Part shown: positions 1-64,000 of the stretch, one piece after another
How the letters are laid out: each line of letters starts with the position of its first letter
Numbering within the stretch: position 1 is the stretch's first letter
NCBI GenBank assembly: GCA_964580585.1
Contig: CAZOKZ010000001.1
Location: 23,261 to 87,260, forward strand
Reading direction: 5' to 3'
Origin: an uncultured Candidatus Sumerlaeota bacterium
Lineage (GTDB): Bacteria > Sumerlaeota > Sumerlaeia > SLMS01 > JAHLLQ01
Length of the DNA: 64,000 bases
Position numbers and translations under genes: made by a program
Notes under the pieces: model-generated
Database searches by the model: none
The model's input: only the letters and a program-made list of their open reading frames with translations
Told to the model about the DNA's origin: nothing

Positions 1-99
1 CAACGATCCGATTCGCCGGACGATTCGCCGCGTACCCGCAAGGTACGCGGCGGTCGGGCGAGTCGGCTGAGCAAATGGCAACGCTCGCATTCGGGCGAT

Positions 100-438
100 T
101 TGTTTCTGATATTTATCGTTTTCCTCTTCGTTATTCTGATATTCGGCTTCGATGCGGAAAAAGTTGCCGATCTCCTGTATAACAAAACCGCTGGGTTTAT
201 TTTGGTCATCATGGTTATCGAGTACCTGGTACTCAAAAGCATGGATCGTACGCGGATTTATGGGCTGGAAAACAGCCGTTTACGCGAAGCTCGCCGCACG
301 GATCGCGCGTTGATGAAGCGTGCCCGCGAATTGCTCGATGAAGCTGCCGGTACTTCCTCCGACGATGATGAAGAATCACCGAGCGATTGGAATAAACGCG
401 CTCGCGACGTGGCTGAAGAGCTCTCTCAGCGTTTGTAA
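100..438 (+). CDS. Hypothetical small protein with a hydrophobic N-terminus and a charged C-terminus. The reading frame stays open upstream to position 1, so the gene may be 5'-partial.
   Basis: ORF track; hydrophobic N-terminal segment; no stop in frame back to the window start. Confidence 0.3.
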   Translation: MFLIFIVFLFVILIFGFDAEKVADLLYNKTAGFILVIMVIEYLVLKSMDRTRIYGLENSRLREARRTDRALMKRARELLDEAAGTSSDDDEESPSDWNKRARDVAEELSQRL

Positions 439-445
439 CTTTCCG

Positions 446-1402
446 ATGACATCTAATAGTGCCAAACCCGTGGGACGTTACGCGCCTAGCCCGACTGGTG
501 CGTTGCATCTGGGGAATTTACGCACGGCATTGGCGGCGTGTGGATTCACTCGTTCGCGTGGTGGGAAGTTCCTTTTGCGGGTTGAAGACATCGATGAGCC
601 ACGTGTGAGAAACGGAGCAGAGGCGCGCCAATTACAGGATTTGTGCGCACTGGGCATCGAGTGGGACGAAGAGCCGTGGCGACAGTCGGAACGCTCGGCC
701 ATTTATCGTGAGTACCTGGATCGGCTTCGTGCGGATGGAAAGATTTACCCGTGTTTTTGCAGTCGAAAGGATATTCAGGCGGCGCTTTCCGCGCCTCATC
801 GAGAAGACGAAGCGCAGGGGTATCCCGGATTGTGCGCGGATCTGGATGCCGCAACCGTGGAGGAGCGCCAAAATCGCGGCGATCAGCATGCCTGGCGATT
901 GCGTGTCGCACACGCAGAGAAACTATTCCATGATGAATTCGCAGGTGAAGTTCCCGTCGATTTGCCTCGCGAAGGGGGCGATTTTGTCGTGCATCGAGCC
1001 GATGGGCTCTTCGCCTATCAGTTCGTTTGCGCATTAGACGATGCGTTGTCCGGTGTGACGGAAGTTTTGCGCGGCGAAGACTTGCTCGATTCAGGAGCAC
1101 GGCAACAATTTATTCTGCAAACACTCGGAATCGCCCCACCTGCCTATTGGCATATTCCGCTGATGCACGGACCCGATGGCAAACGGCTGTCCAAAAGGGA
1201 CGGAGCCGACGATTTGTCCTATTTCCTTCTACATGGCGCGGACGAAACCGCTGTACGCAGCTACCTGGCGTGGACACTGGGTCAGTGTGAAAAGCGGGAA
1301 CGACTCGAGATGAAAGAATTCGTCAATCGGTTCGATATCACCAAGGTTCCACACAATGCAGTGACGTATGAAAGCAGTGACCTGCGCGAATTCTGTCTGT
1401 AA
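446..1402 (+). CDS. gluQ: Glutamyl-Q tRNA(Asp) synthetase, a paralog of the GluRS catalytic domain.
   Basis: Class I aaRS HIGH-type motif (PSPTGALHLGN); KMSKS-like LSKRDG; about 300 aa with no anticodon-binding domain; ATG at 446 falls just after the upstream ORF stop. Confidence 0.8.
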   Translation: MTSNSAKPVGRYAPSPTGALHLGNLRTALAACGFTRSRGGKFLLRVEDIDEPRVRNGAEARQLQDLCALGIEWDEEPWRQSERSAIYREYLDRLRADGKIYPCFCSRKDIQAALSAPHREDEAQGYPGLCADLDAATVEERQNRGDQHAWRLRVAHAEKLFHDEFAGEVPVDLPREGGDFVVHRADGLFAYQFVCALDDALSGVTEVLRGEDLLDSGARQQFILQTLGIAPPAYWHIPLMHGPDGKRLSKRDGADDLSYFLLHGADETAVRSYLAWTLGQCEKRERLEMKEFVNRFDITKVPHNAVTYESSDLREFCL

Positions 1403-1409
1403 AAATAAT

Positions 1410-1440
1410 GAGGGACGGAGTAACTTGTCTTCGTCCCTCG
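1410..1440. terminator. Inverted repeat (GAGGGACGGAG ... CTTCGTCCCTC) between convergent gluQ and trpG; putative bidirectional terminator built from the recurrent GGGACGGAG motif.
   Basis: Hairpin read directly from the sequence between convergent gene ends. Confidence 0.4.
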
Positions 1441-1467
1441 AATCCTCTTCGCCATCGACGAGCAATA

Positions 1468-2043
1468 TCACACGGCATATAAATCGAGGAAGTTTTTCAG
1501 CAGTTGTTTCCCCTCGGTTGTCAGAATCGACTCGGGATGGAATTGAACCCCGTGGATGGGATAGGTTTTGTGACGCAGGCCCATGATGGTGCCGTCGTCT
1601 TCGGCATAGGCGCAAATTTCCACGTCGTCGCCAAGTGAATCGCGTTCAACGACGAGCGAGTGATAACGGGTTGCTGTAAAGGGGTTCGATAGGTTCTCAA
1701 AGACACCTGTATTATTATGACGAATTTGACTGGTTTTGCCATGCATCAAACGCGGCGCGCGGATCACGTTTCCGCCAAAAACCTGGCCGATACACTGGTG
1801 TCCCAAACAAACGCCCAACGTGGGGATTGTTTGCGAGTACTTCGTCAGGATTTCCAGCGATTGCCCCGCGTCGTCCGGCGTACCCGGACCGGGCGAGATC
1901 ACAATGTGCGTCGGATTGAGAAGCTCGATCGTATTCACGTCGAGTTTATCGTTCCGAATGACATGCAACGTTTCACCCAGTTCGCCAAGATACTGAACCA
2001 GGTTGTATGTAAATGAATCGTAGTTGTCGATTACCAGAATCAT
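1468..2043 (-). CDS. trpG: Glutamine amidotransferase class I; anthranilate / aminodeoxychorismate synthase component II.
   Basis: LGVCLGHQ catalytic Cys motif; HGVQFHPE; 191 aa. Confidence 0.8.
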   Translation of the reverse strand: MILVIDNYDSFTYNLVQYLGELGETLHVIRNDKLDVNTIELLNPTHIVISPGPGTPDDAGQSLEILTKYSQTIPTLGVCLGHQCIGQVFGGNVIRAPRLMHGKTSQIRHNNTGVFENLSNPFTATRYHSLVVERDSLGDDVEICAYAEDDGTIMGLRHKTYPIHGVQFHPESILTTEGKQLLKNFLDLYAV

Positions 2044-2056
2044 CGTGTTTTTTCCG

Positions 2057-2899
2057 TCAAGAAAGCGAGTTTTTTTCCGAGTCCAGAAGTTGCTGACGCA
2101 ATTGCCAACGTTTCAACAATGTCTCGACAAATTTATCGTCGGGATTCCCTGATTGCAATTCGCCAAGGCATTCCTGCAACAGATCTATCTGGTGTTGCGA
2201 GGGGTTTTTTATCTCGACCAGACAATCGGCTAGCAAATAATCCAATCCCCGGTTGGATTGCACACGGCGAGCTTTGCCTAACGACGAAACGGCGTCGGCG
2301 AACGCTTGTTGATCGGCAAGACGATGGGCCACGGCACGTTTGACCATACCACGATAAAAGAGGAAGAAGTACGCCTCGCGGTCGGATTCCGGTTCCGCGA
2401 TGGAATCGAATTGTTCGTTTGCACGATCCCAATCTTTCGGGTCCTGGGATATCCGGGCAATCGCCGTCAGAACAATGGCGGCTTCGCGTTTGTATGTTTC
2501 GGCCAACGTTGGGTCGTCATTCTGGGCGAGTTCCAACGCAAGCGCCAATGCTTCTTCTAAACGTGGCTGATCGTTGTTCTGCGTCCCCAGTACAAAAAGA
2601 CACGTGAAAAGCCGTTCCCCATGAAGAGGACGTTGATCGGGGTCTAATTCCAATGCGCGACGATAATGACGTTCGGCCGATTCGTATAAATCCAGACCCG
2701 GCGCTTTGTCTTCCGCGTTGCGCTCCAGATACGTGCGTTCCCACACGAGGCCCGCCAGGTGTTGGACGATGGGATCGTCAGGGAACTCGCTATCCACATT
2801 TTGTATGGCAGAGATGGCCTTGTCGAATTCCCTCATGCCCAACATGGTTTGGACATAGTGTGCAAGTTCTTCGGCGGAGGAAAACGGGGTGTCAGCCAT
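2057..2899 (-). CDS. TPR-like repeat protein, hypothetical.
   Basis: ORF of 280 aa with a helical-repeat character; no specific family recognised. Confidence 0.45.
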   Translation of the reverse strand: MADTPFSSAEELAHYVQTMLGMREFDKAISAIQNVDSEFPDDPIVQHLAGLVWERTYLERNAEDKAPGLDLYESAERHYRRALELDPDQRPLHGERLFTCLFVLGTQNNDQPRLEEALALALELAQNDDPTLAETYKREAAIVLTAIARISQDPKDWDRANEQFDSIAEPESDREAYFFLFYRGMVKRAVAHRLADQQAFADAVSSLGKARRVQSNRGLDYLLADCLVEIKNPSQHQIDLLQECLGELQSGNPDDKFVETLLKRWQLRQQLLDSEKNSLS

Positions 2900-2924
2900 G
2901 GAATCGTATCCAGCGGAAAAAGGA

Positions 2925-2957
2925 AAAGGGACGGAGATAACTTATCTCCGTCCCTTT
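2925..2957 (-). terminator. Near-perfect 16-bp hairpin (AAAGGGACGGAGATAA / CTTATCTCCGTCCCTTT) downstream of nusA, flanked on the minus strand by a T-rich tract.
   Basis: Palindrome read in sequence; the T-run follows on the nusA strand. Confidence 0.5.
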
Positions 2958-2963
2958 GATGTG

Positions 2964-4454
2964 TTATGCCTTGTCTTGGGGGACTTCTTCCTCAGAAGGT
3001 TCGGCTTCTGTGGACGCTGCCGATTCAGACGCCTCTGTTTCTTCGGCATCCTCGGGAGTTTCCACCGTTACCTTGCCTGCCAGGCGATCGGCAAGTGCCG
3101 AAGCCGCCTTCAAGCGCTGACGTACGTCTTCGGTGATGCCAGCTTCGGAATCCTTGGTCATCTGTTGCAGGTTTTCCAAGTATTCCTTGGCGCCATCGAC
3201 GATGTCTTCTGCCAATTCCTGATCGTCGCCCGTAAAGCTGAGCAATTGCTGCGCGTCTGCTTCTGCCAGTTTTTCCACGCTGTTGAAGTCTTCCGTGCGG
3301 GTGAGAGCTTCGGCGGCGAATGCCGTCAAACCATCGATCTGGTTCAGGAAGTCGTTGAGGTACTGGAGAGAGATTGTCTCGAGACGTGCCATTTCGGCTT
3401 CGTCTTCCTGCTCGGTCACGTCAATTTTCCAACCGGTCAACTTCGCGGCCAGTTTTGCGTTTTGTCCGCGCTTGCCAATGGCTTTGGCGAGCGAGTCGTG
3501 TTCAACAACCACATGAGCGCGTTTTTCGATTTCGTTCAACTTGATCGAAACGATCTTCGCGGGGTTCAGGGCCGATGAAATAAACGATTCGGGAATCACC
3601 GAGTACGGCACGATATCGACTTTTTCGTTGTCGAGTTCACGCACGATCATCTGAACGCGCGAGCCTTTCATACCGACGCACGCACCGACGGGATCGACGT
3701 CCGGGTTCATGCTGTTGACGGCGATCTTGGTCCGAACGCCTGGCTCACGGGCAATTTCAACGATGCGAACGGTGGCGTCGCTGATTTCCGGTACTTCGGT
3801 GGCGAACAGTTGTTTCACCAGTTCAGAGCGCGTACGTGACAAAATGACCTGCGGGCCTTTTGGCGTGCGGCGAACATCGATGATCAAGCAGCGGATACGG
3901 TCGCCATAGCGATAACGCACACCGAAGGGAATTTCCTGGTTGGGGAGCAGGCATTCGACCTTGCCGAGTGCGACGATTGCGTCGCGACGTTCGTAACGTT
4001 GGACGATGCCCGTAACGACCGAGCCAACTTTGTCTTTATAATCGGTGTAAATACGATCGCGTTCGGCATCGCGCAGGCGTTGGAGAATGCCCTGGCGTAC
4101 GGATTGGGCGGCAATGCGGCCAAATTCTTCGGGATCGATTTCGACTTCGATTTCATCGTCGAGCATGTGCTGGGGGTTACGGGCTTTTGCGGCCAGAATG
4201 TCGATCTCCGTGCGGGGATCGTTCACCGAAACGACAACGCGTTTCTTGACATAAATGCGCATGTCGCCGGTTTCTAAATCCAGGTCGGGGCGTGGGAAAT
4301 GAAAGACCTGGGCGCGTTTGCTGGCCGCCGAGAGGATCGCCATTTCCACAGCATGTTTGATTACATCAGGTTCAAGGTCCTTTTCCTTCGAGATCATCTT
4401 GATCAGCGGTTTGACGTTCAGGGCCTTGATTTCGTTTTTTTTCTTCTTCGCCAC
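2964..4454 (-). CDS. nusA: Transcription termination/antitermination factor NusA with a long acidic C-terminal tail.
   Basis: N-terminal, S1 and KH region similarity to NusA; likely GTG start at 4454 preceded by GGAG; the ORF track extends to 4628. Confidence 0.85.
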   Translation of the reverse strand: MAKKKKNEIKALNVKPLIKMISKEKDLEPDVIKHAVEMAILSAASKRAQVFHFPRPDLDLETGDMRIYVKKRVVVSVNDPRTEIDILAAKARNPQHMLDDEIEVEIDPEEFGRIAAQSVRQGILQRLRDAERDRIYTDYKDKVGSVVTGIVQRYERRDAIVALGKVECLLPNQEIPFGVRYRYGDRIRCLIIDVRRTPKGPQVILSRTRSELVKQLFATEVPEISDATVRIVEIAREPGVRTKIAVNSMNPDVDPVGACVGMKGSRVQMIVRELDNEKVDIVPYSVIPESFISSALNPAKIVSIKLNEIEKRAHVVVEHDSLAKAIGKRGQNAKLAAKLTGWKIDVTEQEDEAEMARLETISLQYLNDFLNQIDGLTAFAAEALTRTEDFNSVEKLAEADAQQLLSFTGDDQELAEDIVDGAKEYLENLQQMTKDSEAGITEDVRQRLKAASALADRLAGKVTVETPEDAEETEASESAASTEAEPSEEEVPQDKA

Positions 4455-4624
4455 GGTTTTTTCTCCGCACGTTGGTATGAAGGGTGAAAACAGAAACGGG
4501 CCGCCTTTCGAGGCCGCCCGTCCGTTAGCACTCTTATTTGTAGGCAAAAGTTGTTCCACCGTGGCTGGAGAAGACAAGAGAAATGTTTTAAGGAGAGCGA
4601 AGAAAGGAAGAACGCCGTAACGCG

Positions 4625-5833
4625 TCACTCATTCGGCAGCTTATCCCGTAAGACTTTCCAGGCCAGATTAAGTCGTTTCGCTTTGGCTTCAGCCATTTTG
4701 CGGAAGTCTTCATCGTCGTGGAACTTGTCGGGATGGTAGCGCATTTGCATTTTACGGAAAATTTTCTGCGCGTATTCAAGTGTTGTATTTTCCGTCAGCG
4801 CGAACAACTCCAGCGCTTCCTCGAAGGAAATTTTATCTTCGACTCTCAGTTTTTCTTCAGAGGCTCCATTGTCTTCACGGGGCTCTTCTTCCTCGGGCTC
4901 ATCCGCTTTGGGGGGCGCTTTCGGGCGAGTTTCCCAACCGCCCATGGGATGAGCCTGGATTTTAGGGGCCAGGTCGTTGCGCAGCATTTCTTCGACATCG
5001 ATGACAGAAAGCGGGCGACCCATGCCTTCGAGCGCTTCACAAATATGACGTGTTGTTGGGGGCTCGAACGCACGTTCGATGAATTCCAAAATATAGCGAC
5101 CCAGGAAATTTCGCAAATGCGGATCGTCCAGGTACTGATCCGGCTTTGTGTTGGCGTCCACGGCGCCGTAATCCGCGGGCTCTGTGTCCCCATCGCCCAG
5201 CATGCGAGCAAATCGTCCGGCGGTCGCGCGCATCTGGCTGTAAATGGCCTGATAGGAGTGAAGCGACCCCGCTTGGATTGGAGGAATATCCATGTCGGAT
5301 TTCTTGCGGCCAAATCCCACGGCATCATTGAAAACAACAACTTTGCCTTTGTGTGGCGGTCCCACCATTTTTTTGGCGGAATCGGCAATTTCATGCGTCA
5401 TGCAGAGGATCAAATTTGCCCAGCGAATTTGAGGAGCCAGTAAGGGCTTGCTGCGATGCCCTTTCAGGCTAACCCGGTGTTCGTAGAGGAATTTGGCGAA
5501 TTCGCGCTCGGGTGGCGTGGGCACTTGCACGTCGATTCCGGCACTATCGAAGGACGTATCGAAGACGTTGAACTCCTTGGCAAAGTTCTGCGTCATCGCC
5601 CGAGCCATAGGCCCGCGGAACAGATCGTGATTGCTGAGAAAAAGGACATGCATTTTTATTGTGCGGTCGTTGCGATGCGTTTGAAAGTCTCGAATACGAT
5701 GAGACCAGTCTTGCCACGAGCCAATCAAATTATTGAGAATTCTTGGGCGAATTTTCACGAGACTCCTCAACCCGGGATTCTTCACAGGCTGTTCCATGAA
5801 AGACGGAATTGTACGGATCGTTCTTAAGCGCAT
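4625..5833 (-). CDS. Fusion protein with a low-molecular-weight PTP/ArsC-like domain (Ser replaces the CX5R cysteine: SNHDLFRGP) and a C-terminal J domain (HPD motif).
   Basis: VLFLSNHDLFRGPMA resembles the LMW-PTP P-loop with C to S; C-terminus YAQKIFRKMQMRYHPDKF ... KAKRLNLAWKVL is a J domain. The start is uncertain: it could be the internal Met at 5653. Confidence 0.55.
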   Translation of the reverse strand: MRLRTIRTIPSFMEQPVKNPGLRSLVKIRPRILNNLIGSWQDWSHRIRDFQTHRNDRTIKMHVLFLSNHDLFRGPMARAMTQNFAKEFNVFDTSFDSAGIDVQVPTPPEREFAKFLYEHRVSLKGHRSKPLLAPQIRWANLILCMTHEIADSAKKMVGPPHKGKVVVFNDAVGFGRKKSDMDIPPIQAGSLHSYQAIYSQMRATAGRFARMLGDGDTEPADYGAVDANTKPDQYLDDPHLRNFLGRYILEFIERAFEPPTTRHICEALEGMGRPLSVIDVEEMLRNDLAPKIQAHPMGGWETRPKAPPKADEPEEEEPREDNGASEEKLRVEDKISFEEALELFALTENTTLEYAQKIFRKMQMRYHPDKFHDDEDFRKMAEAKAKRLNLAWKVLRDKLPNE

Positions 5834-6320
5834 TGCCTTGATTTGTTTTACGCTGGATTTGCGTGCCAGCCGTCGGATTCGGCGCGCGATGGGGGAGACA
5901 TCTTACCGGTTGGGAGGTCGCTGTCAGGGGTGTGCCAAATGTTGCGAAGCTCCCACGATCCAGGTGGGGATTCTGACCTATCGACTGGTGACATTTCGGA
6001 TGATTTTTCTCGCCTGGCATCGGTGGGTGAACGGATTTCACCTGACGGGCGAGGACCCGCAAATTCGGGCGTTCGAATTTCGCTGCACCCATTTCGATCC
6101 GAAAACCCGTCGGTGCGATTCGTACACCAGCCGCCCCGGCATGTGCCGCGATTACCCGAGAGCGCTGCTCTGGGAAGCCAACCCGCCATTGTTTCCTGAA
6201 TGTGGCTACCGTGCCGTGGCGCCCAACGCCGAACAGGTGACCGCGCTGCTCGAACACGAAGACTTGCCGCCGGAGAAGTTGGAGGAGTTGAAGGAGAAGT
6301 TGATGCTGAAGGATGAATAA
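5796..6320 (+). CDS. YkgJ/UPF0153 family protein with a putative Zn/Fe-chelating CxxCxxCC domain.
   Basis: CQGCAKCCE motif plus downstream conserved Cys and RPxxCRxYP; start ambiguous (5733 or 5796). Confidence 0.55.
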   Translation: MKDGIVRIVLKRIALICFTLDLRASRRIRRAMGETSYRLGGRCQGCAKCCEAPTIQVGILTYRLVTFRMIFLAWHRWVNGFHLTGEDPQIRAFEFRCTHFDPKTRRCDSYTSRPGMCRDYPRALLWEANPPLFPECGYRAVAPNAEQVTALLEHEDLPPEKLEELKEKLMLKDE

Positions 6321-6476
6321 CCGGTAAATTCCACCCCACCCCCTCCATCTAGGGTTTGACCTTTACCGCCCGACCGGGCTTGACTAATCAAGAACGTGCG
6401 TTGACGAAATTCCCGGGCCCCTGCCCGCCAGACGGAGCCACACCCCCTGACGGACCTGTTTTCACTCGCGGCGAAT

Positions 6477-7244
6477 ATGCAGATTCGCGACGTTATCGAT
6501 ATCCTGATGATATCGATCGTCTTCTTTTTGCTCTTCAACATGATCCGAAAATCGCGCAGCCAGGTGGCTTTGCGCGGATTGCTGATCGTGCTTTCGTTCA
6601 CGTTACTGCTTTATTTGATCACGGTCATGGCGGAACTGAGCGCCACCAAGGCACTGCTGACCCGGCTATGGGTCGTGTTCGTGCTGATTTTCCTGATCGT
6701 GTTCCAGAACGAGTTCAAGAAAAGCCTGACCGACTATGGCCGGTTGCCAATTTTTAGAGCCTTGTTCAAGCAGGAAGCCGCTCCTTTGGACGAGGTAATC
6801 AAGGCAGTCGCGCGTTTGGCGGAAAAAAAAGTCGGGGCATTGATTTGCATCGAGCGTCGCACACCGCTCAGGCCTTATATTGAAACGGGCACCATGATCG
6901 ACGGGCTCGTCACCGTCGAATTGCTCCGAACTATTTTTGCACTCTATACGCCATTGCACGACGGGGCGGTAATCATGCGCAATAACCGCATCGTGGCGGC
7001 GGGATGCCTGTTGCCGTTGACCAATCAGGAACTCTCCAAAGATTTAGGCACGCGTCACCGGGCGGCGATTGGATTGGGCGAAGAAACGGACGCCGTCGTC
7101 GTAGTCGTTTCGGAAGAAACCGGGACGATCTCGATTGCCTACGACGGTATTATCCAACGACCGGAAACCGCGGATTCCTTGCGCCAAAAGCTGCGCGATC
7201 TGTTTGAAATCGAAGAGGAGGAAGCGGATGTCGAAGCCGTCTAG
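6477..7244 (+). CDS. cdaA: Diadenylate cyclase CdaA (c-di-AMP synthase) with three N-terminal TM helices and a DAC domain.
   Basis: DGA(V/I)I ... RHRAA(I/L)G ... SEETG motifs; strong similarity to Bacillus CdaA. Confidence 0.9.
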   Translation: MQIRDVIDILMISIVFFLLFNMIRKSRSQVALRGLLIVLSFTLLLYLITVMAELSATKALLTRLWVVFVLIFLIVFQNEFKKSLTDYGRLPIFRALFKQEAAPLDEVIKAVARLAEKKVGALICIERRTPLRPYIETGTMIDGLVTVELLRTIFALYTPLHDGAVIMRNNRIVAAGCLLPLTNQELSKDLGTRHRAAIGLGEETDAVVVVVSEETGTISIAYDGIIQRPETADSLRQKLRDLFEIEEEEADVEAV

Positions 7245-8442
7245 CGGTCCATTCAGTGATTTCGCTCTCATCCTCTTTTCGCTCGCGTTGGGGTTCATTG
7301 TCTGGGTCATCGTTCGCCAGCAGGAAACGGTGACGCGCACGGTCCTGGTGCCGGTGTATTACGAAAACCTGCCGGATTATATTGAGTTGCAGGACTATAA
7401 TCCAAAGAATATCGCTGTCAGCTTCAGCCTGGCCAAGGGCGACGACCCCCTGACAAGCGCGTCGGAAAAATTTCGCGCCACGGTGGATTTGACTCGATTG
7501 GTAGAGCGCAATATCCAAACGGAGAGCTTTAAGGAAATCTCTCTTCCGGTGGAACGGACTAAACTCGATTATCCCAAGAAGCTTACATTTATAGCCTTCG
7601 AGGATACTCCGGCCGTGACGTTCAGCGCCCGATTGCGTGTCGCCATGGCACGGATCGAGGTTAACCTTGTAGGCGATCATCCGGCGATGGGTTATCGTAT
7701 CGATCGCCAGAACATTGTCATGAACCCCAACGAAATCTATGTGGCCGTTGATCAAAAACGATATGAGCAATCGCTGACAAACCAGTTGGTCATCAAAACG
7801 GAACCGATCGATGTGACCGGCAAGCAGGTGGGAATAACAGGTTTATACCGAGTGCTTTATGGTGAAACGGACGGAATTTTCCCCGTTCCGGGACGAGCGG
7901 AAACCGTTGAAATTATGGTGCCGATTCAAGAAGTTGAAAGCACTAGAGTTTACCATAACATCCCCGTTCGATACGAAACATTGAAACGCGGGGTGCGGGC
8001 AGAGTTGACGCCTTCCAATGTCACGGTTTCGGTCGAAGGACCACCCAGTTTGCTCACGCAATTGCAACCAGCGATGATTCGGCTGACGCCGCGAACGACG
8101 AAATTCCTCGACGAGGAACGCATCGGAGACAGTGTGGAAACGGCGATTGAGATTTCCTATCTGACGGCGGACGAAAAGTTCCAAAAACGCCTGAAAGCAA
8201 CACTCGATCCATCTTTGGTTTTGGTACGATTCTTCCCGCATACGGATGCAGTTCCGATCGACATCCCATTGGAGACCCCAATACCGGTTATTGAATCGAC
8301 ACCGACACCTGTGCCAACAGGGACACCGACCCCCACGCCGGAACCCGTTGAGATTCACGTGGACGATGACGTTACCAGTCCGTTGATTCTCCGTGTCGAG
8401 GATACCGCCACAACACCGACCGCGACGAGTACCGCGGAATGA
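7228..8442 (+). CDS. cdaR: CdaR/YbbR-like regulator of CdaA with a Pro/Thr-rich C-terminus.
   Basis: Immediately downstream of cdaA and overlapping its stop; N-terminal TM segment; YbbR-like repeat architecture. Confidence 0.65.
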   Translation: MSKPSSGPFSDFALILFSLALGFIVWVIVRQQETVTRTVLVPVYYENLPDYIELQDYNPKNIAVSFSLAKGDDPLTSASEKFRATVDLTRLVERNIQTESFKEISLPVERTKLDYPKKLTFIAFEDTPAVTFSARLRVAMARIEVNLVGDHPAMGYRIDRQNIVMNPNEIYVAVDQKRYEQSLTNQLVIKTEPIDVTGKQVGITGLYRVLYGETDGIFPVPGRAETVEIMVPIQEVESTRVYHNIPVRYETLKRGVRAELTPSNVTVSVEGPPSLLTQLQPAMIRLTPRTTKFLDEERIGDSVETAIEISYLTADEKFQKRLKATLDPSLVLVRFFPHTDAVPIDIPLETPIPVIESTPTPVPTGTPTPTPEPVEIHVDDDVTSPLILRVEDTATTPTATSTAE

Positions 8443-9722
8443 GTGAAAAACCAACCGGTCTGAACATCGTTTTCGTACAGGGTAGTTCTCTGTCGATTAA
8501 ACGCGCACACTGGGTTCAGATTTTAAACACAGCCTATGCGCTCTCTCGACGCGAAAACATTGATGTTTGGATTCTGGCGCGCACCATTCAACCCGGTGCA
8601 ATGGATGAAGTGTACGGTGGGATGGGATTCGCTCCTAACGAGCGTTTTCATGTTCACCCCGTTGTGCCCGCACGCGTCTATAACGCGTTTGGCTTGCACG
8701 GCGATTTGCTTTCTCAATCGCAAGGAAAGGTTGGAAGATGGCTGGCGTTGCGGCACGTCAAACGATTGCTCCGGGAGATTTCCACAAACGGCAAGCCCAT
8801 CGTTTTTTATACCCGCGACCAAGATGTGCCCACCACGTCTCGAGAGTTGATCGCCCGTTATCAGGCGTTGGCTATCAATGAACACCACAAGTTCGAATAC
8901 GTCAAAACGCTTGAAGGCAAACTGAAGAAAAAACGTCCCGGGCGCAGTACGCTCGCGCAGTTCAAGAACTATGCGCGTGGCGAGCGCGATCGTGAACTCC
9001 AACGTCTTGCTACTTTCGATGGTGTCGTGTGTACGACACAAAATATTCGCGAACGATTGATCGATCACGGCTATGGAAAACCGACGATCTGCATTCCGAA
9101 CGGGGCAAACCTCGACACGGCGGATAGTCTGGAAAGCATTCTTTCCAAACGTGAAAAAAACATCGATATTTTATACGTCGGTCAATTATTGCGCTGGAAA
9201 AACGTCGATTTATTGATCGAAGCGATGCCGCGCCTCCCAGGTCGAAGACTGACCGTGGTGGGAGGCGAACCGGGCGAGGACATGGACCGCCTCAAAGGTC
9301 TCGCCGCGCGTCTCGATGTTGCCGACCGGGTGGACTTCTGGGGCCATCGTCCCCACGGCGAAATCAAGGGGATCATGCAACGTTCCTGCGTTGGGGTCGT
9401 GCCTTTGCCCCGCGCAGGATTTCCCGAAGCCCGGCTGTTTTGCTGTCCGCTCAAGGCGTTAGAAATGATGGCTGCCGGTACGCCCATCGTGGCAACACGG
9501 TTGCGTTCGGTAGAAGGTTTATTAGAACATCGGCGAAACGCGTTGCTTGTGGAGCCCGACGATGCCCAAGCCATGGCAGATGGAATACGTGACGTTCTCG
9601 AAAATGACGACCTTCGTCGCCAGTTGGCCGAAGGCGGCTGGCGCACGGCACGCGATTTGTCCTACGACGAGCGCGGACGCAAAATCCTTGCTTTCATCGA
9701 AGAATGCCGTACGGGGAAATAA
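8439..9722 (+). CDS. Glycosyltransferase family 4 (GT-B, group 1).
   Basis: C-terminal GT1 signature E..AAGTPIVAT; ATGA overlap with cdaR. Confidence 0.75.
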   Translation: MSEKPTGLNIVFVQGSSLSIKRAHWVQILNTAYALSRRENIDVWILARTIQPGAMDEVYGGMGFAPNERFHVHPVVPARVYNAFGLHGDLLSQSQGKVGRWLALRHVKRLLREISTNGKPIVFYTRDQDVPTTSRELIARYQALAINEHHKFEYVKTLEGKLKKKRPGRSTLAQFKNYARGERDRELQRLATFDGVVCTTQNIRERLIDHGYGKPTICIPNGANLDTADSLESILSKREKNIDILYVGQLLRWKNVDLLIEAMPRLPGRRLTVVGGEPGEDMDRLKGLAARLDVADRVDFWGHRPHGEIKGIMQRSCVGVVPLPRAGFPEARLFCCPLKALEMMAAGTPIVATRLRSVEGLLEHRRNALLVEPDDAQAMADGIRDVLENDDLRRQLAEGGWRTARDLSYDERGRKILAFIEECRTGK

Positions 9723-9762
9723 CGTGGGCATCTTCGGAGGCTTCGGTTGTTCTCTTTTCTGT

Positions 9763-10773
9763 ATGATACCCAATAATAAATTTTTCATTCTATTTGTTGC
9801 TCTCTTCCATTTTGTTTTGGGTGTGCACGTTGCGAATGCCGAAACCAACTCGTCGGATGCATCATCCACGGCAACGCTTTCCTCCGTCCCCATAAAACCA
9901 AATCCACTGCGCATCGGATTTTTACGTCCGGAAGGCGAAACGGATTTAACCGAAGAAAGCATGGAGGGGTTGCGCAAAGCGTTGCTTGCCGACAATGCCC
10001 TCCAACAAGCGGCTACGCGCGCATATGATGCTCGTGGGATTGGCCTGTATGAAATTGATGGAGGGACGGAGATGCTCAGTCGGCTGAACGCGCGTGAATT
10101 GGATGTCGCGTTTGTACCGAGTCGCATCTGGGCCGAGCAATCCGCCGGATACACGGTGATTTTACAAACGCGAAGAAAACGCGACTTTACCGCCACGCGC
10201 GGGCGAATGGTCTGGCAACGTGGTGTGGTTTTTGTCAGTTCGCGCAGTCCGTTTTTCGATTCGGAAACGATCGATTCTTCTGACTTCGCAACCTATCTTG
10301 GCGAACAACGTATCGCCGTTGTTTCGTCGAAGAGCATGGCTGGTTATGTAGCGCCATTGCTGGCGCTTTCCGATGAATACAACCGTTCATATCCGGCGGC
10401 GGATTTGCTTTGGTGTGAATCCAGTGCCGAAGTCACTAAAGCCGTTATTTCCGGGCTTGCCGATGTGGGGACATGCGAAGAAGGCGCGATGATCGAAACG
10501 TTGAATGCGTCCGGAATCAGCGACCGTCAGCAGGAATTCACTCGCGTGATCCTCCGTTCCAGCCCTGTGCCCACCGATCCCGTTGTGGTGCACCCGGACT
10601 TGGCGCCGTCTCGATCGGAACTGGGGCGCGAACTGAAACGTGTATTGCGTTCGTATTCACTCGAAACGGGATTTGGAACAATGTCGCTTCAAGATGCACA
10701 GGACAGCGACTACGAGGAAACCCGGGCGCTTCTGCGCCGATTCGACGATCGACTGGGGAAATCCTTGCGATGA
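9763..10773 (+). CDS. Periplasmic substrate-binding-fold protein (PhnD/SsuA-like type 2 PBP), probable sensor partner of the downstream kinase.
   Basis: Signal peptide MIPNNKFFILFVALFHFVLGVHVANA; PBP-like fold by pattern; its stop overlaps the HK start. Confidence 0.45.
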   Translation: MIPNNKFFILFVALFHFVLGVHVANAETNSSDASSTATLSSVPIKPNPLRIGFLRPEGETDLTEESMEGLRKALLADNALQQAATRAYDARGIGLYEIDGGTEMLSRLNARELDVAFVPSRIWAEQSAGYTVILQTRRKRDFTATRGRMVWQRGVVFVSSRSPFFDSETIDSSDFATYLGEQRIAVVSSKSMAGYVAPLLALSDEYNRSYPAADLLWCESSAEVTKAVISGLADVGTCEEGAMIETLNASGISDRQQEFTRVILRSSPVPTDPVVVHPDLAPSRSELGRELKRVLRSYSLETGFGTMSLQDAQDSDYEETRALLRRFDDRLGKSLR

Positions 10774-12023
10774 CGTCTCCGTCCCCTTCGCGCACGCCGG
10801 CATTGTGGCCGCTGATACTTGCGCTGGTGTTTACCGTCGCCGCGCTCGTTATATTGTTTTGGCTACGTGGACGCGTCGTGAAAGAGGAGAAAGCCTTCCT
10901 TGCCTATTCTGTGCGACTCTTTGAATTGTCGGATGCCCTGCGCCGACCGGAAAACGACTCGGTGCGGTTCTCTCAGATCGAGTCCATCGCACGTAGTATC
11001 GAAGAACGCGATTTGATCGCCCATTTGCTCGTGAGTAAAAATACACAACAACGCCAAGAAGTGTTGCTTTACCCGTATTATTACGATCTCGCACATCCAA
11101 ACTGGAGCAATGAGATTTCCCAATATCAACGATTGACCATTGGTGAGGAAAACACTCCTCGCGGGTGGATTTACGTGCGCCTGAATCCCGCCAATCGCCA
11201 AGCCATCGACCGCGTTATTCTGGCATTCAGCGCCTTGATGGTTTTTTGTCTCGGCGCATTGATTTTCCGCCAACGCGGCAAAGAAACTGAGCTACATCGC
11301 ACAGTTTCAGAACTTGAGCAACGTCGGGCGGAAGTCATCCGACTCGAACGGCTGGCGTTGGCCGGACAACTCTCCGCCAATATTTTTCACGATATCAAAA
11401 AACCGGTTCTGAACATCAAGCACGAGGTCACCGACGCGCTCGATATGGGCCATTCCAGCGAGGAAACCCTTCGGGCGGTACATGAACAAACCGAGTTGTT
11501 TTTGAAAATGTTGCGCGAATTGGGTTTTGAACAATTCGTGCGCGCAGAAACCGAAGAAGGCGAATATTGCGATGTACCAGAAATGGTCGAACGTGCATTG
11601 TCCCTGGTGAAGTATGAACGCGGCGATGTGGAGATTGAAATTGATGTGCCAAACGATGGTTCGTTGCCGTTGATATTTGCTTCGCCGCATCGCCTGATTC
11701 AGTTATTTTCCAACCTGATTTTAAATGCTTACCAGGCAATGGATGGCAAAGGAGTCCTGCGGATTCGCGCAACATTGGAAGACAAAAACATCGCTCTTCA
11801 ATTCGATGACAATGGCCCGGGCATCGATCCTGAACTGCGCGAAACGTTGTTCGATCCATTTGTCACGACAAAAAGCCACTCCGAAGGTTCTGGCCTTGGT
11901 TTATACATTTGCGCGAAAATCGCTGCCGATTTGCACGGCGAACTGGTTCTGACGAATTCATCCTTCGAGCAAGGAACTGGATTCAAGATTGTGCTTCCCG
12001 GGTTGCAACCAGAGTCCATATGA
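10770..12023 (+). CDS. Sensor histidine kinase (TM helix, HisKA and HATPase_c domains).
   Basis: H-box LALAGQLSANIFHDIKKP; N, G1, G2 boxes (DDNGPGID, GSGLGL); ATGA overlap with the upstream gene. Confidence 0.8.
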   Translation: MTSPSPSRTPALWPLILALVFTVAALVILFWLRGRVVKEEKAFLAYSVRLFELSDALRRPENDSVRFSQIESIARSIEERDLIAHLLVSKNTQQRQEVLLYPYYYDLAHPNWSNEISQYQRLTIGEENTPRGWIYVRLNPANRQAIDRVILAFSALMVFCLGALIFRQRGKETELHRTVSELEQRRAEVIRLERLALAGQLSANIFHDIKKPVLNIKHEVTDALDMGHSSEETLRAVHEQTELFLKMLRELGFEQFVRAETEEGEYCDVPEMVERALSLVKYERGDVEIEIDVPNDGSLPLIFASPHRLIQLFSNLILNAYQAMDGKGVLRIRATLEDKNIALQFDDNGPGIDPELRETLFDPFVTTKSHSEGSGLGLYICAKIAADLHGELVLTNSSFEQGTGFKIVLPGLQPESI

Positions 12024-12074
12024 AGTTACCTTGAAAGAGTGGGATTTTGGATCCAATTCTGGTGGTTGGTTAAC

Positions 12075-13547
12075 ATGACAAACAGCAGCACAAACCCTTA
12101 TCAACGACTCGACGTGTGGGAAACGCTCAAAGCCCACGTGCTCGATCACGTGCCGCGATTACTGGAGCACGTGCCAGACAAATCGCGCGCCGATTGGAAA
12201 CGTCTGCCGCTATTCGAGGCTCAACTGTTCGCGGCAATGGTGTTGCTTGATTTAGACGTGGAAAGCTCTTCGCTTCGGCGCCAGGCGCGTTCGTTTTTGA
12301 AAGAGTTGAAGGACGAAGAAACTGCTCAAACACCCGCATTCGGTGTTGTGCGCGAATCTTCTCCCACGTTTGTGGAAAAATTGACTCCCACTAAACGAAA
12401 AAAAGTACAGCAATTGATCGCCGCTGTTGAGGCGAATCCTCCAGGAGCCTTTTTGGCTGACGTGTCGGGCCCACAAGCCGCCGTTAGATGGGTGGGTCAG
12501 GAAATCAAACATCTCAATGGACTCAAAGCGCATCGTTGGCTGGTTGCCTTGGGCTATCCGATGGCGGTGCCCGATGCCGCCCGGCAACGGTTTCTGATGC
12601 GCATGGGCTGGATGGGAACAGAATCAGGTTCAGGCGATGAAAAACGTGCGCAAACGTTGGAGTCGCTTGAGGTGTTGGCGCATGAAGTTGGCGCAACGTT
12701 GAGTGAAATCAACCTTGTGTTAGGAGCATTTTGCGGGTCGGGTGGTGAAATTGCGCGCCAGGCAGCGCGCTGCCTGGGAGTCCCCAAATGTCCGCAATGT
12801 CCACTTGCCAAACATTGCACCTACTACCGGTTGCGCGGGAAAGAAGTCCGCTCACAGAACCGCAGTCTGGTGGCTACCACCCGCAAAGAGCAGCGCCCAC
12901 GTGAACGGTTGGCAGCTCAAGGCCCCGGAGTATTGAGCGATGAAGAATTGCTCGCCATTATTCTGCGCACTGGTGGGGGAGGACTGAACGCCATCGATCT
13001 GGCGCAGCAAATTTTACGCGAGGCCGGAACGTTCGAGCGCCTGGCTGCCATGTCGGTGGCCGAATTGGCCCGCTTTCCCGGTATGGGAGAGGTCAAGGCA
13101 ATCACAATCAAAGCGGCGCTTGAAATGGCGCGGCGATTGAAACAAAGCGGCGATGGTTCGGTGGGGGTGAAAATCAACAGTGCCCGGCGCGTCTTCGAGC
13201 GTTTACGTCCCCGATTTATCGGAGCGACAAAGGAAGAGTTTCTGGTATTGTTGTTGAACACCAAATTGGAAATTACGCGCGAAGTTCACGTTTCAACGGG
13301 AACGTTGAACCAAAGCCTCGTTCATCCCCGTGAGGTATTCAGCGAAGCAATTCGCGACGCCGCTCACGCGGTGATCTTCATCCACAATCACCCAAGCGGC
13401 GACCCCGAGCCCAGCCGGGAGGATTTTGCGGTGACGAATAAATTGGTCAAGGCGGGCGAAATCATGGGAATTCAAGTGCTCGATCATATTATCATTGGGC
13501 GCGACCGATACTATTCCTTTGCGGACGAGGGGAAATTGACCTCGTAA
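12075..13547 (+). CDS. radC: RadC/JAB-domain protein with an extra N-terminal domain of about 280 aa resembling an HhH-GPD (EndoIII-like) module, including an FCL-like Cys loop.
   Basis: C-terminal HNHPSGDPEPSREDFAVT JAMM-like motif and RadC HhH N-region (LSDEELLAIIL...); N-terminal C-x5-C-x2-C-x5-C and HhH-like LNGLKAHRWLVALGY. Confidence 0.7.
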   Translation: MTNSSTNPYQRLDVWETLKAHVLDHVPRLLEHVPDKSRADWKRLPLFEAQLFAAMVLLDLDVESSSLRRQARSFLKELKDEETAQTPAFGVVRESSPTFVEKLTPTKRKKVQQLIAAVEANPPGAFLADVSGPQAAVRWVGQEIKHLNGLKAHRWLVALGYPMAVPDAARQRFLMRMGWMGTESGSGDEKRAQTLESLEVLAHEVGATLSEINLVLGAFCGSGGEIARQAARCLGVPKCPQCPLAKHCTYYRLRGKEVRSQNRSLVATTRKEQRPRERLAAQGPGVLSDEELLAIILRTGGGGLNAIDLAQQILREAGTFERLAAMSVAELARFPGMGEVKAITIKAALEMARRLKQSGDGSVGVKINSARRVFERLRPRFIGATKEEFLVLLLNTKLEITREVHVSTGTLNQSLVHPREVFSEAIRDAAHAVIFIHNHPSGDPEPSREDFAVTNKLVKAGEIMGIQVLDHIIIGRDRYYSFADEGKLTS

Positions 13548-13667
13548 GCCGGAAGTTCGGCATCTAGGAATGATCCTCCTTGCGAACCAGCCCTGGTTTT
13601 ATGCAACTATTTTCAAGCGACAGAAAATATGAGCTGTCGAGTTAATAATAATTGGGAAAGAAATATA

Positions 13668-15005
13668 ATGAGTTTTGAACATTTTGGCCTGCGTTCCGAA
13701 TTATTGGACGCAATCCAGCAGCTCGAATTCGACAAACCTACCCAGGTCCAGGAAAAAGCCATCCCGGAAATTCTTAAGGGGCGCGATGTTTTAGGGCGTG
13801 CGCAAACAGGTACGGGGAAAACTGCGGCGTATGGGTTGCCTATTCTTCATCGTTTATTGGAGCAAACGAACCGGCGTCCCCGCGTGTTGGTGATTCTGCC
13901 GACACGGGAATTAGCGCGCCAAGTCAACGAGCAAATGACGGAACTGGCGCGATTTACCAAACTGAAGGGATTCAGCGTTACCGGCGGCGAGGCCTACGTG
14001 ATTCAGGAACATGCGTTTCGCGCTGGCGGAATGGACTGGATCGCCACCACACCCGGGCGATTGCTTTATCACCTCTCGCACGATTATGTGGACTTCAGCG
14101 CTATCGAGTATTTGGTCCTCGATGAAGCCGATCAACTGCTCGACATGGGATTTATTCAGGACATCCGCAAGATCGTCAGTTACCTGCCCGAAAAACGGAT
14201 GACGCTATTATTCTCGGCGACCTTGCCCGCGCAAATGCGCGAACTGGCGCGTCATATTCTGACAAATCCCATTCGTATCGACGTGGGGTTGGCAACGACC
14301 GCCGAACCGGTTGTCGAGGAACTCTGGCCTGTGCCTCAGGATCAAAAACTCGACCTGCTGGTGCGTTTGCTCGATCAACGTCAGATGACCAGTGCCCTGA
14401 TTTTCACACGCACGAAACGTCGGGCGGATTCGTTGGCGAACAGTTTGGAACGAGCGGGAAAAACCGCCGAAGTCCTTCACGCCGACCGAGTCATGGCCGA
14501 TCGCAAGACCTCGCTGGCTTCTTTTCGCGCAGGCGATGTTCCCATTCTCGTCGCAACAGATCTGGCCGCGCGGGGGTTGGACATTTCCGGTATTTCCCAT
14601 GTGATTAATTACGATGTTCCAACCGCGCCAGAAGATTATATTCATCGCGTCGGTCGCACAGGCCGGGCCGGTCGAACGGGAGAAGCCCTGACTTTTATGT
14701 CGGCGAACGAAGAAATTTGCATCGCTAAAATCGAACATCTTATCGGCAAGCGCATTCCAAGCAAACGGATGGAAAATTTCCCTTATCATGAGGAACGGCG
14801 AGAGGATGCCGAAGAAATCAAGTCCCGATCCAATCGCCTTGCCAATTTTAACACTCGACTCGGATCCAAGGAAAAACGCGAATCGCCATTTACAAAAAAT
14901 GGTACTGCGCGGCGCGGATTTGAAGTCCCCGACCCGAACACCGAAGAGAAAAAAAGACGACGTAAACGCGTGAAGATCAGAAAGAAGCTGCCGCATCAGC
15001 GATAA
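13668..15005 (+). CDS. DEAD-box ATP-dependent RNA helicase.
   Basis: Q motif, GTGKT, DEAD (VLDEAD), SAT and HRVGRTGR motifs; basic C-terminal tail. Confidence 0.85.
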   Translation: MSFEHFGLRSELLDAIQQLEFDKPTQVQEKAIPEILKGRDVLGRAQTGTGKTAAYGLPILHRLLEQTNRRPRVLVILPTRELARQVNEQMTELARFTKLKGFSVTGGEAYVIQEHAFRAGGMDWIATTPGRLLYHLSHDYVDFSAIEYLVLDEADQLLDMGFIQDIRKIVSYLPEKRMTLLFSATLPAQMRELARHILTNPIRIDVGLATTAEPVVEELWPVPQDQKLDLLVRLLDQRQMTSALIFTRTKRRADSLANSLERAGKTAEVLHADRVMADRKTSLASFRAGDVPILVATDLAARGLDISGISHVINYDVPTAPEDYIHRVGRTGRAGRTGEALTFMSANEEICIAKIEHLIGKRIPSKRMENFPYHEERREDAEEIKSRSNRLANFNTRLGSKEKRESPFTKNGTARRGFEVPDPNTEEKKRRRKRVKIRKKLPHQR

Positions 15006-15034
15006 CCTCTACACAGTACCCGATAAAAACGAAT

Positions 15035-15070
15035 CCGCCTCGCAATTATCTTGCGAGGCGGAAGTTTTTT
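15035..15070. terminator. Bidirectional rho-independent terminator (CCGCCTCGCAA-TTATC-TTGCGAGGCGG followed by TTTTTT, with an A-run upstream) between the convergent helicase gene and zapA.
   Basis: Perfect 11-bp stem plus U-tract, read from sequence. Confidence 0.6.
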
Positions 15071-15088
15071 CGGATGAAACGAGGTGGG

Positions 15089-15424
15089 TTAGACCGCCAA
15101 GGCATTATCGACTTTGGCGAGCAAGCCTTCGAGGCGTTTGACGGCTTCGCGTTGGCGTTGCAACTCGTGGTGCAACTGTTCGGCTTCGTCCAGACAGTCG
15201 TTTGCGATATTCAAATCGCATGCGAACTGAAAAGCCACCATGGTGGCGATTTTTTGGGGCGAAGCGGTAGCCATGCGTTCGGTCAATTTCCGCATGCGCT
15301 CCGCAACCTGAGCCGCAGCTTTCTCGACATGAACCTTTTCCTCCGGTTCGATTTCGAGGCGCACTTCATGACCGGCAACATTGACGGCGATCTTTTCCCG
15401 ACTCGAATTATCCAGCGTTTTCAT
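15089..15424 (-). CDS. zapA: Cell division protein ZapA.
   Basis: Pattern similarity to the ZapA N-terminal domain plus a coiled coil; 111 aa; co-operonic with a ZapB-like gene. Confidence 0.65.
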   Translation of the reverse strand: MKTLDNSSREKIAVNVAGHEVRLEIEPEEKVHVEKAAAQVAERMRKLTERMATASPQKIATMVAFQFACDLNIANDCLDEAEQLHHELQRQREAVKRLEGLLAKVDNALAV

Positions 15425-16241
15425 GGACTAACTCCATTTGAGAAAGGCATTCTTCGGCGTGTTGAATTCGATCGATCAGGACGCTGAGGCGTTGACGCAT
15501 TTTTTCATCGCGTGCGTCGGCATTCTGAATACGCTGCACCAGTTCCTCTTTCTCCTGGCGCAGAACGGTCAATTCACTTTCCAATTCGTTGAACTGGCCC
15601 ATGCGCGATTCCAATTCGAGGAATTTTTCGACTTCCTCGTCAAGGTCGCGCTGTAATTCATCACGTTTCTGATTCAGACCGGTGATCGTTCCCTCAAGAC
15701 CCGCCACACGGTTTTGCGCTTCTTCGAGTTGGCTACGCATTCCATCTACCTCGCGTGACAATTCACCCACTCGATTGTTGGCTAGGTCCAATTGGCCCTG
15801 AATTTCATTGCGGTGGTTGACAACACCGTCGTGCCAACCTTCCAGCTCGGTGATGCGTGCGCGAGCCCCATCCAGTTCGCCCTGGATTTCATCGCGATGC
15901 TTCACGGCGCTATCGTGCCAGCCCTGGATTTCATTGGCGCGGGCCTGGGCTGCGTCCAATTCACTGCGAACGGTATTCAATTCATTATGAAGATTTTCTT
16001 TTTCGCCACGTAACTGGTCGCGTTCGGTGCGCAGCGCTTCGAGCTCCTTGCGCTCTTCCTCGAAACGCGCCAATTCTTCGAGCGCTTCCGAAAGATCCGA
16101 CTGAATTTTGTCGTGGTCGGCGACCGTGACTTTCAAGGCGTCGTTTTCGGTTTCCAACTGATTCTTCGTCGTGCGCAGGGATTCGAGCTCGTCAATGAGG
16201 CGATTTACGCGCGCTTCCAACTGATCAACAATTTCCACCAT
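15408..16241 (-). CDS. ZapB-like coiled-coil protein, extended to 277 aa, with internal repeats (GWHD ... EIQG.LD).
   Basis: N-terminus resembles the ZapB leucine-zipper region; a coiled-coil heptad pattern runs throughout; overlaps the zapA start by 17 nt. Confidence 0.5.
   Translation of the reverse strand: MVEIVDQLEARVNRLIDELESLRTTKNQLETENDALKVTVADHDKIQSDLSEALEELARFEEERKELEALRTERDQLRGEKENLHNELNTVRSELDAAQARANEIQGWHDSAVKHRDEIQGELDGARARITELEGWHDGVVNHRNEIQGQLDLANNRVGELSREVDGMRSQLEEAQNRVAGLEGTITGLNQKRDELQRDLDEEVEKFLELESRMGQFNELESELTVLRQEKEELVQRIQNADARDEKMRQRLSVLIDRIQHAEECLSQMELVHENAG
15787..15954. repeat. Two tandem copies of an 84-nt unit inside the ZapB-like gene, encoding the 28-aa repeat GWHD.VV.HR.EIQG.LD ...
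   Basis: Direct comparison of 15787-15870 with 15871-15954, about 70% identical. Confidence 0.5.
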
Positions 16242-16618
16242 GAGCGTATCATCCTTCCGAATAGGTATCTGCAGGAACAGGAACGGGGTTTGAATCTAAA
16301 GATTCCCTGGAAACACCCGAACCCTGTCGAATGAGTCCTCACAGTGTCAATAGTAATGCGGAATACCATGAAGTCTTCTTTTGGACTGCGAGTTATCCAC
16401 AGCTTTGCCGAATCGGCGCAACAACCTGGGGGAGGAATGGCGGGTTTTTGACACCTAATGGCTATTGAAACGCTTCTATTGAATCTTACGCAACTGTTGA
16501 ATTTACAATCTCCTGCGCAAAACCCTCGCGCCGCCGAAATTCCCCGTGGCATACTTTGAGATTGCGATATGATCTCCCCAGGATGCTGGGCGCTTGCCCG
16601 CTCGCAAAGGCTGCAACG

Positions 16619-17113
16619 ATGGCGTCTTACGCCTTTGGCTTGATATCCGACACGCATGGAGTCCTGCACCCAGATGTCTTCGACATCTTCGATGGGGTGC
16701 ATGCGATTTTTCATGCGGGCGATGTCGAAGGCGAAGATATACTGGACGAATTGGAAACCATCGCTCCCGTTTTTGCCGTTCAGGGAAATTGCGATCATCC
16801 CAGCCCACGATTGCCCCCTATCCAGGTTATCGATGCGCCGTTTGGCAGCATTGTTGTCTCTCACAGTCATCTGGTAGCGGGGGGGGTTGCTCATCCGAAA
16901 ATGTTGGCCAAGCACTTTGGGCGCTATAATCCCCGGGTCATTATTTTTGGGCACACACACCGGCCCTATGAGTACGAACACGACGGAATTTGGCTGATCA
17001 ATCCCGGACCGGCAGGAAAATCGCGTAACTATGACAATGCGTCGGTCGTTTACATGCAATGGCACGATGAAAACGACGAATTGACGTTCGACTTTGTGCC
17101 CTTGATTTGGTGA
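16619..17113 (+). CDS. Metallophosphoesterase, YfcE/MJ0936 family.
   Basis: GLISDTHG, HAGD, GNCD and GHTH motifs. Confidence 0.8.
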   Translation: MASYAFGLISDTHGVLHPDVFDIFDGVHAIFHAGDVEGEDILDELETIAPVFAVQGNCDHPSPRLPPIQVIDAPFGSIVVSHSHLVAGGVAHPKMLAKHFGRYNPRVIIFGHTHRPYEYEHDGIWLINPGPAGKSRNYDNASVVYMQWHDENDELTFDFVPLIW

Positions 17114-17163
17114 TCGACTTTGCCCGATTCGGGGCGCTCAATAACTGAAAGCCGGGGAACGGC

Positions 17164-17715
17164 ATGAATAGACCAAAAATTCCAATAACGCTAGTCTTGT
17201 TTGTTCTATTTACTTTCTTTACGCTGCTCGAGATAAAGTTGATTTTCATGCTCGCCGCGTGGACCAGTTGGCCGACCACGATCCTGATTGCCATCGGTAC
17301 GGGCTTGGCCGGTTCGGTGATGGTCAAACGCGAGGGCCTGAACGTCATCACTCGGGCCAAACGGGAGCTTGCCTCGGGTCAATTTCCGGCAGAACCCATC
17401 GCCGATGGGTTAATAATTCTCATCGGTGGGGCATTTTTGATCACCCCGGGTTTGATAACCGACCTGATCGGACTTTCTACCCTCGTTGCTCCGATTCGCA
17501 AGTTATACACAACTATCCTGATTCGGTGGGCAAAGCGCAGCTTCCAATTTCGTGTTGGAACAAATGGCGGTTTCCAGGCGTTTACCAGTGGCAGAGCACG
17601 ACCGCAACATCCGCATCAAGCACCATTCGAGGGTGAACCGGAGGATACACCTCATCGTCCGACACCCTTTAAGACGGACGACGCGGTGGATGTGGAATTT
17701 CGTCGGGTCGATTAG
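17164..17715 (+). CDS. fxsA: FxsA family inner-membrane protein.
   Basis: Two N-terminal TM helices and a conserved ITPGLITDLIGL-type motif, similar to E. coli FxsA. Confidence 0.75.
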   Translation: MNRPKIPITLVLFVLFTFFTLLEIKLIFMLAAWTSWPTTILIAIGTGLAGSVMVKREGLNVITRAKRELASGQFPAEPIADGLIILIGGAFLITPGLITDLIGLSTLVAPIRKLYTTILIRWAKRSFQFRVGTNGGFQAFTSGRARPQHPHQAPFEGEPEDTPHRPTPFKTDDAVDVEFRRVD

Positions 17716-18548
17716 CCTTTTCTGCGATTAGCCTTTGCTTCTCGATAGACTGATAGCGATCGGTGAGCTCGATCAAACAACGTTTGGCTATTTTCGATCT
17801 TCACCCCGGCGGAATCTTCATAAACCGAGATGAAACGTCCCGCTAATTCAGGCGTAAATTCGTATCGCATGACAGAAAGAAACAGCTCGAACAGAGCTTC
17901 ATCGCGTTTGGCGTTGGTGATGGGCTTACCGATGCGCGTACCATCGAGATCGATCAGGCAAAAACGTTCACCGATGGCAGCGTTTTTTTCGATCGGAACA
18001 ACAGGATAAATATGATCGCTGCGGTAATCGTGGTGATATACCAACAATCCGTGTATCCATGCTGTATATTGCGCTACCTGGTCGAGCATTTCACCATCGG
18101 GCCCATTTCGATTCAACCAATGATCGAGTGGCTCCCAAGCAGGTGGCAAACCTCGCGTGACGATAAAAGTGGTTCCGTCCGGTGATTTCGCATACAAAAC
18201 CGGCTCGGGAGTCAAAACGCCCTTTTCCAACAACTCACGTCCGGCTTTCCATTCCCGCCAGGACTTTGATCCGCGAAAGAGGTTGGAAATCCGCTGGCGC
18301 AACAATCGTGGTTTCATCCGCTTGAAATACAGTTTTTCATCCTTGAAATTGGAAGCCAGCACTAACCGCGAGCGCCCGCGTTTAGCGAGCTCAATCCCGT
18401 CGGGGAGCGGTTTTTTGTCGCCTGCGTTCTGCCAGGGCAGGGATTCTGGGGCGAGGTCCTCGTAACCGTGAAGAACGTACCCTCGGAATTTTCCTCGATG
18501 CCATTCGCGAGGTTCGGGTTGAGGGCCAGTGATGGGTGGAAGATTCAT
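17712..18548 (-). CDS. Lipopolysaccharide/Kdo kinase-like (PF06293-like) protein.
   Basis: HHDYRSDHIYP ... CLIDLDG resembles a kinase catalytic loop plus DFG-like motif; weak. Confidence 0.4.
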   Translation of the reverse strand: MNLPPITGPQPEPREWHRGKFRGYVLHGYEDLAPESLPWQNAGDKKPLPDGIELAKRGRSRLVLASNFKDEKLYFKRMKPRLLRQRISNLFRGSKSWREWKAGRELLEKGVLTPEPVLYAKSPDGTTFIVTRGLPPAWEPLDHWLNRNGPDGEMLDQVAQYTAWIHGLLVYHHDYRSDHIYPVVPIEKNAAIGERFCLIDLDGTRIGKPITNAKRDEALFELFLSVMRYEFTPELAGRFISVYEDSAGVKIENSQTLFDRAHRSLSVYREAKANRRKG

Positions 18549-18662
18549 ATCGGTGGCAAGAGAGAGTAAATTTTCTTCACTTTGGCGGAGAAGAGATTGC
18601 GACGCAAGCGCTGCTCGTCAATGTTTTCCGCCTTATCTGAATTTTAGCGAAATACTCGTCCG

Positions 18663-19388
18663 ATGAAAAACGATCCACGACAAGACCCAACCGATCCTGC
18701 CTGGCGTCCGCCGGTCGATGCGACTTTGCCCTTTCCTCCCGAGGGAGAAGTGGATCACCCGAATCTGAAGGAAGTGCTCTATACTCATCTGGAGCCGGGT
18801 AAAGTCGTTGTTGACGTGGGGTGTGGCACAGGGCCGTTCGAGTATCATCGCTATGCCGCGTCGTTCATTGCGTTCGACATGTTCGAGCCTGACAATCGTG
18901 AAGGCTTGGTAGAAGATCGCGATGAATTTCGTTTGGGCAAGTTGGAGACGTTTCCTATCGAAGATGCTTCGTGCGATGCCGTTATCCTGGGATTCATTCT
19001 GGAACACGTGCCGGACCCCGCGCGTTTCATGCGAGAAGCCGAACGTGTTTTGCGTCCCGGAGGATGGTGTTACGTGGCAGTACCGCATTACCGGTCGCTG
19101 GAAGACCGATTATTTCGTCTGGCAACAACCGTAGCGGGCAGTACACGCGGTCCGCACATTCAAAAGTTTACGTTTAAAAATTTCACCGAAATGGTGCACA
19201 ATGAAACCTCGTTGCGGTTAAGCAGTTGGCACTTGTTGCGTGCGTCGTTTTTGTTCATGATGCACCCGAAGTTGCGTCCCTTTCGACGCCCATTCATTCG
19301 CACGTTGCAAGTGTTGAAAAAAATCGGTCTGGATGGATTCCACGAAGCGAATTACCAATTTTTATTTCGCAAGGCATTAGACCCCTAG
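18663..19388 (+). CDS. Class I SAM-dependent methyltransferase.
   Basis: VVDVGCGTGPF (motif I) and LRPGGWCYVAVP (post-II). Confidence 0.7.
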   Translation: MKNDPRQDPTDPAWRPPVDATLPFPPEGEVDHPNLKEVLYTHLEPGKVVVDVGCGTGPFEYHRYAASFIAFDMFEPDNREGLVEDRDEFRLGKLETFPIEDASCDAVILGFILEHVPDPARFMREAERVLRPGGWCYVAVPHYRSLEDRLFRLATTVAGSTRGPHIQKFTFKNFTEMVHNETSLRLSSWHLLRASFLFMMHPKLRPFRRPFIRTLQVLKKIGLDGFHEANYQFLFRKALDP

Positions 19389-19405
19389 AATAATACAGGC
19401 AATTC

Positions 19406-20707
19406 ATGAACGACCCACATGCCAGCCTTCGTTTTCTGACCCCGCGCAATTTGCTCGGTGTGTGGGCGGGGCTTTGTTTGTATCTGGGGATCTATTGGCG
19501 AAATCCTCAGTTGTTGTTTATTGGCACAGCGTCGTTCCTCGCACTGCTCTCCAGTATCTGGCAAGCATCACGGATGCTCCGTGACGTACGCATTGCGCGC
19601 CACCACACAGCACGCGCCTTCGAGGGCCAGTTCGTACACGTATCGCTTGAATTGGAATCGAAATCGAAGGCTCGCGAGCACTTGGTGATGTTGGAAGATT
19701 ACTTTCCACCGGGCGAAGCACTGCGCGTGAAGCACCTGATTCGTGACTCGTTTACGCGTGGAGAGCGCATAAACGTCGAGTATCTGGGCGAGATCGTCCA
19801 CCGACGCGGATTGTACACGCTCGGACCGGTGCGTCTCGAAGCCTACGATCCGATGGGGATAATCAAACGGAAACTGAAGATCGAAACGTTTACCTCGTTG
19901 TTGGTCTATCCATCTGCCGTTGATTTGCATATGACCGAATTGTTGGGCGATGGAACATTGGCGCATGTGGGTATTGAAACAACGCGACGTCCTGGAAGAA
20001 GTACCGAATATACCGGCTTACGTCAGTATCGCATTGGCGACAGCCCGAACACCATCCATTGGCGTTCGACAGCACGTGTCGGGCATTTGATGGTAAAAGA
20101 ATTTCAGGAAGACATGATGACGCATGTGTCGATCTTTATCGATATTGGGCGATTGGGACTAACCGGACTCGGCGATCAGACATCGATCGAGTACGCCATC
20201 AAGGCCGCTGCCAGTTTAGCCAAACGCGCCATCGAAAACGCCCATTATGTGCAAGTATTCGCGGTAGGGACGGAGATCGAGCATATTCCCCTCGGGTCCG
20301 GAAGCCGCCATTTGCTGATGATTCTCGACCGGCTGGCATTTTTGAAGGCTCAAGGCGATTCCGTCTTTCCGGAAACGGTGCTGCACTACACGCCGTTGCT
20401 TAAACCCGGAGGAACAGTGATTCTCGTTCTCAGTTTAACGACGCTTTCCATCGATACCATCGAACCTTTGATCGCGGCGTTGCTTTATCGGCGTTTATTA
20501 CCCGTTGTGGTGTTGATCGACGACCGCGCGTTCATCAAACTTTACCGCGAACAGGAAACGAGTCATAGTGAAGGATTGAGTATCGAAGACGCCGTGAAAT
20601 ATCTGACAGCTCAGGGAGTTCGCGTTCACCTGGTGACAAAAGCCAAGTCTCCGAAACAGGCTCTATTACAGGGTCTGGAAAGGAGTTGCCTCGCTGATGA
20701 ATATTGA
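19406..20707 (+). CDS. DUF58 (vWA-like) protein of the MoxR-DUF58-TGase class, with two N-terminal TM helices.
   Basis: Diagnostic LRQYRIGDSPNTIHWRSTAR motif. Confidence 0.7.
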   Translation: MNDPHASLRFLTPRNLLGVWAGLCLYLGIYWRNPQLLFIGTASFLALLSSIWQASRMLRDVRIARHHTARAFEGQFVHVSLELESKSKAREHLVMLEDYFPPGEALRVKHLIRDSFTRGERINVEYLGEIVHRRGLYTLGPVRLEAYDPMGIIKRKLKIETFTSLLVYPSAVDLHMTELLGDGTLAHVGIETTRRPGRSTEYTGLRQYRIGDSPNTIHWRSTARVGHLMVKEFQEDMMTHVSIFIDIGRLGLTGLGDQTSIEYAIKAAASLAKRAIENAHYVQVFAVGTEIEHIPLGSGSRHLLMILDRLAFLKAQGDSVFPETVLHYTPLLKPGGTVILVLSLTTLSIDTIEPLIAALLYRRLLPVVVLIDDRAFIKLYREQETSHSEGLSIEDAVKYLTAQGVRVHLVTKAKSPKQALLQGLERSCLADEY

Positions 20708-21920
20708 ACTGGACGAGGAACAACCATCGCGTAAGACGGTACGGTTTACCGCGTCGCAATGTGACCTTGTGCACCGCCTGGTCGTGGCGTTGATGTGTTA
20801 TTGTGCGCTATCGATTGCATTCTGGGAATCTGGCGGATGGATGCATCCTGCGGTATATTTTTTCCTCACGTTATGTATCGGTGGATTGTACGTTGGACGT
20901 AAATTGGGTATGCTGATGGTGGAGTTTTTCGCCCCCTTTCAGTACCGTGAAAAGTTTGCCCTGTTCCTGGGTCATCTGGTGCTGATGGGAATACCCTGGT
21001 ATCTGGGATTCAAAGGTTGGAACTATATCTGGAGCGTGTTACTGGCACTGCAATGCGGGCAAACGATCAACCGTGTTGTTTTTGGACGATTGTATGCCGT
21101 TTCCTTCCTTCTTCTATTCGGCCCTCTTTGTTCTGGAATCCAGCCGCCGTTTGTTTTCGTGACGAGTTGGATGTTGTTTTTGTTGCTGGCAATGCGTTTG
21201 AAGTTTTTAAATTTCCGTCTGTTGGAAAGCCGACATCCAGGTCGTTCTCTGGCATTTTGGGAGAGTATCCGTTTCACAATCCCCTCTGTCTTTTTGCCAT
21301 GGACCGCCGCGGTAGCTTTGTACTTCTGGTTCGCAGTGCTATTGCAGGGAAAACTGCGCGTTCCTCAATTCGATGAAGGTGTTTGGGGCAAAAATGCGCG
21401 CATGGGTCCCGTGGAATACAGCGATCTTATCTGGGATGCGGTTTTCATCATGGCAATCATCATCGGTCTGCTCGTGTTGATGTACTGGATCGAGCACCAG
21501 TTGCAAAAACTCCGGTCGGCGGAAGGCACCGAAATCGAAGATATGTACGCAACACATGAAGGCCGCGATGAGGTATCCGGTTCGGAGCCCAAACCGTTGG
21601 AAGAACCTTTTGGCGACGATGCGCGTGGACGAATTTTAGCCCGATTCCGTGCTTATTATCGGCAACTGGGACAAACCGGTTGGGGGCGTCGCTCAGATGA
21701 AACCGTTTGGGAATATTTGAACCGCTTGGCAACAGAGTTATTGCACAACGAACCGATACCTTCGACAATGGGACCGCTGTTCGACCGCGCGTGTTATTCT
21801 TCCGAAGCGATCAGCAACGAAGAAGCGGAGAAATTTTTGCGCGCGGCGGATGAATCGGAACGGCAAATGATGTCTGCCGTGGAAAGTAAACGCGCCGAAA
21901 AGGCAAACGAGCCGAAGTAA
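20697..21920 (+). CDS. Polytopic membrane protein with a C-terminal DUF4129-like cytoplasmic domain.
   Basis: About seven predicted TM helices; C-terminal RFRAYYRQLGQTGWGRRSDETVWEYL resembles DUF4129; overlaps the DUF58 gene. Confidence 0.5.
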   Translation: MNIELDEEQPSRKTVRFTASQCDLVHRLVVALMCYCALSIAFWESGGWMHPAVYFFLTLCIGGLYVGRKLGMLMVEFFAPFQYREKFALFLGHLVLMGIPWYLGFKGWNYIWSVLLALQCGQTINRVVFGRLYAVSFLLLFGPLCSGIQPPFVFVTSWMLFLLLAMRLKFLNFRLLESRHPGRSLAFWESIRFTIPSVFLPWTAAVALYFWFAVLLQGKLRVPQFDEGVWGKNARMGPVEYSDLIWDAVFIMAIIIGLLVLMYWIEHQLQKLRSAEGTEIEDMYATHEGRDEVSGSEPKPLEEPFGDDARGRILARFRAYYRQLGQTGWGRRSDETVWEYLNRLATELLHNEPIPSTMGPLFDRACYSSEAISNEEAEKFLRAADESERQMMSAVESKRAEKANEPK

Positions 21921-22735
21921 TGACCCCAGAATCTCCGAATACCGTTTCCACTCCTCCAGAGCAAAATTCCAACTCCTGGGAATTAATGCATGGCGATTGT
22001 TTCGATATCGCACCGAGACTTCAGCCGGAAAGCTTTTCGCTGATCTATCTGGACCCTCCATTTTTTACGGGGAAAGTCCACTCTTCACCGGAAAAAACGA
22101 ACAATGGCTTTCGAGATGTCTGGCAAAACGATATCGTCGATTTCACCGATTACCTGGGAGCGCGGATCGAACGTCTGATCCCCCTTCTAACGCCGACGGG
22201 GTCCATGTTACTTCATCTGGATTGGCATGCGGTACATTATTTGAAGGTCCGGTGCGACAAACTCTTCGGAATGCAGAATTTCCAAAATGAAATCATCTGG
22301 GCATACCGGTCGGGTGGCGGAACAAAGAAACGATACGGCCGTAAACACGACACGATTTTGTGGTACAGTAAGGGGAAAAAGTTTTGCTTCAACACAGACG
22401 AAGCCCGCGTGCCGTACGATGCAACCATTGCCGCCAAACGCGCGCACCTGTTCCATGAAAATGGCAAGGTCGCGGGGGACGTGCTCGATATTTCGCGTCC
22501 TCCGAATCATGCGCGGGAGTGGACGGGCTGGCCGACACAAAAACCCATGGCGTTGCTCGATTGGCTGACTCGCGTCCACAGCAAGCCGGGCGATTTGGTG
22601 GGAGATTTTTTCTGTGGCAGCGGCACGACTCTGGTAGCCGCCACAAATCTTGGCCGCCGCGCATTGGGTTGCGATATGAGCCTGGATGCGTTGGAAATCG
22701 CCAACAGCCGATTACGGCAATCAAAATTGGACTAA
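21920..22735 (+). CDS. DNA methyltransferase, beta class (N6-adenine or N4-cytosine; PF01555-like), apparently an orphan.
   Basis: Motif IV LIYLDPPF at the N-terminus and motif I FFCGSGTT at the C-terminus; ATGA overlap with the upstream membrane-protein gene. Confidence 0.8.
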   Translation: MTPESPNTVSTPPEQNSNSWELMHGDCFDIAPRLQPESFSLIYLDPPFFTGKVHSSPEKTNNGFRDVWQNDIVDFTDYLGARIERLIPLLTPTGSMLLHLDWHAVHYLKVRCDKLFGMQNFQNEIIWAYRSGGGTKKRYGRKHDTILWYSKGKKFCFNTDEARVPYDATIAAKRAHLFHENGKVAGDVLDISRPPNHAREWTGWPTQKPMALLDWLTRVHSKPGDLVGDFFCGSGTTLVAATNLGRRALGCDMSLDALEIANSRLRQSKLD

Positions 22736-22890
22736 GGAAATCTCTCACAAGTTCATTCCACGGGTTGACCCGCAACCCTGACACCCGTCAGAAGAAGCCG
22801 CGCGCGACGATCAGCTTGGAAGGCTGTACCTCGACGAGTTGACTTTCCGCGTCTCTAAAATTCGATCAAGTTTCCTGGAACCGTTCTGCC

Positions 22891-24105
22891 ATGGATGAAA
22901 ATAAACCTAAAAAAACCGGATTTTTCAGCCGTCTTTTTACCGTGACGCACGCCGAGACTCCTCCGGAAACCGATGAGTCGGCAGTACTGACACCTGAGGA
23001 CGAGGCCTCCGAATCGCTTGAGGTTGCCGAAACCGTACCTGTCGCTCTCGACACCGAGAAAAAGCCGGGAGTGCTCAAGCGGTGGTTTGGCAAAAAAGAA
23101 ACCCCCGCCGAGGGCGAAATCGAAGTCGCTCCTGAGCCTGAAGCCGCTCATGAACCACCTGCCGAGCCGAAGAAGTCCTGGTTTCGGCGCCTAACCGAAC
23201 GACTAGGAAAAACGCGCCAGAACCTGATCGACAGCGTGCGTGCCGTGCTTGGCATGTCGGGCAAGCTGGACGAAGAAACGATCGAGGAAATCGAGGCGAT
23301 TTTGCTCCAGAGCGACGTTGCCATGCCCACAACGGTGAAAATTATCGATCGGATGAAGGCTGAACTACGCAAGCGCGGCAAAGAAGAAGGCGCGGAGTTG
23401 TTACTGGAGTTGTTCAAGGATTCAATCCGCGATATTCTTGCCAACGCAGCGCCGGGTTTTGAGCCCAAACCTCCTGCCGATGGCGGTCCATACGTCGTCA
23501 TGGTGGTTGGCGTAAACGGTGTGGGGAAAACAACGACAATCGCCAAGATGGCCAAGCGCTGCACCGACGCGGGGTTGAAAACAATGCTCGTTGCGGGAGA
23601 CACGTTCCGTGCCGCAGCGGTGGAGCAACTCGAAATCTGGTCGCAACGCACGGGTTGCGATTTTGCCAAGTCACCGCCGAATTCCGACGCCGCTGCATTG
23701 TGCTACGACGCGCTCCAAAAAGCCAAAGCACGTGGGTCGCAGGTGGTCTTTATCGATACAGCTGGGCGTTTGCACACCAAATCGAGCCTGATGGACGAAC
23801 TCGGCAAGATGGAACGCGTGATCCAGAAACAAATTCCCGACGCGCCGCACGAAACGCTGCTGGTGCTCGACGCCACGACGGGCCAGAACGCCATTCAGCA
23901 GGTGAAAATTTTTTCCGAGTCGGTGAAAATCAACGGCTTGATCATGACGAAGCTCGATGGCACAGCCAAAGGCGGCGTGCTTCTCAGCATCCTCGACATG
24001 CACCGCATTCCGATTACGTTGATTGGTGTGGGAGAAGGCGCCGACGACTTGCGCGACTTCGATTCTGAACAATTCGCACATGCGTTGTTTGGTGAGAGCG
24101 AGTAA
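22891..24105 (+). CDS. ftsY: Signal recognition particle receptor FtsY.
   Basis: Acidic A domain, NG domain motifs [10 protein letters not shown] and [10 protein letters not shown]. Confidence 0.9.
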
Positions 24106-24166
24106 AAAGAAAACCACGAAGCCACAAAGGCACGAAGGAACACAAAGAAAAGCATGAAAAATAAAA

Positions 24167-24192
24167 GGGACGGAAGAATGTACCACCGTCCC
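24167..24192. terminator. Hairpin GGGACGG-(12 nt)-CCGTCCC between convergent ftsY and ruvA.
   Basis: 7-bp stem built from the recurrent motif; no clean U-tract. Confidence 0.3.
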
Positions 24193-24247
24193 ATCCTGTT
24201 TATCCTGTCAATCCTGTCTAATTTTCCAATAACTTTGCGTTAAGCAA

Positions 24248-24868
24248 TTACCGCCAGCGCAATCCTTCGCGCACCAAATCCGCTGTCGGGGCGTCTTCGC
24301 CGATGGATTCCACCGCCGAGCGAATGGCCTTTTCTGCCGTGGCGGGCTTGCAACCGAGCGCCATCAGGCCCTGAACCGCGTCGGCGATGTTTTCTTTCTG
24401 GGGCAATCCGGCGGGCGCGGCAGGGGAGGACGGCTTGCCGACGCTGCCCGCGCTGACAAACGGCACCATCTTTTCGCGCAATTCGACGATCAAGCGCTCG
24501 GCGGTCTTTTTGCCGACGCCCTTGATTTTCGACACATAGTTCAAGTCTTGCTGCACGATGGCATTGGCAAAGGCGCCAATTTCGATCTGCGAGAGAATCC
24601 CCAGCGCCTTGCGTGGGCCGATGCCGCTCATCGACAGCAGCACGTCGAAGCAATCGCGCTCCATCGTTGTCGCGAAGCCAAAGAGCGAGAATGTGCCGTC
24701 GTTGGCGTTGAACGAAAGGCGCGTCATCAGCGTGGCGGCTTCGCCTCTCGCGGGCAGAATCGACGCCGTACTGCCGGGAATTTCCACCTGAAAGCGCAAG
24801 CCGTTGACGTCGATTACGGCAAAATCGTCTTCGAAGTCGAGAAGCGTACCATGGAGCGAATGAAACAT
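24248..24868 (-). CDS. ruvA: Holliday junction DNA helicase subunit RuvA; no ruvB adjacent.
   Basis: OB fold, HhH (GIGPRKA ... IKGVGKKTAERL) and C-terminal domain. Confidence 0.85.
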   Translation of the reverse strand: MFHSLHGTLLDFEDDFAVIDVNGLRFQVEIPGSTASILPARGEAATLMTRLSFNANDGTFSLFGFATTMERDCFDVLLSMSGIGPRKALGILSQIEIGAFANAIVQQDLNYVSKIKGVGKKTAERLIVELREKMVPFVSAGSVGKPSSPAAPAGLPQKENIADAVQGLMALGCKPATAEKAIRSAVESIGEDAPTADLVREGLRWR

Positions 24869-25105
24869 GAGCGAGGTATCCTGTTGGGGCGAAAGTCAGA
24901 CGAAAGCACCGTCCAAAACCATGCCGAATGGCGTCAAGACACTTTGACGCCGTCGGGTGGATGAATTATTTAAAGATGAAAGGAACATCTGCGACCAACG
25001 TGGCTTCGATGTTTTTCAGAAAAAAAATCCATCTCCTGCAATTTTATTCCGCCGGTGCACTTGTGTCTGGTGAAGGAGCAATTTTCACGGAAGGACAGAC
25101 GAAGG

Positions 25106-26914
25106 ATGCTCTCTCGCAACAGTGAACGCTCGGACATCGATTTGGTGCGCGCCGCGCAGGGTGGCGACGACAAGGCCTACACGCAACTGGTCGATCGGCA
25201 TTTCGGTCTCGTGTACTCGATTGCATATGCCCGCATGAGCAATCGCGAGGCTGCCGAGGACTTGGCGCAGGAGGTTTTTCTCCAGGTGTTTCTGCACGTC
25301 AAGCAACTCGACACGCGGCGGAAGGTGAATTTCCCCGCCTGGGTGGCGCGTATTACGCGGAATCTGGCGTTTCACTGGCAGCGAAAAAACCAACGCCGTT
25401 CGGAGCTGGTTCCCATGGTGCCACTGGACAAGGATTCGATGCAGGTTTCCGACCACGAGACGGACCATTCACGCGACCGGATGATCGCGGCGGAACAACG
25501 CCGCGCCGTCGAGCGCGCGGTGCTGGATTTACCCGCCGATCAACGCGAAATGGTGGTGCTGCATTACACCGAGAAGTTGAGTAAAAAGCAGATTGCTCAA
25601 CGCCTCGGTATGCATCCTTCGACGGTGGGCCGCCAGATCGACCGCGCGGTTTCGAGCATGAAGGGACTGGTTCAAACGTCGCTCGAAAGCACGGCGCCGA
25701 CGTTGGCGGCTTCGGCCAAGGCACCGGTGTATGCGGCGGGGTTGATTTCTGCCGTGGCGGCCATGAACGAAGCGGCGCGCGCCAATTTGCTCGCCTCGCC
25801 AACGTTCACGTCGGCGGCTGCCCAAGCGTTCGAGACCACGAGAAATGTATCCCGTCTGTCCACCTTTGTGAAATGGCTCCTCCCAATTATCCTTTATGGA
25901 GGAACGACCATGAGTACGGCAAAAATTGTTGGTGGAATCAGTGCAGCAGTAGGTGTTTTGGTATTATCGGGAGTGGGGTACCAGTATTACGAATCGACGA
26001 AAAAAACCACCAAGTTAACCGAGATGAGTTCAGCCGTGGTGACGTCGTCGGGCGAAGTGAATGAAACCAACCCGGAAATTCGACTTTGGGTGGACTTAAC
26101 TCCCGGCAAAACATGGAAAAGCGAAACGCAAGTTGAAACAACCAGTGACGTAGAGGTGAGTTTGAAACCAGGTATTATCAAGTCGCAAACCGTCGTCAGA
26201 ACGCAAATGGCTCACCGCACGTTGCCGCCGAATCAACAAGGACAAGCGCAGGTTGAAAACCTTGTCAGTGGTATGCAAATGACGGCCGTAGTGGATGGCA
26301 AACAAGTCGATCCCAAGGAAACGGGAATGGATATCGGCAGGGCGATGGCGGGTACAAAGACCATCGATGTGATGGACAATTTTGGACGTATTGTTACATC
26401 CGTTGAAGATGACGAAACGAAAAAAGATAATATCATGACGAACCCGGCGGTTCTAGCGTTGGGAAACATCGACAGAATCGCCATGGGGGAACTGCCTGAA
26501 AAATCCGTTCGGGTGGGCGATACATGGACTCGCGTCATCAGCGCTCCTGATTTCGTCCAATTCCAGTCACGCTACGAATGCAAGTTCGACAGAATCGAAG
26601 AAACTCCCCAAGGAAGAGTTGCTGTGATTACGCGTCGCTCGGTCGTGGATTTGGATAAACCAACGCCGCTTGGGAAAATTCCGATTCCAGAAGCAGGAAC
26701 CGAAGCTGATATGACGTTTCTATCGATGACAGGTGAAACGCGCCATATTTCACGATTGCTGATCGATGAAGGCGAATGGCTGAATCACTTTGCGACAACG
26801 AGTTTCGACCTCACAACGCGAATGGACTTAACTGTTCAGGGCAAACCCATATCGATTGATATGAAAACCAGTGGCTCCGAAACACGTACAACCGAAATGA
26901 AGTACGGAGTGTAA
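25106..26914 (+). CDS. ECF (sigma-70 family) sigma factor with no stop codon before an Ala-rich linker, a single TM helix and an extracytoplasmic domain of about 310 aa of unknown fold. An internal ATG at 25910 with a GGAGGA RBS may also express the C-terminal module on its own.
   Basis: Sigma2 region (DLAQEVFLQVF) and sigma4 region (LDLPADQREMVVLHYTEKLSKKQIAQRLGMHPSTV); the ORF continues without a stop into a paralog of 27122-28132; GTG alternative start at 25055. Confidence 0.6.
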   Translation: MLSRNSERSDIDLVRAAQGGDDKAYTQLVDRHFGLVYSIAYARMSNREAAEDLAQEVFLQVFLHVKQLDTRRKVNFPAWVARITRNLAFHWQRKNQRRSELVPMVPLDKDSMQVSDHETDHSRDRMIAAEQRRAVERAVLDLPADQREMVVLHYTEKLSKKQIAQRLGMHPSTVGRQIDRAVSSMKGLVQTSLESTAPTLAASAKAPVYAAGLISAVAAMNEAARANLLASPTFTSAAAQAFETTRNVSRLSTFVKWLLPIILYGGTTMSTAKIVGGISAAVGVLVLSGVGYQYYESTKKTTKLTEMSSAVVTSSGEVNETNPEIRLWVDLTPGKTWKSETQVETTSDVEVSLKPGIIKSQTVVRTQMAHRTLPPNQQGQAQVENLVSGMQMTAVVDGKQVDPKETGMDIGRAMAGTKTIDVMDNFGRIVTSVEDDETKKDNIMTNPAVLALGNIDRIAMGELPEKSVRVGDTWTRVISAPDFVQFQSRYECKFDRIEETPQGRVAVITRRSVVDLDKPTPLGKIPIPEAGTEADMTFLSMTGETRHISRLLIDEGEWLNHFATTSFDLTTRMDLTVQGKPISIDMKTSGSETRTTEMKYGV

Positions 26915-27121
26915 CAAGAACAGTAAACCGACTATCCGAAAATATAAAACCGCGCTTGAATTCACCAAATACACACAGATTCATGAATAACAGGTTGCAC
27001 ACTTTGTATCGCAAGAAGCTACGATTGTGCGGGTGAGCAATGGAGCGAAACACAGAGCATGAACATTCGCGAATCGACGTAAAATGGCCTTCCGCCAATT
27101 ATTTTTCATGGGAGAACGACC

Positions 27122-28132
27122 ATGAGTAAGGCGAAAATCATCGGCGGAATCAGTACGGCAACCGGTGTTTTGGTATTATCGGGAATTGGTTATTATTATT
27201 TCGAGACAACGAAAAAGACCTCTCAATTGACCGAGATGGCTCCAGCCGTGGTCACCACCAATTCGGCGGTGTCGAACGAAAACAATCCCGCTATTCGATT
27301 GTGGGTGGATTTAGTTCCGGGAAAAACCTGGAAAAGCCAAACGAATATTGAATCTTCAAGCACAGTTCAAGGAGCGATAATCCCCGAACCCATTGAGCAA
27401 CAAACGACCATACGCATTCATTCGACACACCGAATTTTACCACCGAATGAAGAGGGACAGACACAAATCGACAACCTGATCGACGACGCTCAAATGACCG
27501 TTGTGGTTAATGGTGAAGAAGTTGATTTGAAAAGTAAAGGAGTCGATGTCATCGGTTCCATGATCGGAACCAATACTATAGACGTTGTGGATTCATTCGG
27601 AAGAATCATGTCCGAAGTAAAAGACGAGCAGCAAAACGATACCTTTATGTCTAACCCCGCCTTATTGGCATTGGGAAACATCGATCGGATCGCTCTGTGC
27701 GAACTTCCAGAAAAACCCGTTCGCATAGGAGACACTTGGACTCGAACGATCACGGTCCCGGAAATCCCAAGTCTCAATATTTTGTACGAATGCAAATTCG
27801 AGCGTATCGAAGACACTCCACAAGGCCGTGTAGCCGTCATCACGAGGTATGCCAATAGCGACCTGCAAAATCTTAATGCACCCATGGGCAAATTACCGAT
27901 GGAAGAAATCGATGGCGATGCGGACTTTACGTTTCTGGCGATGAAAGGCGAGACCCATCATATTTCGCGCTTGGCGCTCGATCAGGGGCAATGGATCGAT
28001 CACGTATCCACGACAACATCGGATGTTAAAACACGGATGGACTTTGCCTTTCAAGAGAAGCCGATTTCGATTGAAATGACAACTCTTGGTAACGAGAAAC
28101 GTGTCACAACGATGAACTATGGAGCCGAGTAG
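27122..28132 (+). CDS. Single-pass membrane protein of unknown function, paralog (about 55% aa identity) of the C-terminal module of the ECF sigma ORF.
   Basis: MSKAKIIGGISTATGVLVLSGIGYYYFETTKKT against MSTAKIVGGISAAVGVLVLSGVGYQYYESTKKT; the upstream 40 nt including the RBS is also duplicated. Confidence 0.6.
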   Translation: MSKAKIIGGISTATGVLVLSGIGYYYFETTKKTSQLTEMAPAVVTTNSAVSNENNPAIRLWVDLVPGKTWKSQTNIESSSTVQGAIIPEPIEQQTTIRIHSTHRILPPNEEGQTQIDNLIDDAQMTVVVNGEEVDLKSKGVDVIGSMIGTNTIDVVDSFGRIMSEVKDEQQNDTFMSNPALLALGNIDRIALCELPEKPVRIGDTWTRTITVPEIPSLNILYECKFERIEDTPQGRVAVITRYANSDLQNLNAPMGKLPMEEIDGDADFTFLAMKGETHHISRLALDQGQWIDHVSTTTSDVKTRMDFAFQEKPISIEMTTLGNEKRVTTMNYGAE

Positions 28133-28137
28133 AAGGC

Positions 28138-29079
28138 GTGGAACGACAATTAGAAGACGAACGCTCATTGCTAATCATTGCAGGGCCAACGGGAGTGGGG
28201 AAAAGCGCATTGGCGTTGCGGTTGGCTCGACAAACGGGGGCAGGGATCCTTTCCGCCGACAGCATGCAGGTTTATCGCGGGATGGAAATCGGCACGGCAC
28301 AACCCACGCGCGAGGAACGCGACTCCGTCCCTCATTTCCTCGTCGGTCATGTTGAACCCGGAGAAGAATACCACGTTGCGCGATTCGTTGCCGAAGCGGA
28401 AGAGGCGATTTCGCGTGAACATGCCGAAGGGCGTAAGGTGATCGTGTGTGGAGGAACGGGACTTTTTTTGCGGCACTTGCTCCAGGGCATCATGGAAGGC
28501 GCGCCGCGTAGCCCCGAAGTGCGCGCACGGTTGGAAGCGGAGTTGCAGGAACATGGTTACAATCACTTGCGTGCACGATTGCGGGCTGTCGATCCGAAAC
28601 GCGAGTCAGAAATTAACCCCAACGACGCGGTACGAGTCATACGAGCGCTCGAAGTTTACGAAGTCACCGGGGTACCGATGTCGGAACTCCACGCGCAAGA
28701 CACTGCCACCCGCCGACTCCGTCCCCATCGATACGTGGTGTTGCACCGACCGCGCGACATCATGATGGATCGTATCAATCAACGCGTGGATGCGATGATG
28801 GATGCGGGGTGGCTCGAAGAAGCGCGTGAATTATTGGCGCGCCGTCTGCCCGACGACAGCCAGGCGTGCAAAGCGCTGGGTTACCGTGAACTTTTCGCCC
28901 ACTTGCGTGAACAAAGCACGTTGGAAGCAGCCATCGAACAAATCAAACTCCTCACGCGCCGATTTGCGAAACGTCAACTCACGTGGTTTCGCGCCGTCGA
29001 AAACGCTGAATGGATCAATTTAGAATCAGAAATCACCGAAAAACGCCTGGATGATTGGGCCAGGTTTATCGTGTCCTGA
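28138..29079 (+). CDS. miaA: tRNA dimethylallyltransferase.
   Basis: P-loop GPTGVGKS; IPT family conservation. Confidence 0.9.
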   Translation: MERQLEDERSLLIIAGPTGVGKSALALRLARQTGAGILSADSMQVYRGMEIGTAQPTREERDSVPHFLVGHVEPGEEYHVARFVAEAEEAISREHAEGRKVIVCGGTGLFLRHLLQGIMEGAPRSPEVRARLEAELQEHGYNHLRARLRAVDPKRESEINPNDAVRVIRALEVYEVTGVPMSELHAQDTATRRLRPHRYVVLHRPRDIMMDRINQRVDAMMDAGWLEEARELLARRLPDDSQACKALGYRELFAHLREQSTLEAAIEQIKLLTRRFAKRQLTWFRAVENAEWINLESEITEKRLDDWARFIVS

Positions 29080-29081
29080 TA

Positions 29082-29576
29082 TTACTTTGCGTGTTCATTC
29101 AACCACGCCAACACTTCCGGCGCGTGCGATTCGCTGCCCTTTGCTTTGGGCCAATGCATGGCGATTTTTCCCAATGGATCGATAATGAACGTTTCGCGGC
29201 TGACCCCCATATATTTCCTGCCATACATCGATTTTTCAACCCACAGACCGTATTTTTCCAACACGGCATGTTCAACGTCCGCGAGCAAAGGAAAATTCAG
29301 GTCGAACTTCTCGGCAAACTTCTTTTTTGACTTGGAGTCCAGAATCGAAATTCCAAGCACCACTGCATTCAACTTTTCAAACTCAGCGCTCGTATCGCGA
29401 AACCCGCAACTTTCCGCCGAGCAGCCCGGGGTCGAGTCTTTGGGATAGGCATATAGGACAACCCATTTGCCTTTGTAGTCGGAAAGTTTGTGGACTTTCC
29501 CGTCCTGGTCGGGGAGAGTGATAGCGGGGGCTTTCTTGCCGATCATTTCGCTTAGGGGTTCGGTCTTTTTGGCCAT
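29082..29576 (-). CDS. bcp: Peroxiredoxin Bcp (thiol peroxidase).
   Basis: PxDxTPGCS peroxidatic Cys motif with a resolving Cys five residues later. Confidence 0.85.
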   Translation of the reverse strand: MAKKTEPLSEMIGKKAPAITLPDQDGKVHKLSDYKGKWVVLYAYPKDSTPGCSAESCGFRDTSAEFEKLNAVVLGISILDSKSKKKFAEKFDLNFPLLADVEHAVLEKYGLWVEKSMYGRKYMGVSRETFIIDPLGKIAMHWPKAKGSESHAPEVLAWLNEHAK

Positions 29577-29666
29577 GTAGAGTTATCCTTGCTGAGTATG
29601 GAGAAGATATGGTGCTTGAATAGTGCCGAAACCAAGTGTCGGCATCTTGGGACTGCTCAGCAACGG

Positions 29667-30236
29667 CTAACTTGCGGTGATCAGGATAGCCCACCTGCGA
29701 GACTCCGTTTCCTCCAGAAAGGCGCAGTAACCAGTCATTATCGCTGGGAGTTGACAAAGATAGGAATCTGGAGGAGCGAAACTGCTGTGCCACACGCTAG
29801 CGACCTGATGCAATGCGGCGCGCGCTTCCTTGGCAAGCGACGATACGCTGTCGGGGGAAAGGGCTCCCAAGTACTCAGTGTCTATTTCCGCAGGGGCGCC
29901 GAGATCGGCAGCAGGGGCATAGCAATTTTTTGCGAGATCAGGGATGGCAGCCATCCTCACCAGGAAGCGCTGAATTCTTAGTTCCAACTCTTTGGAAGTT
30001 CGATCCCCTAAGCTTCCTAACTCTCTCGCCAGACATTCTCCAGCCCGCCAGTTTTCCCAGAGCGAGTCTTTCGGGAGGAAGACATAGGGACGCCAGGGTT
30101 CGTGTCCCTCCTCCGTGTCTTCGTCATCGAGGAGTTCCCAGAAGAAGCCCATGGAGCCTGTGTGCTCCAGTTCGGTTCGGAACCATTTCCAGTCGATGCC
30201 ATAATAGGTTGTTTCGATTCCCATTGTGAAGAGCAT
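29667..30236 (-). CDS. Hypothetical acidic cytoplasmic protein.
   Basis: ORF of 189 aa; no recognised motifs. Confidence 0.4.
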   Translation of the reverse strand: MLFTMGIETTYYGIDWKWFRTELEHTGSMGFFWELLDDEDTEEGHEPWRPYVFLPKDSLWENWRAGECLARELGSLGDRTSKELELRIQRFLVRMAAIPDLAKNCYAPAADLGAPAEIDTEYLGALSPDSVSSLAKEARAALHQVASVWHSSFAPPDSYLCQLPAIMTGYCAFLEETESRRWAILITAS

Positions 30237-30339
30237 ATCCTCAATTCAGGCGGTTAGACAGCTTTCAAACATAGATGGATGATTCTGAGCAAAGATCAGG
30301 ATTTATTCATCGAATGTTGATGTGATGTCATTTGGAATA

Positions 30340-31299
30340 TCACCGCCCCTCGCCCGCGCGGATTCGTTTACATAATTCCTGTACCGCAGTATTCCAATCG
30401 GGATAGTCGAATTCAAACCCAGCTTCTTGCAATCGACGCGGCACAACGCGGCGGCTCTTTAATATGAGTTCCGTTTCCGTGCGCAGAAAAATCGCTCCGA
30501 TTTCAAGCATCCATTCCATGGCGGGTAATCCTATGGATATTCCCCACGCTCGACGAATGGCGGCCATAAATTCGCGGTTTGGCATTGGATTGGGGGAACA
30601 AACATTAACCACACCTTCGAGATCATTTTGTTCGATTATAAATTTGACGGCTCGAACGAAATCTTTGTCATAAACCCAGGATAAAAATTGTTTACCATTT
30701 CCGTTTGTACCGCCCAAGCCCTTTTGTGTTAAACCAAGCATGACATCGAATACCCCATCTTTATCGGGGCTCATCGTCATGGCGGAACGCAGAGCAACTT
30801 TACGTGTCCTTGGTGTTTCAACATCGAAAAAAGTTTTTTCCCAGGCCTTGGCAACCTCGATGCTGAAGTTCCATTTTTCCGGCGCGCCTGGTTCATTGCC
30901 TCCCAATTCACCATCGATTTCATCCATCGAGCGGTCGAGCGCATGCCGATAAATAGTTGCCGTGCTGGCATTCAGCCAAATTTTCGGCGGATTTTCGGCG
31001 TTGGTAATAGCCTCGCCCAGAATTCGCGTGGATTCAATGCGCGAGTTCATCATTCGCAAACGGTTTTGCGCGTTGTAGCGACAATTTACCGTGTGGCCCG
31101 CCAAATTGATGACAACATCGGCGTCCTCCAGTTCAGCCACCCAGCCACCCAATGTTTTTCCGTCCCAGTTAACCACTTTCGGCGTTGCTGTTTGTGCTAA
31201 CTTTCGAGAAAGCACCACGACATCATGGCCTTCGGCAATAAAGGCACGTGTTAGAATTTGACCAACTTGACCACTTCCGCCCGGTATAACAAATTTCAT
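30340..31299 (-). CDS. NAD-dependent epimerase/dehydratase family protein (YfcH/TIGR01777-like, with DUF1731 C-terminus).
   Basis: GGSGQVG Rossmann motif; overall YfcH-like pattern. Confidence 0.75.
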   Translation of the reverse strand: MKFVIPGGSGQVGQILTRAFIAEGHDVVVLSRKLAQTATPKVVNWDGKTLGGWVAELEDADVVINLAGHTVNCRYNAQNRLRMMNSRIESTRILGEAITNAENPPKIWLNASTATIYRHALDRSMDEIDGELGGNEPGAPEKWNFSIEVAKAWEKTFFDVETPRTRKVALRSAMTMSPDKDGVFDVMLGLTQKGLGGTNGNGKQFLSWVYDKDFVRAVKFIIEQNDLEGVVNVCSPNPMPNREFMAAIRRAWGISIGLPAMEWMLEIGAIFLRTETELILKSRRVVPRRLQEAGFEFDYPDWNTAVQELCKRIRAGEGR

Positions 31300-31352
31300 T
31301 AGAAACAACCTTGCATTTCGTTTGTTTTTGTTGCGTGTACTTTTCTCACTTT

Positions 31353-33110
31353 TCAAACCAATTTAAACCATTCAACGCCTATGGCTAACATACGTTTGTC
31401 TGCACTATCGGTTGGGCAACTCGCATCGGGCAACTCTAAAATGACGATATTATTTTCTGTAAGATAAGATGAAGATACTGGAAATAAAATAGTCGTGGTT
31501 TCCGTTAGCTCTTTTTCTCCTAATAATTGACCGTTCAAGAAAACACGAATTCGTTGCGATTTTATTCTTCCATTATCCAAGAATGGGAATCCACGTAATG
31601 TAAAATAGCGAGGTGTCTTTTCTTCTGAGAAATGAAGTAATATCGTAGCCTGTTGACCATCTGTCCAACGAAAAGTACCTTCAGGGTACGCTGCCCATCC
31701 TGACCAAAGCACCGGGTGTGCCAGAACAGACCCAGGATTAATATTTGTACCAATCGAATATTCAGGGAATTCAGGTGGCAATGATGCGGGAAGCAGCCAT
31801 GCAAGGCTTTGCGGTTGTTTCCAGTCCCAAAGTCGCCATTTCATTTCGTCAATACTAAATGGTTTTTCATTCCATTGCCACGATTTCCACGAAAATGCAG
31901 CGGGAGCGTTTTGTGCAATGCTTAGAATGCTCGCGATAAATATAATTCCCCCAATACAATGGCGTTTCCAGCCTGTTTTCGGCATTTGCGAATATTCTTT
32001 CATCACACCGAGCACCATCGGAATGAACCAGGGAATCATATCGAAAAATAAGCGTGGGCCATAACTGAACCCGCCATACCAATACCATCTCCAGTACACG
32101 GCTATCAGCAAAAAGTGAACTCCAAATACACATAGAGCACATTTGACGAATATATTATTCCATATGAGCGATGGTTTAAATAACAAACCCGCGAGAGGGA
32201 GTAATAATATTGGAGAATAAAAGAACAAACCTCTGGATGGACTGATAAGTGATCCCAGAATGGACTCACCAACATTCCCATCTGCCGTTCGTGCTGCGTA
32301 AAAATATCTTGGCAAAAATTGATTATAATGGCTGTATGAATAAAAGATGAATAGAAGTCCCCAGAAAAACAAGGTTCCAAACATGATCACTGCTGATTTT
32401 TTGTTCATCTTGATAAGAATGACGATGATGGCAATCATTGAAATAGCAAACGTTGGTCGGGAAAAAAACATAAACGCTAATATTGTCCCTAAAAGTGACG
32501 ATAGCCAGTATTTTGTTGGGAATTTTTCATGTTGACACAGCAGGATAATTGCTACGATGAGAAGGAATACGCCCCATGTGCTCGACCAAAGCGCGCGCGT
32601 CCCGGTGCTCCAAACCGAAGTCCCCAAGGCAAATATTATTGTACAAATAATGGAAGGTACTATACTAAGCTCATTTGAAAAGTAAAGAAAGACAAGAGCG
32701 CTTGCGAGAGCCATTAAAAAACCAGAAAGTATTCGCTGCATCAAATCTTCGTTACTGGGATTATATTTGCCTTCCTGATCGAAACAACTTAATCCCCCAA
32801 GCTTGAATAAAGCAACGAATGGGATGCTGAGAATACTGCTTCCAGGCGGATAATAATAATACAAGCGACCTTGATATTCTTCTATTTGATAGGGAAGCCC
32901 CGATTCGTTTAACGAAGGGTGTCGATTAGGGTCTAAGGGGCGTTGAAAATATTGAGTTAGATCGAAGCTCCCCGTTTCCATCAAATGTTCGCTCAACAAC
33001 AGCGAATAACGAGAGTCCGCCATTTGTGTAACGGGTCCACTTAGAAAAAGAATCCAGAACAGGATGAAGAGTATTGAACTAATGAGGATTCTTTTGCTAT
33101 TCAAAACCAT
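31353..33110 (-). CDS. Polytopic membrane protein, GT-C-like glycosyltransferase (ArnT/PMT-like) with a C-terminal extracytoplasmic domain; markedly AT-rich gene.
   Basis: More than ten predicted TM helices; local GC about 40% against about 55% for the rest of the window. Confidence 0.45.
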   Translation of the reverse strand: MVLNSKRILISSILFILFWILFLSGPVTQMADSRYSLLLSEHLMETGSFDLTQYFQRPLDPNRHPSLNESGLPYQIEEYQGRLYYYYPPGSSILSIPFVALFKLGGLSCFDQEGKYNPSNEDLMQRILSGFLMALASALVFLYFSNELSIVPSIICTIIFALGTSVWSTGTRALWSSTWGVFLLIVAIILLCQHEKFPTKYWLSSLLGTILAFMFFSRPTFAISMIAIIVILIKMNKKSAVIMFGTLFFWGLLFIFYSYSHYNQFLPRYFYAARTADGNVGESILGSLISPSRGLFFYSPILLLPLAGLLFKPSLIWNNIFVKCALCVFGVHFLLIAVYWRWYWYGGFSYGPRLFFDMIPWFIPMVLGVMKEYSQMPKTGWKRHCIGGIIFIASILSIAQNAPAAFSWKSWQWNEKPFSIDEMKWRLWDWKQPQSLAWLLPASLPPEFPEYSIGTNINPGSVLAHPVLWSGWAAYPEGTFRWTDGQQATILLHFSEEKTPRYFTLRGFPFLDNGRIKSQRIRVFLNGQLLGEKELTETTTILFPVSSSYLTENNIVILELPDASCPTDSADKRMLAIGVEWFKLV

Positions 33111-33168
33111 GGAGCCGAACCGTTTCCTCAGTTTGCTTATAATTAAGAGAAGGTGTTGAAAATCAGGT

Positions 33169-33789
33169 TCATTCTATCTCAGAACCTTTCCACTGCATTT
33201 GGAAATCATGAGGAATATTAAGCGATTCCAGCGTTTTCATGACGATAAAATCCACCAGGTCGTCGATCGTGTTGGGTTGATGATAAAACCCTGGCATTGC
33301 GGGCAATATTTGACCGCCCGATTCAGAAATGGTGAGCATATTACGAAGATGAATTGAAGAAAGCGGAGTTTCCCGTGGTACCAAAACCAACGGTCGGCGT
33401 TCTTTCAGGAAACAATCCGCGCAACGCGTCAGTAAATTATCACTGTACCCATGCGCAATAGCGGCAATGGTTTTCATCGAACAAGGGGCAACAACCATAC
33501 CACTCGCCTGAAAGGTCCCCGATGCCATTGGAGCTGCAATATCACGGATATTGTATGTGCGAATGAATTGTTTGATTTGCTCGGACGTCAGGTTCAGCCA
33601 TTTATCAAGTTCCAGCCCGGGACCTGCACCCGCAATTCCCATTTCTGCTTGCATTACTTTCCACGCACTGGAACTGACAAGCAAGTGCACATCCCATTCC
33701 AGGGTGACCAACTTCTCCACCAATCGTGACCCGTAGATAGTTCCCGAAGCTCCGGAAATACCAACGACAATGCGTTTGGATGCGTTCAT
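33169..33789 (-). CDS. ubiX: Flavin prenyltransferase UbiX.
   Basis: Flavoprotein fold motifs (GISGASG ... APCSMKT). Confidence 0.85.
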   Translation of the reverse strand: MNASKRIVVGISGASGTIYGSRLVEKLVTLEWDVHLLVSSSAWKVMQAEMGIAGAGPGLELDKWLNLTSEQIKQFIRTYNIRDIAAPMASGTFQASGMVVAPCSMKTIAAIAHGYSDNLLTRCADCFLKERRPLVLVPRETPLSSIHLRNMLTISESGGQILPAMPGFYHQPNTIDDLVDFIVMKTLESLNIPHDFQMQWKGSEIE

Positions 33790-34490
33790 GTGTTGGCATT
33801 CCTTTTCTTTGTGCACTCGGCGATATGCAATGCAGCGATGCCAAACGTCAATTGAGAGCCACGAACCCGGTCAAAGCCAGATTGGCGCATCATCCGGGCC
33901 AGCATTTTTGGCGAAGGCCATTCCATCACCGATTCGCTCAGGTAACGATAGGCAGTCGAACGACTCACCAGATTGCCGATGAAAGGGAGGAATACCTGAA
34001 AGTAAAAAAGGTATGATGCACGAATGACCGGATTCTTTGGCGTGGTGAATTCCAACACCGCCAGCCGTCCGCCTGGTTTCAGAACACGGCGCATTTCACG
34101 CAACCCATCCCGGGTGTCGGCCATGTTGCGCAATCCGAATGCAACCGTTACCAAATCGAATGTTGCGTCGGGAAACGGCAGATTCAGTCCATCGCATTGC
34201 AAAAAACCGCCAGGCGCCTTACCTTGGGCTCTTTGCAACATCGGCAGGCAGAAATCACCGCCAAAAACTTCGCAACCTTCAGGAGCGCGGCGCCTTAATT
34301 CAATCGTTAAGTCGCCCGTTCCACAGGCTATATCCAACACCCGACGGTCGTCAGCCCGCAGGGCCTGTCTCACGGTAAAACGTCGCCACATGCGATCGAT
34401 ATTGAGACTAAAAACATGATTCAGCGCATCATAAACGGGGGCGATTGCGCCGAACATCGATTGGATTTTCCTGGGGTCTTTAACGACCAT
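33786..34490 (-). CDS. ubiE: Ubiquinone/menaquinone biosynthesis C-methyltransferase UbiE/MenG.
   Basis: UbiE-family SAM-binding LDIACGTGD and conserved FGLRN; ATGA overlap with ubiX. Confidence 0.8.
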   Translation of the reverse strand: MVVKDPRKIQSMFGAIAPVYDALNHVFSLNIDRMWRRFTVRQALRADDRRVLDIACGTGDLTIELRRRAPEGCEVFGGDFCLPMLQRAQGKAPGGFLQCDGLNLPFPDATFDLVTVAFGLRNMADTRDGLREMRRVLKPGGRLAVLEFTTPKNPVIRASYLFYFQVFLPFIGNLVSRSTAYRYLSESVMEWPSPKMLARMMRQSGFDRVRGSQLTFGIAALHIAECTKKRNANT

Positions 34491-34757
34491 GGCTCCGATT
34501 CCATTTTGGGGGATAAAGCTGAAAATGAGCTTTCGCGATAAGGGGATGCCGTGATCTCTTCGCGATCTTCTGGGCGTTTTCGTGAGATTCCGCCTTGCGG
34601 CGATCAAACGCGTTCCCTACTTTTCCAATCTGCCTGCCCGGGGCTAGGGAAACATGCGCCTGACGATTTATCGTAATATCGCCAAACTTATGCCGTGTTT
34701 TTCCAGTCTCATCGGCGTCAGCCTCTTATGGGTTGCTAACAAACTGAATGGACAATC

Positions 34758-37499
34758 ATGCGCATGTCTTTGATAATCAAGAACTTGCAACACTTTTCCC
34801 GATCCGCCTCACTTGCTTTTCTGGCTGGAGCATTGTTGCTCCCGAGTTGGAGCAATGCGCAGTTATCCACCATGAGCGAGGGGACGACCACACTCAAGGT
34901 TACCACTGCCGAAGAGCAAAGTCATACTCCGGCCAGCGTGGAGCAGGTAACGGATATGGAAAACCTTCCGCGCAGCTTCTGGGTCAATACGCTGCTGGGA
35001 GATTCCGTCCTTCGTAACGATCTTTCTTTTGTGTCCGTGGGCGATATCTCTTCGGATTTCAGGCTGGCAGTTGGGCAGCAAAAACTGCTTCGTCAAGGCG
35101 GGTTGCTGGACATCACGACCTCCATGGCGGACCCGGAAAACTTCCATCTTTTGCTGCCAAACACGGCTGGCGCCAACGAATACCGTCTTCAAGCTCGTGA
35201 TCTGACGCGCCGGGAAAACGACGACAAAAGCGCCTCGGTCATCGTTGAATATTACGATTCAACGTACCCCTTTCTGACTGCTCGCACAGAATTCAACATG
35301 CCGAGCGACATGCCGGGTGTGCTGGTAACCACCACATTAACCAATACCAGCGAAGAATACATCGCCAAGAATGTGATTCCCTCGGATTTCATCCTGTGGG
35401 GAGCGATGAGTCCTTTTGTTCCCGGCAAAGGTTGGGCGACAAACGCCAAAATCGACGAAGCCGAGTTCATTTTTGCCCGACGATACGATGTCTGGATGTT
35501 GATCGCGCCTGAATCGGGAACCATGGACATCGACCAGCGGGGTGAGCTGTGCGGCCTTTCATACGGTTCGCCCAGTAACATGGAACCAGGCGAAACTAAA
35601 GTTTTCCGCCGCTGGGTGCTAACCTCGAAAAATGATCCGGCTTACCTTTACTCGAAAATCCTTGAAAAACGTCCGAACGCCGATTTCGGCACTTTGTTGG
35701 GCCGCGTTATTGAACGTGAACAAACCCCAGACGGTGCGATGATGGAGCGCGGACCAGTGGGGGACTGCGATATCTTCCTTTCGCCCGTCATTCGTAAGAC
35801 TTGGACCGACGAGCAACGTAGCACGTTCATGGGGCGCCCCTATTTGATCACCACGAGCCAACCCAACGGTGTTTTCAACACCCTTTTACCCTCGGGCGAT
35901 TATCGGGTGATTCCTGCGCCAGAGTCCCGATTGGCTCCGATTCCCAACTATACGTCCAAAATCGAAAAAGACAAAGTAGAAGCCATCGATTTCGGTGTCT
36001 CGGCATCTTCTCGTTTGATTTACAAACTCGTGGATGCCGATACGAAGGAGTTAATTCCCGGTAAACTAACAATCGAGCCCTTGCGAGGCACACGTTCGCT
36101 CGAACTGGGACCGCCAAGCGACGTGCGCGCAGGAAACGTAGTGTTATCTTCCCATGGTGCGGGGATCGTTGAATTGCCCCCTGGGTCCTATCGCGTAATT
36201 GCCTCGCGTGGACCCGAGTACCATACCGTCGAGCAACGCATTAAGGTAAACCAAGTCAAAGATACGACACAGGTTTTTGTTCTCAAACGCGCATTCGAGA
36301 CACCCGGTTGGATTTCCGCCGACGTTGGCGTGCGCACCGATGCCACGGTATCGAGCCGAGTGAGCAAGGAGTCGCGAGTCGTCTCTGCAGTTGCGGAAGG
36401 CGTCGAGTGGTTGGTGAGCGGTGACACGGACACTGCGACCGATTTGCAACCCGCAGTGGAAAGCCTGGGGTTATCGAAGTTTTTGACGACATCCCCCGGA
36501 TTCCGACATTCAGGCGATGTGACACCGTTTCGAGGCGACTTCTTGCTCTTCCCAACGAACATTTGTTCGTCGGGTTTTGAACCGGATTTCACTCCGGTGC
36601 GTGCTGCAAATTCCAGCCGTGAAATTCTGGCTTCCATGCGCGCGCTTTGTCCCGAAGCCGCTATCTTGGTTTCCCGACCCGTTTGGCCGTCGATTGGTTA
36701 TTTGTCGCTTCAAGGTTTCGATCCCACGGTTGGAACAATACCCGAAGGCGATTGGAGCCGCGATTTCGATGCCTTTCAAATTTGGGAAGGCAAGCGCCAG
36801 GGGACGATCAACGAAGATTATCTGACGTATCATAACCTCTTGCGCGAAGGGATGAAGCTGACCGCGTTTGGTGCCAGTAATTCCCATGAGACATGGATGC
36901 AGGAACCCGGTTATCCGCGCGTGTATGTAAAATCCAGCACGGACGATCCGTCAAAAATCGATCCGGAAGAATTAGCGCGAAATATCAAGAACCGCCAGGT
37001 CTGTGTGACGAACGGTCCCTTTGTTTCCGTCAAGGTTAACGGTAAACCCATGGGGTCGCTGGTAACGGACACCGATGGATCGGTGGATCTTGAAATCGAG
37101 GTTCAAGCCGCCAACTGGGTTCAGATCGAATCGATCAGTGTAAACCTCAATGGCCTGTTTGTGCGTAAAATTCTGCTCAATTCAGCCGCGCTGGACCCCA
37201 ACGCGGGTTGCATTTTTCCGCCGAAGGATTCGCCAGAAGACGGCAAGCTCAAGCTGACCATGCGCAAGGACGCTGTCTTGGATGTTGTCGTCGAAGGCTC
37301 CATTGACATTCCGATGGACCCGGTCAATCCGTTCATTGCGTTGACACGGGATAACAAAATCCCACGCGGTCAATTCCCGATGGCTATTTCAGCGCCTACC
37401 TTCCTGGACATCGATGGCGACGGCAAAATCACAATGCCGAAAGTTACACCCGAAGGCACCACCGTCGAAGGCGAAGCGGGCGAAGATCCGCCATTCTAA
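34758..37499 (+). CDS. Large secreted protein (913 aa) of unknown function.
   Basis: Signal peptide ending SWSNAQ; no confidently recognised domain. Confidence 0.5.
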   Translation: MRMSLIIKNLQHFSRSASLAFLAGALLLPSWSNAQLSTMSEGTTTLKVTTAEEQSHTPASVEQVTDMENLPRSFWVNTLLGDSVLRNDLSFVSVGDISSDFRLAVGQQKLLRQGGLLDITTSMADPENFHLLLPNTAGANEYRLQARDLTRRENDDKSASVIVEYYDSTYPFLTARTEFNMPSDMPGVLVTTTLTNTSEEYIAKNVIPSDFILWGAMSPFVPGKGWATNAKIDEAEFIFARRYDVWMLIAPESGTMDIDQRGELCGLSYGSPSNMEPGETKVFRRWVLTSKNDPAYLYSKILEKRPNADFGTLLGRVIEREQTPDGAMMERGPVGDCDIFLSPVIRKTWTDEQRSTFMGRPYLITTSQPNGVFNTLLPSGDYRVIPAPESRLAPIPNYTSKIEKDKVEAIDFGVSASSRLIYKLVDADTKELIPGKLTIEPLRGTRSLELGPPSDVRAGNVVLSSHGAGIVELPPGSYRVIASRGPEYHTVEQRIKVNQVKDTTQVFVLKRAFETPGWISADVGVRTDATVSSRVSKESRVVSAVAEGVEWLVSGDTDTATDLQPAVESLGLSKFLTTSPGFRHSGDVTPFRGDFLLFPTNICSSGFEPDFTPVRAANSSREILASMRALCPEAAILVSRPVWPSIGYLSLQGFDPTVGTIPEGDWSRDFDAFQIWEGKRQGTINEDYLTYHNLLREGMKLTAFGASNSHETWMQEPGYPRVYVKSSTDDPSKIDPEELARNIKNRQVCVTNGPFVSVKVNGKPMGSLVTDTDGSVDLEIEVQAANWVQIESISVNLNGLFVRKILLNSAALDPNAGCIFPPKDSPEDGKLKLTMRKDAVLDVVVEGSIDIPMDPVNPFIALTRDNKIPRGQFPMAISAPTFLDIDGDGKITMPKVTPEGTTVEGEAGEDPPF

Positions 37500-37520
37500 G
37501 AACCATCGAAACCATTTACA

Positions 37521-37558
37521 AAAAACGCGTCTCGGTATATCCGAGGCGCGTTTTTTTT
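37521..37558. terminator. Bidirectional rho-independent terminator (AACGCGTCTCGG-TATAT-CCGAGGCGCGTT with a T8 run, A-run upstream).
   Basis: Read from sequence between convergent genes. Confidence 0.6.
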
Positions 37559-37563
37559 GAAAC

Positions 37564-38652
37564 TTATTGAGCCAGATCAGCCATCTTTTGCGCCAATTCC
37601 GCTTTGCGCAGTGGACGCAGGATGTCGTCCAAATCGCCTTCCATTACACGGTCCAGGCAATACAACGTTAAGTTGATACGATGGTCCGTAATGCGATTCT
37701 GAGGAAAATTGTACGTGCGAATACGCTCGCTGCGATCACCGCTTCCAACCATTTGTTTACGATTGGCGCTTCGGGCTGCAATGTCTTTGCGGAGTTGCTC
37801 CTCGAGCAAGCGCGACCGAAGCACCCCCATGGCCTTGGCCTTGTTTTTCAACTGGCTACGTTCGTCCTGACACGTTACGATCAATCCCGTCGGCAGGTGC
37901 AAGATCCGCACAGCACTGTACGTGGTGTTCACGCCCTGGCCACCCGGTCCCGAAGCGCACATGGTGTCGATACGCAAATCGGACTCTTTGATTTCGATGT
38001 CGGTTTCCTCGGCTTCAGGCAAAACGGCAACCGTTGCTGCCGAGGTATGAATGCGCCCTTGCGTTTCCGTCAGTGGCACACGTTGCACGCGATGTACACC
38101 GCTTTCATGCTTCAAAACACTATAGGCGCCATTGCCTTTGATGGAAACGATGACCTCACGGAACCCACCGAGTTCGCCTTCGGTTTGCGAAACGAGTTCC
38201 ACTTTCCACCCGATGGTTTCCGCGTATCGTGTGTACATGCGGAGCAAATCGCCTGCGAATAATCCCGCTTCGTCACCGCCTGTGCCAGCGCGAATTTCCA
38301 GCAGCAAGTTGCGATCATCCAACGGGTCTTTGGGGAGCAGACGAATTTCCAACTCTTCGGTCAGCGTTTCGACTAAATCGCGTGCTTCTTCCGCGTCGGC
38401 TTCTGCCAATTCGCGCATTTCCTCGTCGCGTTCGTTTTCAATCAAGTCTTCTGCCTGCGCCAAACGCGATTCCGTATCCACCAATCGACGCGCGAGTTGA
38501 ATCGTTTGTCCCAGTTCGTGATGTTCGCGGCCCAATTCAGCCAACCGACGCGGATTGCTCGCCACCTGGGGATCGGAAAGTTGGCCCTCCAGCGCGTCGA
38601 ACCGCTCTTGCAATTGTTTCAGCCGGGTTTGCGAACTGGAAGGAGAACTCAT
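37564..38652 (-). CDS. prfA: Peptide chain release factor 1.
   Basis: GGQ motif and an RF1-type tripeptide region ([18 protein letters not shown]). Confidence 0.9.
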
Positions 38653-38751
38653 TCAGGGAGGTTCCGGAAAAGGGATGAGAAAACAGTTCGGGTGTCGTAA
38701 TCGACAACAGACGGTTGCGTCAAATGCCAAGATGGATGACCGCACTGGTTG

Positions 38752-39921
38752 CTATTTTCGACGAGGGAGCATGGCTTTGATAAGCATCAGCAGGAAAATC
38801 ACCGCTCCGACGTGAGAAAAAACGCTGAAATGCATGTGCTCTGCCGAGTCGAACAAATCGGGACGGCCAAATGGAATTTTCTTCGCCAATTGATTGATCA
38901 GCAGACCAAAGCCCAAGGAACAAACTGAAATACTGGCGAGATATATCACGAGACCTCTCGTTTTCATCAGCCCGCGCACCACCGCCATGGTAGCGATGTT
39001 AGTTGCAGGGCCCGCCATCAGGAAAACCAACGCGGCGCCGGGCGAAAGACCTTTGGCAAGCAATCCCGCCACCAGGGGAGTCGAACCACTGGCGCAAACG
39101 TATATCGGAATGCCGATCACCAGCATCAGTACCATGCTGAGAAACCCGTCTCCCGCATATTTTTCGATAAACCCAGGAGGAATCAATGCCGCGATCAATC
39201 CCGTGGCAAGCAATCCCCACCAATAGTAATTCGCCAGCGAAGGAAACAGATCCCCGAACGCATAACGTTGGCCTGCGAGAAAACGTTGAAACCAGGAACC
39301 ATCTTTTTTCTCGGGAGTGTCGTGGTTGTGGTGTGCGTGTACGTCTGTGCCACCGCAGCAGGAAGCTTTTTCCGGTTCGACCGGTTGAGTAGAGCAACAA
39401 GACGCCTTAGCAGGTTGCGGTTTTTCCGATTCTGCTTTTTTGCCAGCGCAGCAAGAAGCCGGCGCCGGTTCATCGATCATCGGATCGTCGTTATTTTTGC
39501 CCAGGAACAACATCGCTATTCCGGCTGCCATCGCAGTGATAAAAGAAGTGACCACGCGCGCAACGGTTAGCCACGGACCCAGCAGCGCCCAGGAAATGGA
39601 AATCGAATCGACGCCATTTTCTGGCGTGGAAATCAAAAACGCCGAGATGGCGGGGTTACTGGCTCCCTGTTTTTTTAGTCCTGTTGCCACCGGGATCACG
39701 GAACAAGAACACAGAGGCAGGGGAACGCCAAGAGCCGAGGCGTTGAAAACCGCCCGTATCGAGTTGCCGCCCAACCATCGATGCAACACAGCGGGGGAAA
39801 GAAACACATGAATCAGACCTGCAACCGCCAATCCTCCCAGGATGAACCAACCGGACTCGGCTAGCACCAAATACATGTTCCAGAGTGTCAGTTTTAAGAT
39901 TTCAAAAAACTCAGCCATCAA
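38752..39921 (-). CDS. DUF318/ArsP-like permease with a central Cys/His-rich loop.
   Basis: LPLCSCSVIP resembles the ArsP TPFcSCS motif; loop carries three SCC motifs and HAHHNH. Confidence 0.55.
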   Translation of the reverse strand: MMAEFFEILKLTLWNMYLVLAESGWFILGGLAVAGLIHVFLSPAVLHRWLGGNSIRAVFNASALGVPLPLCSCSVIPVATGLKKQGASNPAISAFLISTPENGVDSISISWALLGPWLTVARVVTSFITAMAAGIAMLFLGKNNDDPMIDEPAPASCCAGKKAESEKPQPAKASCCSTQPVEPEKASCCGGTDVHAHHNHDTPEKKDGSWFQRFLAGQRYAFGDLFPSLANYYWWGLLATGLIAALIPPGFIEKYAGDGFLSMVLMLVIGIPIYVCASGSTPLVAGLLAKGLSPGAALVFLMAGPATNIATMAVVRGLMKTRGLVIYLASISVCSLGFGLLINQLAKKIPFGRPDLFDSAEHMHFSVFSHVGAVIFLLMLIKAMLPRRK

Positions 39922-40053
39922 GGAACTCCAAATCCCCCAAACTTAAAGGTATAATTTTTAGTCGATTGAATGTGAAATAAGGATTGAGCTTGTTCGCGCA
40001 TCCTTCGACATCCTTCTCGTGCTCCAAATTCGTAAACAGCAGGAAACGTTCCC

Positions 40054-41418
40054 ATGGCTCTGTACCCCAACAAAACACGCACCGCATTTCTTTTTGGCCT
40101 GATCGGCGCTCTATGCGCCTTCTCTTCGTTTCTCCCCGTGGCTCATGCCGCCAACGAGAACTCCGATTCACTCGGTACCGTTCGCCCGATGGCAACTGTG
40201 GAACCGACAATGATCGCTATTCCTCCGTTTGGACGCGATGAAAGCTCTCCCGTTGAATATGAAACCATGCCGCGCATCATCCGGCGCGATTTGGTTTTGT
40301 CGGGGTTCTTTCAACTGCCCGCTGACCAGCAGGAGGTCAATAGCCAGAACATCATCGATGTGCGTAACAACCAGGTGAATTTTGATTTTTGGAGAAAAAT
40401 GGGCGTCCAGCATTACCTGATGGGTAACGTCAGTAGTCCCAAGCCAGGAACCCTGCGAGTACTGGTTCTTCTTTACGATGTTCCCTCGGCACGTATCGTG
40501 ATCAATCGCTATTTCGATGGAGATGCCAACGATCCGCGCTACCTGGCTCATTCGATTTCGGACGAGATCGTCAAATTCACCAAATTTACGGATGGGATTG
40601 CGCGAACGAAGTTGATTTACTTGAGCGAGCAAATTCCTGGAATCAAAGAAACCGCAATCATGGACGCCGATGGTTTCAATCAATTGAATCTGACTCGTTA
40701 CAACAAGATTTGCACGACGCCGACGTGGGGAGCTCGTGGGACGGAAATTTACTATACGTCTTATCATGGCAATCGCGCCAACATTTACGGCCAGCAAGTT
40801 TCCACCGGCCAAACGTGGCCCATTGCTGCTTATGGGGGCACTAACCACTCGCCCGATTGGTGCGAATCCAATGGGCGCATTCTGATGACATTGAGCAAGG
40901 ATGGTAATTCCGAGATTTATTCCTGTTTGCGCGACGGAAAAGATGCTCGCCGATTGACCAAAACGAAAGCCACCGAAGGCAGCCCTTGCTGGTCGCCGGA
41001 CGGCACCCGTTATGTTTACGCCAGCAATGAAGCCGGTGGATTGCACTTATTTGTCGCCAATGCCGACGGCTCGGGGAAAAAACGCCTGACGACGCGTGGC
41101 TCCTGGAACGATGCACCGTCTTGGTCGGCTGACGGTCAACGTATCGCTTTTGTTTCGCGTATTGATGGGCAAAACGACATATTCGTGATTCATTCGGACG
41201 GTGATCCAAACACATATCGTCGTTTGACGATCAACCAGGGAGACAACGAAAGTCCTTCCTGGGGGCCGAATAGTCGGCATTTGGCTTTCGCAAGCAATCG
41301 GTCCGGGCGTTGGCAGATTTATATGATGCTCGACGATGGTTCCAACCAGACGGTGCTCACCTCCACCGGGCAGAATACCCAACCCGATTGGGGTCCCTAT
41401 CCCGGGGGAGAAAAATAA
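40054..41418 (+). CDS. tolB: Tol-Pal system beta-propeller protein TolB.
   Basis: Signal peptide; TolB N-terminal domain; repeated SP.WSPDG propeller blades. Confidence 0.8.
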   Translation: MALYPNKTRTAFLFGLIGALCAFSSFLPVAHAANENSDSLGTVRPMATVEPTMIAIPPFGRDESSPVEYETMPRIIRRDLVLSGFFQLPADQQEVNSQNIIDVRNNQVNFDFWRKMGVQHYLMGNVSSPKPGTLRVLVLLYDVPSARIVINRYFDGDANDPRYLAHSISDEIVKFTKFTDGIARTKLIYLSEQIPGIKETAIMDADGFNQLNLTRYNKICTTPTWGARGTEIYYTSYHGNRANIYGQQVSTGQTWPIAAYGGTNHSPDWCESNGRILMTLSKDGNSEIYSCLRDGKDARRLTKTKATEGSPCWSPDGTRYVYASNEAGGLHLFVANADGSGKKRLTTRGSWNDAPSWSADGQRIAFVSRIDGQNDIFVIHSDGDPNTYRRLTINQGDNESPSWGPNSRHLAFASNRSGRWQIYMMLDDGSNQTVLTSTGQNTQPDWGPYPGGEK

Positions 41419-41658
41419 CATTTTTTTTGCGCCAGTGTCCACATTCTGCTCCACGGTCCCGTTTACAGGACATGGGGGTGTACCTGGCGCAGTCGCTGCC
41501 AAAATCTGGCGCCCTGGAGCACTGGAAAAGGCGTTGACAGAAACTGCGCCGCAGCCCCTAACTATAGAGAGCAGAGTATGTTAGGGGTAGTCCCTACGGC
41601 TCGGAGTTCCACAGCGTGTTTTTCACGTGTATTGGAACGGGTTTAAGGAGAAGCGAGC

Positions 41659-42888
41659 ATGGCAGAGTTTTTCTACGAAGCCCTCGATAAAGGCGGCAAA
41701 CAGGTGCGTGGCATCATCGATGCCGCCAACGAAGACGTTATTATCGAAAAGCTGCGCGGAATGGGGTATTATCCTCTCAAGGTCGTGCAGCATAAATCCA
41801 GCGGCAATGATATGGATATCTTTGCCTTGCCTGGTATTCGTAACATTTTCCACCGCATCAAACAAAAGCACGTCATGACGTTCTCACGTCAGTTGGCAAC
41901 GCTCATCGATGCCGGTTTGCCGATTTTACGCTCGTTGTTCATTCTAACCGAGCAGGTGGAATCGGTCGTTTTCAAAGAAAAAATCAACCAGATTGCCAAG
42001 GACATCGAAGGTGGTGCCTCCCTCTCAGAGGCTCTTTCCAAGCACCCCAAAGTCTTCGACAACCTTTATGTCAACATGGTGCGCGCCGGTGAAATTGGCG
42101 GTGTGCTCGAACAAGTGCTCAATAAAATTGCCTACTTCCTGGAAAAACGCCAGGCTTTGAAGGGCAAAGTCAAATCCGCCATGATGTACCCCATCGTGGT
42201 GTCCGGTCTGGCCATTATTATCGTTGTGTTTATTTTGTGGAAAATCATGCCACGCTTCGTTGCAATTTTCGAGCAACTCGGCGCCGAACTACCCGGTCTG
42301 ACGCGAATGTTGGTGAACGCCTCCGATATTTTGCTACACAAAACGCACTACGTGATTATCGCCGTCGTGGCCTTGGTTATTGTGTATAAGAAAATCAACG
42401 GCACACGAGAAGGAAAACACTTCTTCGATCAGATGTGGATGAAACTTCCGGTTTTCGGAACTCTGGTGAAGAAAGTTGCCATTGCTCGTTTCGCCGGTAC
42501 ACTTTCGACACTCATTACATCCGGCGTGCCGATTCTTCAGGCTCTCGATATTGTGCGTGACACATCGGGTAACGAAGTGATCGCCCGCGCCATGGATAAA
42601 GTCTATCAATCCGTGAAAGACGGCGAAACAATCCACGAACCGCTTGGCGAATGTAAGGTTTTCCCGCCTCTGGTCGTCCACATGGTGGCCGTCGGTGAAG
42701 AAACCGGTGCCATCGATCAGATGCTGACAAAAGTGGCCGAGGCATACGAACGCGAAGTGGATGACACCGTCAGCGCCTTGACCTCGATTCTCGAACCGAT
42801 TCTGATCGTGTTCCTCGGTGTGATCGTCGGTACCATCGTCGTGGCGCTCTATCTGCCACTCTTCTCGATTCCGAAAGTCGTGCACTAA
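41659..42888 (+). CDS. Type II secretion / type IV pilus inner-membrane platform protein (GspF/PilC family).
   Basis: Duplicated GspF domain architecture; good AGGAGA RBS. Confidence 0.8.
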   Translation: MAEFFYEALDKGGKQVRGIIDAANEDVIIEKLRGMGYYPLKVVQHKSSGNDMDIFALPGIRNIFHRIKQKHVMTFSRQLATLIDAGLPILRSLFILTEQVESVVFKEKINQIAKDIEGGASLSEALSKHPKVFDNLYVNMVRAGEIGGVLEQVLNKIAYFLEKRQALKGKVKSAMMYPIVVSGLAIIIVVFILWKIMPRFVAIFEQLGAELPGLTRMLVNASDILLHKTHYVIIAVVALVIVYKKINGTREGKHFFDQMWMKLPVFGTLVKKVAIARFAGTLSTLITSGVPILQALDIVRDTSGNEVIARAMDKVYQSVKDGETIHEPLGECKVFPPLVVHMVAVGEETGAIDQMLTKVAEAYEREVDDTVSALTSILEPILIVFLGVIVGTIVVALYLPLFSIPKVVH

Positions 42889-42999
42889 GCGAACCGAAAA
42901 AGCACTGAATCCGGTAGCGGGGTGATTTTCACTCCGCTATCTTTCATTTTAGAGAACCCACTTGTGGCTTCGATTTCTTCAAATGAATAATCGGCAAAC

Positions 43000-45573
43000 A
43001 TGACCGAGTCGCCAACAATGCCGCATCCCAACGAAAGTCCCGCTTCCGTCCCGCATTACACGATGATTCGCCCCTTATCGAACATCCAACGTTTGGGTGT
43101 CCTTATGACGGTGTTCATCTCTGGAATGGCTGCATTGATTTATCAAGTGCTTTGGCTAAAGCAACTTGGCTTGCTGTTTGGAAATACCGCGCAAGCAGCC
43201 GCCAGCACGTTGAGTGTTTTTTTTCTAGGATTATCGGCGGGTAGTTATTTTTGGGGACGCAAAGAATGTTCAAAAACGCATCCTTTGCGCACTTACAGCC
43301 TGTTGGAAATTGGGATAGCCATTTCCGCCTTACTGTATTTTTTCCTCTTCTTTGTTTATCGGGAAATTTATCCCCATCTTGTTGCACCAATTCTTCATCA
43401 CCCCCCCCTTGTTTTGTTGGTGAAATTTATCCTCGCTTTGATCATTCTTTTTCCACCCGCATTTTTCATGGGGGGAACGTTTCCAGTTGTCGTTCAAGCC
43501 ATGACCCATCGGCGCGATCACTTGGCACGGGCGGGAACAATTTTATATGCCACTAATACTTTTGGCGCAACGCTTGGCGCATTCGCTGCGGGGTATATCT
43601 TACCTCTCTCGTTTGGATTTAAAAATTCCTATTGGATTGCAATTGCCTGTAGTCTGATTGCGGCCATAATCGCATTCTTGATTGGAGTCGGGACGAAATC
43701 GCTCACCGTCCCCATGATCGCAACTTCGATTCCGAAACCGACTTCTAAGCCCGATCGTCTCATCGGAAGTATTGCATTTTTTTCCGGAGCAATCACACTT
43801 GGTCTCGAAGTGCTCTGGACCAAAATGTTTTCTCTCGTACTGCAAAATTCCGTATATAGTTTCACGATTGTCCTGATGACATTTTTACTCGCGCTGGCGA
43901 TAGGCGCTTTTCTCGCGCATTTGCTGGCGATTCCGCGTTGGAACGCCCAAAGAGTTCTTGGTGGACTGTTATTGTTTGCCGGATTTGGAGCCGCGCTTTC
44001 ACCTCTGCTTTTTTCAAGACTCACGGGTGGGGTGAACCAGATGAACGTCGAACATTTACCCGTTGGCATGGTAATTTTTTTCGCCATGCTTCTGCCCGCT
44101 ATTGCCATGGGGACCGTTTTTCCGTTTTTACTCAAACTCGTTGAAAAACAACACGACGATGCTCCCCAGGTTGTTGGGCGATTAGCCGCTATAAATACCG
44201 GTGGTGCAATTGTGGGATCGTTGCTTGCCGGGTTTGTATTGATGAGCGTCTTTGGACTTTGGAACAGCATTCGTCTGTTAGCCGCAATGTACTTTATCTT
44301 TGTTTTTTTTCTTCCCGATTGCCGATATTTGTCACGAACTTTATCCGGTTCAGGCTATCTGCTTTTGGCAATATTGGCACTCAATCGTCCGGCGTTGGTT
44401 GAATTAGATGCTGGGGAACGTGTGTTGAAAACATGGCAGGGAAGCGGAGGAGTGGTTAGCGTCGTGGAATCTTCCGCGGGACATCGGGACATGCGTTTGA
44501 ACAATTATTACTCGCTTGGAGGGACGGAAAAATCTCTTCGGCGCCGTCGCCAGGGAATGCTGCCTTTAATTTTGCACCCCGACCCCAAGGACGTATTTTA
44601 TCTCGGCATGGGGACAGGAATCACGGCGGGCGGTGCATTGGATTTTCCGGTTGAACGTGTTGTCGTCTGCGAAATCAATCCGCAAGTAATTGCAGGCGCG
44701 CGGGAATTTTTTGCTGAATATTCCAATGAGTTGTTTGACGATTCAAGAGTCGATGTGCTGATCGAAGATGGTCGAAATTATCTGATGGGGACGGAGGAAA
44801 CATTCGACGTTATTGTTAGCGATCTATTCGTGCCGTGGAACGCGGGAATCGGGAATTTGTATTCCATAGATCAATATCGCCTTGCGTGCAAACGCCTCAA
44901 TCCAGGCGGCCTTTACGCGCAGTGGCTTCCCGCTGGCCAGATTTCCCGTCGCGAGTTTGACATAATTGCCAAAACAATGCTGGAAGTTTTTCCAAGCGTT
45001 ACGCTTTGGCGTGGCGACTTCAGCGACCGCTATCCGATTCTGATGTTGTTGGGCAGTATGGACAACGCACCGCTTGATCCCGACGGCATCGCTACGCGCC
45101 TCGATGCGTTGTCGTTGCAACATAAAGCGCAAAACACCGCGATGATCTCGGCTACACCGTATGTGTATTATTGTGGGAATTTATCTGAACATGCATATCT
45201 ATTCGATAGCACATCGGTGAACACGGATGATCGACCTTTGATCGAATATCTGGCAGCTCAAACGCAGACGCATGAAAATTCCCAGGGAGAAAGAATCTGG
45301 TTAATTCGAGATAATCTGAATCAACTTACACGAACTCTTTTATCCGAAAACGGCAACCTGAGCAATGATCCGTATTTAACCAAAATCAATCAGAGACAAC
45401 GTGAATTAATTTTAGCCGGATTGAATATCAGTGAATGGAATATTTACGAAAAATCGGGGGACGGAGACACCGAAGCGATCGAAAAAAAGATTCAATCCAC
45501 GTTTGAAAAAGCGAATATTAAAATAGAACTACAGCCAGGCGCGTCTGATATTTATAAATCGCCCTTATGGTAA
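43000..45573 (+). CDS. Membrane-anchored spermidine-synthase-family protein (N-terminal polytopic domain, aminopropyltransferase-like domain and a C-terminal extension).
   Basis: GMGTGITAG, CEINPQV and IVSDLF motifs of the spermidine synthase fold; more than ten TM helices. Confidence 0.6.
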   Translation: MTESPTMPHPNESPASVPHYTMIRPLSNIQRLGVLMTVFISGMAALIYQVLWLKQLGLLFGNTAQAAASTLSVFFLGLSAGSYFWGRKECSKTHPLRTYSLLEIGIAISALLYFFLFFVYREIYPHLVAPILHHPPLVLLVKFILALIILFPPAFFMGGTFPVVVQAMTHRRDHLARAGTILYATNTFGATLGAFAAGYILPLSFGFKNSYWIAIACSLIAAIIAFLIGVGTKSLTVPMIATSIPKPTSKPDRLIGSIAFFSGAITLGLEVLWTKMFSLVLQNSVYSFTIVLMTFLLALAIGAFLAHLLAIPRWNAQRVLGGLLLFAGFGAALSPLLFSRLTGGVNQMNVEHLPVGMVIFFAMLLPAIAMGTVFPFLLKLVEKQHDDAPQVVGRLAAINTGGAIVGSLLAGFVLMSVFGLWNSIRLLAAMYFIFVFFLPDCRYLSRTLSGSGYLLLAILALNRPALVELDAGERVLKTWQGSGGVVSVVESSAGHRDMRLNNYYSLGGTEKSLRRRRQGMLPLILHPDPKDVFYLGMGTGITAGGALDFPVERVVVCEINPQVIAGAREFFAEYSNELFDDSRVDVLIEDGRNYLMGTEETFDVIVSDLFVPWNAGIGNLYSIDQYRLACKRLNPGGLYAQWLPAGQISRREFDIIAKTMLEVFPSVTLWRGDFSDRYPILMLLGSMDNAPLDPDGIATRLDALSLQHKAQNTAMISATPYVYYCGNLSEHAYLFDSTSVNTDDRPLIEYLAAQTQTHENSQGERIWLIRDNLNQLTRTLLSENGNLSNDPYLTKINQRQRELILAGLNISEWNIYEKSGDGDTEAIEKKIQSTFEKANIKIELQPGASDIYKSPLW

Positions 45574-45581
45574 GGCGCGAA

Positions 45582-46136
45582 TCATAGATCGTCGCGAATT
45601 TCGATCAATTCATAGGGATTTCCCAGGATATTGTTTCCATCCTCATCCACTAAACCTGCTTCTTTCATCGCTTTATCGCGAAATTCCAATTCCTTGGCGC
45701 TGGAAAAGTATTCGTCTCTATCGCCGATCAGGCCGTTCTTGTGCACACGAATGTATCCGGAATTCAATTCGGTCATCGAGCCATCAGGCTGTAATTTCAT
45801 ATAAACGTCTTCGGCATAGCCAGTTTCCAACGACGACGATGTCTCGATCATTCCATACACAGGAACCACGATTTGACGATAGCCATCAACGACGTTCAAC
45901 GCAGGGGCATCTGGAACTTCGTACGTAATTTTGATTTTGCCAGGGAAATCAACGGGCAGAATAAATTTGTTCGGTGTGCGTTGGCCTGGGTCCACAGCGG
46001 CAAATTGGATTTTAAACACCAACAGGAGTGCGATGACGAACACGATACCCGTAAAAACTAATGGCATCCACGATTGTTTGGCGGCAGGCATCGATTGATT
46101 TGAAACACTATCCATTGTATCATTTTGTGTCATCAT
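45582..46136 (-). CDS. Hypothetical N-terminally anchored protein.
   Basis: One TM helix; 184 aa; overlaps the upstream gene by 4 nt. Confidence 0.4.
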   Translation of the reverse strand: MMTQNDTMDSVSNQSMPAAKQSWMPLVFTGIVFVIALLLVFKIQFAAVDPGQRTPNKFILPVDFPGKIKITYEVPDAPALNVVDGYRQIVVPVYGMIETSSSLETGYAEDVYMKLQPDGSMTELNSGYIRVHKNGLIGDRDEYFSSAKELEFRDKAMKEAGLVDEDGNNILGNPYELIEIRDDL

Positions 46137-47275
46137 TGTGCGCTCAGAACCTTCTCGATTTCCTCTATCAGTTTTTCGGCCTGGAGGCGAATCGATTCGT
46201 TTTCATCCTTTTTCAGTTTCTTCATCACTTTCTTTGCTTCTTTGGGGTCAGCGGCAGCATACCACTCCATGGCGGCGCGGCGAATATCATTATCCTCCAA
46301 GGGATCGAGCGAAATTTGTTCATACTCGGGCGTCGCCGCAGCGCCTAAATTTCTTAAATAATGCCGGGCAAAGTATCGTCCATCGTAATCGGCAAATTCC
46401 TTGGTCGCACGCAATGCTCCGCGCAACGTCGTTTTTGGTAATTCATAATCCGGTTTGCCATCAACTCGACGACGGAGAATCGAAGCACGAGTGGGAGTGT
46501 AATCGTTGCCCTCAAAATAGACCCAATCTTTAAATTCCTCAACAACTTCGCGACGACGAGCGATCGAGGTGTTCTCTGTCACGTCATAATTTCGGCCTGT
46601 TAGAAAATAGACTGCTTCGAATAATTTTGCCAGACTCAGTTCGTCGTTGCTATCGGCAATACGCGCTAATTCATTTAATCCTTTGCCGTTATCCATCAAA
46701 CCGAGCGATACGGCACCTTCGATGACAAAAGACGGATTGTCTGTCTCGGAGATAAATGTCTTGATGGAGTCGCCAGCAGAGGAATCGCCAATTAATCCCA
46801 ACGCTACGAGAGAATTATATCGAATATATGCGGTGAACGTTTGACGCGTTTCATCGTAAACCGACATCGGGAATTTTTCCATGTCGCGATCCAGCACTTG
46901 ACGCGCTCCCGACGGTAATTCGCCTTTCATCATTTGCACCAACAACGGTGTGGCGGTCTTACTTTGGCGAAAGCCCATTTCCTGAATAGCGGCGAGGACA
47001 ACTTCTGTCTTCACTTGGGGCGAATCGGGCAGGCTTACCCATTTACCGTCTGCTGTGCGAGCAAATCCTTTGTTCAGAAATCCCAACAACCCTTCATCGG
47101 TTACTCGAATGCCGTGCGAGAGCAAAACTTCCTGACGTTGCGGTCCGGTTTTCCGCGCCAGTGCGACAATTTCAGGATCGCGTTCCTGGGCAAAAACGGG
47201 GGAAAGCGAAACCGGCGCACTCAACAGCGCAATCAACGTCAATCCCCCAACAAGATGTCGCGTTATTTGCTTCAT
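46133..47275 (-). CDS. Hypothetical secreted helical-repeat (HEAT-like) protein.
   Basis: Signal peptide; repeated helical pairs; overlaps smpB by 4 nt. Confidence 0.4.
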   Translation of the reverse strand: MKQITRHLVGGLTLIALLSAPVSLSPVFAQERDPEIVALARKTGPQRQEVLLSHGIRVTDEGLLGFLNKGFARTADGKWVSLPDSPQVKTEVVLAAIQEMGFRQSKTATPLLVQMMKGELPSGARQVLDRDMEKFPMSVYDETRQTFTAYIRYNSLVALGLIGDSSAGDSIKTFISETDNPSFVIEGAVSLGLMDNGKGLNELARIADSNDELSLAKLFEAVYFLTGRNYDVTENTSIARRREVVEEFKDWVYFEGNDYTPTRASILRRRVDGKPDYELPKTTLRGALRATKEFADYDGRYFARHYLRNLGAAATPEYEQISLDPLEDNDIRRAAMEWYAAADPKEAKKVMKKLKKDENESIRLQAEKLIEEIEKVLSAQ

Positions 47276-47754
47276 CGCACTTTATACTCCCGTGCCAACT
47301 CGCGTTTCAGGTCACGTTCCTTAATATCATGTCGCTTATCGATCGCGTCTTTGCCGCGTGCCAGACCCACTTCTATCTTCACCAAACCTCGTTCGCTGAG
47401 ATAAACCTTGAGAGGCACGATCGTCATGCCTTTTTGGGTAACGGAACCCGCCAGGCGATCGATTTCCTTACGATGCAGCAGCAACTTGCGGTCGCGTGTC
47501 GAAGGTTCGGTAAATGCCGCTGCCTTAGTATAAGGAGGAATCGTCATCCCCACGACGTAAATCTCTTCGCCCTTGGGAACAATGTACGCCTCGGCGATGG
47601 AGCCGCCGCCATCGCGCAGAGATTTCACTTCCGACCCCTTGAGTTCGATGCCCGCTTCAATGCGCTCGATGATGTGGTACAAATGATTCGCTTTGCGATT
47701 CTGCACCAGAATCTTGCCCGCACGCTGTTCCGATTTATCCTGCTTCTTAGCCAT
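47272..47754 (-). CDS. smpB: SsrA-binding protein SmpB.
   Basis: Strong similarity across the whole SmpB length; no tmRNA gene found nearby. Confidence 0.9.
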   Translation of the reverse strand: MAKKQDKSEQRAGKILVQNRKANHLYHIIERIEAGIELKGSEVKSLRDGGGSIAEAYIVPKGEEIYVVGMTIPPYTKAAAFTEPSTRDRKLLLHRKEIDRLAGSVTQKGMTIVPLKVYLSERGLVKIEVGLARGKDAIDKRHDIKERDLKRELAREYKVR

Positions 47755-47776
47755 GATCCACCAGTTTCAATTACCC

Positions 47777-48361
47777 TTATTCCGAATCGTTTTCCGTCCC
47801 GAGAAGTTCCGGGTGCTTGCGCAACAACCGGGTATAATGAACGACATCGGCGCCCACGCGCTCAACGCGTTTGTGCAGCTTTTCATCTTTTAGGGTGCCG
47901 TCCTCGTTGAACGCCGAGTAAGCTGCTCCTACAGCAGCCTGGTGGGGAATCACCCACGCGTGCACCCAACGGCAAACCAAGCGCAAATGATTCAAGGCGT
48001 TTGAATTCGCTCCGCCACCCAATACGCTAATGAGACCGCATACTTTGTCCTGCATCTGGTCGATGCTCACCAGATCCAACGCGTTTTTAAGCACTCCCGA
48101 GTACGAACCGTGATACTCCGGTGTTCCGAGAATCATCGCATCGGCTTCCTGAACCAGCATTTGCCACCGTTCCAGGTTTGCTTTTTGATAATCGGTTGAG
48201 GGACCCTGGCAGAAGGGGAGTGGATTCTGGGCCAGGTCGAAAAGGATGATCTCTGCGCCTTCGACTTTTGCCGCTCCAAGGGCAATTTTCAGCGCCTCCA
48301 ATGTATGCGACCCTTCGCGCAAACTTCCACAAACACCCAACACACGGATAGTCTCGGCCAT
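47777..48361 (-). CDS. NADPH-dependent FMN reductase family protein.
   Basis: Flavodoxin-like GVCGSLR ... PEYHGSYSG.LKNALD motifs. Confidence 0.75.
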   Translation of the reverse strand: MAETIRVLGVCGSLREGSHTLEALKIALGAAKVEGAEIILFDLAQNPLPFCQGPSTDYQKANLERWQMLVQEADAMILGTPEYHGSYSGVLKNALDLVSIDQMQDKVCGLISVLGGGANSNALNHLRLVCRWVHAWVIPHQAAVGAAYSAFNEDGTLKDEKLHKRVERVGADVVHYTRLLRKHPELLGTENDSE

Positions 48362-48435
48362 GAGATATTTCTCTCCAGAAAAGTTATTCACTTGGCATGG
48401 TCGCAGCAAATGCCATACCGCGTTAAAAGGGACGA

Positions 48436-49581
48436 TCAGGTTTTGTCCGTGGGTTTCTGAATCTGCTGCTCGGAAGCCCCGTTACGTTTGCGCTCGAAGA
48501 ACCGCATGTACTCGATCAGCATCAGCAACCCCACGCCGATCAACGCAACATTGATCAGCAACAACGCCGATTGGCCTTGTGCCAACAAGACAGCATTCAC
48601 GCCGAAATAGATAGTTCCGTAGAGAAAAACCAGCACCACACGTCGTTGGTCCAACCCCGCGTCGAGCAATCGGTGATGCAAATGTCGTCGGTCGGCTTTG
48701 AATGGATTCGTTCCGCGCACAATTCGCCGCAGGAATGAAAAAGTCGTTTCAAACAAGGGCAAAGCCAACGCCACCATCGGAACCAGCAATGCCAATAACG
48801 CCGGAGCCTTTGTGCTGCTGATCAAGGAAGCGGTCGCCAGAACATACCCGATGGAAAGCGAACCGCTATCGCCGAGAAAAATCCTGGCCGGATGCCAATT
48901 GTGCGTCAGAAACCCGACTAACGCGCCTGCCGTGATAAAAGGAAGTGCCATTCCCAGCATCATGGCACCGGTGTCTGCAATCACCAGTCCGATCACCCCA
49001 AGAGTTACCGCCGCAATCAGCGAAACGCCTCCCGCCAGACCATCAAGGCCATCGATCAGGTTTATCGCATTCATGAGCGCGGCATACCAGCCCAACGTCA
49101 GCAACAGACTTGGAAGACTAGCCAGCACGTATGCTGCGAAATGGGTTCCTGGATCGCCGACAAGTCCCACAAATTCGCCAAATCCCGTCGTTACGCGTTC
49201 GATCCGCACACCAGCCAACCACAGGCCCAAAGCGATGGAGAGCTGGAGAGAAAGCTTCATCAAAGGACGCATACCGACCACGTCATCCCACAGTCCTACT
49301 AAAAAAATCCCCAGTAGCCCGATCATAAACGCGACGAGAATTTTTTGGTCCAACAACGCGGGCAACGGCGCCAGGGTGGCATAAATCGCCGTGCCAATCA
49401 AGATCGTGAGCGTGAATCCCAGCCCTCCCAAATACGCGATGGGCTCTCGGTGCACCTTGCGCTCGCCGGGGTAATCCATAATTCCGGTCGCATGGCTGAC
49501 CCGACACGCCAACCATGTGGCGATTGTGCCGATTACACAGCACACAGCGAACAGAATGGCACTTATGGTAACCGTTGGCAC
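48436..49581 (-). CDS. Polyprenyl-phosphate N-acetylhexosamine-1-phosphate transferase (WecA/MraY family, GT4 in CAZy terms).
   Basis: DD..G, NLIDGLDGL and GDSGS motifs; about 10 TM helices. Confidence 0.75.
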   Translation of the reverse strand: MPTVTISAILFAVCCVIGTIATWLACRVSHATGIMDYPGERKVHREPIAYLGGLGFTLTILIGTAIYATLAPLPALLDQKILVAFMIGLLGIFLVGLWDDVVGMRPLMKLSLQLSIALGLWLAGVRIERVTTGFGEFVGLVGDPGTHFAAYVLASLPSLLLTLGWYAALMNAINLIDGLDGLAGGVSLIAAVTLGVIGLVIADTGAMMLGMALPFITAGALVGFLTHNWHPARIFLGDSGSLSIGYVLATASLISSTKAPALLALLVPMVALALPLFETTFSFLRRIVRGTNPFKADRRHLHHRLLDAGLDQRRVVLVFLYGTIYFGVNAVLLAQGQSALLLINVALIGVGLLMLIEYMRFFERKRNGASEQQIQKPTDKT

Positions 49582-49817
49582 CGGACAACGTTCTCCTCGA
49601 CGGAATTCGACTTTACGGTTGGGGGAGGCCGTCCTTGGGTCAAGTGGGGTTGTTCAAGAATGAAACACCCGGAACGCATCTTTGAGCTAAATTTTCGGCG
49701 GTACGAACAAAAACAGTGATACCACAGCGATCGAGCATGCCCAATATTCGTATTCTCGGCACGAAAATTGATGCTTTCTTGCTTCATCGAATGAAATTTT
49801 TAATCAAGGAAGAACCA

Positions 49818-50816
49818 ATGATGCTGAAACGTATTCTGGGAAAACAAGGTCCCGAAGTCTCGGTTCTCGGTCTTGGTTGAATGGGGATGTCTGACTTTTA
49901 CGGTTCCGCAAACACAACCGAAAGCAAAGCGACACTCACGGCTGCACTCGAAGCAGGTATGACGCTTCTCGATACCGGTGATTTTTACGGTATGGGGGAC
50001 AACGAAATGCTCTTGCGCGATGGCTTGAAGGGCCATTCCCGGGAACAAGTGATCCTTAGTGTTAAATTTGGGGCTTTACGCGATGCTGGTGGGAATTGGA
50101 TTGGCACCGATGGACGACCTGAGTCGGTAAAGAATTTCCTCGCCTATTCGCTTCGCCGCTTGGGAACCGACTACATCGACATCTATCGCCCTGCGCGCGT
50201 CGATCCCAACGTCCCAATCGAAGAAACTGTTGGCGCCATTGCCGAAATGGTCACCGCTGGATACGTTCGTCACGTAGGACTGTCCGAGGTCGGAGCGGAA
50301 ACGATTCGTCGTGCGCATGCTACCCATCCCATTTCCGATCTTCAGATTGAATATTCGCTTTTTACCCGAACCATCGAGGGGAAAATACTTCCCACATGCC
50401 GCGAGCTTGGTATTGGAATTACCGCTTACGGTGTGCTTTCACGCGGACTTCTCAGCGGTCATTGGTCAAAGGATCGTGATATTTCCAAAAATGATTTCCG
50501 AGGATTTACTCCCCGGTTTGTGGGCGAAAACCTGGAACGTAATCTCGCCCTGGTCGAATCGCTTCGCGCCATCGGCAATCAAAAAGGGGTGACAGTTGCT
50601 CAACTGGCCATTGCGTGGGTGATCTCGCGTGGAGAGGATATCATTCCGCTGGTTGGTGCACGTAAACGCGAACGACTCGCCGAAGCACTTGGTGCTCTTT
50701 ACATTCAACTTTCAGACGAAGAGTTGACGGCTATCGAGGCGGCTATACCAGCCGATGCCGCTGCAGGAGATCGTTATCCGGCACCAGCCATGGCGAACTT
50801 GGATAGCGAACGGTAA
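49818..50816 (+). CDS. Aldo/keto reductase. The N-terminal 20 codons (RBS AGGAAG, ATG 49818) are separated from the main ORF (ATG 49881) by a single in-frame TGA at 49878-49880, the position where Cys/Thr sits in LGLG(C/T)MGMS.
   Basis: MMLKRILGKQGPEVSVLGLG-TGA-MGMSDFYG read directly from sequence; the rest of the AKR fold is intact. Confidence 0.7.
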
Positions 50817-50885
50817 ATCCTCGTTGTAAATCCCTTGCGGGATTCGCCTCTTCGCCATTAGCAATCGCCTATCAAATCAAGGCGT

Positions 50886-52166
50886 GTGAAACGAATGGAC
50901 CCATTCCTGTACGACGACGATTTTTCCCCGACCGAATCCGTGGATACAAACGCTCGCGCGCCCATGACCGTCACGCAGGTGACGGCACAAATTCGTAATC
51001 ACCTGGAAAGCCATTTCGGTCGCCTGTGGATTGAGGGAGAAATACGTAACTGGTCCGTGGCAGGGTCCGGGCACGTCTATTTTTCACTCCGCGACGAAGG
51101 CGCCCTGATTTCCGCTGTGATGTGGCGGTCAACCCATCAAAAGCTATCCTTCAACTTCAAAGATGGCGACCTTGTCGAAGCGCGCGGTAAAATTAGTCTC
51201 TTTGAAAAACGTGGTCAGTATCAGATTCTTGTCGATTCGCTCAAGCCTGTGGGCGAGGGGCTGCTTTGGCGTAAATTCATCGAGTTGAAAGCAAAACTCG
51301 AACGAGAAGGTTTATTCGATCCGGTGCATAAAAAAATTATTCCGACTCTTCCCGCAAAAATTGGCGTCATCACATCACCGACGGGTGCGGCAATTCGCGA
51401 CGTACTTTCGATTCTTCGTCGTCGGGCCCCAGGAGTGGAAATTCTCGTCTGGCCTGCACGCGTTCAGGGTGTCGGTGCTGCCCAGGAACTTGCAGAAGGG
51501 GTACGAAAGCTGGCCGCTTCCGGTCTCGTGGATGTGATCATCATCGGTCGTGGTGGGGGATCGCTCGAGGACCTCTGGGAATTTAACGACGAACGCCTTG
51601 CGCGTGAAATCCATGGCGCTCCGATCCCAATTATCTCCGCCGTCGGACACGAAGTCGATTTCACGATCTGCGATTTCGTGGCCGATTTGCGTGCCGCAAC
51701 GCCTTCCGCTGCTGCCGAACTGGTCAGTGCCGATCGTGCGCAATTGCGCCTTCGACTGCTCGAAGGCATTCAACGCATGGATCGCGCACTAGACAATCGG
51801 CTTGCCAATTTGCGTTCGCGATTAGGTCGCGCCAGCAATAGCTATGCACTACGCGAGCCGGAAATTTTACTTCGGAACGCCCAACAACGTGTCGATCTGG
51901 CGTTTGAAACCATGGATGAATCGATGAATCAACGATTGAGCGACTTGCACCACCGCGTGAATCGTTGCCAAGCTGCCTTGCAAGGTCATAATCCCGAATT
52001 GATTTTGCGCAAAGGCTATGCAATCGTTCGAGGTGTTAAGGACGAACGGGTTATCGCGTCGTCGAATAAACTCCGTCCAGGAACACACGTTCATGCATAT
52101 TTCCAGGATGGCCGTGCACGGCTGGTTGCTACGGACGATGCCCCCGATCTGTTCGAGGAGACGTGA
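50886..52166 (+). CDS. xseA: Exodeoxyribonuclease VII large subunit.
   Basis: N-terminal OB fold and catalytic domain similar to XseA. Confidence 0.8.
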   Translation: MKRMDPFLYDDDFSPTESVDTNARAPMTVTQVTAQIRNHLESHFGRLWIEGEIRNWSVAGSGHVYFSLRDEGALISAVMWRSTHQKLSFNFKDGDLVEARGKISLFEKRGQYQILVDSLKPVGEGLLWRKFIELKAKLEREGLFDPVHKKIIPTLPAKIGVITSPTGAAIRDVLSILRRRAPGVEILVWPARVQGVGAAQELAEGVRKLAASGLVDVIIIGRGGGSLEDLWEFNDERLAREIHGAPIPIISAVGHEVDFTICDFVADLRAATPSAAAELVSADRAQLRLRLLEGIQRMDRALDNRLANLRSRLGRASNSYALREPEILLRNAQQRVDLAFETMDESMNQRLSDLHHRVNRCQAALQGHNPELILRKGYAIVRGVKDERVIASSNKLRPGTHVHAYFQDGRARLVATDDAPDLFEET

Positions 52167-52176
52167 GGAGAACAAG

Positions 52177-53400
52177 GTGAAGATCACGTGCAACGGATTC
52201 GCCATTCTGGCGCTCCTCTTCGTCGCCATTTGCTTTCCGGCCATTGGGAATGCAGCCGAAACATGTTCATTTTGTCGGAAAACAATAACCGGCTCCTATA
52301 CGACGTACTCCGTCCCCGGAGAAAATCCACTGCTGGTTTGTACACAATGCAATCAATCCCTGAATCGTTGTGAATTGTGCGGTGTTCCAACCAAAAACAA
52401 GGCGATCAAAACGGGAAACGTCTTGTGCAGTCGATGCATCTCGCACGCAAAACGTTGTTCAATTTGCAATCAGCTCATTAAAGGTACCTATTCGGTTTAT
52501 CAACGTGCAGGCGAATCCGATATCGCCATTTGTCAAAACTGTATTCAAACGAAACCGCGTTGTTCAGCCTGTAATCGACCTTATCTGCAGCGCGATTTAA
52601 GAGCCTATGGGAATGACCTTTGGTGTACGGAATGTTTGGAAAAGACAAAAATTTGCAATCTTTGCAATATTCCGATAAACGATAAAATTTACACTTTGGA
52701 ATACCATAAGGGACAATGGTGCGGGTTTTGTTTCGAACGATCCGAAAAGTGTAGTTTTTGCAGTCGTCCCATGAAAACTGCCGCGGCCCATGTGCTAGAT
52801 GGACGCCAATTATGCGCCGATTGTTACCATTCTTCTATTTCGGGGACAGAGGCAGTGAACTCCATTGCGCATCAGATTGCTCCTTTATACGAAGAGATTC
52901 TTGGACTTCCGGTAACGTTGCCTCCCATTCGTGTTGTGCTGATGGAAGAACTCACCGCAGTGCGAAATAGTCTCCCAACTGCCGAAGGCAAATCGCCGAC
53001 ACGACGGCTTGGAAAACCTTCTCCGTCCCCCGTACTAAAAGAGCTTGGGTTATTTTCAGCCCAAGGCCGAAAAAAACAAATCCTGATACTCGACACACAA
53101 CCGGAAGATATCATGTGGGAAACCATTGCGCACGAACTGGCTCATGCATGGCAATTCGAGCATTTTCCACATTGCACCGATCCCGTTTTGGTCGAAGGCT
53201 TTGCCCAATGGATGGCGGAAAAAATTTGTTATCGCACCCATCATCGTACAGGACTGCAAAACCTCCACAACCGCGACGACGAATACGGCCATGCTTATCG
53301 CACTGTGTCGAACATTGAAATTTTAAAAGGCGAACGTGCCGTCATCGAAGCGCTTTCGACCAACTCCGTCCCCGATTTAACGAAATCAGCGGCCAAATAA
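52177..53400 (+). CDS. Secreted protein with six tandem LIM-like double-CxxC zinc-finger repeats and a C-terminal DA1-like HExxH metallopeptidase domain.
   Basis: GTG start after a GAGGAG RBS; signal peptide; repeats C-x2-C-x16-21-C-x2-C; IAHELAHAWQFEHFPHC zincin motif. Confidence 0.6.
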   Translation: MKITCNGFAILALLFVAICFPAIGNAAETCSFCRKTITGSYTTYSVPGENPLLVCTQCNQSLNRCELCGVPTKNKAIKTGNVLCSRCISHAKRCSICNQLIKGTYSVYQRAGESDIAICQNCIQTKPRCSACNRPYLQRDLRAYGNDLWCTECLEKTKICNLCNIPINDKIYTLEYHKGQWCGFCFERSEKCSFCSRPMKTAAAHVLDGRQLCADCYHSSISGTEAVNSIAHQIAPLYEEILGLPVTLPPIRVVLMEELTAVRNSLPTAEGKSPTRRLGKPSPSPVLKELGLFSAQGRKKQILILDTQPEDIMWETIAHELAHAWQFEHFPHCTDPVLVEGFAQWMAEKICYRTHHRTGLQNLHNRDDEYGHAYRTVSNIEILKGERAVIEALSTNSVPDLTKSAAK

Positions 53401-54132
53401 ATGACACTTGAAAATAAAGTCGTTTGGATTACAGGTTCCGCGCGACGCGTCGGCAAAACCATCGCAATCGAAGCCGCACGCGAAGGCGCCGATATCGTCG
53501 TGCATTGCAATCGTTCTCGAAATGAAGCCGAAACGACCGCTTCTGAAATTCGAGCTATCGGCTCCAAAGCCCTTGTCGTTCAAGGCGATCATGCACAGCG
53601 GGCCGATGTGGAACGCATAATAAACGAAATCGATTCGCACTTTGGACGACTCGACGCATTGGTCAATTCCGCTTCAACATTTCCAACCAAGCCATTTACC
53701 GAAATTTCCACCGAGGAATTTTCATCGACCATCGATGCGAATTTGCGTGGGCCTTTTTTGTGCGCACAACTTGCGCTCCCTCTTCTTCGCGCAGCAAAAC
53801 CCGGGCGAATTGTCAACATCACCGACTGTATGTTGCCTCGTCCCTATCCGAAATACGCTGTCTATTGGTGTGCGAAAGGCGGACTTGATGCTTTGACTCG
53901 CGCACTGGCGAGGGAACTGGCCCCGGACGTGCTCGTAAACGCAGTCGCACCGGGCCCCGTGCTCGCGCCCGATGATATCACGGAACAAAAACGTGAAAAT
54001 ACCATTGCACGAACGTACCTCAAACGGTGGGGGAAACCCGAAGACGTGGCGTGTGCAGTAATCTATTTATTGAAGGCGGAATATACGACTGGTATCTCCG
54101 TCCCCGTAGATGGGGGACGGAGTCTTGGTTAG
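53401..54132 (+). CDS. Short-chain dehydrogenase/reductase (pteridine reductase/FolM-like).
   Basis: TGSARRVG cofactor motif; YxxxK (YWCAKGG). Confidence 0.8.
   Translation: MTLENKVVWITGSARRVGKTIAIEAAREGADIVVHCNRSRNEAETTASEIRAIGSKALVVQGDHAQRADVERIINEIDSHFGRLDALVNSASTFPTKPFTEISTEEFSSTIDANLRGPFLCAQLALPLLRAAKPGRIVNITDCMLPRPYPKYAVYWCAKGGLDALTRALARELAPDVLVNAVAPGPVLAPDDITEQKRENTIARTYLKRWGKPEDVACAVIYLLKAEYTTGISVPVDGGRSLG
54095..54122. terminator. 10-bp inverted repeat CTCCGTCCCC-GTAGATG-GGGGACGGAG overlapping the 3' ends of two convergent, overlapping genes.
   Basis: Read from sequence; built from two copies of the recurrent motif. Confidence 0.4.
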
Positions 54133-55373
54133 CGTCTTTGCGGGCAATCGCCCATCATGGGCAGCTCGATGATAAACGTTGTCCCCTGAGATTCCTCAGT
54201 TTCAAAAAATATCTCACCATGGTGTTCATCGATAATTTTTTTCGTCACGGCGAGCCCAATACCCGTTCCCCCTTTGCCTTTGGTCGAATAGAAAAGGTTG
54301 AACATTTTTTGCTGAACCTCGGGTGGAATTCCATCGCCATCGTCGCTGATGCGAATCCGGATCAAACGCGCACCGCAATCCAGTTCACTTGACACACGCA
54401 CTTCGCCTTCTCGACCTGCAGGAATCGCATCCAATGCGTTGCCCGCCAAGTTGAGCAAAGCATCGAACATCGCGCTTTCATCCATCATCACAGGCGGAAC
54501 GCGATGATCCAGATTAACGACAAAATGAATATTTCGTCGGAACGCAGTGTCCTCGATTTCATGTGCTAATCGAGCGATCAACGCATTCAAATCGCCTTGT
54601 TCCAATGCGCAACGATTCTCGCGTGAGAACACGAGCATGTTTTCGACCAATGCGCGGATTTTTTCCGTGCTGCGCGCCAGCAATTCCCACCCTTGGCGAA
54701 TTTTCCCCACATCGTTGCGCTTAATTCCCGCCTCGACGAAATACGAACCGCCCATCATATTTTGCAAAACGTTCTTGATGTAATGTGCCACTTCACTCAG
54801 TGAAATTGCGATCGCCGCCAACCGTTCGGCTTCGACTTTCTCGTTATAAAGGCGGGCTTTTTCGAGCACGATGGCAATTTGTTTGGCGAGAATTTCGCCA
54901 AACACAATTTCTTCGTCTCTCCATTCATGTGGGTTGCGGCGTCGCATCGAAAGAACGCCGACAACTTCGTCTTGGATACGTAACGGCGTACACAAATAGG
55001 CCAGATATTCGCGCGCTTCCGAACTTGCAGGTTCCGGAAAATCGCGTTCGTCGTTCGACGTGTCGTTTACCGCCAACGTTTGATTTTGCAGTGCGGCCCA
55101 GCCAGCCAGGCCTTCACCCAACCGAAATCCCTGGCGCCCAAGTTCCTCGGCGCGACTCCGTCCCTGCGAAGCTTTTAATACAAGAAAGTCTCCGTCCCCG
55201 CCTTCCTTTAAATAAACAGAGAAAGTGTCTGTTTCCATCACGCGAGCGCCAATTTCACAAATACGCAACACTATCGCATCGATGGTCATTACCGAGCCAA
55301 CGGCATAACTGATCTCAAGCAGTGCTTCGGCAATCCGGCGATCATGACCAAGCGCGGAAACGGGTGAAGACAT
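54129..55373 (-). CDS. GAF-domain sensor histidine kinase, cytoplasmic.
   Basis: GAF N-terminus; H-box EVAHYIKNVLQ; HATPase N/G boxes. Confidence 0.8.
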   Translation of the reverse strand: MSSPVSALGHDRRIAEALLEISYAVGSVMTIDAIVLRICEIGARVMETDTFSVYLKEGGDGDFLVLKASQGRSRAEELGRQGFRLGEGLAGWAALQNQTLAVNDTSNDERDFPEPASSEAREYLAYLCTPLRIQDEVVGVLSMRRRNPHEWRDEEIVFGEILAKQIAIVLEKARLYNEKVEAERLAAIAISLSEVAHYIKNVLQNMMGGSYFVEAGIKRNDVGKIRQGWELLARSTEKIRALVENMLVFSRENRCALEQGDLNALIARLAHEIEDTAFRRNIHFVVNLDHRVPPVMMDESAMFDALLNLAGNALDAIPAGREGEVRVSSELDCGARLIRIRISDDGDGIPPEVQQKMFNLFYSTKGKGGTGIGLAVTKKIIDEHHGEIFFETEESQGTTFIIELPMMGDCPQRR

Positions 55374-55442
55374 CAGTTGGTACTCCTTGTGTGTCGGTAG
55401 AAAACCGGCCCGGAACGATGCCCGGGCCGGTGAAAGTACTGG

Positions 55443-57692
55443 TCAGAAGTCCGCCTTCAAAACGGCGCCCTTCGCAGCGTTAGTCACCAAGCGACTGTAT
55501 CGTTTCAACCAGCCCTTGGTCACGCGTTGGGGATTGGGAGTCCAATTTTTCCGTCGTTCGGCAAGTTCATCATCGGACACCAGCAACTCGATTTTTTTAT
55601 CATAGATATCGATCGCAATCTTGTCTCCGTTCTGCACCAGACCAATCGTTCCGCCCTCGGCGGCTTCCGGCGAAACGTGACCAATGCATGCACCGCGCGT
55701 CCCACCCGAGAAACGCCCATCGGTAACGAGCGCCACTTGACTGCCGAGGCCACGCCCCATGATGTAACTTGTCGGTGCCAACATCTCCTGCATACCCGGG
55801 CCGCCTTTGGGGCCTTCGTACCGAATGATCACCACATGCCCCGCATCGACTTCCCCCGCCAGAATGCCCTCGCACGCGGCTTCCTGCGATTCATAGACAA
55901 TCGCCGCACCGGTAAATTTCTTCATATTCTCTTCAACGCCCGCCGACTTGACCACGCAACCCTCTGGCGCGAGATTTCCGTACAGAATATTCAAACCACC
56001 CTGTTTTGAATATGCCTTTGGCACCGTCCGAATACAATCGTACGGATCGAACTTGGCGGGTTTGACGGGATAGGTTCCACCGAGTTCGGAAACCGAGCGC
56101 GTCTTCGTCGCCTTTACCATGCCGTCGCCTTCGTGGAACGTCGCTTTTGCAATGGTGGCTCCGTCGTCGGCGAGGCCATCGAACACGAGCACGCCAACGG
56201 GGGACGGAGTCTTTCCACGTTCCCACAAAACCGCAACGGACTCGCCGTCCAGGTCAGCCACACACGCCGCCGTGCCTTGATCGCCGCGATGCAGCCATCC
56301 GTCGATGAATTGGCTGAGCGAAGCGCCCGAAACCGTTGCATCTGTTGTAAATTGGGCACGAACCGCTGCTGAATTTTGCGCATTCCAAGCGGCTGCAAAT
56401 GCCGCCGCCAGCGCCTCGGTTGTTGCCGTCTTAACCAACGTTGTCACGCCACCGGGGATATCTGAACGTGCTCCAGCCCCCTGCATCTTGCCAAGCGCGG
56501 TGTGCAGTTCGCGCACGGACTTGCCTGTCGGCACTGCACCCGACTGGTTCAGCACCAACGCCTCGCGCGCAACCTTCGCGCCGCGAATATCCCAGGCATC
56601 GATATTTTCACCGAGCGTTTTCCCCGTCACCGTCAACACGTTTTCGTTCAACACGCCCGGCATGCCTCGACGAATTTCGCCGAGAATTGTATGAATACCG
56701 CCCGCGTGATGCACGTCTTCGATGTGGTAAGCCGACGAAGGCGAAACCTTGCTGATGTTGGGCGTCGAAGCGGAAATTTCGTTCAGGTCTTTCATCGTGA
56801 AATCGACTTCGGCTTCGCTCGCCACCGCCATCGTATGCAGCACCGTATTTGTCGAGCCACCCATCGCCACATCGAGCACCATCGCATTGTGGAACGCCTC
56901 GCGTGTGGCGATGTCGCGTGGTTTGATGTCCTTATCCACGAGTTCCAGGATCTGGCGCGCAGCACGGCGATACAGCTCAATGCGTGATTCGCTCGTGGCA
57001 AGCACCGTTCCGTTGCCGGGCAGCGCCAGACCCAATGCTTCATTCAAGCAGTTCATCGAGTTTGCCGTGAACATCCCACTGCATGAACCACACGTTGGGC
57101 AGGCAAAATCTTCTAGTGTTTTTAGCTGCGCATCGTCGATTTTACCGATTTTGCGCGCACCGACACCTTCGAATACCGAAATCAAATCCACTGTTTTGCC
57201 GTCCGGCGTTACACCTGCTTCCATCGGGCCACCGCTGACAAAAAGCGTTGGAATATTCAACCGCATCGTGGCCATCATCATGCCCGGCACGATCTTGTCG
57301 CAGTTCGGAATGCAAATCATTCCGTCGAAACAATGAGCCTCGACCACGCTTTCCACGCAGTCTGCGATCAATTCGCGACTCGGCAGGCTGTACTTCATGC
57401 CAAAGTGCCCCATCGCGATGCCGTCATCGACACCAATGGTATTGAACAAGAACGGAACGCCACCCGCTTCGCGAACGGCTTGTTTGACAAACTGGCCGAC
57501 CGCGTCCAGATGTGCGTGACCCGGAATAATGTCAATGTAACTGCACGCAATGGCGATAAACGGCTTGTTTTCGTCGCCATCGACAAAGTTACCCGTGGCC
57601 TTGAGCAGCGAACGATGCGGCGCGCGCTCGAAGCCTTTCTTAACGGTATCCGACCGCATTGCGCGTGGTTTGCCGTTTCCTTGTTCCGTCAT
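55443..57692 (-). CDS. ilvD: Dihydroxy-acid dehydratase with an inserted domain of about 140 aa (NTF2/SnoaL-like) in the C-terminal half.
   Basis: ILVD_EDD signatures (CDKIVPG, SGGTRG, Cys ligands); 749 aa against typical lengths of 560-620; insertion between HTILGEI and AYSKQGGL. Confidence 0.85.
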
Positions 57693-58371
57693 GATTCAAA
57701 CTCCAATCAAAGGGGCATCGGTTATCTGTTATCAATAAGTTGGCTGGCATGGTGCAATAGCACCTTCGCCAAAGGTCAAAAAGCATTTCCCGAGCCATGC
57801 GGATACCGCAAGCCAAAGCAGACGGAGAATTGCAAGCCCACTATGGATTTAGGCAAATGTCAAGAAATCTGGAGGAGCAAAAAAACCGCGACGTCGCAGT
57901 GCCAAAGGACCCTCTGTTTCGCATAGCAACCGAAGCCTCGGCAGGCGCTTGGCTGATTCGGTTACGTGTCTTGCAGTTTCCAATGTCATATCGGCGATAT
58001 CGAGCTCGTTTCGCCCCATCATCTTCCGTGTGAAGGATTGTTCGAGTTTCGGTGAAAATGAATCGCGGGATCGTCCAGAGCGTTCATCCACCCAAACGGG
58101 TTGAGGGAAACATGCGTCACCCCATCTTGAATCCATTCTTGAACGTGACAATCCTCAATCGCAGAACCCCCTTCCACACATATACCACGTTGAAAAGATT
58201 GAGGCAATTCACCATCGCAAAATGAAGCCATTGGCAAATTTAACAATTACAAGAAGAAGAAGTTCCAACACCTTTGATTTTTCTTCATTAATCTCAACCC
58301 GACAAGATTATTACGAATCAGAATGGGGCATTTTTTCTGTCTGCCAGCCACCCTTCTCCGAACGGGAACTT

Positions 58372-58530
58372 CAAAACTTCTCGACATCCGATTTCGGCTT
58401 CTCTTTCGCTTCATTTTCCGCACTCGAACGCCCAATCAGATACCCCACATAGAAGACTAATCCAACCGCCACAATATGCAATACCCACCAAAGACTCCCC
58501 AAAAATCGCCATGATTCCGGTAATTCCATG
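58372..58530 (-). CDS. Small single-TM protein (52 aa), putative.
   Basis: GGAGGA RBS 9 nt upstream of the ATG; hydrophobic core LGSLWWVLHIVAVGLVFYVGYLIG; below the 60-aa cutoff of the ORF track. Confidence 0.35.
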
Positions 58531-58619
58531 TGACTCCGTTCCTCCAACATGAGAATGCCTACCGGGCAGGGGATAGCCTGATGGCAGCGGGGGGCAAAGC
58601 GGAACTTTTGCCAACTCCT

Positions 58620-60032
58620 TTACATGCCTGGAATGCCCGGCATTGTCATCGCCTTCGGATCCAGGATCCGCGCAATTTGCTCGTCTGAAAGCAACCCCTC
58701 TGCCCGAACCAGTTCCACAAGGCTTTTCTCTTCGTGCAACGCCTGTTTGGCCAAACGCGACGCGTTTGCGTACCCGATATGCACGTTCAATGCTGTTGCA
58801 AGACCCATCGATCGTTCGCAATAATCCTGACACCGTTTCCGGTTTGGTGTGATTCCCTCGATACAGCGGTCCGTCAGCGCACGAATCATGTTACCCAGTA
58901 CGTGAATCGAGCCGATGACCTTGTGCTGCATCAATGGCATCATCACGTTCAGCTCCAACTGCCCTGCGCCAACCGCCCATGCAACTGACGTATCGTTTCC
59001 GATTACCTCGAAACAGACCATGTTTGCGCATTCAAGCATCGAGGGGTTTACCTTGCCCGGCATGATTGAACTTCCCGGTGCGACTGCAGGCAAATTGATC
59101 TCCGCCAACCCCGTCATTGGTCCGCTCGACAACAAACGCAGGTCGTTACAAATGCGACTGAGTTCGATGGCCAGATTTCGGAGCGCACTACTCGTTTCCA
59201 CAATCGGACGTTGACTTTGCATCGCTTCGCACATGTTTGGATTCAATGCGAGGTCCTTAATTTCCGTGATTTTCTTCAAATTTTCCAGCATCAATTCCCG
59301 GTATCCTGGCGCTGTGTTGAGACCCGTTCCCGCTGCCGATCCTCCAATACCTAATTCGCGCACACCTGTTCGAGCGGCGGCTATCGAGCGATGGCATCGC
59401 GCCATAGTGTCGCCGTATGCTGCGAACTCCTGACCCAACCGAATCGGCACCGCGTCCTGCAAATGTGTTCGTGCGCTTTTAAGAATATCATCGAACTCCT
59501 CACCTTTCGCTCGGAATGCCTTTTCCAAATCAACCAACGGTTGATGCAGACAATCGCGTAACATCAACAAAATTGCCACGCGCATCGCTGTCGGAAACGT
59601 ATCGTTCGTCGATTGACCGAAATTTACGTGATCGTTCGCCCGTACAGGTGCATTTGCGCCTAATGGTTTGCCTAGAATCTCGTTCGCACGATTAGCGATC
59701 ACCTCATTTACGTTCATGTGAATACTGGTCCCTGCGCCCATCTGGAACACATCGACCACAAACTGATCGCGCAATGAACCCTTCAGGATTTCCCCGCAAG
59801 CCTGGATAATAGCATCGGCATGTGTAACTTCAATGGTTGCAAGCTCCCGGTTCGCTTCAGCGGCGGCTTGCTTCAACATGACATAGGCATCGGTGAACGT
59901 CCCATGATGCCGCAGGCCAGAAATCGGAAAGCTTTCGAGCGCGCGCTGAGTCGTCGTACCCCAGTAGGCATTGGCCGGAATCGAAACTTCGCCCAGTGAG
60001 TCCTTCTCGATGCGAGATGTTTTTTTCATCAA
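58620..60032 (-). CDS. aspA: Class II fumarase/aspartase family lyase, more aspartate-ammonia-lyase-like.
   Basis: GSSIMPGKVNP signature; GAGTS.NMN motif. Confidence 0.75.
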   Translation of the reverse strand: MMKKTSRIEKDSLGEVSIPANAYWGTTTQRALESFPISGLRHHGTFTDAYVMLKQAAAEANRELATIEVTHADAIIQACGEILKGSLRDQFVVDVFQMGAGTSIHMNVNEVIANRANEILGKPLGANAPVRANDHVNFGQSTNDTFPTAMRVAILLMLRDCLHQPLVDLEKAFRAKGEEFDDILKSARTHLQDAVPIRLGQEFAAYGDTMARCHRSIAAARTGVRELGIGGSAAGTGLNTAPGYRELMLENLKKITEIKDLALNPNMCEAMQSQRPIVETSSALRNLAIELSRICNDLRLLSSGPMTGLAEINLPAVAPGSSIMPGKVNPSMLECANMVCFEVIGNDTSVAWAVGAGQLELNVMMPLMQHKVIGSIHVLGNMIRALTDRCIEGITPNRKRCQDYCERSMGLATALNVHIGYANASRLAKQALHEEKSLVELVRAEGLLSDEQIARILDPKAMTMPGIPGM

Positions 60033-60331
60033 TTTGCTCCATTTTCCCCAATTTGAATGAGTGTGGTGGGGGATATCATACAGTTTGGCGGTTTAAAATT
60101 ATACTTGCAAAGAAAAAACCTGATTTTCTGCTTGCTCCATATAGGATATATGATACATGTTTTATCCGAATTATGTCGATTGAGGCGAAAAAAGCTGATT
60201 TATCGGATTGATTTGCAGCACAGGCAGCATTACAAAGCCGCCGCATTTGGCGGGAGTTCTCAAAAAACCGAGGCTCGAAAGTTCTAAGGTTCGAAACTCC
60301 ACCCCCCCCGACGGAAACGTGACGCTAAATC

Positions 60332-61615
60332 ATGAATTCGAACTGTTTAGGCCTAAGTCACCGCACTGCCCCCCTTGAACTCCTCGAACAGGCGGGCATT
60401 AATAGCGAATCGATGGTGCCCGTTTTAGAACGCATTCGTCGCGATTCGCCCATCGAGGAAATCGCGGGTCTTTCGACATGCAACCGTACCGAAATTTACT
60501 ACGTCGCTCCGCCTGACTGGACCGGAGCCCGCGAACACGTTCTGAATCGGATGTACGAGCATATCGCGCATGATACCCGCCATGAAATTAACTCACATGC
60601 CTACCAACATACCAGTCAATCGGCTGCGCGCCACTTGCTGCGTCTTGCCTCGGGTGCCGATTCTCTGATTCTGGGCGAGACGGAAATCCTTGGACAAATC
60701 CAAAACGCCTTCCGGCTGGCCGATGAGAACGGCTTTGTCGGCGAGACTCTGCGTGCATTGCTCACACGTTCGGTGGCATTTGGACGTCGCGTGCGGGTGG
60801 AAACCGACATTTGCAAAGGCCATGTGTCGTTTGCTTCGGTGTCGTACGATATCGCGAACGAAGTTTTTGACGATATTTCCAACCGCTGCGTCGTGATTGT
60901 CGGCGCCGGGGAAATCGCCCGAGTAACAGCCCAACACTACTGGTCGCGTGGTGTGGGATCGATGATGATCCTGAACCGCACATTCGAAAAAGCACGCGAA
61001 TTGGCTGCAACTTTTCATGCCACCGCAATGCCTTTCGATCACTTGAACATCGCCCTGGCAAAAGCGGACATCGTTGTTTACGCCACGGGCGCCCAGGAAT
61101 ACCTGATGACCCGCGACGAAGCGGTGCATCTGATGAAAGCGCGTCGAACGACTGTCCCGAAGGTATTTATCGACCTTTGCCGTCCCCGCAACATCGATCC
61201 AGCCGTTGCCGAAGTCCAAGGCATTCGCCTTGCCGCAATGAATGAAATCAAACAAGCCGTTGAAAGCGCCAGTCGCACGCGCGAAGCCGCCCTTCCGGAC
61301 ATTGAATCGCTCGTTGACGTTGAGATTGCCAAGCTGACCGATTGGCTGCATTCGCGCCAGGCATCGAAACTCGTCACCGCCGTTCGCCGCCGGATGGACG
61401 ACATCTGCCAAAGTCATGTGAACCGCTATGGCAAGCAATTCGACGAGCGCCATCGTGCATGTTTGTCTAAGTTTTCACAAAGTCTGCTCAACACTCTGAT
61501 GCACGACATCACGATGAACATTCGCCAGTTGGATATGGATACGGATATCGGAAAACAAGAATTCGATCTTGCCTGCCAACTTTTCAACATCACTCAAGGC
61601 GAACTGGACACCTGA
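60332..61615 (+). CDS. hemA: Glutamyl-tRNA reductase.
   Basis: LSTCNRTEIY active-site motif; NAD-binding GAGE. Confidence 0.9.
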   Translation: MNSNCLGLSHRTAPLELLEQAGINSESMVPVLERIRRDSPIEEIAGLSTCNRTEIYYVAPPDWTGAREHVLNRMYEHIAHDTRHEINSHAYQHTSQSAARHLLRLASGADSLILGETEILGQIQNAFRLADENGFVGETLRALLTRSVAFGRRVRVETDICKGHVSFASVSYDIANEVFDDISNRCVVIVGAGEIARVTAQHYWSRGVGSMMILNRTFEKARELAATFHATAMPFDHLNIALAKADIVVYATGAQEYLMTRDEAVHLMKARRTTVPKVFIDLCRPRNIDPAVAEVQGIRLAAMNEIKQAVESASRTREAALPDIESLVDVEIAKLTDWLHSRQASKLVTAVRRRMDDICQSHVNRYGKQFDERHRACLSKFSQSLLNTLMHDITMNIRQLDMDTDIGKQEFDLACQLFNITQGELDT

Positions 61616-61780
61616 TGGTGTAAGAATTCCGTTTCGTTCCGAATCTCTGTCTTGCGCTTCCGTCTCAAGCTTCCGTAACGTAGCCCTGTTACGCCTTAGT
61701 CTTGAGTACTTTCGGCGCTTTTTTTGTCGGGTTCGATTCTCCTTCTCCCGACTGTAACTTCCTTTAGGATTTCCCGACGA

Positions 61781-63535
61781 ATGACGCCCCCGCCAGAACT
61801 CATAAAACTGCGGATTGGGACACGTGGCAGCCGTCTCGCGCTCGCGCAAACCACTCACGTCGCCGAAACGTTGCGTGAGCAGTTTCCCGAAATCGACATT
61901 GAAGTCGTTATTATTCAAACTACCGGCGACAAAATCCTCGATTCTTCTCTATCGAAAATCGGGGGCAAAGGGGTGTTCACCAAAGAAATCGAAGACGCCC
62001 TACTCGACGGTCGAATCGATGTCGCTGTCCACAGCCTCAAAGATCTGCCGACAATCCAACCCAAAGGCCTGTGCCTTGGTGCGATCAGCAAACGCGAGTC
62101 GCCGTTCGATGTATTGATTGCACGCGAACCGCTTGAGATTTCCGCCCTGGGTGCGGAGCATCTTGTTGGCACCTCCAGTCTTCGTCGCCGCGCACAGTTA
62201 CTTCGCCTTAATCCGAACATCGTCATCAACGACTTGCGCGGCAACGTGCCAACCCGTGTTCAACGAATGATCGACGGACAATACACCGCCATTATTCTTG
62301 CTGAAGCCGGTATGAATCGTCTTTCGCAATCAGCGCCATACATTCAACGATTTTCAGCAGAGCAAATGCTCCCAGCCCCCGCGCAAGGCGCTCTTGGCCT
62401 GCAATGTCGCGAAGGCGACGACGCAACGCTCGCCGTGCTGGCGACGTTTCACGACGAGCCAACTGCCGCGTGCTGCAACGCCGAACGCGCACTGCTCCAG
62501 GGTCTCGGCGGAGGATGCCAATTGCCGCTTGGGACGTTGGCGGAAATCACCACCGACGGGAAACTGAAATTGCGCGGATGCGTGGTATCTCTTGCCGGGG
62601 TCCGTTGTATCCAAGACATGGTCGAAGGAGATTGCAACGACCCCGTAGCGTTGGGGCGCGCATTGGCCGAGCGATTGCTCGCCAAAGGAGCGGATGAAAT
62701 TTTGCATGAACTCGGCGTCGATAGTTCCAACACCGGATTCGACGACGCCGTGGCACGCAGCAACGCTCTCGACCGACGTCCTCTCGGTGGACGCAAGGTT
62801 ATCGTCACGCGCGATGAAGACGCCGATGGACCACTGAGCACTGCGATTCGCGATGCGGGCGGCCATCCCGTCTGCTTGCCGCTGATCAAGCACGCTCCGC
62901 CCGAAAACCCTGCTCCGTTAGCCGAAGCTGTCGCACGCATCGACGAATACGATTGGGTCGTCTTCACCAGCGCACGGGGTGTCGAATCGCTTGCTCGACC
63001 ACTCAAAGGCCTCCGTCCCCGCATTGCCTGCGTGGGCAAGGCAACCGCGCGCGCCGTTGAAAAAGCCGGAGGCACCGTAGATTTCGTATCACCGCATTCC
63101 ATGGCTGCCGGGTTGATCGGCGCATTTCAGACGATGACGGATATCGCCGGAAAACGAGTGTTTTACCCACGTGTCGATATTGCGTCCGAGCATTTCAAGG
63201 AAGCGCTGGAAGCAATGGGTGTCGAAGTGGACGACGTGATCGCCTATCGTACGGTTCAAACCGGCGCTCTCGACAGCGTCGTAAACGCTCTTCGTTACGA
63301 TAAACCTCTCGCCATCACGTTTTGCAGCGCGTCCTCCGTCGAGCCCATCGCCAAGTTGATTGCCAATAATAATCGCACCATGTTCGATGATGTGATTATC
63401 GCATCGATTGGTCCTTCAACATCCACGGCTTTATGCGAAGTCAATCTTGCCCCTCACGTTGAAGCAAGCGAACGGTCTTTCAATGGACTTGTCGATGCGC
63501 TTGTTGAACACGTTAAAACTTCTCCGTCCCCATGA
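61781..63535 (+). CDS. hemCD: Fusion of porphobilinogen deaminase (N-terminal) and uroporphyrinogen-III synthase (C-terminal).
   Basis: HemC motifs (RIGTRGS.LA..Q, dipyrromethane Cys region) followed by a HemD-like domain of about 250 aa in one ORF. Confidence 0.85.
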
Positions 63536-63542
63536 GGTAACC

Positions 63543-64000
63543 ATGAAAACTCTTTCGACCGAATCGAGCCAATCTCTCTTTGCAAAAGCCCGCAACTTAA
63601 TGCCCGGCGGGGTAAACTCGCCGGTGCGTGCATTCAAGTCAGTTGGCAGCACACCACGATTTATCGAAAGCGCCGATGGCAGTTGTCTGTGGGATGTCGA
63701 TGGGAACGAGTTGATCGATTACATTGGTTCGTGGGGACCGATGATCCTGGGGCACGGACACCCGGATATCGTTAAAGCCGTCACGCGTCAGGCGGCCATC
63801 GGCATGAGCTACGGCGCGCCGACAAAACTCGAAGTTGAAATGGCCGAAATCATTACCAAAATCGTCCCCTCCATCGAAGTCGTCCGCATGGTCAACTCGG
63901 GGACCGAAGCGACCATGAGCGCCATTCGTTTGGCTCGTGCCGCCACAGGTCGCGATCTGATCGTAAAGTTCGAAGGTTGTTACCATGGTCACGGCGACGC
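63543..64000 (+). CDS. hemL: Glutamate-1-semialdehyde 2,1-aminomutase, 3'-truncated by the window end.
   Basis: N-terminal [13 protein letters not shown] ... [12 protein letters not shown] characteristic of HemL. Confidence 0.85.

Follow-up and report, generated by a model that had tools for sequence, protein, structure and literature searches.

Why should one short DNA word recur every few kilobases in a bacterial chromosome, within genes as well as at their ends? This question is raised by the 9-mer CTCCGTCCC/GGGACGGAG in the stretch of DNA analysed here, a 64-kb window from an uncultivated Candidatus Sumerlaeota bacterium with 52% GC. The window holds 22 exact copies, about 50 times the chance number, while dinucleotide shuffles give an expectation of 0.43 and a Markov-3 model one of 0.32. 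The original prediction of some 20 copies where about one is expected is thus borne out. In an unbiased k-mer scan of the window the word was the top outlier for k = 8 to 11. The 10-mer CTCCGTCCCC is enriched ~190-fold, the 11-mer TCTCCGTCCCC was observed 6 times against 0.03 expected, and the over-representation of the 9-11-nt forms ranges from 70- to 190-fold. An enrichment of ~190-fold lies within the range of the known uptake sequences USS and DUS and far above that of Chi or KOPS sites. The 9-mer recurs once per 2.9 kb and its 8-mer core once per 2.3 kb, and the copies are clustered along the window (dispersion index 2.6, p = 0.002). Positions given earlier were correct to within 0-11 nt; some starts had to be moved (for instance 10788 to 10777, 44798 to 44788 and 45468 to 45458) and four copies were added (at 1197, 20267, 28717 and 52308). 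The over-representation of the word is a real and interesting signal.

The full motif, D-W-Y-TCCGTCCC-Y, or R-GGGACGGA-R in its G-rich form, has 28 copies in the window; GGGGACGGAGA is one written form of the word. Since TCCGTCCC is preceded by C (22 copies) or T (6 copies) and never by A or G, and since TTCCGTCCC is enriched, the first motif position is Y. TTCCGTCCC is the sole enriched one-mismatch form of the 9-mer in the window and is located on the plus strand at 31158-31166, 43044-43052 and 47792-47800 and on the minus strand at 40738-40746 and 44521-44529. Perfect 9-mers (22) outnumber one-mismatch copies (15, with ~13 expected by chance). The motif is therefore sharply defined; it is non-palindromic, carries ~18 bits and is conserved over 9-11 nt only.

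Copies within genes

Most copies (19 of 22, 86%) are intragenic, and all six frame and orientation classes are occupied. The peptides SPSP, SVP, GDGD and GTE, which had been named as evidence against a codon effect, were all found again, and LRP, GRS and RDGA occur besides, so that every class is used. When synonymous codons were resampled with the proteins held fixed, 0.59 copies were expected (at most 3 in 300 trials), and codon permutation gave 0.42, compared to 18 observed in coding sequence. The claim that conservation acts on the DNA, and not through codon or peptide bias, is strongly supported by these results.

The single copies are spread over many unrelated genes. GluQRS carries one on the minus strand (1197-1205, RDGA), a DUF58 gene one on the minus strand (20267-20275, GTE) and miaA two on the plus strand (28323-28331, DSVP; 28717-28725, LRP). 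In the gene for a PhnD-like substrate-binding protein there is one copy on each strand (9882-9890, plus, SVP; 10063-10071, minus, GTE), and a third (10777-10785, plus) follows its stop codon (10773) by 4 nt; this one is probably intergenic, upstream of the true start of a histidine kinase gene. Two minus-strand copies lie in an 857-aa spermidine-synthase-like gene (44788-44796, GTE; 45458-45466, GDGD, 107 nt before the stop), and three on the plus strand in the hypothetical gene 52168-53400 (52308-52316, SVP; 53021-53029, SPSP; 53364-53372, SVP, 28 nt before the stop). Two on the plus strand (55156-55164, GRS; 55190-55198, GDGD) are contained in the minus-strand gene of the GAF histidine kinase. 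The copy in ilvD (56201-56209, minus, TPSP) falls within a ~190-aa lineage-specific insertion, and the hemC-hemD fusion gene has two on the plus strand (63011-63019, LRP; 63522-63530, SPSP, 5 nt before its stop codon). No internal copies were found in the genome-maintenance genes of the window (radC, ruvA, xseA, a DEAD-box helicase gene and nusA), which are a small sample.

How such copies came about can be read from the proteins. In GluQRS, MiaA and the SDR protein they fall within conserved blocks free of gaps and hence arose by point substitution, not by insertion. In GluQRS the copy at 1197 gives KRDGADD where orthologues have KRSGDDD or KRAGDED, and in MiaA the copy at 28323 gives DSVPH, aligned without gaps to DGVPH of PDB 2qgn. 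Point substitution has also been reported as the origin of USS (PMC1939737).

No significant strand polarity, whether relative to replication or to transcription, was detected for the copies in the window. The 9-mer occurs 13 times on the plus and 9 times on the minus strand, and the sense-strand form of the intragenic copies is C-rich in 11 cases and G-rich in 8. The GC skew switches at ~30 kb; 17 of 28 core copies are co-oriented with this switch (p ~0.17), and among the 22 exact copies the presumed leading strand carries the G-rich form in 15. Such a slight skew is expected from composition alone, as the word has 7 G and 1 C. A general orientation bias is likewise not observed for uptake sequences (PMC2346458).

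Paired copies and gene ends

Four inverted pairs are situated at gene ends, and in three of them the stem is followed by a U-run; these three are canonical intrinsic terminators. According to the original prediction such pairs mark convergent gene ends exactly. All four were found in place and three are convergent, whereas the pair at 2925-2957 separates co-directional genes. Exact 9-mers in both arms are present only in this pair and in that at 54096-54122.

The pair at 1410-1440 lies between the stops of the convergent genes GluQRS (1402) and trpG/pabA (1468). Its arms are GGGACGGAG (1412-1420) and CTTCGTCCC (1429-1437), one of them mismatched, and as RNA they fold into a hairpin with 11 bp in its stem (dG -20.6 on the plus and -16.9 on the minus strand). 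As the U-run AUUAUUUUU follows the stem on the minus strand, this pair is an intrinsic terminator for trpG. Directly 3' of nusA, the perfect pair AAAGGGACGGAGATAA / TTATCTCCGTCCCTTT (2925-2957), flanked by an A-run and a T-run, forms a 15-bp stem (dG -25.7 / -27.5; z -5.4 / -5.9) after which the nusA strand reads UUUUCCUUUUU; an independent assembly (L001) has this hairpin as well. The imperfect pair at 24167-24192 (GGGACGGAA / CACCGTCCC, two 7-nt arms) stands between the stops of convergent ftsY (24105) and ruvA (24248), with a 7-bp stem and then UUUUAUUUUU on the ruvA strand. The fourth pair, CTCCGTCCCC-N7-GGGGACGGAG at 54096-54122, is located within the last 12 codons of an SDR gene, whose end is convergent and overlaps with that of the GAF histidine kinase gene. 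It encodes ISVPVDGGRS within the C-terminal block that is conserved in SDR proteins (tgqtihVNGG in the aligned 3osu), and its 10-bp stem (dG -24.6 / -21.5) has no U-run.

Enrichment at 3' gene ends, which had been proposed as a check, was confirmed: 8 of 22 copies lie at most 40 nt from a stop codon compared to 1.4 expected, and 6 of 20 compared to 1.8 when each pair is counted once (p = 0.007). At the same time, 14 of 22 copies are more than 100 nt away from any stop codon, and the 17 unpaired copies have hairpin partners no better than those of random 9-mers. The single word, not the pair, is the unit.

Can the word then be the favoured stem of the terminators or RNA hairpins of this organism, with the singles as decayed or incipient half-sites? 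The four gene-end hairpins, three with U-runs, and the enrichment at 3' ends speak for it. However, a stem does not need a fixed sequence, other terminators in the window (15034-15062 and 37515-37561) have unrelated stems, most copies are unpaired, and most are remote from stop codons. We hold this explanation to be very unlikely; the lack of above-random partners for the 17 unpaired copies largely refutes it.

Occurrence in other genomes

Among the eleven sampled Sumerlaeota genomes, the word is present in two, that of the window and L002. The latter, whose NusA is 79% identical and whose GC content is 65% compared to 52%, contains the word 5 times in 21.5 kb where 0.42 copies are expected, in three frames and four genes, and the extension ACTCCGTCCC was observed 5 times against 0.05 expected. 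Across 150 kb from the nine other genomes a single copy was counted. One of the nine is L005, which of the sampled relatives that offer enough sequence (21 kb in its case) is the closest to the window; another is L128, close to L002 and syntenic with it. Such a patchy distribution is atypical of uptake sequences, as DUS and USS dialects are normally common to a genus or family. A region-specific signal is possible, since the sequence from L002, like the window, comes from the surroundings of nusA, and since the window adjoins the GC-skew switch.

Outside the phylum, the 10-mer CTCCGTCCCC forms intergenic, REP-like clusters in Pseudohongiella (L086, L122), a Clostridia MAG, a 'Verrucomicrobiota' MAG and some viral contigs. 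Composition-matched control words gave equal or more cross-taxon hairpin matches, so the repeats in unrelated phyla and phages are background for a database of such size. These clusters would be the argument for assigning the word to a mobile REP-, REPIN- or MITE-like element; a repeated peptide motif may be considered together with it. Against the element stand, apart from the control words, the conservation of only 9-11 nt in the window and the intragenic position of 86% of the copies, which with their ungapped conserved blocks implies that nothing was inserted. Against the peptide motif stands the use of all frames in many unrelated genes: a true peptide-driven word, TCAGGGCGG in L005, is confined to one gene and one frame, unlike the word of the window. 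Frame usage, ungapped blocks and synonymous resampling refute both for the window, and we give them almost no credence.

Relation to known sequence systems

The closest parallels are found in DNA uptake sequences. The DUS of Neisseriaceae (AT-GCCGTCTGAA with its dialects), which the minor pilin ComP recognises, is likewise a sharp, non-palindromic word of 10-12 nt, over-represented more than 100-fold, with few mismatched copies. Its copies show no preference for one strand, occupy gene ends as well as every frame within genes and, as inverted pairs, form intrinsic terminators. The Sumerlaeota word differs in its unrelated sequence (CCGTC alone is common to both) and phylum, in a ~3-fold lower density, in its larger intragenic share (86% in the window) and in its presence in 2 of 11 sampled related genomes instead of the whole clade. 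Uptake words of Neisseria and Haemophilus reach ~1 per kb, two to three times the density in the window.

The USS of Pasteurellaceae (Hin-type AAGTGCGGT, Apl-type ACAAGCGGT) share with our word a 9-nt core with weakly informative flanks, a mostly intragenic position reached by point substitution in pre-existing sequence, a bias to gene termini and the use of paired copies as terminators. Perfect and one-mismatch copies occur in similar proportions, 1.5:1 in the window and 1.9:1 in H. influenzae (1471 and 764 copies; PMC1939737). In contrast to the USS, the word is rich in GC and is not flanked by AT-rich segments in helical phase; its density is lower, its phylogenetic distribution patchy and its host uncultivated. 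Unlike both DUS and USS, it showed no bias to genome-maintenance genes in the window.

With the polar signals Chi (RecBCD/AddAB) and KOPS/SRS (FtsK/SpoIIIE) the word has in common that it is short, G-rich and over-represented in the chromosome, lies within genes and is present at ~1 per 3-5 kb, but it exceeds them in length and, by one to two orders of magnitude, in enrichment; it also lacks significant replication polarity and often stands in inverted pairs. The cyanobacterial HIP1 (GCGATCGC) is also a very abundant short word, kept up at the DNA level in all frames and patchy among relatives, with a function likewise unproven. HIP1 is, however, a palindrome with a cognate methyltransferase, while the Sumerlaeota word is asymmetric and has no linked modification enzyme. 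REP/REPIN sequences, mobilised by RAYT, resemble it in their inverted pairs at gene ends; they differ in being extragenic, conserved over 20-35 nt and spread by transposition, as opposed to 9-11 nt, 86% intragenic copies and an origin by substitution.

Competing explanations

Three further explanations take the word as a signal within the cell. It may, as the original prediction also proposed, be the binding site of an abundant chromosomal protein (for example a nucleoid-organising, SMC-loading, occlusion or macrodomain factor), kept by selection for binding and not by uptake bias. A sharp, non-palindromic motif of ~18 bits fits the footprint of one protein, gain or loss of that protein would fit the patchiness, and the clustering (dispersion index 2.6), the adjacent GC-skew switch and the shared nusA neighbourhood of L002 would agree with a domain-specific site. 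We nevertheless regard such a site as unlikely. The density in the window corresponds to ~1000 copies per 3-Mb genome, 86% of them in genes, whereas the known sites of this kind (parS, matS, SBS and NBS) are in most cases palindromes, run to some tens in a genome and tend to leave genes intact; frequent pairing as a terminator is left without explanation, and the proposal comes without a named candidate protein.

Quite improbable, in our view, is a Chi-like or KOPS-like polar signal, abundant because it protects or orients the chromosome; the Chi-like form had been listed in the original prediction as an alternative. The word is G-rich, as are KOPS and several Chi sites, and its density resembles that of E. 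coli Chi (~1 per 4.5 kb). Chi in E. coli is ~75% co-oriented, and at such numbers our counts of 15/22 exact and 17/28 core copies are indistinguishable from this value. Yet the polarity is non-significant and far below that of KOPS, the skew is explained by composition, and inverted pairs at terminators are foreign to polar signals. Known Chi and KOPS sites have 5-8 nt and a few-fold over-representation, which disfavours the assignment of a word of 9-11 nt with 70-190-fold enrichment. We give equally little weight to a sequence-specific bias of repair or gene conversion acting in the cell without DNA uptake, similar to very-short-patch repair or the upkeep of HIP1. It would explain the same footprints (origin by substitution, use of all frames, lack of polarity, few mismatches), a mobile repair or modification module would fit the patchiness, and an orphan-looking N6/N4 DNA methyltransferase is encoded at 21920-22735. 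Nothing, however, connects this enzyme with the word, HIP1 and the targets of Vsr are short palindromes, and a repair or methylation system whose target is a contiguous, non-palindromic stretch of 9-11 bases is not known to us.

A candidate uptake sequence

By analogy, we favour the reading that D-W-Y-TCCGTCCC-Y enhances the uptake of DNA in the manner of DUS and USS, at a probability of roughly 40%. The likeness that had been predicted held in all sequence-level tests run (enrichment, no polarity, substitution, few mismatches, terminator pairs, gene-end bias); it did not extend to the sampled relatives, most of which are without the word. In such a system, a receptor for DNA on the cell surface, in all probability a component of the type IV pilus machinery, would prefer word-bearing DNA, and the fragments taken up would replace homologous chromosomal DNA. 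Biased uptake together with ordinary point mutations could then, by molecular drive, gradually write in the word wherever its cost is low, at synonymous or conservative sites of genes, whatever the frame or strand, and at gene ends. Two copies inverted beside a T-run would give a stable hairpin and so an intrinsic, often bidirectional, terminator, a role that would be secondary, as it is in Haemophilus and Neisseria.

The competence genes comEA, comEC and pilQ, for which a search had been suggested, are absent from the 64-kb window, as are dprA and pilin or prepilin genes. Of the components of type IV pili or type II secretion, the window encodes a single one, a PilC-like T2SSF platform protein (41659-42888, plus strand; PF00482, E = 6.6e-65), and this gene provides context only. 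For all Sumerlaeota MAGs, Fang et al. (2021, PMC8092238) report genes of type IV pili, machinery that the proposed uptake would require.

We infer that uptake bias is the driving force behind the word, that a receptor for it exists and that the organism carrying it is naturally transformable. If the word is an uptake sequence, it would be the first such candidate outside the Proteobacteria. By its likeness to DUS and USS, it may represent a candidate third uptake-sequence system with a putative function in DNA uptake.

Abundance and sequence of the word

The 9-mer CTCCGTCCC/GGGACGGAG, whose C-rich and G-rich forms are the two orientations of one word (word-bearing sequence, GGGGACGGAGA), has 22 copies in the window of 64 kb. 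The expectation is 0.43 copies from dinucleotide-preserving shuffles, none of 100 shuffles containing more than 3, and 0.32 under a third-order Markov model. The original prediction, made from the sequence alone, had counted roughly 20 copies; its coordinates are right within a few bases and the positions that it listed stand, but four copies (1197, 20267, 28717 and 52308) had been missed. The 11-mer TCTCCGTCCCC is present six times in the window against 0.03 expected and the 10-mer form is enriched about 190-fold, the over-representation at lengths of 9-11 nt ranging from 70- to 190-fold. When the k-mers of the window were all scanned without bias, the word together with its sub-words and super-words gave the top outliers at each k from 7 to 11, and no other k-mer came near its rank.

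Perfect copies (22) are more frequent than one-mismatch copies (15, about 13 of them expected by chance). The number of one-mismatch variants, 15 beyond the exact copies with a shuffled total of 13.5, is close to chance level with the single exception of TTCCGTCCC, which has six copies; therefore the invariant core is TCCGTCCC, found 28 times in the window. This core is preceded by C in 22 and by T in six cases, never by a purine; the base after it is C in 14, T in 10, A in two and G in two cases. A weak preference for W and not-C exists two and three bases upstream and none farther out. The information content is about 18 bits, spread over 11-12 positions, with conservation confined to approximately 11 nt. 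Since CTCCGTCCC differs from its own reverse complement, the word is non-palindromic. Over the 64 kb there is one 9-mer per 2.9 kb and one core per 2.3 kb. The copies form clusters along the window (dispersion index 2.6, p = 0.002).

The densest cluster comprises eight copies between 52.3 and 56.2 kb and includes a hypothetical gene (52168-53400) which contains three of them and for whose product LIM-type zinc fingers and a metallopeptidase fold are only weakly indicated. The copy at 56201 falls in an unusual part of ilvD (55443-57692). The encoded protein of 749 aa carries an insertion of about 190 aa (56019-56600, minus strand) between its N- and C-terminal domains, where the linker in solved dihydroxy-acid dehydratases has about 18 aa. 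No Pfam family matched this insertion, for which there is at most a weak SnoaL-like hint.

Copies within genes

The word lies within genes in 19 of 22 cases, spread over 11 unrelated genes, and every one of the six strand and frame classes is represented. Where the C-rich form is the sense strand, the word encodes LRP (2), SPSP or TPSP (4) and SVP (5), and where the G-rich form is, GTE (3), GDGD or RDGA (3) and GRS (2). When the proteins were kept fixed and synonymous codons were redrawn from the window's own codon usage, 0.59 copies were expected in coding sequence, with a maximum of 3 in 300 trials, compared to 18 observed. Permutation of synonymous codons within each gene let 0.91 copies be expected, and codon permutation 0.42. 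The word is therefore written via synonymous codon choice. The view that conservation acts on the DNA and not through codon bias, originally based on unrelated peptides in different frames (SPSP, SVP, GDGD, GTE), is thus confirmed, and LRP, TPSP, RDGA and GRS can be added to these peptides. Codon or peptide bias as the cause is ruled out by the six frame classes and the resampling with fixed proteins, and a peptide effect is refuted for the window.

Alignments of GluQRS, MiaA and an SDR protein run through the copies without gaps. The copy in GluQRS encodes KRDGADD, facing KRSGDDD and KRAGDED in two Sumerlaeota orthologues, and one of the MiaA copies encodes DSVPH where a solved MiaA has DGVPH. 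The inverted pair at 54096-54122 sits in the conserved C-terminus of the SDR protein (ISVPVDGG facing tihVNGG). A three-residue insertion was looked for at the copies in the GAF-kinase and none was seen. From these ungapped blocks it follows that the copies originated by point substitution at permissive sites and not by insertion, which rules out a 9-bp block insertion or a mobile footprint. An origin by point substitution has likewise been reported for the uptake signal sequences, USS (PMC1939737). REP, REPIN and MITE elements are extragenic, spread by insertion and share 20 nt or more of conserved sequence, whereas here 19 of 22 copies are intragenic, conservation covers about 11 nt and the alignments are ungapped; a mobile element of this kind is refuted for the window.

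Copies at gene ends

Four pairs of copies form inverted repeats, located at 1410-1440 (11-bp stem, dG -20.6 and -16.9 kcal/mol), 2925-2957 (perfect 16-nt arms, dG -25.7 and -27.5 kcal/mol), 24167-24192 (7-bp stem) and 54096-54122 (10-bp stem, dG -24.6 and -21.5 kcal/mol). In the first three, a U-run comes after the stem on the strand that carries the upstream gene, trpG, nusA and ruvA respectively, and these pairs are predicted to be canonical intrinsic terminators. The pair at 54096-54122 has no U-run, and the one at 2925-2957 was flagged as bidirectional by the terminator scan. The original prediction placed the pairs exactly at convergent gene ends. This applies to three of them, but the pair at 2925-2957 lies between nusA and a co-directional downstream neighbour.

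An enrichment at 3′ gene ends was observed, with 8 of 22 copies not more than 40 nt away from a stop codon (1.4 expected) and, if pairs are counted once, 6 of 20 (1.8 expected, p = 0.007). On the other hand, 14 copies are more than 100 nt away from every stop codon. For the 17 unpaired copies, complementary partners within 45 nt are no better than those of random 9-mers. This rules out hidden hairpins around single copies and indicates that the unit is the word itself and not the hairpin. With 17 unpaired copies and 14 far from stop codons, a pure role as terminator stem is refuted for the window. Strong bidirectional terminator-like hairpins with stems unrelated to the motif were detected at 15034-15062 and 37515-37561; the organism is therefore not dependent on the word for termination. 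Neither a tRNA nor a match to an Rfam family was found in the window, and a known RNA family was consequently rejected as an explanation.

Orientation and genomic context

There are 13 copies on the plus and nine on the minus strand; relative to transcription, the sense strand carries the C-rich form in 11 and the G-rich form in eight cases. The GC skew changes its sign at about 28-30 kb of the window and the cumulative G-C peaks at about 30 kb, which suggests a replication terminus or origin within the window. A search at this switch with the general dif consensus found no dif-like site. The G-rich form is on the presumed leading strand in 17 of 28 core copies, which is not significant, and in 15 of 22 exact copies with a boundary at 28 kb. 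The direction of this lean is the one that composition predicts, since the word contains seven G and a single C. Co-orientation with replication is about 75% for Chi and more than 85% for KOPS. The 61-68% observed here are, at n = 22-28, indistinguishable from 50% and from 75%, and a skew at the level of KOPS is excluded. Thus, significant polarity was found neither by strand, nor by transcription, nor by skew.

The host belongs to Candidatus Sumerlaeota (formerly BRC1), as indicated by NusA and other proteins, and the window is an ordinary housekeeping region with genes such as gluQ, trpG, nusA, cdaA, radC, ftsY, ruvA, miaA, ubiX, ubiE, prfA/B, tolB, smpB, xseA, ilvD, hemA and hemCD. Transformation machinery is represented in the window by a pilC-like gene only, and no comEA, comEC, dprA or prepilin genes were found there; a type IV pilus, which an uptake system would require, has been reported in all Sumerlaeota MAGs (PMC8092238). 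The genes radC, ruvA and xseA, a DEAD-box helicase gene and nusA, a very small sample, contain no internal copy of the word.

In the window, a fusion of a low-molecular-weight phosphotyrosine phosphatase and a DnaJ J-domain (4625-5833) is conserved beside nusA and recurs in three comparison loci from other Sumerlaeota genomes (L002 7544-8659, L005 6704-7726 and L128 7749-8807). Three architectures are unusual, namely a HemC-HemD fusion of 603 aa (61724-63535), an ECF-type sigma factor of 619 aa extended C-terminally by about 400 aa (25055-26914) and a RadC/JAB protein of 502 aa extended N-terminally by about 280 aa (12039-13547). An N6/N4 DNA methyltransferase gene (PF01555, 21920-22735) has no obvious restriction partner adjoining it, and a homologue is also located near nusA in a distant relative (L007).

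Occurrence in other genomes

The region around nusA was sampled in ten further Sumerlaeota genomes. In locus L002 (NusA 79% identical; 65% GC compared to 52% here), five copies were detected in 21.5 kb against 0.42 expected, distributed over four genes and three frames, and all five have the extension ACTCCGTCCC (0.05 expected). As no copy position is common to L002 and the window, the copies accumulated independently. The nine other genomes together contain one copy in 150 kb. The assembly of L002 derives from SRR23823798, and the relatives without the word include GCA_028284075.1, GCA_020444065.1, GCA_964269675.1, GCA_964437365.1, GCA_054681655.1 and JGI 3300045912 Ga0484959_000893. Among these word-poor relatives, L005 (21 kb sampled) is closer to the window than L002, with 84% core NusA identity; L130, only 4.2 kb long, is equally close, and L128 is a close, syntenic relative of L002 (86%). 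Therefore the word was kept across a large shift in GC content and is patchy in the phylum. A metagenome scan with NusA returned two loci, both distant.

An alternative dialect of the word was not found in the sampled relatives. In L005, TCAGGGCGG/CAGGGCGG was counted seven times against 0.3 expected, and 8 of 11 copies lie in one FG-GAP gene, always in frame 0. It was rejected as a dialect because it encodes the FG-GAP protein repeat in one frame; its copies in this gene (2821-4553) were used, as negative control, to show what a word driven by its peptide looks like. In the 21-kb locus L003 (GCA_964269675.1), 11 homopolymers of C or G with 9 nt or more (0.6 expected) and seven copies of GTATAGAC (0.27 expected) were counted, possibly lineage-specific words or phase-variable tracts.

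GTDB species genomes were scanned for the paired word. Among the matches listed, most were isolated hairpins, and the 10-mer was locally dense in four Pseudohongiella species and in one MAG each of 28%-GC Clostridia, 'Verrucomicrobiota' and Blastochloridaceae. Some viral contigs also carry arrays of the 10-mer. The dense copies elsewhere are intergenic, clustered and REP-like or iteron-like, whereas those of the window and L002 are dispersed and intragenic, and the cross-phylum loci are unrelated to the window. In the viral scan, the real word gave 48 matches, compared with 51, 97 and at least 120 for three control hairpin words of matched composition, the controls also producing repeated matches on single viral contigs. 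The recurrence across phyla is therefore regarded as look-elsewhere background of a very large database. For these reasons, a horizontally moving DNA-binding protein shared across phyla was rejected.

Some of these repeats are described here in their own right. In the Clostridia MAG RGIG9027 (25-28% GC), twelve tandem copies of TCTCCGTCCCCRAAAT with a 16-nt period are found upstream of ftsZ, in the interval that separates it from an ABC transporter gene (L096 288-480), two inverted copies being located at one end. The GC-richness of the array contrasts with the very AT-rich genome, and another contig carries a second, smaller array (L042 7874-7930). In the four Pseudohongiella species (L086, L100, L122, L118, L110, L097), direct and inverted repeats form REP-like clusters between genes; the repeats have an invariant core CTCCGTCCCC, variable flanks and loops and reach 18 copies in 8 kb. 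One such cluster flanks a vapBC-like toxin-antitoxin pair. An IMG/VR viral contig (L138 13497-13690) has an iteron-like array in which ACTCCGTCCC is repeated 11 times within about 180 bp, and a further array comprises four to five copies of the 22-nt unit GTTGCTCCGTCCCCCCCAG (L181 956-1051).

Discussion

The signal is real. Neither composition nor codon usage explains the word, and the same holds for protein repeats and for mobile DNA. On comparison with known systems, we propose, as the best-supported reading, that it may be a DNA uptake-enhancing sequence in Sumerlaeota, the paired copies of which would have been co-opted as terminators; we give this reading a probability of roughly 40%.

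The original prediction that the word behaves like the uptake sequences of Neisseria (DUS) and Pasteurellaceae (USS) stands in most points. Common features are a roughly hundred-fold excess of copies in the window, a sharply defined, asymmetric word of 9-12 nt and inverted pairs as terminators, which are predicted ones in our case. As in those systems, both orientations occur without polarity, a general orientation bias being absent from uptake sequences, and gene termini are favoured (PMC2346458). Intragenic copies in all frames, arisen by substitution, and the rarity of mismatched copies relative to perfect ones also correspond (PMC1939737). However, the word is missing from the interior of the few genome-maintenance genes in the window, it is patchy among relatives, where a DUS or USS, or a dialect of it, is common to a clade of related species, and its copies are clustered. 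The enrichment of DUS and USS in genome-maintenance genes is a statistical tendency and not a strict requirement. Uptake sequences of Neisseria and Haemophilus occur about once per kb, and the density found here is two to three times lower.

Other roles of a chromosomal word have to be considered. The Chi-like signal that had originally been offered as an alternative, and likewise a KOPS-like one, are disfavoured, since known Chi and KOPS words have 5-8 nt and are few-fold over-represented, whereas the present word has 9-11 nt, is over-represented 70-190-fold and is without significant polarity. Both positive loci, the window and L002, sample the same neighbourhood near the skew switch, which is in keeping with a binding site of an abundant chromosomal protein, a possibility that we regard as unlikely. 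The same footprints would also be expected if repair or conversion within the cell were biased, in the manner of HIP1. However, HIP1-type words are palindromic, unlike the word described here, and we know of no repair or conversion system with such long, asymmetric specificity, so that this explanation appears very improbable.

To our knowledge, sequence-specific DNA uptake is known from two proteobacterial families only, and the sources treat it as a peculiarity of these. In the literature searched, the word is not described in bacteria, the matches being plant Stowaway/mariner inverted repeats and primers; likewise, no uptake sequence in Sumerlaeota and no link between Sumerlaeota and competence were reported. 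If the word enhances uptake, it might represent a third, independently evolved uptake-sequence system and the first outside Proteobacteria, with a specificity determinant that moved between non-sister lineages; this extended claim is tentative and seems rather doubtful to us. Such a determinant might be a DNA-binding minor pilin, and its movement would explain an identical word in genomes of 52% and 65% GC and none in nearer relatives.

A third, unrelated case would mean that self-preferring transformation evolves repeatedly and that natural competence can be predicted in organisms not yet grown. The receptor would then be a concrete target, namely a DNA-binding surface protein that both genomes with the word have in common and that their relatives without it lack. 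Gain and loss of uptake words could also be studied by means of the patchy distribution, for which the long-established DUS and USS give no opportunity. Even without a role in uptake, a word of 9-11 nt imposed via synonymous codons points to a strong sequence-specific force acting on the genome.

Follow-up and report, generated by a model that had tools for sequence, protein, structure and literature searches.

Several eukaryotic pseudophosphatases, among them STYX, MK-STYX/STYXL1 and the D2 domains of receptor PTPs, retain the fold of Cys-based phosphatases although their catalytic residue is gone. They are conserved and are thought to bind their ligands, not to hydrolyse them. These proteins are of the dual-specificity or classical PTP class, not of the low-molecular-weight (LMW) class, and are not fused to a J domain. 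In bacteria, few domains that read phospho-residues are known; examples are FHA domains for phosphothreonine and the N-domain of ClpC for phosphoarginine. Within the LMWPc type, the thioredoxin-coupled arsenate reductase ArsC has a catalytic Cys triad consisting of the P-loop Cys and two downstream Cys.

Active LMW-PTPs carry the signature C-X5-R-(S/T), the Arg of which anchors the phosphate. Among solved structures, the best sequence match to the family described here is YwlE, the protein arginine phosphatase of Bacillus subtilis (PDB 4kk3, 4kk4, 4etn; family profile E=3e-18). In YwlE, a Thr at P-loop position 5 (Thr11) and Asp118 recognise the guanidinium group and give specificity for phosphoarginine (PMC7772506; 10.64898/2026.01.13.697720). 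The Cys-to-Ser variant of YwlE (C7S) is inactive as a phosphatase in vitro and in vivo (10.1101/2022.09.15.508104), and the corresponding variant of DARP is an inactive phosphatase whose P-loop still holds phosphate (PMC7772506). One Foldseek match, PDB 4kk4, is entitled 'YwlE arginine phosphatase - C7S mutant with phosphorylated active site serine'. Pseudophosphatases are placed in context in PMC7772506 and PMC4257672.

Class C (type III) J proteins, such as DjlA, CbpA-like proteins and HscB, join a J domain with an HPD motif to a specialised targeting or client domain, and the protein described here is built in the same way. Its J domain is C-terminal as in DjlA, without the transmembrane and TerB domains of that protein. 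HscB has an N-terminal J domain and a C-terminal helical bundle, which is absent here, as are the Gly/Phe and zinc-finger regions of DnaJ. Unlike in DjlA, HscB and DnaJ, the targeting module consists of a predicted pseudophosphatase and a winged helix. In the literature we found no LMW-PTP/J-domain fusion, no bacterial family of LMW pseudophosphatases and nothing relevant on Sumerlaeota together with DnaJ. The family reported here has a remodelled pocket that is under selection and is fused to a J domain.

Gene structure and start codon

The gene lies in a 64 kb stretch of DNA that was analysed as a whole (the window). Its open reading frame covers 402 codons without interruption (4625..5833, minus strand), and an earlier note on this DNA had taken the gene to span all of them. 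The frame is real, but its start is not, and the coding sequence is best set at 4625..5653. In alignment A1, the Met aligned with residue 61 is the first residue in 25 of the 26 homologues that have the N-terminus, the sole exception in this column being P0017, with Leu instead of Met. Residues 1-60 are the low-confidence part of the AlphaFold2 model (pLDDT 39-59). A promoter-like -35/-10 pair was found at 5758..5729, within the 60-codon extension, in a promoter and terminator scan that gave nothing beyond weak consensus matches. Taken together, the homologue starts, the low-confidence residues and the location of this pair indicate that translation almost certainly starts at M61, so that the start codon is wrong in the mechanical reading frame and likewise in the NCBI gene call. 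The segment 5654..5833 is probably not translated and would belong to the divergent promoter region. The features are as follows (residue numbers are those of the open reading frame):

4625..5653, minus strand: most likely coding sequence of the pseudo-LMW-PTP / winged-helix / J-domain protein, 342 aa plus stop, ATG at 5653-5651
5654..5833, minus strand: 60-codon upstream extension of the mechanical reading frame, with no counterpart in homologues
5195..5653, minus strand: LMW-PTP-like (YwlE-like) domain, residues 61-213 (Pfam LMWPc, Foldseek, hhalign)
5609..5635, minus strand: remodelled P-loop S67-N-H-D70-L-F-R73-G-P75, from alignment to YwlE C7-T-G-N-T-C-R13-S-P
5273..5296, minus strand: D-loop remnant, residues 180-187 (DMDIPPIQ), with D182 conserved and Pro185 at the position of the general-acid Asp
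5162..5182, minus strand: conserved inter-domain segment E-P-A-D-Y-G-A (alignment A1; family consensus P-E-D-F-G-A, G223 invariant)
4925..5128, minus strand: acidic winged-helix domain, residues 236-303 (modelled on its own with AlphaFold2)
4829..4924, minus strand: charged, variable, disordered linker, residues 304-335 (pLDDT 37-47)
4634..4828, minus strand: J domain, residues 336-400 (Pfam DnaJ, phmmer, family profile), HPD at 4727-4735
5796..6320, plus strand: divergent YkgJ-family CxxCxxCC gene, putative Zn/Fe-binding protein (PF03692, E=5e-10)
2964..4454, minus strand: nusA, directly downstream, as context (Pfam NusA_N, S1, KH_5)

The phosphatase-like domain and its pocket

The assignment of the N-terminal region to the LMW-PTPs, proposed from the letters alone, was upheld by profile and fold. 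Pfam LMWPc (PF01451) matched residues 63-206 with 48.2 bits against a cut-off of 23.2 (E=1.7e-12), and hhalign aligned the family with 72 canonical LMW-PTPs at E=9e-40. The AlphaFold2 model (mean pLDDT 82, above 90 in most of this domain) has a predicted four-stranded, Rossmann-like LMW-PTP fold with TM scores of 0.75-0.92 against YwlE, Wzb and human LMW-PTP; on YwlE, Foldseek gave TM 0.90-0.92 and an rmsd of 1.6-1.7 A. The YwlE type and the family have in common the motifs P-loop Arg-x-Pro-Met-Ala, SAG, H-R-S, ADLILCMT and KV..L.E.V, and the nearest relatives outside the family, found by exhaustive search, carry CTGNTCRS.

The pocket differs from that of YwlE at several positions. Alignment of MHVLFLSNHDLFRGPMA with YwlE MDIIFVCTGNTCRSPMA by phmmer placed Ser67 on Cys7 and Arg73 on Arg13, which bears out the earlier claim that Ser replaces the catalytic Cys. 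In place of the signature of active LMW-PTPs stands S-N-H-D-L-F-R-G: besides the nucleophile, Gly-Asn of the YwlE P-loop has become x-Asp, the Ser after the Arg has become Gly, and Thr11 is Leu here and variable in the family. The pattern S-x-x-D-x-C-R-G-P is the best-conserved stretch of the domain in the family. Among the 26 members with a called N-terminus, Ser is found in 25, Asp in 26, Gly in 24 and Pro in 26, and the phosphate-anchoring Arg (R73) is kept in all 26. The homologues thus conserve the Ser, and two start-miscalled members, L034 and L035, have it as well when the upstream frame is read. A subclade lacking the P-loop, suggested by clusters that start with MAR..., was rejected, since in both clusters checked (L034 and L035) the start is miscalled and the upstream frames encode MKILFVSESDQCRGP and MRILFVSQFDTCRAP.

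The codon at the Ser67 position is AGC in the window (5633-5635). Counting the window, 9 distinct sequences use AGY there and 4 use TCN, and the only other residues seen are Cys and Thr, in a few members. Cys and Thr are the intermediates one codon step away from each of the two Ser families, so their being the sole alternatives indicates that selection favours a small side chain with a hydroxyl or thiol group. The maintenance of Ser through both codon families argues that the pocket is selected and not decaying. S97 and H126, whose counterparts support the P-loop in canonical LMW-PTPs, are nearly invariant across the family. The change from Gly-Asn to x-Asp brings a negative charge near the pocket that could lower its affinity for phosphate, which counts against a phosphate ligand.

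The general acid is lost in addition to the nucleophile. In the hhalign alignment, canonical DI-x-DP-F-G lies on DI-x-P-P of the family, with Pro185 where YwlE has the Asp of DP(F/Y). No residue is conserved at this position family-wide: the six most frequent in column 185 are P19/A4/G3/R2/T2/L2, and Asp is not among them. We considered D182 as a shifted general acid and ruled it out, as it pairs with the first Asp of the YwlE-type DI-x-DP, which has both. Both phosphoarginine determinants of YwlE are also gone, P-loop position 5 being Leu here and L/R/V/I/E in the family, and Asp118 being the missing general acid; since neither is kept, they do not predict the ligand class. Judged from these motifs, the domain is probably an inactive phosphatase, a reading the earlier note had offered on the Cys change and which the family-wide Ser and the loss of the general acid strengthen. 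The likeness to ArsC drawn in the same note was not sustained: Ser replaces the P-loop member of the Cys triad, and the only conserved Cys seen beyond the P-loop is C144, in the LILCMT core motif common to canonical LMW-PTPs.

The winged-helix and J domains

The middle of the protein, on which the earlier note was silent, is predicted to be a winged-helix domain. AlphaFold2 modelled the isolated domain with pLDDT 88 as three helices and a two-strand wing, and Foldseek matched it to NiaR, Rv1846c, MntR and FtsK-gamma (prob 0.9-1.0, rmsd about 1.8-2 A), although with E-values of only 0.03-0.1. Its net charge ranges from 0 to -8 and is negative in 33 of 35 members, and helix 3, the recognition helix, has a net charge of -2 to -5 in all 35. 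On this ground DNA binding was rejected, and the acidic domain more likely binds protein. The linker that follows is only 17% identical across the family and varies from 19 to 75 aa.

The C-terminal J domain with its HPD motif had also been claimed before. With Pfam DnaJ (PF00226), the window sequence alone remains below the cut-off (25.2 bits against 27.8, E=1.8e-5); homologous sequences, the profile built from the family and the fold prediction all support the domain itself. Eight family members rescanned with the same model scored 25.5-44 bits, seven of them over the cut-off, and the family profile matched solved J domains at E-values of about 1e-9 to 1e-10. phmmer found the J domains of DNAJA1, DnaJ, Tim14 and HscB, with the HPD (H367-P-D369) aligned with that of DNAJA1, DnaJ and Tim14. 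The motif HPDKF is invariant in 36 sequences, and the J-domain helices are modelled with pLDDT above 90.

NCBIfam gave weak matches to DjlA, HscB and DnaJ, all in the J region only. The HscB models match about as well as the DnaJ models, over residues 342-399 only and with 24.6 and 21.2 bits against cut-offs of 189 and 46.75. An HscB-like Fe-S co-chaperone was considered and rejected, because the similarity is that of a generic J domain and conservation of the YkgJ-type neighbour does not extend beyond closely related genomes.

Family and gene neighbourhood

We found 35 homologous clusters, and among 1.84 billion proteins only 19 family representatives at 50% identity. All named members but one are from Candidatus Sumerlaeota, a near-restriction to one candidate phylum that the earlier note had missed. 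The NCBI protein P0001 is 100% identical to the product of the window gene, and by gene order and best homologues the window falls among Sumerlaeota-like genomes. The family is small and sharply delimited, and its domain order is fixed: phosphatase-like domain, winged helix and J domain follow one another in the 35 clusters and 19 representatives, from independent assemblies. Invariant motifs are present in each of the three domains, and the match E-values, like the conservation, lie well outside anything that chance would give.

The divergent YkgJ-family gene named in the earlier note was confirmed by PF03692. Within one clade of the family this neighbour is conserved: it directly adjoins the fusion gene, in divergent orientation, in the window and at six other distinct homologous loci, and at a seventh a single gene separates the two. 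On the other side, the gene order nusA, TPR, GATase is repeated at L003, L007, L009 and L011. Taxa with this gene arrangement are closely related, with NusA 70-84% and the YkgJ-type protein 54-65% identical. Neither the YkgJ-type gene nor nusA was found in the flanks examined in the distant clade (1.9-8 kb upstream).

The 64 kb window holds no McsB- or BY-kinase-type protein kinase and no canonical LMW-PTP, an observation that counts against a phosphorylated client. Its only kinases are one Kdo/WaaP-family kinase and two histidine kinases.

Proposed role and alternative explanations

Based on motifs and predicted folds, a substrate-trapping or adapter role, as the earlier note had suggested, is the best available hypothesis. 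We propose a specialised class C (type III) J-domain co-chaperone in which the pseudophosphatase would be the recognition module for a client or for a phospho- or other anionic ligand, the winged helix would add a contact and the J domain would recruit DnaK; we regard this proposal as plausible, a little short of probable. The N-terminal domain would descend from YwlE-type LMW phosphatases that lost the catalytic Cys and the general-acid Asp and retained, under strong selection, the phosphate-binding cradle of P-loop backbone, invariant Arg, Ser97 and His126. The pocket could then recognise, without hydrolysing it, a phosphorylated client or some other anionic ligand that resembles phosphate, with the acidic winged-helix domain contributing a protein-protein contact. 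The flexible charged linker would let the C-terminal J domain dock on DnaK-ATP, where the HPD motif would trigger ATP hydrolysis and DnaK would clamp the bound client. For this protein, we infer ligand binding, client identity and DnaK stimulation.

The gene may thus guide DnaK to a particular, possibly phosphorylated, target. More specifically, an arginine or tyrosine phosphatase might have given rise to a natural reader of phospho-residues, a substrate trap within the co-chaperone that passes phosphorylated proteins to DnaK/Hsp70; this idea appears to us doubtful. If it were true, it would directly link phosphorylation marks to Hsp70-mediated refolding in bacteria, in parallel to the pArg-ClpC degradation pathway of Firmicutes. 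Some bacteria would then route phosphorylation-marked proteins to Hsp70, and the naturally evolved trapping domain could serve as a tool. If the pocket binds no phospho-client, the family would be a clean case of a catalytic fold reused as a co-chaperone targeting module in a poorly studied candidate phylum.

It is rather unlikely, though worth serious weight, that the pseudophosphatase and the winged helix are purely a protein-protein scaffold with no phospho-ligand, bringing DnaK to one dedicated partner. Such a partner might be the YkgJ-type Zn/Fe-S protein, by analogy with HscB-IscU; other candidates are a cognate kinase and the NusA-associated transcription machinery. The recurrence of the YkgJ-type gene beside the family gene and of nusA downstream in several loci fits this explanation, as do the acidic winged helix, more likely protein- than DNA-binding, and the comparable fit of the HscB and DnaJ models. 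However, the gene order may simply be inherited without a functional link among taxa this close, neither neighbour is seen in the examined flanks of the distant clade, and the HscB matches are confined to the generic J domain. A pure scaffold would also leave unexplained why the P-loop is the most conserved part of the domain.

An improbable alternative is that the domain is still chemically active. Ser67 would attack phosphoarginine or some other high-energy phospho-donor, which would make the protein either a slow phosphatase or a phospho-acceptor and sensor whose phosphoserine tunes the co-chaperone. Conservation is strong throughout the pocket, the side chain at the Ser67 position is always a nucleophile (Ser, Thr or Cys) and in no member Ala, Gly or Asp, and 4kk4 indicates that a Ser in such a pocket can take phosphate. 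Against this stand the inactivity of YwlE C7S in vitro and in vivo (10.1101/2022.09.15.508104), the missing phosphoarginine determinants Thr11 and Asp118 (10.64898/2026.01.13.697720), and the lack of an apparent mechanism to hydrolyse the phosphoserine intermediate. Ser-based chemistry, the other role raised in the earlier note, is less likely because the general acid is missing. That the fusion arose artificially or that the gene is in decay, through chimeric assembly, a frameshifted gene pair or pseudogene formation, is refuted in practice by its conservation across independent assemblies. The window J domain does score below the Pfam cut-off and the start was wrongly called, but the frame is uninterrupted, motifs are invariant in all three domains and all three are confidently predicted.

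The exhaustive search also returned P0113, an unannotated stand-alone LMW-PTP-like protein of 148 aa that has neither winged-helix nor J domain and whose nucleophile is still Cys. Over 135 residues its identity is 29%, and it has the family-specific P-loop x-D-x-D-I-C-R-G-P together with a D-loop D-I-N-P-P that is likewise free of the general acid.

Gene model and domain architecture

The structure of the fusion protein was modelled with AlphaFold2 from 36 input sequences (mean pLDDT 82). Residues are numbered by the ORF.

Features of the fusion gene and its modelled product
4625..5833, minus strand: uninterrupted ORF of 402 codons, pseudo-LMW-PTP / J-domain fusion
Residues 61-213: LMW-PTP domain (AlphaFold2, pLDDT >90 over most of its length)
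Residues 236-303: compact three-helix domain with a two-strand wing (AlphaFold2)
Residues 304-335: charged disordered linker (AlphaFold2)
Residues 336-400: helical J domain (AlphaFold2)

The Met aligned with residue 61 is the start in 25/26 homologues of the family alignment that carry an N-terminus (Leu in P0017). Residues 1-60 had a pLDDT of 39-59, and a sigma-70-like -35/-10 pair, weak evidence in itself, lies within this supposed extension (5758..5729, minus strand). Based on these observations, the CDS is best set at 4625..5653 (minus strand, 342 aa), leaving 142 bp to the divergent YkgJ-type gene, which begins at a conserved ATG (5796). Start miscalls are frequent in the family: the NCBI call (P0001) omits 25 residues of the ORF, yet still exceeds the homologues by about 35 residues. 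The N-terminus is absent from nine clusters of the alignment; in two checked clusters starting at Met76, the full P-loop is encoded upstream in frame (MKILFVSESDQCRGP at locus L034 and MRILFVSQFDTCRAP at L035).

The profile search proposed in the earlier note was positive for LMWPc (PF01451, residues 63-206, E=1.7e-12, 48.2 bits, gathering score 23.2), and DnaJ (PF00226, residues 346-398, E=1.8e-5) fell slightly below its cut-off (25.2 against 27.8 bits). The NCBIfam matches, to models of Wzb, DnaJ, HscB and DjlA, were all partial and below threshold. The top PDB-sequence matches were Bacillus subtilis YwlE and its C7S variant. Since the alignment of MHVLFLSNHDLFRGPMA with MDIIFV(C/S)TGNTCRSPMA sets Ser67 opposite Cys7, the catalytic residue, and Arg73 opposite Arg13, the P-loop and the Cys-to-Ser change described in that note are both correct. 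Foldseek also ranked YwlE first among PDB structures (4etn, 4kk4, 4kk3; TM 0.90-0.92, rmsd 1.6-1.7 A), with Wzb, DARP and human LMW-PTP next. Profile and predicted fold place the protein in the LMWPc superfamily.

The C-terminal J domain with HPD was also borne out. HPDKF is invariant in 36/36 aligned sequences, the isolated region can be aligned, HPD in register, to those of DNAJA1, CSP-alpha, E. coli DnaJ, Tim14 and HscB, and a search of solved structures with the family profile hits J domains at about 1e-9 to 1e-10. Seven of eight rescanned members (25.5-44 bits) exceed the Pfam DnaJ cut-off. We take the J domain as real, with the low score of our sequence probably reflecting divergence; predicted fold and family profile place the protein among the J-domain proteins. 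By the defining test of HscB, it is not an HscB.

The middle domain, overlooked in the earlier note, reached a pLDDT of 88 when modelled in isolation. It resembles the generic winged helices of NiaR, Rv1846c, MntR, FtsK-gamma and BirA-N (Foldseek probability 0.9-1.0, rmsd about 1.8-2 A over 60-68 residues, with E-values of only 0.03-0.1). The domain carries a net charge of 0 to -8 (negative in 33/35), and its third helix one of -2 to -5 in every member. Because of this acidity, DNA binding appears unlikely and protein contact more likely. The protein was accordingly rejected as a DNA-binding winged-helix regulator, the defining tests of which it failed.

The active site

In the 26 members for which an N-terminus is called, the P-loop positions are S 25 (C in one), x, x, D 26, x, C 18, R 26, G 24 and P 26, so the homologues do conserve the Ser. 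An exhaustive search added one Thr (P0037) and one further Cys (P0038) at the nucleophile position, and one locus (L008) has Cys instead of the +3 Asp. S97, in an SAG motif, and H126 are nearly invariant; their equivalents in canonical LMW-PTPs buttress the P-loop.

When the family domain was aligned, profile to profile, to 72 canonical CxGNxCRS proteins (probability 100%, E=9e-40), its DI-x-P-P paired with the canonical D-loop DI-x-DP-F-G. This indicates that the conserved D182 is the first, structural Asp and not the general acid, whose position (residue 185) is Pro here and holds no conserved residue across the family. Taken together, the P-loop, D-loop and S97/H126 patterns indicate a domain without the canonical nucleophile and general acid that would keep its anion-binding cradle. 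The phosphoarginine specificity of YwlE and DARP was reported to depend on Thr at P-loop position 5 and Asp118 (PMC7772506; 10.64898/2026.01.13.697720), and both are lost in the family. By the defining tests of each class, the protein is not an active LMW-PTP, a YwlE-type arginine phosphatase or an ArsC; the ArsC comparison in the earlier note thus falls away.

The codon for Ser67 is AGY in nine distinct sequences, including ours (AGC at 5633-5635), and TCN in four others (L007, L011, L014, L017) spread over two different subclades. These codons are two substitutions apart, with Cys (TGY) and Thr (ACN), the sole non-Ser residues seen here, as one-step intermediates. Repeated codon switching and independent Cys-to-Ser replacements would both fit. 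Either history points to selection for a small side chain bearing a hydroxyl or thiol. Combined with the invariance of Arg, Gly and Pro, this indicates that the pocket is a conserved functional site rather than a decaying relic.

Distribution and origin of the family

A word-indexed search returned 35 clusters, all with both Pfam domains except P0019 (only LMWPc on record); that the fusion is an artefact is scarcely credible. When 1.84 billion representatives were searched exhaustively with an HMMER profile, only 19 proteins reached E<=1e-30. Beyond a gap (5e-64 to 7e-30) came other LMWPc- or J-domain-containing proteins and then, at about 1e-20, generic single-domain LMW-PTPs. Two divergent members (P0043, P0044) have two winged-helix domains and keep the Ser. 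Every named member belongs to Candidatus Sumerlaeota or Sumerlaeia, save a few labelled only 'bacterium' and one 'Poribacteria' (2.5-kb contig). Members are annotated as 'DnaJ domain-containing protein' or 'protein-tyrosine-phosphatase/DnaJ-domain-containing protein', and in the full-text literature we found no study of an LMW-PTP/J-domain fusion or of bacterial LMW-type pseudophosphatases.

The closest non-family relatives have a YwlE-type CTGNTCRS loop. A stand-alone 148-aa LMW-PTP-like protein (P0113) has the family's C-D-R-D-I-C-R-G-P loop and D-I-N-P-P D-loop, without a general acid, yet keeps the Cys. P0113 thus suggests that loss of the general acid preceded both the Cys-to-Ser change and the fusion, and it may resemble the precursor of the fused proteins.

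Other architectures were also observed. P0053 and P0054 are another non-Cys variant of the LMWPc fold, with Asp at the nucleophile position (F-I-D-T-G-D-N-C-R-[CA]-P-M-A), an intact DPMGG D-loop and a Lys/Ala/Pro-rich fused tail of about 150-180 residues, like histone H1. P0047 (1679 aa) has five LMWPc domains in tandem, along with PEP-utilizers and PPDK_N domains. Small proteins of about 150 aa in Bacteroidota (L026 3956-4417, plus strand; L020-L033) have an N-terminal J domain with the same HPDKFHDD motif and an unrelated C-terminal domain; they overlap with the Sumerlaeota family only in the J domain.

Possible function and genomic neighbourhood

Of the readings considered, the evidence best fits, and we tentatively propose, a class C J-domain co-chaperone whose pseudophosphatase is a targeting module. 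A phosphate-bearing ligand would be held without turnover in the pocket (Arg73, backbone amides, Ser67 hydroxyl), and the J domain would next trigger DnaK to capture whatever is held there. Binding without turnover is suggested because laboratory Cys-to-Ser variants of relatives are phosphatase-inactive (10.1101/2022.09.15.508104; PMC7772506) and DARP C7S retains a phosphate ion in its P-loop (PMC7772506). Residual chemistry with Ser as a phospho-acceptor draws on PDB entry 4kk4, the title of which describes YwlE C7S as phosphorylated on its active-site serine, but the missing general acid weakens this idea and we consider it improbable. In concept, the fusion protein would be comparable to two eukaryotic pseudophosphatases, STYX and MK-STYX, and to other specialised J proteins. 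A role as a phospho-mark reader feeding clients to Hsp70 is unlikely.

The domain could instead be a phosphate-independent scaffold for a dedicated partner, for example the YkgJ-type protein, which we regard as rather unlikely. The divergent CxxCxxCC gene of the earlier note was confirmed (PF03692, E=5e-10); it adjoins the fusion gene in the window and six further distinct loci, and is one gene off in a seventh. In several loci nusA, TPR and GATase genes follow in order downstream. Syntenic loci share 70-84% (NusA) and 54-65% (YkgJ-type protein) identity with the window proteins, indicating close genomes, so the gene order is weak evidence of function. In the more distant clade (L006/L016, L013-L015, L018, L034, L035) neither neighbour was found within the flanks covered (1.9-8 kb upstream). 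No McsB, BY-kinase or canonical LMW-PTP was found within the 64-kb window, the remainder of which holds housekeeping genes.

Several other ORFs of the window were recorded. Those without a Pfam match (E<=1e-4 to 1e-5; 286-913 aa) are at 34758-37499 (plus), 31353-33110 (minus), 52018-53400 (plus), 27122-28132 (plus) and 16205-17065 (minus). Just past the YkgJ-type gene (6477-8442, plus), diadenylate cyclase CdaA (DAC and CdaA_N) is followed by an overlapping 435-aa ORF without a Pfam match, a position usually held by the CdaR/YbbR regulator. A 502-aa RadC-like JAB ORF (12039-13547, plus) has about 280 residues ahead of UPF0758_N and RadC, which may be an overcalled start or an extra domain. A protein with sigma-70 regions 2 and 4 (ECF-like; 25055-26914, plus) has about 400 extra C-terminal residues without a Pfam match, and a 749-aa dihydroxy-acid/6-phosphogluconate dehydratase (55443-57692, minus) has about 190 Pfam-less residues between its domains at 43-363 and 552-743. 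An 857-aa ORF (43000-45573, plus) combines a sub-threshold MFS-like membrane region (36-381) with a spermidine/spermine synthase domain (521-667). A single 603-aa ORF (61724-63535, plus) encodes porphobilinogen deaminase (HemC) and uroporphyrinogen-III synthase (HemD), and adjoins glutamyl-tRNA reductase (60332-61615).

Follow-up and report, generated by a model that had tools for sequence, protein, structure and literature searches.

The window, a stretch of 64,000 nucleotides from an uncultured Candidatus Sumerlaeota bacterium, encodes a protein of 490 amino acids at positions 12075..13547 of its + strand, to which all coordinates in the following refer. The open reading frame runs without an internal stop from an ATG at 12075, the start favored by the N-termini of homologs; an in-frame GTG at 12039 is an alternative start, with which the frame would span 12039..13547 and 502 residues. 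The 490-residue product is identical in sequence to a protein already in the databases. Its architecture is that of a complete RadC preceded by a diverged domain with the HhH-GPD glycosylase fold. An initial annotation had proposed such an arrangement, a single frame joining RadC (JAB/MPN) to an N-terminal EndoIII-like HhH-GPD domain, and profile-profile homology, direct profile matches and structural comparisons support it.

RadC proteins are widespread across most bacterial lineages and are typically ~212-225 residues long. In the protein described here, residues 274-488 match the full 212-218-position RadC models of NCBIfam, with scores above the curated cut-offs (NF000642, E=4e-72, 242 bits versus a cut-off of 180; TIGR00608, E=2e-63, 214 bits versus 134), which leaves ~270 of the ~280 N-terminal residues originally counted as additional outside the RadC part. 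At the domain level, Pfam recognizes UPF0758_N (PF20582, E=5e-24), the N-terminal (HhH)2 domain of RadC at residues 269-343 (12879..13103), within which HHH_5 is also matched (E=5e-5), and RadC itself (PF04002, E=6e-44), i.e. the JAB/MPN+ domain at residues 367-486 (13173..13532). The latter matches the structure 2qlc both in sequence (E=1.5e-34) and in a Foldseek comparison (TM 0.90). It contains the residues of the JAMM zinc site, namely E387 (13233-13235) and, at residues 437-450 (13383-13424), the previously noted segment HNHPSGDPEPSRED with H437-x-H439-x7-S447-x2-D450; the whole motif (E…H-x-H-x7-S-x2-D) is preserved in each of 60 fusions. Judged by its sequence, the C-terminal part is a complete canonical RadC with an intact JAMM zinc motif. 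Compared with canonical RadC/UPF0758 (NF000642, TIGR00608, PF20582 with PF04002, 2qlc), these C-terminal 215 residues correspond to the full-length models, including (HhH)2 and JAMM, while the ~270 further N-terminal residues constitute a separate domain.

This N-terminal, all-helical domain (residues 1-268, 12075..12878) has no significant match in single-sequence scans of Pfam and NCBIfam. PF00730, the model that the initial annotation had singled out for a check, was not matched in the Pfam scan, where only EndIII_4Fe-2S appeared at E=1.2, and a profile built from four sequences of the domain yielded nothing better than E~1 in the PDB. Both approaches were too insensitive, but a deeper profile of 34 sequences succeeded and matched the solved structures of Ogg2 (E=1.4e-5), EndoIII-1 (E=6e-4), TmOgg (E=1.7e-3) and also MutY. 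Likewise, hhalign aligns the domain over its whole length with a family of stand-alone proteins of ~260 residues (99.8% probability, E=1.4e-27, 247 columns), 27 of 30 of which match Adenine_glyco (Tag, PF03352), 6 of 30 HhH-GPD and 4 of 30 Ogg-HhH; this family also matches Tag in the PDB at E=1e-18. The expected glycosylase similarity is thus absent from the single-sequence scan, but present in the 34-sequence profile and in hhalign.

Structure prediction gives the same picture. The isolated N-domain is modelled by AF2 with a pLDDT of 90.7 and a pTM of 0.88, and the top ~40 Foldseek matches of this model in the PDB are all HhH-GPD glycosylases (probability 1.00, TM 0.5-0.63). Besides RadC itself, the AlphaFold models (pLDDT ~91) have only HhH-GPD glycosylases, i.e. 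EndoIII, MutY and Ogg, as structural neighbours. The identification of the N-domain as a diverged, two-lobed helical member of the HhH-GPD glycosylase superfamily is therefore well supported. The full-length model (pTM 0.67) does not fix with confidence how the two halves are oriented to each other, and it shows the junction between them as a confident helix.

Within this superfamily, three groups are particularly informative for comparison. Like EndoIII and MutY (PF00730 and PF10576), the N-domain folds into two all-helical lobes and contains an HhH hairpin, after which come a Gly/Pro loop and an Asp; its four C-terminal cysteines form a loop that can be aligned with the FCL motif. It differs from them in its low sequence identity (~15%) and TM-scores of only 0.5-0.6, the missing direct match to PF00730, an N-terminal lobe that is ~40 residues larger, a hairpin without the second Gly (LNGLK vs LPGVGRK), the absence of the catalytic Lys, an Asp that is not found family-wide, and a first Cys spacer of x5. 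The Ogg2-type enzymes (MjOgg 3knt/3fhf, 9o00-9o03, TmOgg 3n0u) provide the top direct profile match, which covers the HhH-Asp region, and reach the highest TM-score when it is taken relative to the target (0.63); however, they are devoid of an Fe-S cluster and rely on a catalytic Lys, which is missing from the fusion family. The closest relatives are the uncharacterized stand-alone Tag-like Cys4 proteins, which share an HhH-P-D-x4-R-x3-R-L-G motif and the Cys loop with the N-domain. Unlike the fusion proteins, they are not joined to RadC, have a nearly invariant K-P-D and match Tag models directly.

The tetracysteine loop (CLGVPKCPQCPLAKHC, residues 233-248, 12771..12818) has the form C233-x5-C239-x2-C242-x5-C248 and is predicted to be of the [4Fe-4S] FCL type. 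Its four cysteines occur without exception in the 60 fusion homologs and are the only absolutely invariant residues of the N-domain. In profile alignments, the loop coincides with its Fe-S counterparts in Mig.MthI, DrEndoIII-1 and MutY, in agreement with the resemblance to the EndoIII/MutY motif that had been proposed for it; its first spacer has five residues (x5) in this protein and five or six in the family, compared with x6 in the classical FCL. From these sequence features, the N-domain most likely binds a [4Fe-4S] cluster via C233, C239, C242 and C248. Such a cluster might serve as a redox or Fe-S switch that regulates RadC, in which case the N-domain would not be primarily DNA-binding or catalytic. 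The exclusive invariance of the cysteines fits this idea, as does a short form of the fusion, described below, for which the Fe-S sub-domain alone suffices. Yet the long-form fusions also show good conservation at the hairpin residues L147, G149, L156 and G160 and at several Arg, which points to DNA contacts, and the homologous loop of EndoIII and MutY contacts the DNA backbone; we consider a purely sensory role quite improbable.

The second characteristic element is the HhH-like segment, which was correctly recognized from the start and comprises residues 147-173 (LNGLKAHRWLVALGYPMAVPDAARQRF, from 12513 onward); together with the Gly/Pro-rich loop and the helix bearing the Asp, it extends over residues 147-178 (LNGLKAHRWLVALGYPMAVPDAARQRFLMRMG, 12513..12608). 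The initial annotation had placed a Lys and an Asp of this region at the positions of the glycosylase catalytic residues. For the Lys, this does not hold: in the profile alignments, the catalytic Lys of Ogg2 falls opposite L150, one residue before K151 (12525-12527), which lies in the hairpin region. Lys occurs at position 150 in none of the 60 fusion homologs and at position 151 in 15 of them, so that, by alignment to Ogg2, the Lys that bifunctional glycosylase/AP-lyases carry where the second HhH helix begins is absent from all 60. The Asp fares better, but only in part. D167 (12573-12575) corresponds in the alignments to the Asp that Ogg2-type enzymes use in catalysis, a position at which 9o01 is a D-to-N variant, and is invariant in the nine closest homologs and, taken overall, in about the 15 closest, i.e. 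in the subclade of the protein from the window. Across the fusion family, however, the position is Asp in just 33 of 60 proteins and acidic in 40 of 60; in about a third of the family it is taken by non-acidic residues (N, A, S, T, G, R, L or W). Conservation above 90% is instead seen for L156, G160, R176 (58/60) and G178, and none of the remaining polar residues of the pocket is kept throughout the fusion family.

The fusion architecture is found in at least 100 clusters at 90% identity, nearly all named ones of which are from Sumerlaeota, and occurs in NCBI, JGI, ENA and Logan assemblies alike; it is typical of this uncultured phylum. Its detection depends on the search: a word-indexed search with the N-domain returned only 3-6 proteins, and an exhaustive search and a full-length alignment as query were needed. 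The linker between the two domains (…NRSLxATTRKExRPRE…) is conserved among the homologs as well. Given the recurrence in at least 100 clusters and the invariance of the cysteines in 60 of 60 homologs, the features of the fusion are not due to chance. An artefact of assembly or gene calling, or a missed stop or frameshift that joins two genes, has a negligible probability and is refuted by the continuous reading frame, the same architecture in at least 100 independent clusters, the conserved linker and the confidently modelled helix at the junction; the split into two genes that a missed stop would have implied is not seen. In the databases, the clusters are annotated as ‘RadC’ only. As the diverged HhH-GPD subfamily is missed by the current Pfam and NCBIfam models, at least 100 proteins labelled ‘RadC’ are under-annotated.

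There is also a shorter sister architecture, which consists of just the Fe-S sub-domain and RadC and lacks the whole base-binding barrel. It represents a genuine gene rather than a split one. This form shows that it is the Fe-S module, and not the base-binding barrel, that is the constant partner of RadC.

What the N-domain contributes to RadC may be considered in the light of earlier work. All RadC fusion partners described in print are DNA-handling modules, i.e. HhH, ArdC, DnaG primase and DinG helicase (PMC3239186), which we count as a precedent for a targeting function; a partner with a glycosylase fold is absent from those fusions and present here. Our literature search found neither a fusion of RadC with a glycosylase or HhH-GPD domain nor a report on RadC in Sumerlaeota. 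Against this background, we cautiously favor the view that the N-domain is an Fe-S-containing HhH-type module that targets DNA or lesions and delivers the RadC metalloenzyme to DNA. We count in its favor the complete RadC with its intact JAMM site, the homology and structural match of the N-domain to HhH glycosylases, and the short sister form with its Fe-S sub-domain, as well as the fact that the cysteines (60/60) and R176 are conserved to a far greater extent than the Asp (33/60), and that there is no conserved Lys. Beyond the domain identities, fold, conservation and distribution described above, we infer here Fe-S binding, DNA binding and a distribution of tasks over the N-domain and RadC. 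The N-domain would act mainly in recognizing DNA or lesions and in anchoring the protein, with the DNA backbone bound by the HhH hairpin, the loop of the Fe-S cluster and a conserved surface rich in Arg (R68, R69, R72, R154, R172, R176), and RadC would thereby be positioned on DNA. The biochemical activity of RadC is unknown (PMC11981726), which leaves the result of such a delivery unspecified. In the subclade that includes the protein from the window, where the glycosylase Asp is retained, a monofunctional base-excision activity, i.e. one without a lyase step, may persist.

This last point leads to the main competing explanation, a repair enzyme with two activities, in which the N-domain would be an active monofunctional [4Fe-4S] glycosylase that uses D167 to remove a damaged or alkylated base, while RadC processes the product. 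In its favor, the fold is complete, comprising the two lobes as well as the Fe-S loop (AF2, Foldseek), and D167 falls exactly on the Asp that is catalytic in Ogg2-type enzymes. Furthermore, the invariance of D167 in close homologs and the retention of the Asp by 90% or more of the stand-alone proteins make a real glycosylase activity possible and count against a role in targeting only. As for RadC, both nuclease and peptidase activities have been proposed, and the prediction of a nuclease, on which this explanation can draw, rests on domain-displacement arguments (PMC3239186). On the other hand, the non-acidic residues at the Asp position in about a third of the fusion family, the missing family-wide conservation of any further polar pocket residue and the persistence of the RadC fusion in the short form without a base-binding barrel speak against it, and the substrate is not predictable. 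Because conservation of the catalytic Asp is confined to the subclade of the window, glycosylase activity cannot be regarded as established. We deem an enzyme with two activities possible but rather unlikely, and the same applies to the specific version in which the RadC step is the cleavage of an abasic site or the removal of a peptide or protein adduct.

With delivery to DNA as our preferred reading, the fusion architecture provides a hint, open to experimental test, that RadC acts on DNA. Its lineage-wide occurrence and the Fe-S-only sister form provide new contextual evidence in this direction, possibly with damaged or abasic sites as the place of action. A bolder and still less likely scenario would be a two-step repair machine in a single polypeptide, whose [4Fe-4S] HhH-GPD domain finds a damaged base and, in the subclade of the window, excises it, while the JAMM site acts on the DNA intermediate as the long-suspected RadC nuclease or, at an abasic site, as a peptidase that clears a protein or peptide adduct. 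If true, the natural fusion would show on which class of substrates the near-universal RadC acts, a protein whose function has been unresolved for decades. The fusion also offers one concrete protein for joint assays of DNA binding, Fe-S content, glycosylase activity and JAMM-dependent activities.

With regard to the genomic context, a scan of genome collections with the close alignment found only two loci, both from Sumerlaeota (L001 and L002). A conserved operon was rejected for the window, since the neighbours of the fusion gene differ between the window, L001 and L002, and an MshEN+T2SSE ATPase is encoded directly upstream of the fusion in only three of seven distant contexts. A defence or phage origin was likewise rejected; PADLOC gave only weak generic JAB matches, PHROGs only the generic RadC ‘DNA repair protein’, and the gene neighbourhood is of a housekeeping kind. 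The gene is best read as the Sumerlaeota form of a housekeeping RadC.

The RadC fusion is encoded by a single, unbroken open reading frame on the + strand, which extends over 12039..13547 from a GTG start or, if the first ATG is used, over 12075..13547 (490 aa); we place the start at 12075, because the N-termini of homologs correspond to the ATG position. The three segments quoted in the initial annotation, the HhH-like segment LNGLKAHRWLVALGYPMAVPDAARQRF (aa 147–173), the Cys loop CLGVPKCPQCPLAKHC with the pattern C-x5-C-x2-C-x5-C (aa 233–248) and the JAMM segment HNHPSGDPEPSRED (aa 437–450), are all found just where it had put them. The protein is identical to a database entry (P0004) that lies on a 218-kb NCBI contig, and its long architecture recurs in no fewer than 100 clusters (90% identity), the named ones coming nearly all from Sumerlaeota; an artefactual origin of the fusion is exceedingly improbable. 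Cluster names read Candidatus Sumerlaeota, Sumerlaeia, Sumerlaeaceae or unclassified ‘bacterium’, with one labelled Candidatus Poribacteria, and both fusion matches in species-representative genomes are from Sumerlaeota; the window itself thus very probably stems from a Sumerlaeota genome. All long-form proteins are labelled just ‘DNA repair protein RadC’, and PF04002 and PF20582 are their sole precomputed Pfam matches.

The C-terminal half is an ordinary RadC with nothing missing. Residues 274–488 match NCBIfam NF000642 over its full length (E=4e-72, 242 bits; cut-off 180 bits) and TIGR00608 over its full model length (E=2e-63, far above cut-off), and Pfam recognizes UPF0758_N (E=5e-24) at aa 269–343 followed by the RadC JAB domain (E=6e-44) at aa 367–486. 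The JAB domain shares 48% identity with the Chlorobium RadC structure 2qlc (E=1.5e-34; Foldseek TM 0.90), and the window protein, like 60/60 aligned fusion homologs, has an intact JAMM zinc motif (E387…H437-x-H439-x7-S447-x2-D450). Every defining feature tested is present, which makes the protein a RadC family member. As RadC models comprise 212–218 positions, about 270–280 residues are extra, in agreement with the approximately 280 N-terminal residues initially reported.

The proposal that these residues form an HhH-GPD domain was borne out at the domain level by profiles, hhalign and AlphaFold2/Foldseek, but not by a single-sequence Pfam scan. In the latter, run against Pfam/NCBIfam, the N-terminal 268 residues yielded no significant match, the sole trace being EndIII_4Fe-2S at aa 237–248 (E=1.2). 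An exhaustive profile search with the N-domain, by contrast, retrieved 154 representative proteins at E≤1e-3; about half are proteins of ~470–525 aa that also bear the RadC JAB motif, and the remainder includes stand-alone proteins of ~250–280 aa with the Cys4 loop at their extreme C-terminus. In hhalign, 60 fusion N-domains matched 30 of these stand-alone proteins with 99.8% probability (E=1.4e-27, 247 columns), over the whole N-domain and thus beyond the Cys loop alone. When solved structures were searched directly with a 34-sequence N-domain profile, HhH-GPD glycosylases made up 40 of the 43 matches listed, including the Ogg2-type 8-oxoG glycosylase 9o02 (E=1.4e-5, HhH-Asp region), D. radiodurans EndoIII-1 (E=6e-4, Fe-S loop), TmOgg (E=1.7e-3) and another EndoIII (E=8e-3, aa 47–181). 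AlphaFold2 confidently modeled the full-length protein with a pLDDT of 91.4 and the N-domain alone with a pLDDT of 90.7 and a pTM of 0.88. Foldseek matched the N-domain model in the PDB only to EndoIII, MutY/MUTYH, MjOgg, TmOgg, SsOgg, AGOG, MagIII, Mag2 and OGG1 (probability 1.00, TM 0.5–0.63), and the C-terminal part to RadC. Because sensitive profile and structure methods agree, membership of the N-domain in the HhH-GPD superfamily is well supported at the fold and profile level; given the moderate TM-scores and identities of about 15%, it is a distant member, which its motif places in the Fe-S-loop subgroup.

Among the stand-alone relatives, 27 of the 30 tested match Pfam Adenine_glyco (Tag family), six HhH-GPD (PF00730) and four Ogg-HhH, and the family profile finds Tag (E=1e-18), MjOgg (5e-10) and MutY (2e-4) among solved structures. 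The catalytic-Asp position is D in at least 90% of the family. These ~260-aa proteins (alignment A3; P0059, P0064, P0078 and others), encoded outside the window and apparently uncharacterized, have a Tag-like N-terminal region, an HhH-KPD motif resembling that of Ogg2 and, at the C-terminus, a Cys4 loop like that of EndoIII, and bridge HhH glycosylase subfamilies.

Conservation across 60 aligned fusion homologs is strongest in the Cys loop, where C233, C239, C242 and C248 are invariant (60/60) and P237 is nearly so (59/60), followed by R176 (58), L156 (56), G178 (55) and G160 (54); Arg at positions 68, 69, 72, 154 and 172 is retained in 37–53 sequences. The first Cys spacer, x5 in the window protein, is x5 or x6 across the family, and the window loop aligns Cys for Cys with that of Mig.MthI with a one-residue gap. 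The hairpin is shortened to LNGLK; an EndoIII-type hairpin reads LPGVGRK. The catalytic residues initially proposed fared differently. D167 is the exact alignment partner of the Ogg2 catalytic Asp, the residue marked by the deposited D-to-N variant 9o01, and is invariant in the closest relatives of the window protein, but family-wide it is D in only 33/60 and acidic in 40/60, the non-acidic third having N, A, S, T, G, R, L or W. The proposed Lys, K151, is out of position: the Ogg2 catalytic Lys pairs with L150, where Lys occurs in 0/60 homologs (position 151 has Lys in 15 and Arg in 22), and a bifunctional glycosylase/lyase mechanism is therefore unsupported. Lacking the catalytic Lys, the N-domain was rejected as a member of that class.

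The protein combines a complete RadC whose metal site is intact, an N-domain of HhH-GPD fold and an invariant Cys4 loop homologous to that of EndoIII/MutY, while conservation of the glycosylase Asp is relaxed and the catalytic Lys is absent. On balance, we lean towards an N-domain that carries a predicted [4Fe-4S] cluster, binds DNA and chiefly serves to anchor or target RadC there, possibly at lesions or abasic sites. The main rival holds that in the window subclade, where D167 is invariant, the domain has remained a working monofunctional glycosylase that passes its product to RadC; with the Asp relaxed elsewhere in the family, we regard this as less likely. A redox-sensor role for the domain appears improbable.

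Full-length alignment searches also found proteins of ~342–365 aa, in which a short N-terminal helix, the helices after the Asp and the Cys4 loop precede RadC, and which by alignment have neither the HhH hairpin nor the helical barrel. The retained parts presumably correspond to the EndoIII [4Fe-4S] sub-domain (N-terminal helix plus C-terminal helices). As the short form keeps the Fe-S module without the base-binding lobe, it is the Fe-S module that accompanies RadC throughout this family. A split fusion was rejected as its origin, since in two loci on 38- to 47-kb contigs (L011, 4001–5029; L012, 4001–5032; ~343 aa, P0258 and P0244) the upstream neighbor lies on the opposite strand and both genes are complete. 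In both loci, a DUF3604 gene begins 10 bp downstream of the short form, and genes for a Y-family polymerase, RuvX and UvrB are close by in L011.

The neighborhood of the window gene is housekeeping, with a glycosyltransferase, a phosphonate-type binding protein and a histidine kinase upstream and a DEAD-box helicase, ZapA and a ZapB-like coiled-coil protein downstream; it is not conserved in two related Sumerlaeota loci. No defence-system or phage signature was found. In 3/7 contexts of more distant members (L003, 4085–6004; L005/L006, 4214–6004; L008, 3025–4860), a MshEN+T2SSE (GspE/PilB-type) ATPase gene lies directly upstream in the same orientation, either overlapping the fusion by 4 bp or separated from it by 8 bp; it is absent from the other contexts and from the window. 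This arrangement may point to a connection between RadC and type IV pilus or DNA-uptake machinery.

RadC has been proposed to be a nuclease from its fusions and domain displacement, with HhH, ArdC, DnaG-primase and DinG-helicase as known partners (Iyer et al., PMC3239186), while a 2025 review finds it structurally similar only to JAMM metalloproteases and urges further study (PMC11981726). Unlike the window protein, the published fusions include no glycosylase-fold partner (PMC3239186), and our literature search for a RadC–glycosylase-fold fusion found none. While RadC itself is known, this is an undescribed, lineage-typical RadC architecture with a diverged, unannotated HhH-GPD/Fe-S domain; it establishes no new principle, yet is a clean clue, supplied by nature, to what RadC does.

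Elsewhere in the window, a 603-aa frame (61724..63535, +) joins HemC (porphobilinogen deaminase) and HemD (uroporphyrinogen-III synthase) in one polypeptide. A 749-aa IlvD/Edd-family dehydratase (55443..57692, −) has about 190 residues between its Pfam N- and C-terminal domains (aa 364–551), exceeding the domain models, and an ECF-type sigma factor (25055..26914, +; regions 2 and 4 in aa 45–200) bears a C-terminal extension of ~400 aa with no Pfam match. The G+C content falls to 0.44–0.49 at 26000..34000 and 42000..46000, versus about 0.53 elsewhere, and these stretches include large frames without Pfam match (31353..33110, −, 585 aa; 27122..28132, 336 aa). A 913-aa frame at 34758..37499 likewise has no Pfam match. 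Neither tRNA genes nor Rfam families at gathering threshold were found in the whole 64-kb window. Finally, the mechanical frames of the phosphonate-type binding protein (9547..10773, +) and the histidine kinase (10473..12023, +) overlap by ~300 nt; an internal Met near 10770, immediately ahead of a hydrophobic segment (…MTSPSPSRTPALWPLILALVF…), is probably the true start of the kinase.

Follow-up and report, generated by a model that had tools for sequence, protein, structure and literature searches.

Four Adjacent Genes in a Sumerlaeota Genome as Three Probable Units: a SAM Methyltransferase, a DUF58–DUF4129 Membrane Pair without Linked MoxR, and a Solitary DNA Methylase

Results

The window, by which we mean the entire 64-kb stretch of DNA analyzed here, contains four consecutive genes on the forward strand. 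These genes and two of their neighbors, the kinase-like gene and ftsY, were delimited as follows:

17712..18548, − strand: Kdo/WaaP-family kinase-like gene (PF06293, E 6.8e-15)
18663..19388, + strand: class I SAM-dependent methyltransferase, 241 aa (Methyltransf_11, E 1.9e-16)
19406..20707, + strand: DUF58 protein, 433 aa (DUF58 PF01882, E 1.7e-16)
20697..21920, + strand: polytopic membrane protein with a C-terminal DUF4129 tail, 407 aa (PF13559, E 1.3e-5)
21920..22735, + strand: solitary beta-class DNA methyltransferase, 271 aa (N6_N4_Mtase PF01555, E 2.1e-42)
22891..24105, + strand: ftsY, the SRP receptor (Pfam SRP54, E 9e-73)

The ORF list and Pfam confirmed all four reading frames of the original prediction together with their domains. 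The SAM methyltransferase gene ends 17 nt upstream of the DUF58 gene, whose predicted overlap with the membrane protein gene measures 11 nt. The next junction had been described as a 4-nt ATGA overlap; it actually reads TAATG, and the membrane protein and methylase genes share a single nucleotide. By promoter and terminator scanning the cluster was indistinguishable from shuffled sequence, with no internal terminator or promoter above background. FxsA, recognized by Pfam, and an ORF that by eye appears RuvA-like also flank the cluster, and none of the flanking genes (Kdo/WaaP-like kinase, FxsA, FtsY, RuvA-like ORF) resembles a restriction enzyme.

The SAM methyltransferase also matches Methyltransf_23 (E 4.1e-15), and in NCBIfam it gives only weak matches to small-molecule methyltransferases, all below cut-off. 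Its substrate is probably a small molecule or an envelope component. By tblastn we found no homologue of this gene in the related loci (numbered with the prefix L below). At L008, FxsA lies directly 5′ of DUF58 with no SAM methyltransferase between them, and the Kdo/WaaP-like kinase gene is missing from the syntenic block as well; in the window, these two genes fill the space. The SAM methyltransferase had been counted as a member of the cluster, but it is a window-specific neighbor.

The DUF58 protein scores 60.5 bits against a Pfam cut-off of 23.4. Its AlphaFold model (pLDDT 86.9) contains helices at residues 13–31 and 34–56 followed by beta and alpha/beta domains, and as modeled the architecture is an N-terminal transmembrane hairpin, a beta-sandwich, and a VWA-like alpha/beta domain. 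Foldseek matched this model to chains of complement C3/C3b and to VWA domains (Rpn10, vWF A3, TFIIH chains) at E values of 1e-5 to 1e-7. The homologues form 62 clusters, and the named ones are almost all from Sumerlaeota.

The prediction that the next gene encodes a polytopic membrane protein with a DUF4129-like tail held, with a marginal Pfam match: residues 316–384 score 25.6 bits where Pfam requires 24.8, which makes the 407-aa protein barely a DUF4129 member. This marginal match recurs in its relatives, and the family comprises 53 representative clusters at E ≤ 1e-30. A hydropathy scan places approximately six to seven hydrophobic segments within residues 24–262, and the AlphaFold model (pLDDT 71) shows about eight long helices and, after them, a helical bundle at the C terminus. 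Foldseek found no fold relative of this model in the PDB with E below 1. Unlike TgpA-like partners, the protein has no Pfam match to Transglut_core or TgpA_N, and hhalign aligns it with these partners over the DUF4129 tail alone (E 3.6e-5, probability 71%). Scanning genomes with only the DUF4129 protein as query gave no match. The DUF58 and DUF4129-tailed proteins are encoded by a conserved overlapping gene pair in relatives. Neither protein matched any family among the PADLOC-DB v2 defence models at E ≤ 0.01, and neither model contains a DNA-binding or defence-like feature.

DUF58 proteins are usually read as co-factors of MoxR, and operons that combine MoxR, DUF58, and TgpA (transglutaminase/DUF4129) include the bifidobacterial PFNA cluster and the mycobacterial moxR1 operon. 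We searched for MoxR with an HMM made from seven Pfam-verified MoxR proteins and by tblastn with the same proteins. The original prediction of a cluster without MoxR was confirmed for the whole 64-kb window by both methods, and extends to the subfamily of the pair: MoxR is absent from the available flanks (up to 10 kb) at 10 of 10 loci, and no transglutaminase core lies beside the pair at any of them. In contrast, MoxR (AAA_3) is encoded directly upstream of DUF58 in all seven Pfam-checked canonical control loci, and 14 further canonical loci contain an ORF with a MoxR-type Walker A within 1.4 kb upstream; some real MoxR proteins carry the Walker A form (D/E)-[VI]-P-G-x-G-K-[ST]. Control locus L094 is a complete MoxR–DUF58–TgpA triad. 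The missing MoxR linkage is a fixed, family-wide trait of this DUF58 subfamily. Loss of the MIDAS motif does not explain MoxR independence, since DxSxS is likewise missing from the canonical, MoxR-linked DUF58 proteins that we aligned with the subfamily.

The DNA methylase aligns with PF01555 at 146 bits (cut-off 26.7) over model positions 2–220 of 221. Motif IV (DPPF, residues 45–48) is located N-terminal to motif I (FFCGSGTT, residues 230–237); among 23 homologues DPPF is invariant, and the residues of motif I are mostly invariant or nearly so. Judged by score, coverage, and motif order, this protein is a beta-class N6/N4 DNA methyltransferase. Profile comparison identified M.BceJIV (8URK, E 1.3e-32), M.RsrI, M.MboIIA, and CcrM as the best solved relatives. 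N6-adenine enzymes align with the methylase profile over long stretches, N4-cytosine enzymes over motif I alone, motif IV has the DPPY/F form expected for adenine specificity and not SPPY/F, and the predicted product is most likely N6-methyladenine at a short chromosomal motif. With 59.9 bits the protein falls below the cut-off of the CcrM equivalog NF050803 (830), and it belongs to a separate clade, the named members of which are mostly Sumerlaeota.

M.BceJIV from Burkholderia cenocepacia and YhdJ from E. coli represent a similar type of compact, single-domain beta-class enzyme (∼270–280 aa). M.BceJIV-like enzymes have the same motif order, with DPPF/Y (IV) before FxGSG (I), and M.BceJIV aligns with our methylase from end to end; both lack a restriction partner. 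However, the relationship to this type is distant, as the methylase scores 112 bits against the YhdJ-type NCBIfam equivalog PRK11524, below its cut-off of 292. M.BceJIV is an m6A enzyme and has been characterized as an orphan epigenetic regulator (bioRxiv 10.1101/2024.01.20.576384). CcrM from Alphaproteobacteria is likewise a lineage-wide, solitary beta-class adenine methylase amid housekeeping genes, but its PDB chain is longer (366 vs 271 aa), and the best aligned stretch covers profile positions 10–158.

Methylase orthologues with 51–64% identity occur in eight other genomes, four of which are titled Sumerlaeota. As predicted for the cluster, no recognizable restriction enzyme adjoins the methylase in any of the nine genomes. 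The orthologues always lie amid housekeeping genes, but their neighbors vary (DnaK, FtsH, T2SS ATPase, a protease, a HEAT-like protein, a membrane protein, FtsY). The most frequent conserved neighbor is ftsY, which adjoins the methylase in five genomes, namely the window and, directly downstream, L008, L086/L087, L088, and L089, and lies one gene away in a sixth (L009). At L088, overlapping starts join the methylase to two unrelated genes, the HEAT-like protein and ftsY. We considered the 390-aa protein upstream of the L088 methylase as a diverged DUF4129 partner, but it lacks any HMM match and is soluble and built of helical repeats. The 226-aa protein upstream of the L007 methylase is a membrane protein and not a restriction enzyme. 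In its degree of conservation the methylase is close to the NG domain of FtsY (59–75% identity). The correlation between methylase and FtsY distances is weak and not significant (r 0.37), so strict vertical inheritance of the methylase is not demonstrated.

The original prediction also proposed TCTCCGTCCCC as a possible methylase target. This sequence is over-represented (core CTCCGTCCCC, 14 copies vs 0.08 expected), yet it has no copy in the cluster or in ∼150 kb of loci with an orthologous methylase or the pair, and is therefore unlikely to be the target. The window avoids the palindrome GTCGAC (0 observed vs 19.4 expected). We discarded avoided palindromes as a guide to the methylase target, since the depletion of GTCGAC, TTCGAA, and CTCGAG is specific to the window and absent from orthologue-bearing relatives. 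In PADLOC the methylase matches generic methyltransferase models only, with those for Type II methyltransferases scoring best (E 4.6e-57). A phage origin of the orthologue clade found no support, as its best relatives on viral contigs share ≤45% identity.

The order DUF58–DUF4129–methylase with overlapping genes is found in four genomes: the window, L008, L086/L087, and L090/L091. The reading frames overlap by 1, 4, 4, and 26 nt, and each genome has a different gene upstream of the trio (SAM methyltransferase, FxsA, a ribonucleotide reductase gene in opposite orientation, sulfotransferase). At L090, ftsY is absent and the trio is still intact. An overlapping trio despite four differing flanks is what a selected operon usually looks like, which speaks against inherited synteny. 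The original prediction called for a check of gene-order conservation: the pair–methylase order is present in these four genomes, and the SAM methyltransferase is absent from all relatives. Since the former order is kept, the loss of synteny that was to count against the prediction was found only in part. The pair occurs without the methylase at seven distinct loci (L001–L005, L092, L125–L127), and the methylase without the pair in five genomes (L006, L007, L009, L088, L089). The genes flanking L001–L004 gave no taxonomic assignment for these loci. In assembly GCA_964269675.1, methylase and ftsY are on contig 5 and the pair is on contig 12. FtsY could be typed for three of the four trio genomes, and these form one sub-clade: FtsY identities split the window, L008, and L086, all with pair–methylase–ftsY, from L088, L089, and L009, where inspection of each locus revealed no pair at the methylase site.

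Discussion

We consider it fairly probable that the four genes belong to three separate units that are adjacent on the chromosome: the SAM methyltransferase, the membrane pair, and the solitary DNA methylase. The pair would be a two-gene, lineage-specific membrane unit and a stripped-down relative of MoxR–DUF58–TgpA systems, from which a linked MoxR ATPase and the transglutaminase core either disappeared or were missing from the start. MoxR, DUF58, and transglutaminase have been described together (PMC12067865). Their operons likewise encode a DUF58 protein (hairpin, beta-sandwich, VWA) followed by a membrane protein that ends in DUF4129; they differ from the pair in the presence of MoxR and in a partner with Transglut_core and TgpA_N. 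Most likely, the two proteins of the pair assemble into a complex in the membrane, with the VWA-like domain mediating protein contacts. As for the methylase, orthologues in eight genomes, usually upstream of ftsY, suggest a housekeeping or epigenetic enzyme that may act like Dam, CcrM, or M.BceJIV without a cognate restriction enzyme. Adjacency and overlap of pair and methylase would then reflect inherited synteny of one sub-clade and a compact operon layout instead of obligate coupling. Both units seem to be confined to one phylum, so a functional link between the unlinked genes is still conceivable.

The pair could alternatively be an ordinary MoxR client whose ATPase is encoded elsewhere in the genome. 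Its DUF58 protein shares the hairpin, beta-sandwich, and VWA layout of MoxR-linked homologues of ∼420 aa, and our inspection spanned the 64-kb window and, in relatives, flanks of at most 10 kb. We regard this alternative as possible but somewhat unlikely, because an upstream MoxR in seven of seven controls and an upstream ORF with a MoxR-type Walker A at 14 further loci stand against no MoxR at the ten subfamily loci. An unlinked MoxR touches only the MoxR independence of the pair and is compatible with three separate units. It is improbable that the trio of the sub-clade is one functional, translationally coupled module, in which the pair tethers or regulates the methylase or links the state of the envelope to methylation. 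The overlapping trio persists in four genomes amid different flanks, even without ftsY at L090, and no internal terminator or promoter rises above the shuffled background. However, each unit is conserved alone elsewhere, even on separate contigs of one assembly, the adjacency tracks FtsY phylogeny, the methylase also overlaps unrelated genes (L088), and the models of the membrane proteins lack DNA-binding or defence-like features. We are even more skeptical of a MoxR-less DUF58/DUF4129 complex that is coupled by overlapping translation to the solitary adenine methylase conserved in the phylum and exerts membrane-linked control over chromosome methylation. If true, the methylase would be tethered or gated according to envelope state in one Sumerlaeota sub-clade; to our knowledge, no such arrangement has been described.

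A restriction–modification system in which the methylase provides the modification and the endonuclease is located elsewhere or has decayed also appears very improbable. The Type II models as best PADLOC matches, related enzymes (≤45% identity) from numerous phyla as well as from viral contigs, and the strong avoidance of GTCGAC in the window are consistent with such an origin, and one study proposes that many orphan methylases may descend from decayed systems (PMC3424554). Against this origin stand the stable position of the orthologues by ftsY across deep divergence, the absence of an adjacent restriction-like gene in all nine genomes, and the confinement of palindrome avoidance to the window. 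With separable units and no PADLOC match for the pair, the idea of a new membrane-associated DNA-modification or defence machine is not supported. From the related proposal of an orphan methylase recruited to a DUF58 scaffold, the solitary enzyme and the recurrent gene order stand, while obligate linkage does not.

An entire DUF58 subfamily without a linked ATPase or the transglutaminase of its partner bears on how DUF58/VWA proteins function without MoxR. In Candidatus Sumerlaeota, one solitary beta-class adenine methylase seems to have been retained at a stable site beside ftsY, a pattern also displayed by Dam and CcrM, which are lineage-wide epigenetic regulators. This makes the methylase a concrete candidate for epigenetic studies and for binning by methylation motif in Sumerlaeota. 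Every Sumerlaeota genome in our comparison is a MAG, and all relatives with names are Candidatus Sumerlaeota.

Gene content and synteny of the cluster

ORF calling placed the four genes of the cluster precisely where the original prediction had located them.

Genes of the cluster (window coordinates)
18663-19388 (+), class I SAM methyltransferase; Methyltransf_11, E 1.9e-16
19406-20707 (+), DUF58 protein; DUF58, E 1.7e-16
20697-21920 (+), DUF4129-tailed protein; C-terminal DUF4129, 25.6 bits, barely above the Pfam cut-off of 24.8
21920-22735 (+), DNA methylase; PF01555, E 2.1e-42

The 407-residue DUF4129-tailed protein is polytopic by hydropathy and by its AlphaFold model. Its gene overlaps that of the DUF58 protein by 11 nt and meets the methylase gene at TAATG with one common base, which replaces the ATGA overlap described originally. 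A scan for promoters and terminators over the cluster gave no difference from shuffled sequence, a result that is compatible with a single transcript without proving it.

At 90% identity all four proteins are singletons in a 15-billion-protein collection, and their nearest named homologues come from Candidatus Sumerlaeota/Sumerlaeia MAGs. The window and L008, a locus from a Sumerlaeota MAG, have in common a block of genes for ZapA, a coiled-coil protein, a metallophosphoesterase, FxsA, DUF58, DUF4129, the methylase and FtsY (75% identical between the two). These relationships make a Sumerlaeota genome the most likely source of the window. Where L008 has FxsA directly before DUF58, the window carries the SAM methyltransferase and a Kdo-kinase-like gene. 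A tblastn search for the SAM methyltransferase in the related loci recovered no homologue. This enzyme is a neighbor specific to the window instead of the cluster member it was taken for.

A DUF58-DUF4129 pair without MoxR

MoxR was searched for with an HMM from seven Pfam-verified MoxR proteins and by tblastn with the same proteins. Neither method found a match in the 64 kb of the window or in the sequence flanking the related loci, confirming the absence noted originally. As controls for MoxR linkage we used distant DUF58 loci from the same metagenome scan. AAA_3 lies directly upstream of DUF58 in all seven Pfam-checked control loci, and in 14 more an ORF at most 1.4 kb upstream encodes a Walker A of the MoxR type. 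One control (L094) also encodes TgpA_N, Transglut_core and DUF4129 downstream of DUF58, completing the triad of MoxR, DUF58 and transglutaminase known from the literature (PMC12067865). Within the DUF58 subfamily of the window, MoxR occurs in none of 10 loci (window, L008, L086, L090, L001-L004, L092, L125-L127); the missing linked MoxR is a trait of the whole subfamily. The transglutaminase core is likewise absent from the DUF58 partner family-wide, and the DUF4129 tail is the sole region that this partner has in common with TgpA-like proteins (hhalign E 3.6e-5). The DUF58 subfamily is small (62 clusters, the named ones nearly all from Sumerlaeota), and 53 representatives of the partner were recovered at E<=1e-30. 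At L125 10957-12574 (GCA_964269675.1, CAXWOS010000012.1), the DUF4129-family gene beside DUF58 is broken over two frames (HMM matches 10957-12375 and 11873-12574), and is either a pseudogene or the product of an assembly frameshift; L126 and L127 contain the locus intact.

The AlphaFold model of the DUF58 protein (pLDDT 86.9) comprises a transmembrane hairpin, a beta-sandwich and an alpha/beta domain, and a structure search with this model showed that the latter resembles VWA domains such as those of Rpn10, vWF A3 and TFIIH chains. The VWA-like domain of one protein and the DUF4129 tail of the other probably join the two in a membrane complex. A Lys/Arg-rich stretch after the last transmembrane helix suggests that the soluble parts of both would face the cytoplasm. 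Envelope- or glycan-type genes repeatedly flank the pair: a Kdo/WaaP-like kinase and the SAM methyltransferase in the window (17712-19388), a sulfotransferase overlapping DUF58 in L090 (468-1292), a DegT aminotransferase in L092 (4501-5865) and a Wzt-type ABC ATPase in L125 (6824-8089). These neighbors give a weak hint of a role in the envelope.

A solitary DNA methylase

Motif IV (DPPF) of the methylase lies N-terminal to motif I (FCGSGT), and an alignment of 23 homologues shows conservation of the two motifs. A PDB profile search returned M.BceJIV (8URK) on top, then M.RsrI, M.MboIIA and CcrM, while N4-cytosine enzymes align around motif I only. The top match, M.BceJIV, has been described as an orphan enzyme that acts on N6-adenine and serves as an epigenetic regulator (bioRxiv 10.1101/2024.01.20.576384). 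Scores of 59.9 bits against the NCBIfam cut-off of 830 for CcrM, and of 112 bits against that of 292 for the YhdJ type, place the methylase outside both families. Eight other genomes, including four titled Sumerlaeota (L006-L009), carry orthologues with 51-64% identity, whereas no relative on a viral contig exceeds 45%. The commonest neighbor of the orthologues is FtsY, besides DnaK, FtsH, a T2SS ATPase, a trypsin-like protease, a HEAT-like protein and a small membrane protein. No restriction enzyme was seen in the visible flanks of the methylase or beside its orthologues in the eight genomes, in agreement with the predicted orphan status. The enzyme would produce m6A at a short motif and may serve a housekeeping or epigenetic role; its lineage-wide retention fits the reported conservation of orphan methylases (PMC3424554).

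Adjacency of pair and methylase

The order DUF58-DUF4129-methylase, always with overlapping reading frames, is found in four genomes.

Genes flanking the DUF58-DUF4129-methylase trio
Window: upstream, SAM methyltransferase; downstream, FtsY
L008: upstream, FxsA; downstream, FtsY
L086/L087 (GCA_020444065.1): upstream, ribonucleotide reductase, opposite strand; downstream, FtsY
L090/L091 (GCA_028284075.1): upstream, sulfotransferase; downstream, amidase, opposite strand, no ftsY

Because the trio recurs, the loss of gene order in relatives that the original prediction had named as evidence against itself is seen in part: elsewhere the pair and the methylase are separable. The pair occurs without the methylase in L001-L004, L092 and L125-L127, followed by RNase PH, threonine dehydratase, a DegT aminotransferase or an ABC transporter, and the methylase occurs without the pair in L006, L007, L009, L088 and L089. 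Most tellingly, GCA_964269675.1 contains methylase-ftsY on CAXWOS010000005 (L088) and the pair on CAXWOS010000012 (L125; intact copies in L126/L127). A Sumerlaeota MAG with locus-tag prefix PWP23 encodes a DUF58 protein 57% identical to that of the window (P0133, PWP23_1567) and, at a distant locus-tag number, a longer methylase homologue (P0070, PWP23_3190; 389 residues, 47% identity), and is possibly another genome in which the two are unlinked.

FtsY NG domains are 68-75% identical among the window, L008 and L086, where the pair always adjoins the methylase, and 72-75% identical among L088, L089 and L009, where it never does; identity between the two groups is 59-64%. This comparison shows that the adjacency is limited to one clade. 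In L088, overlapping starts tie the methylase to ftsY and to an unrelated HEAT-like gene, so gene overlap reflects the gene packing of this lineage and is no evidence of coupling.

The observation behind the original prediction is thus confirmed and its interpretation partly supported. A new DNA-modification or defence system is not supported. The units are separable, and neither the DUF58 nor the DUF4129-tailed protein matches a PADLOC defence model. The cluster is a phylum-conserved solitary methylase beside a MoxR-less DUF58 variant, most likely by shared ancestry in one sub-clade; real functional coupling of the two in that sub-clade is quite improbable.

Other features of the window

The 10-mer CTCCGTCCCC has 14 copies in the window (0.08 expected) with flanks that are not conserved: 9882, 10777, 28717, 44787(-), 45457(-), 52308, 53021, 53364, 54096, 54113(-), 55190, 56200(-), 63011 and 63522. 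Two inverted copies, 54096 and 54113, make up a hairpin where ORFs 53401-54132(+) and 54129-55373(-) converge. Since about 150 kb of sequence from related Sumerlaeota loci contains no copy of CTCCGTCCCC, it is particular to the genome or lineage of the window, and may resemble an uptake sequence or a REP element in kind.

GTCGAC has no site in window 1-64000, where a maximal-order Markov model predicts 19.4; TTCGAA has 10 (36.9 expected) and CTCGAG 6 (21.1 expected), and GGCC is depleted too. Relatives carrying the orthologous methylase do not show depletion of this type, which suggests that restriction systems outside the window exert pressure on this genome specifically.

Translations identify 25055-26914(+) and 27122-28132(+) as tandem paralogues: the first product is a fusion of an ECF-sigma-like N-terminus, a transmembrane segment and a roughly 330-residue C-terminal domain, and the second repeats the latter two with high similarity. 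Cumulative GC skew climbs to about 29-30 kb and drops beyond (window ~28000-30000), a turn that might reflect an origin or terminus of replication, or the edge of a rearrangement.
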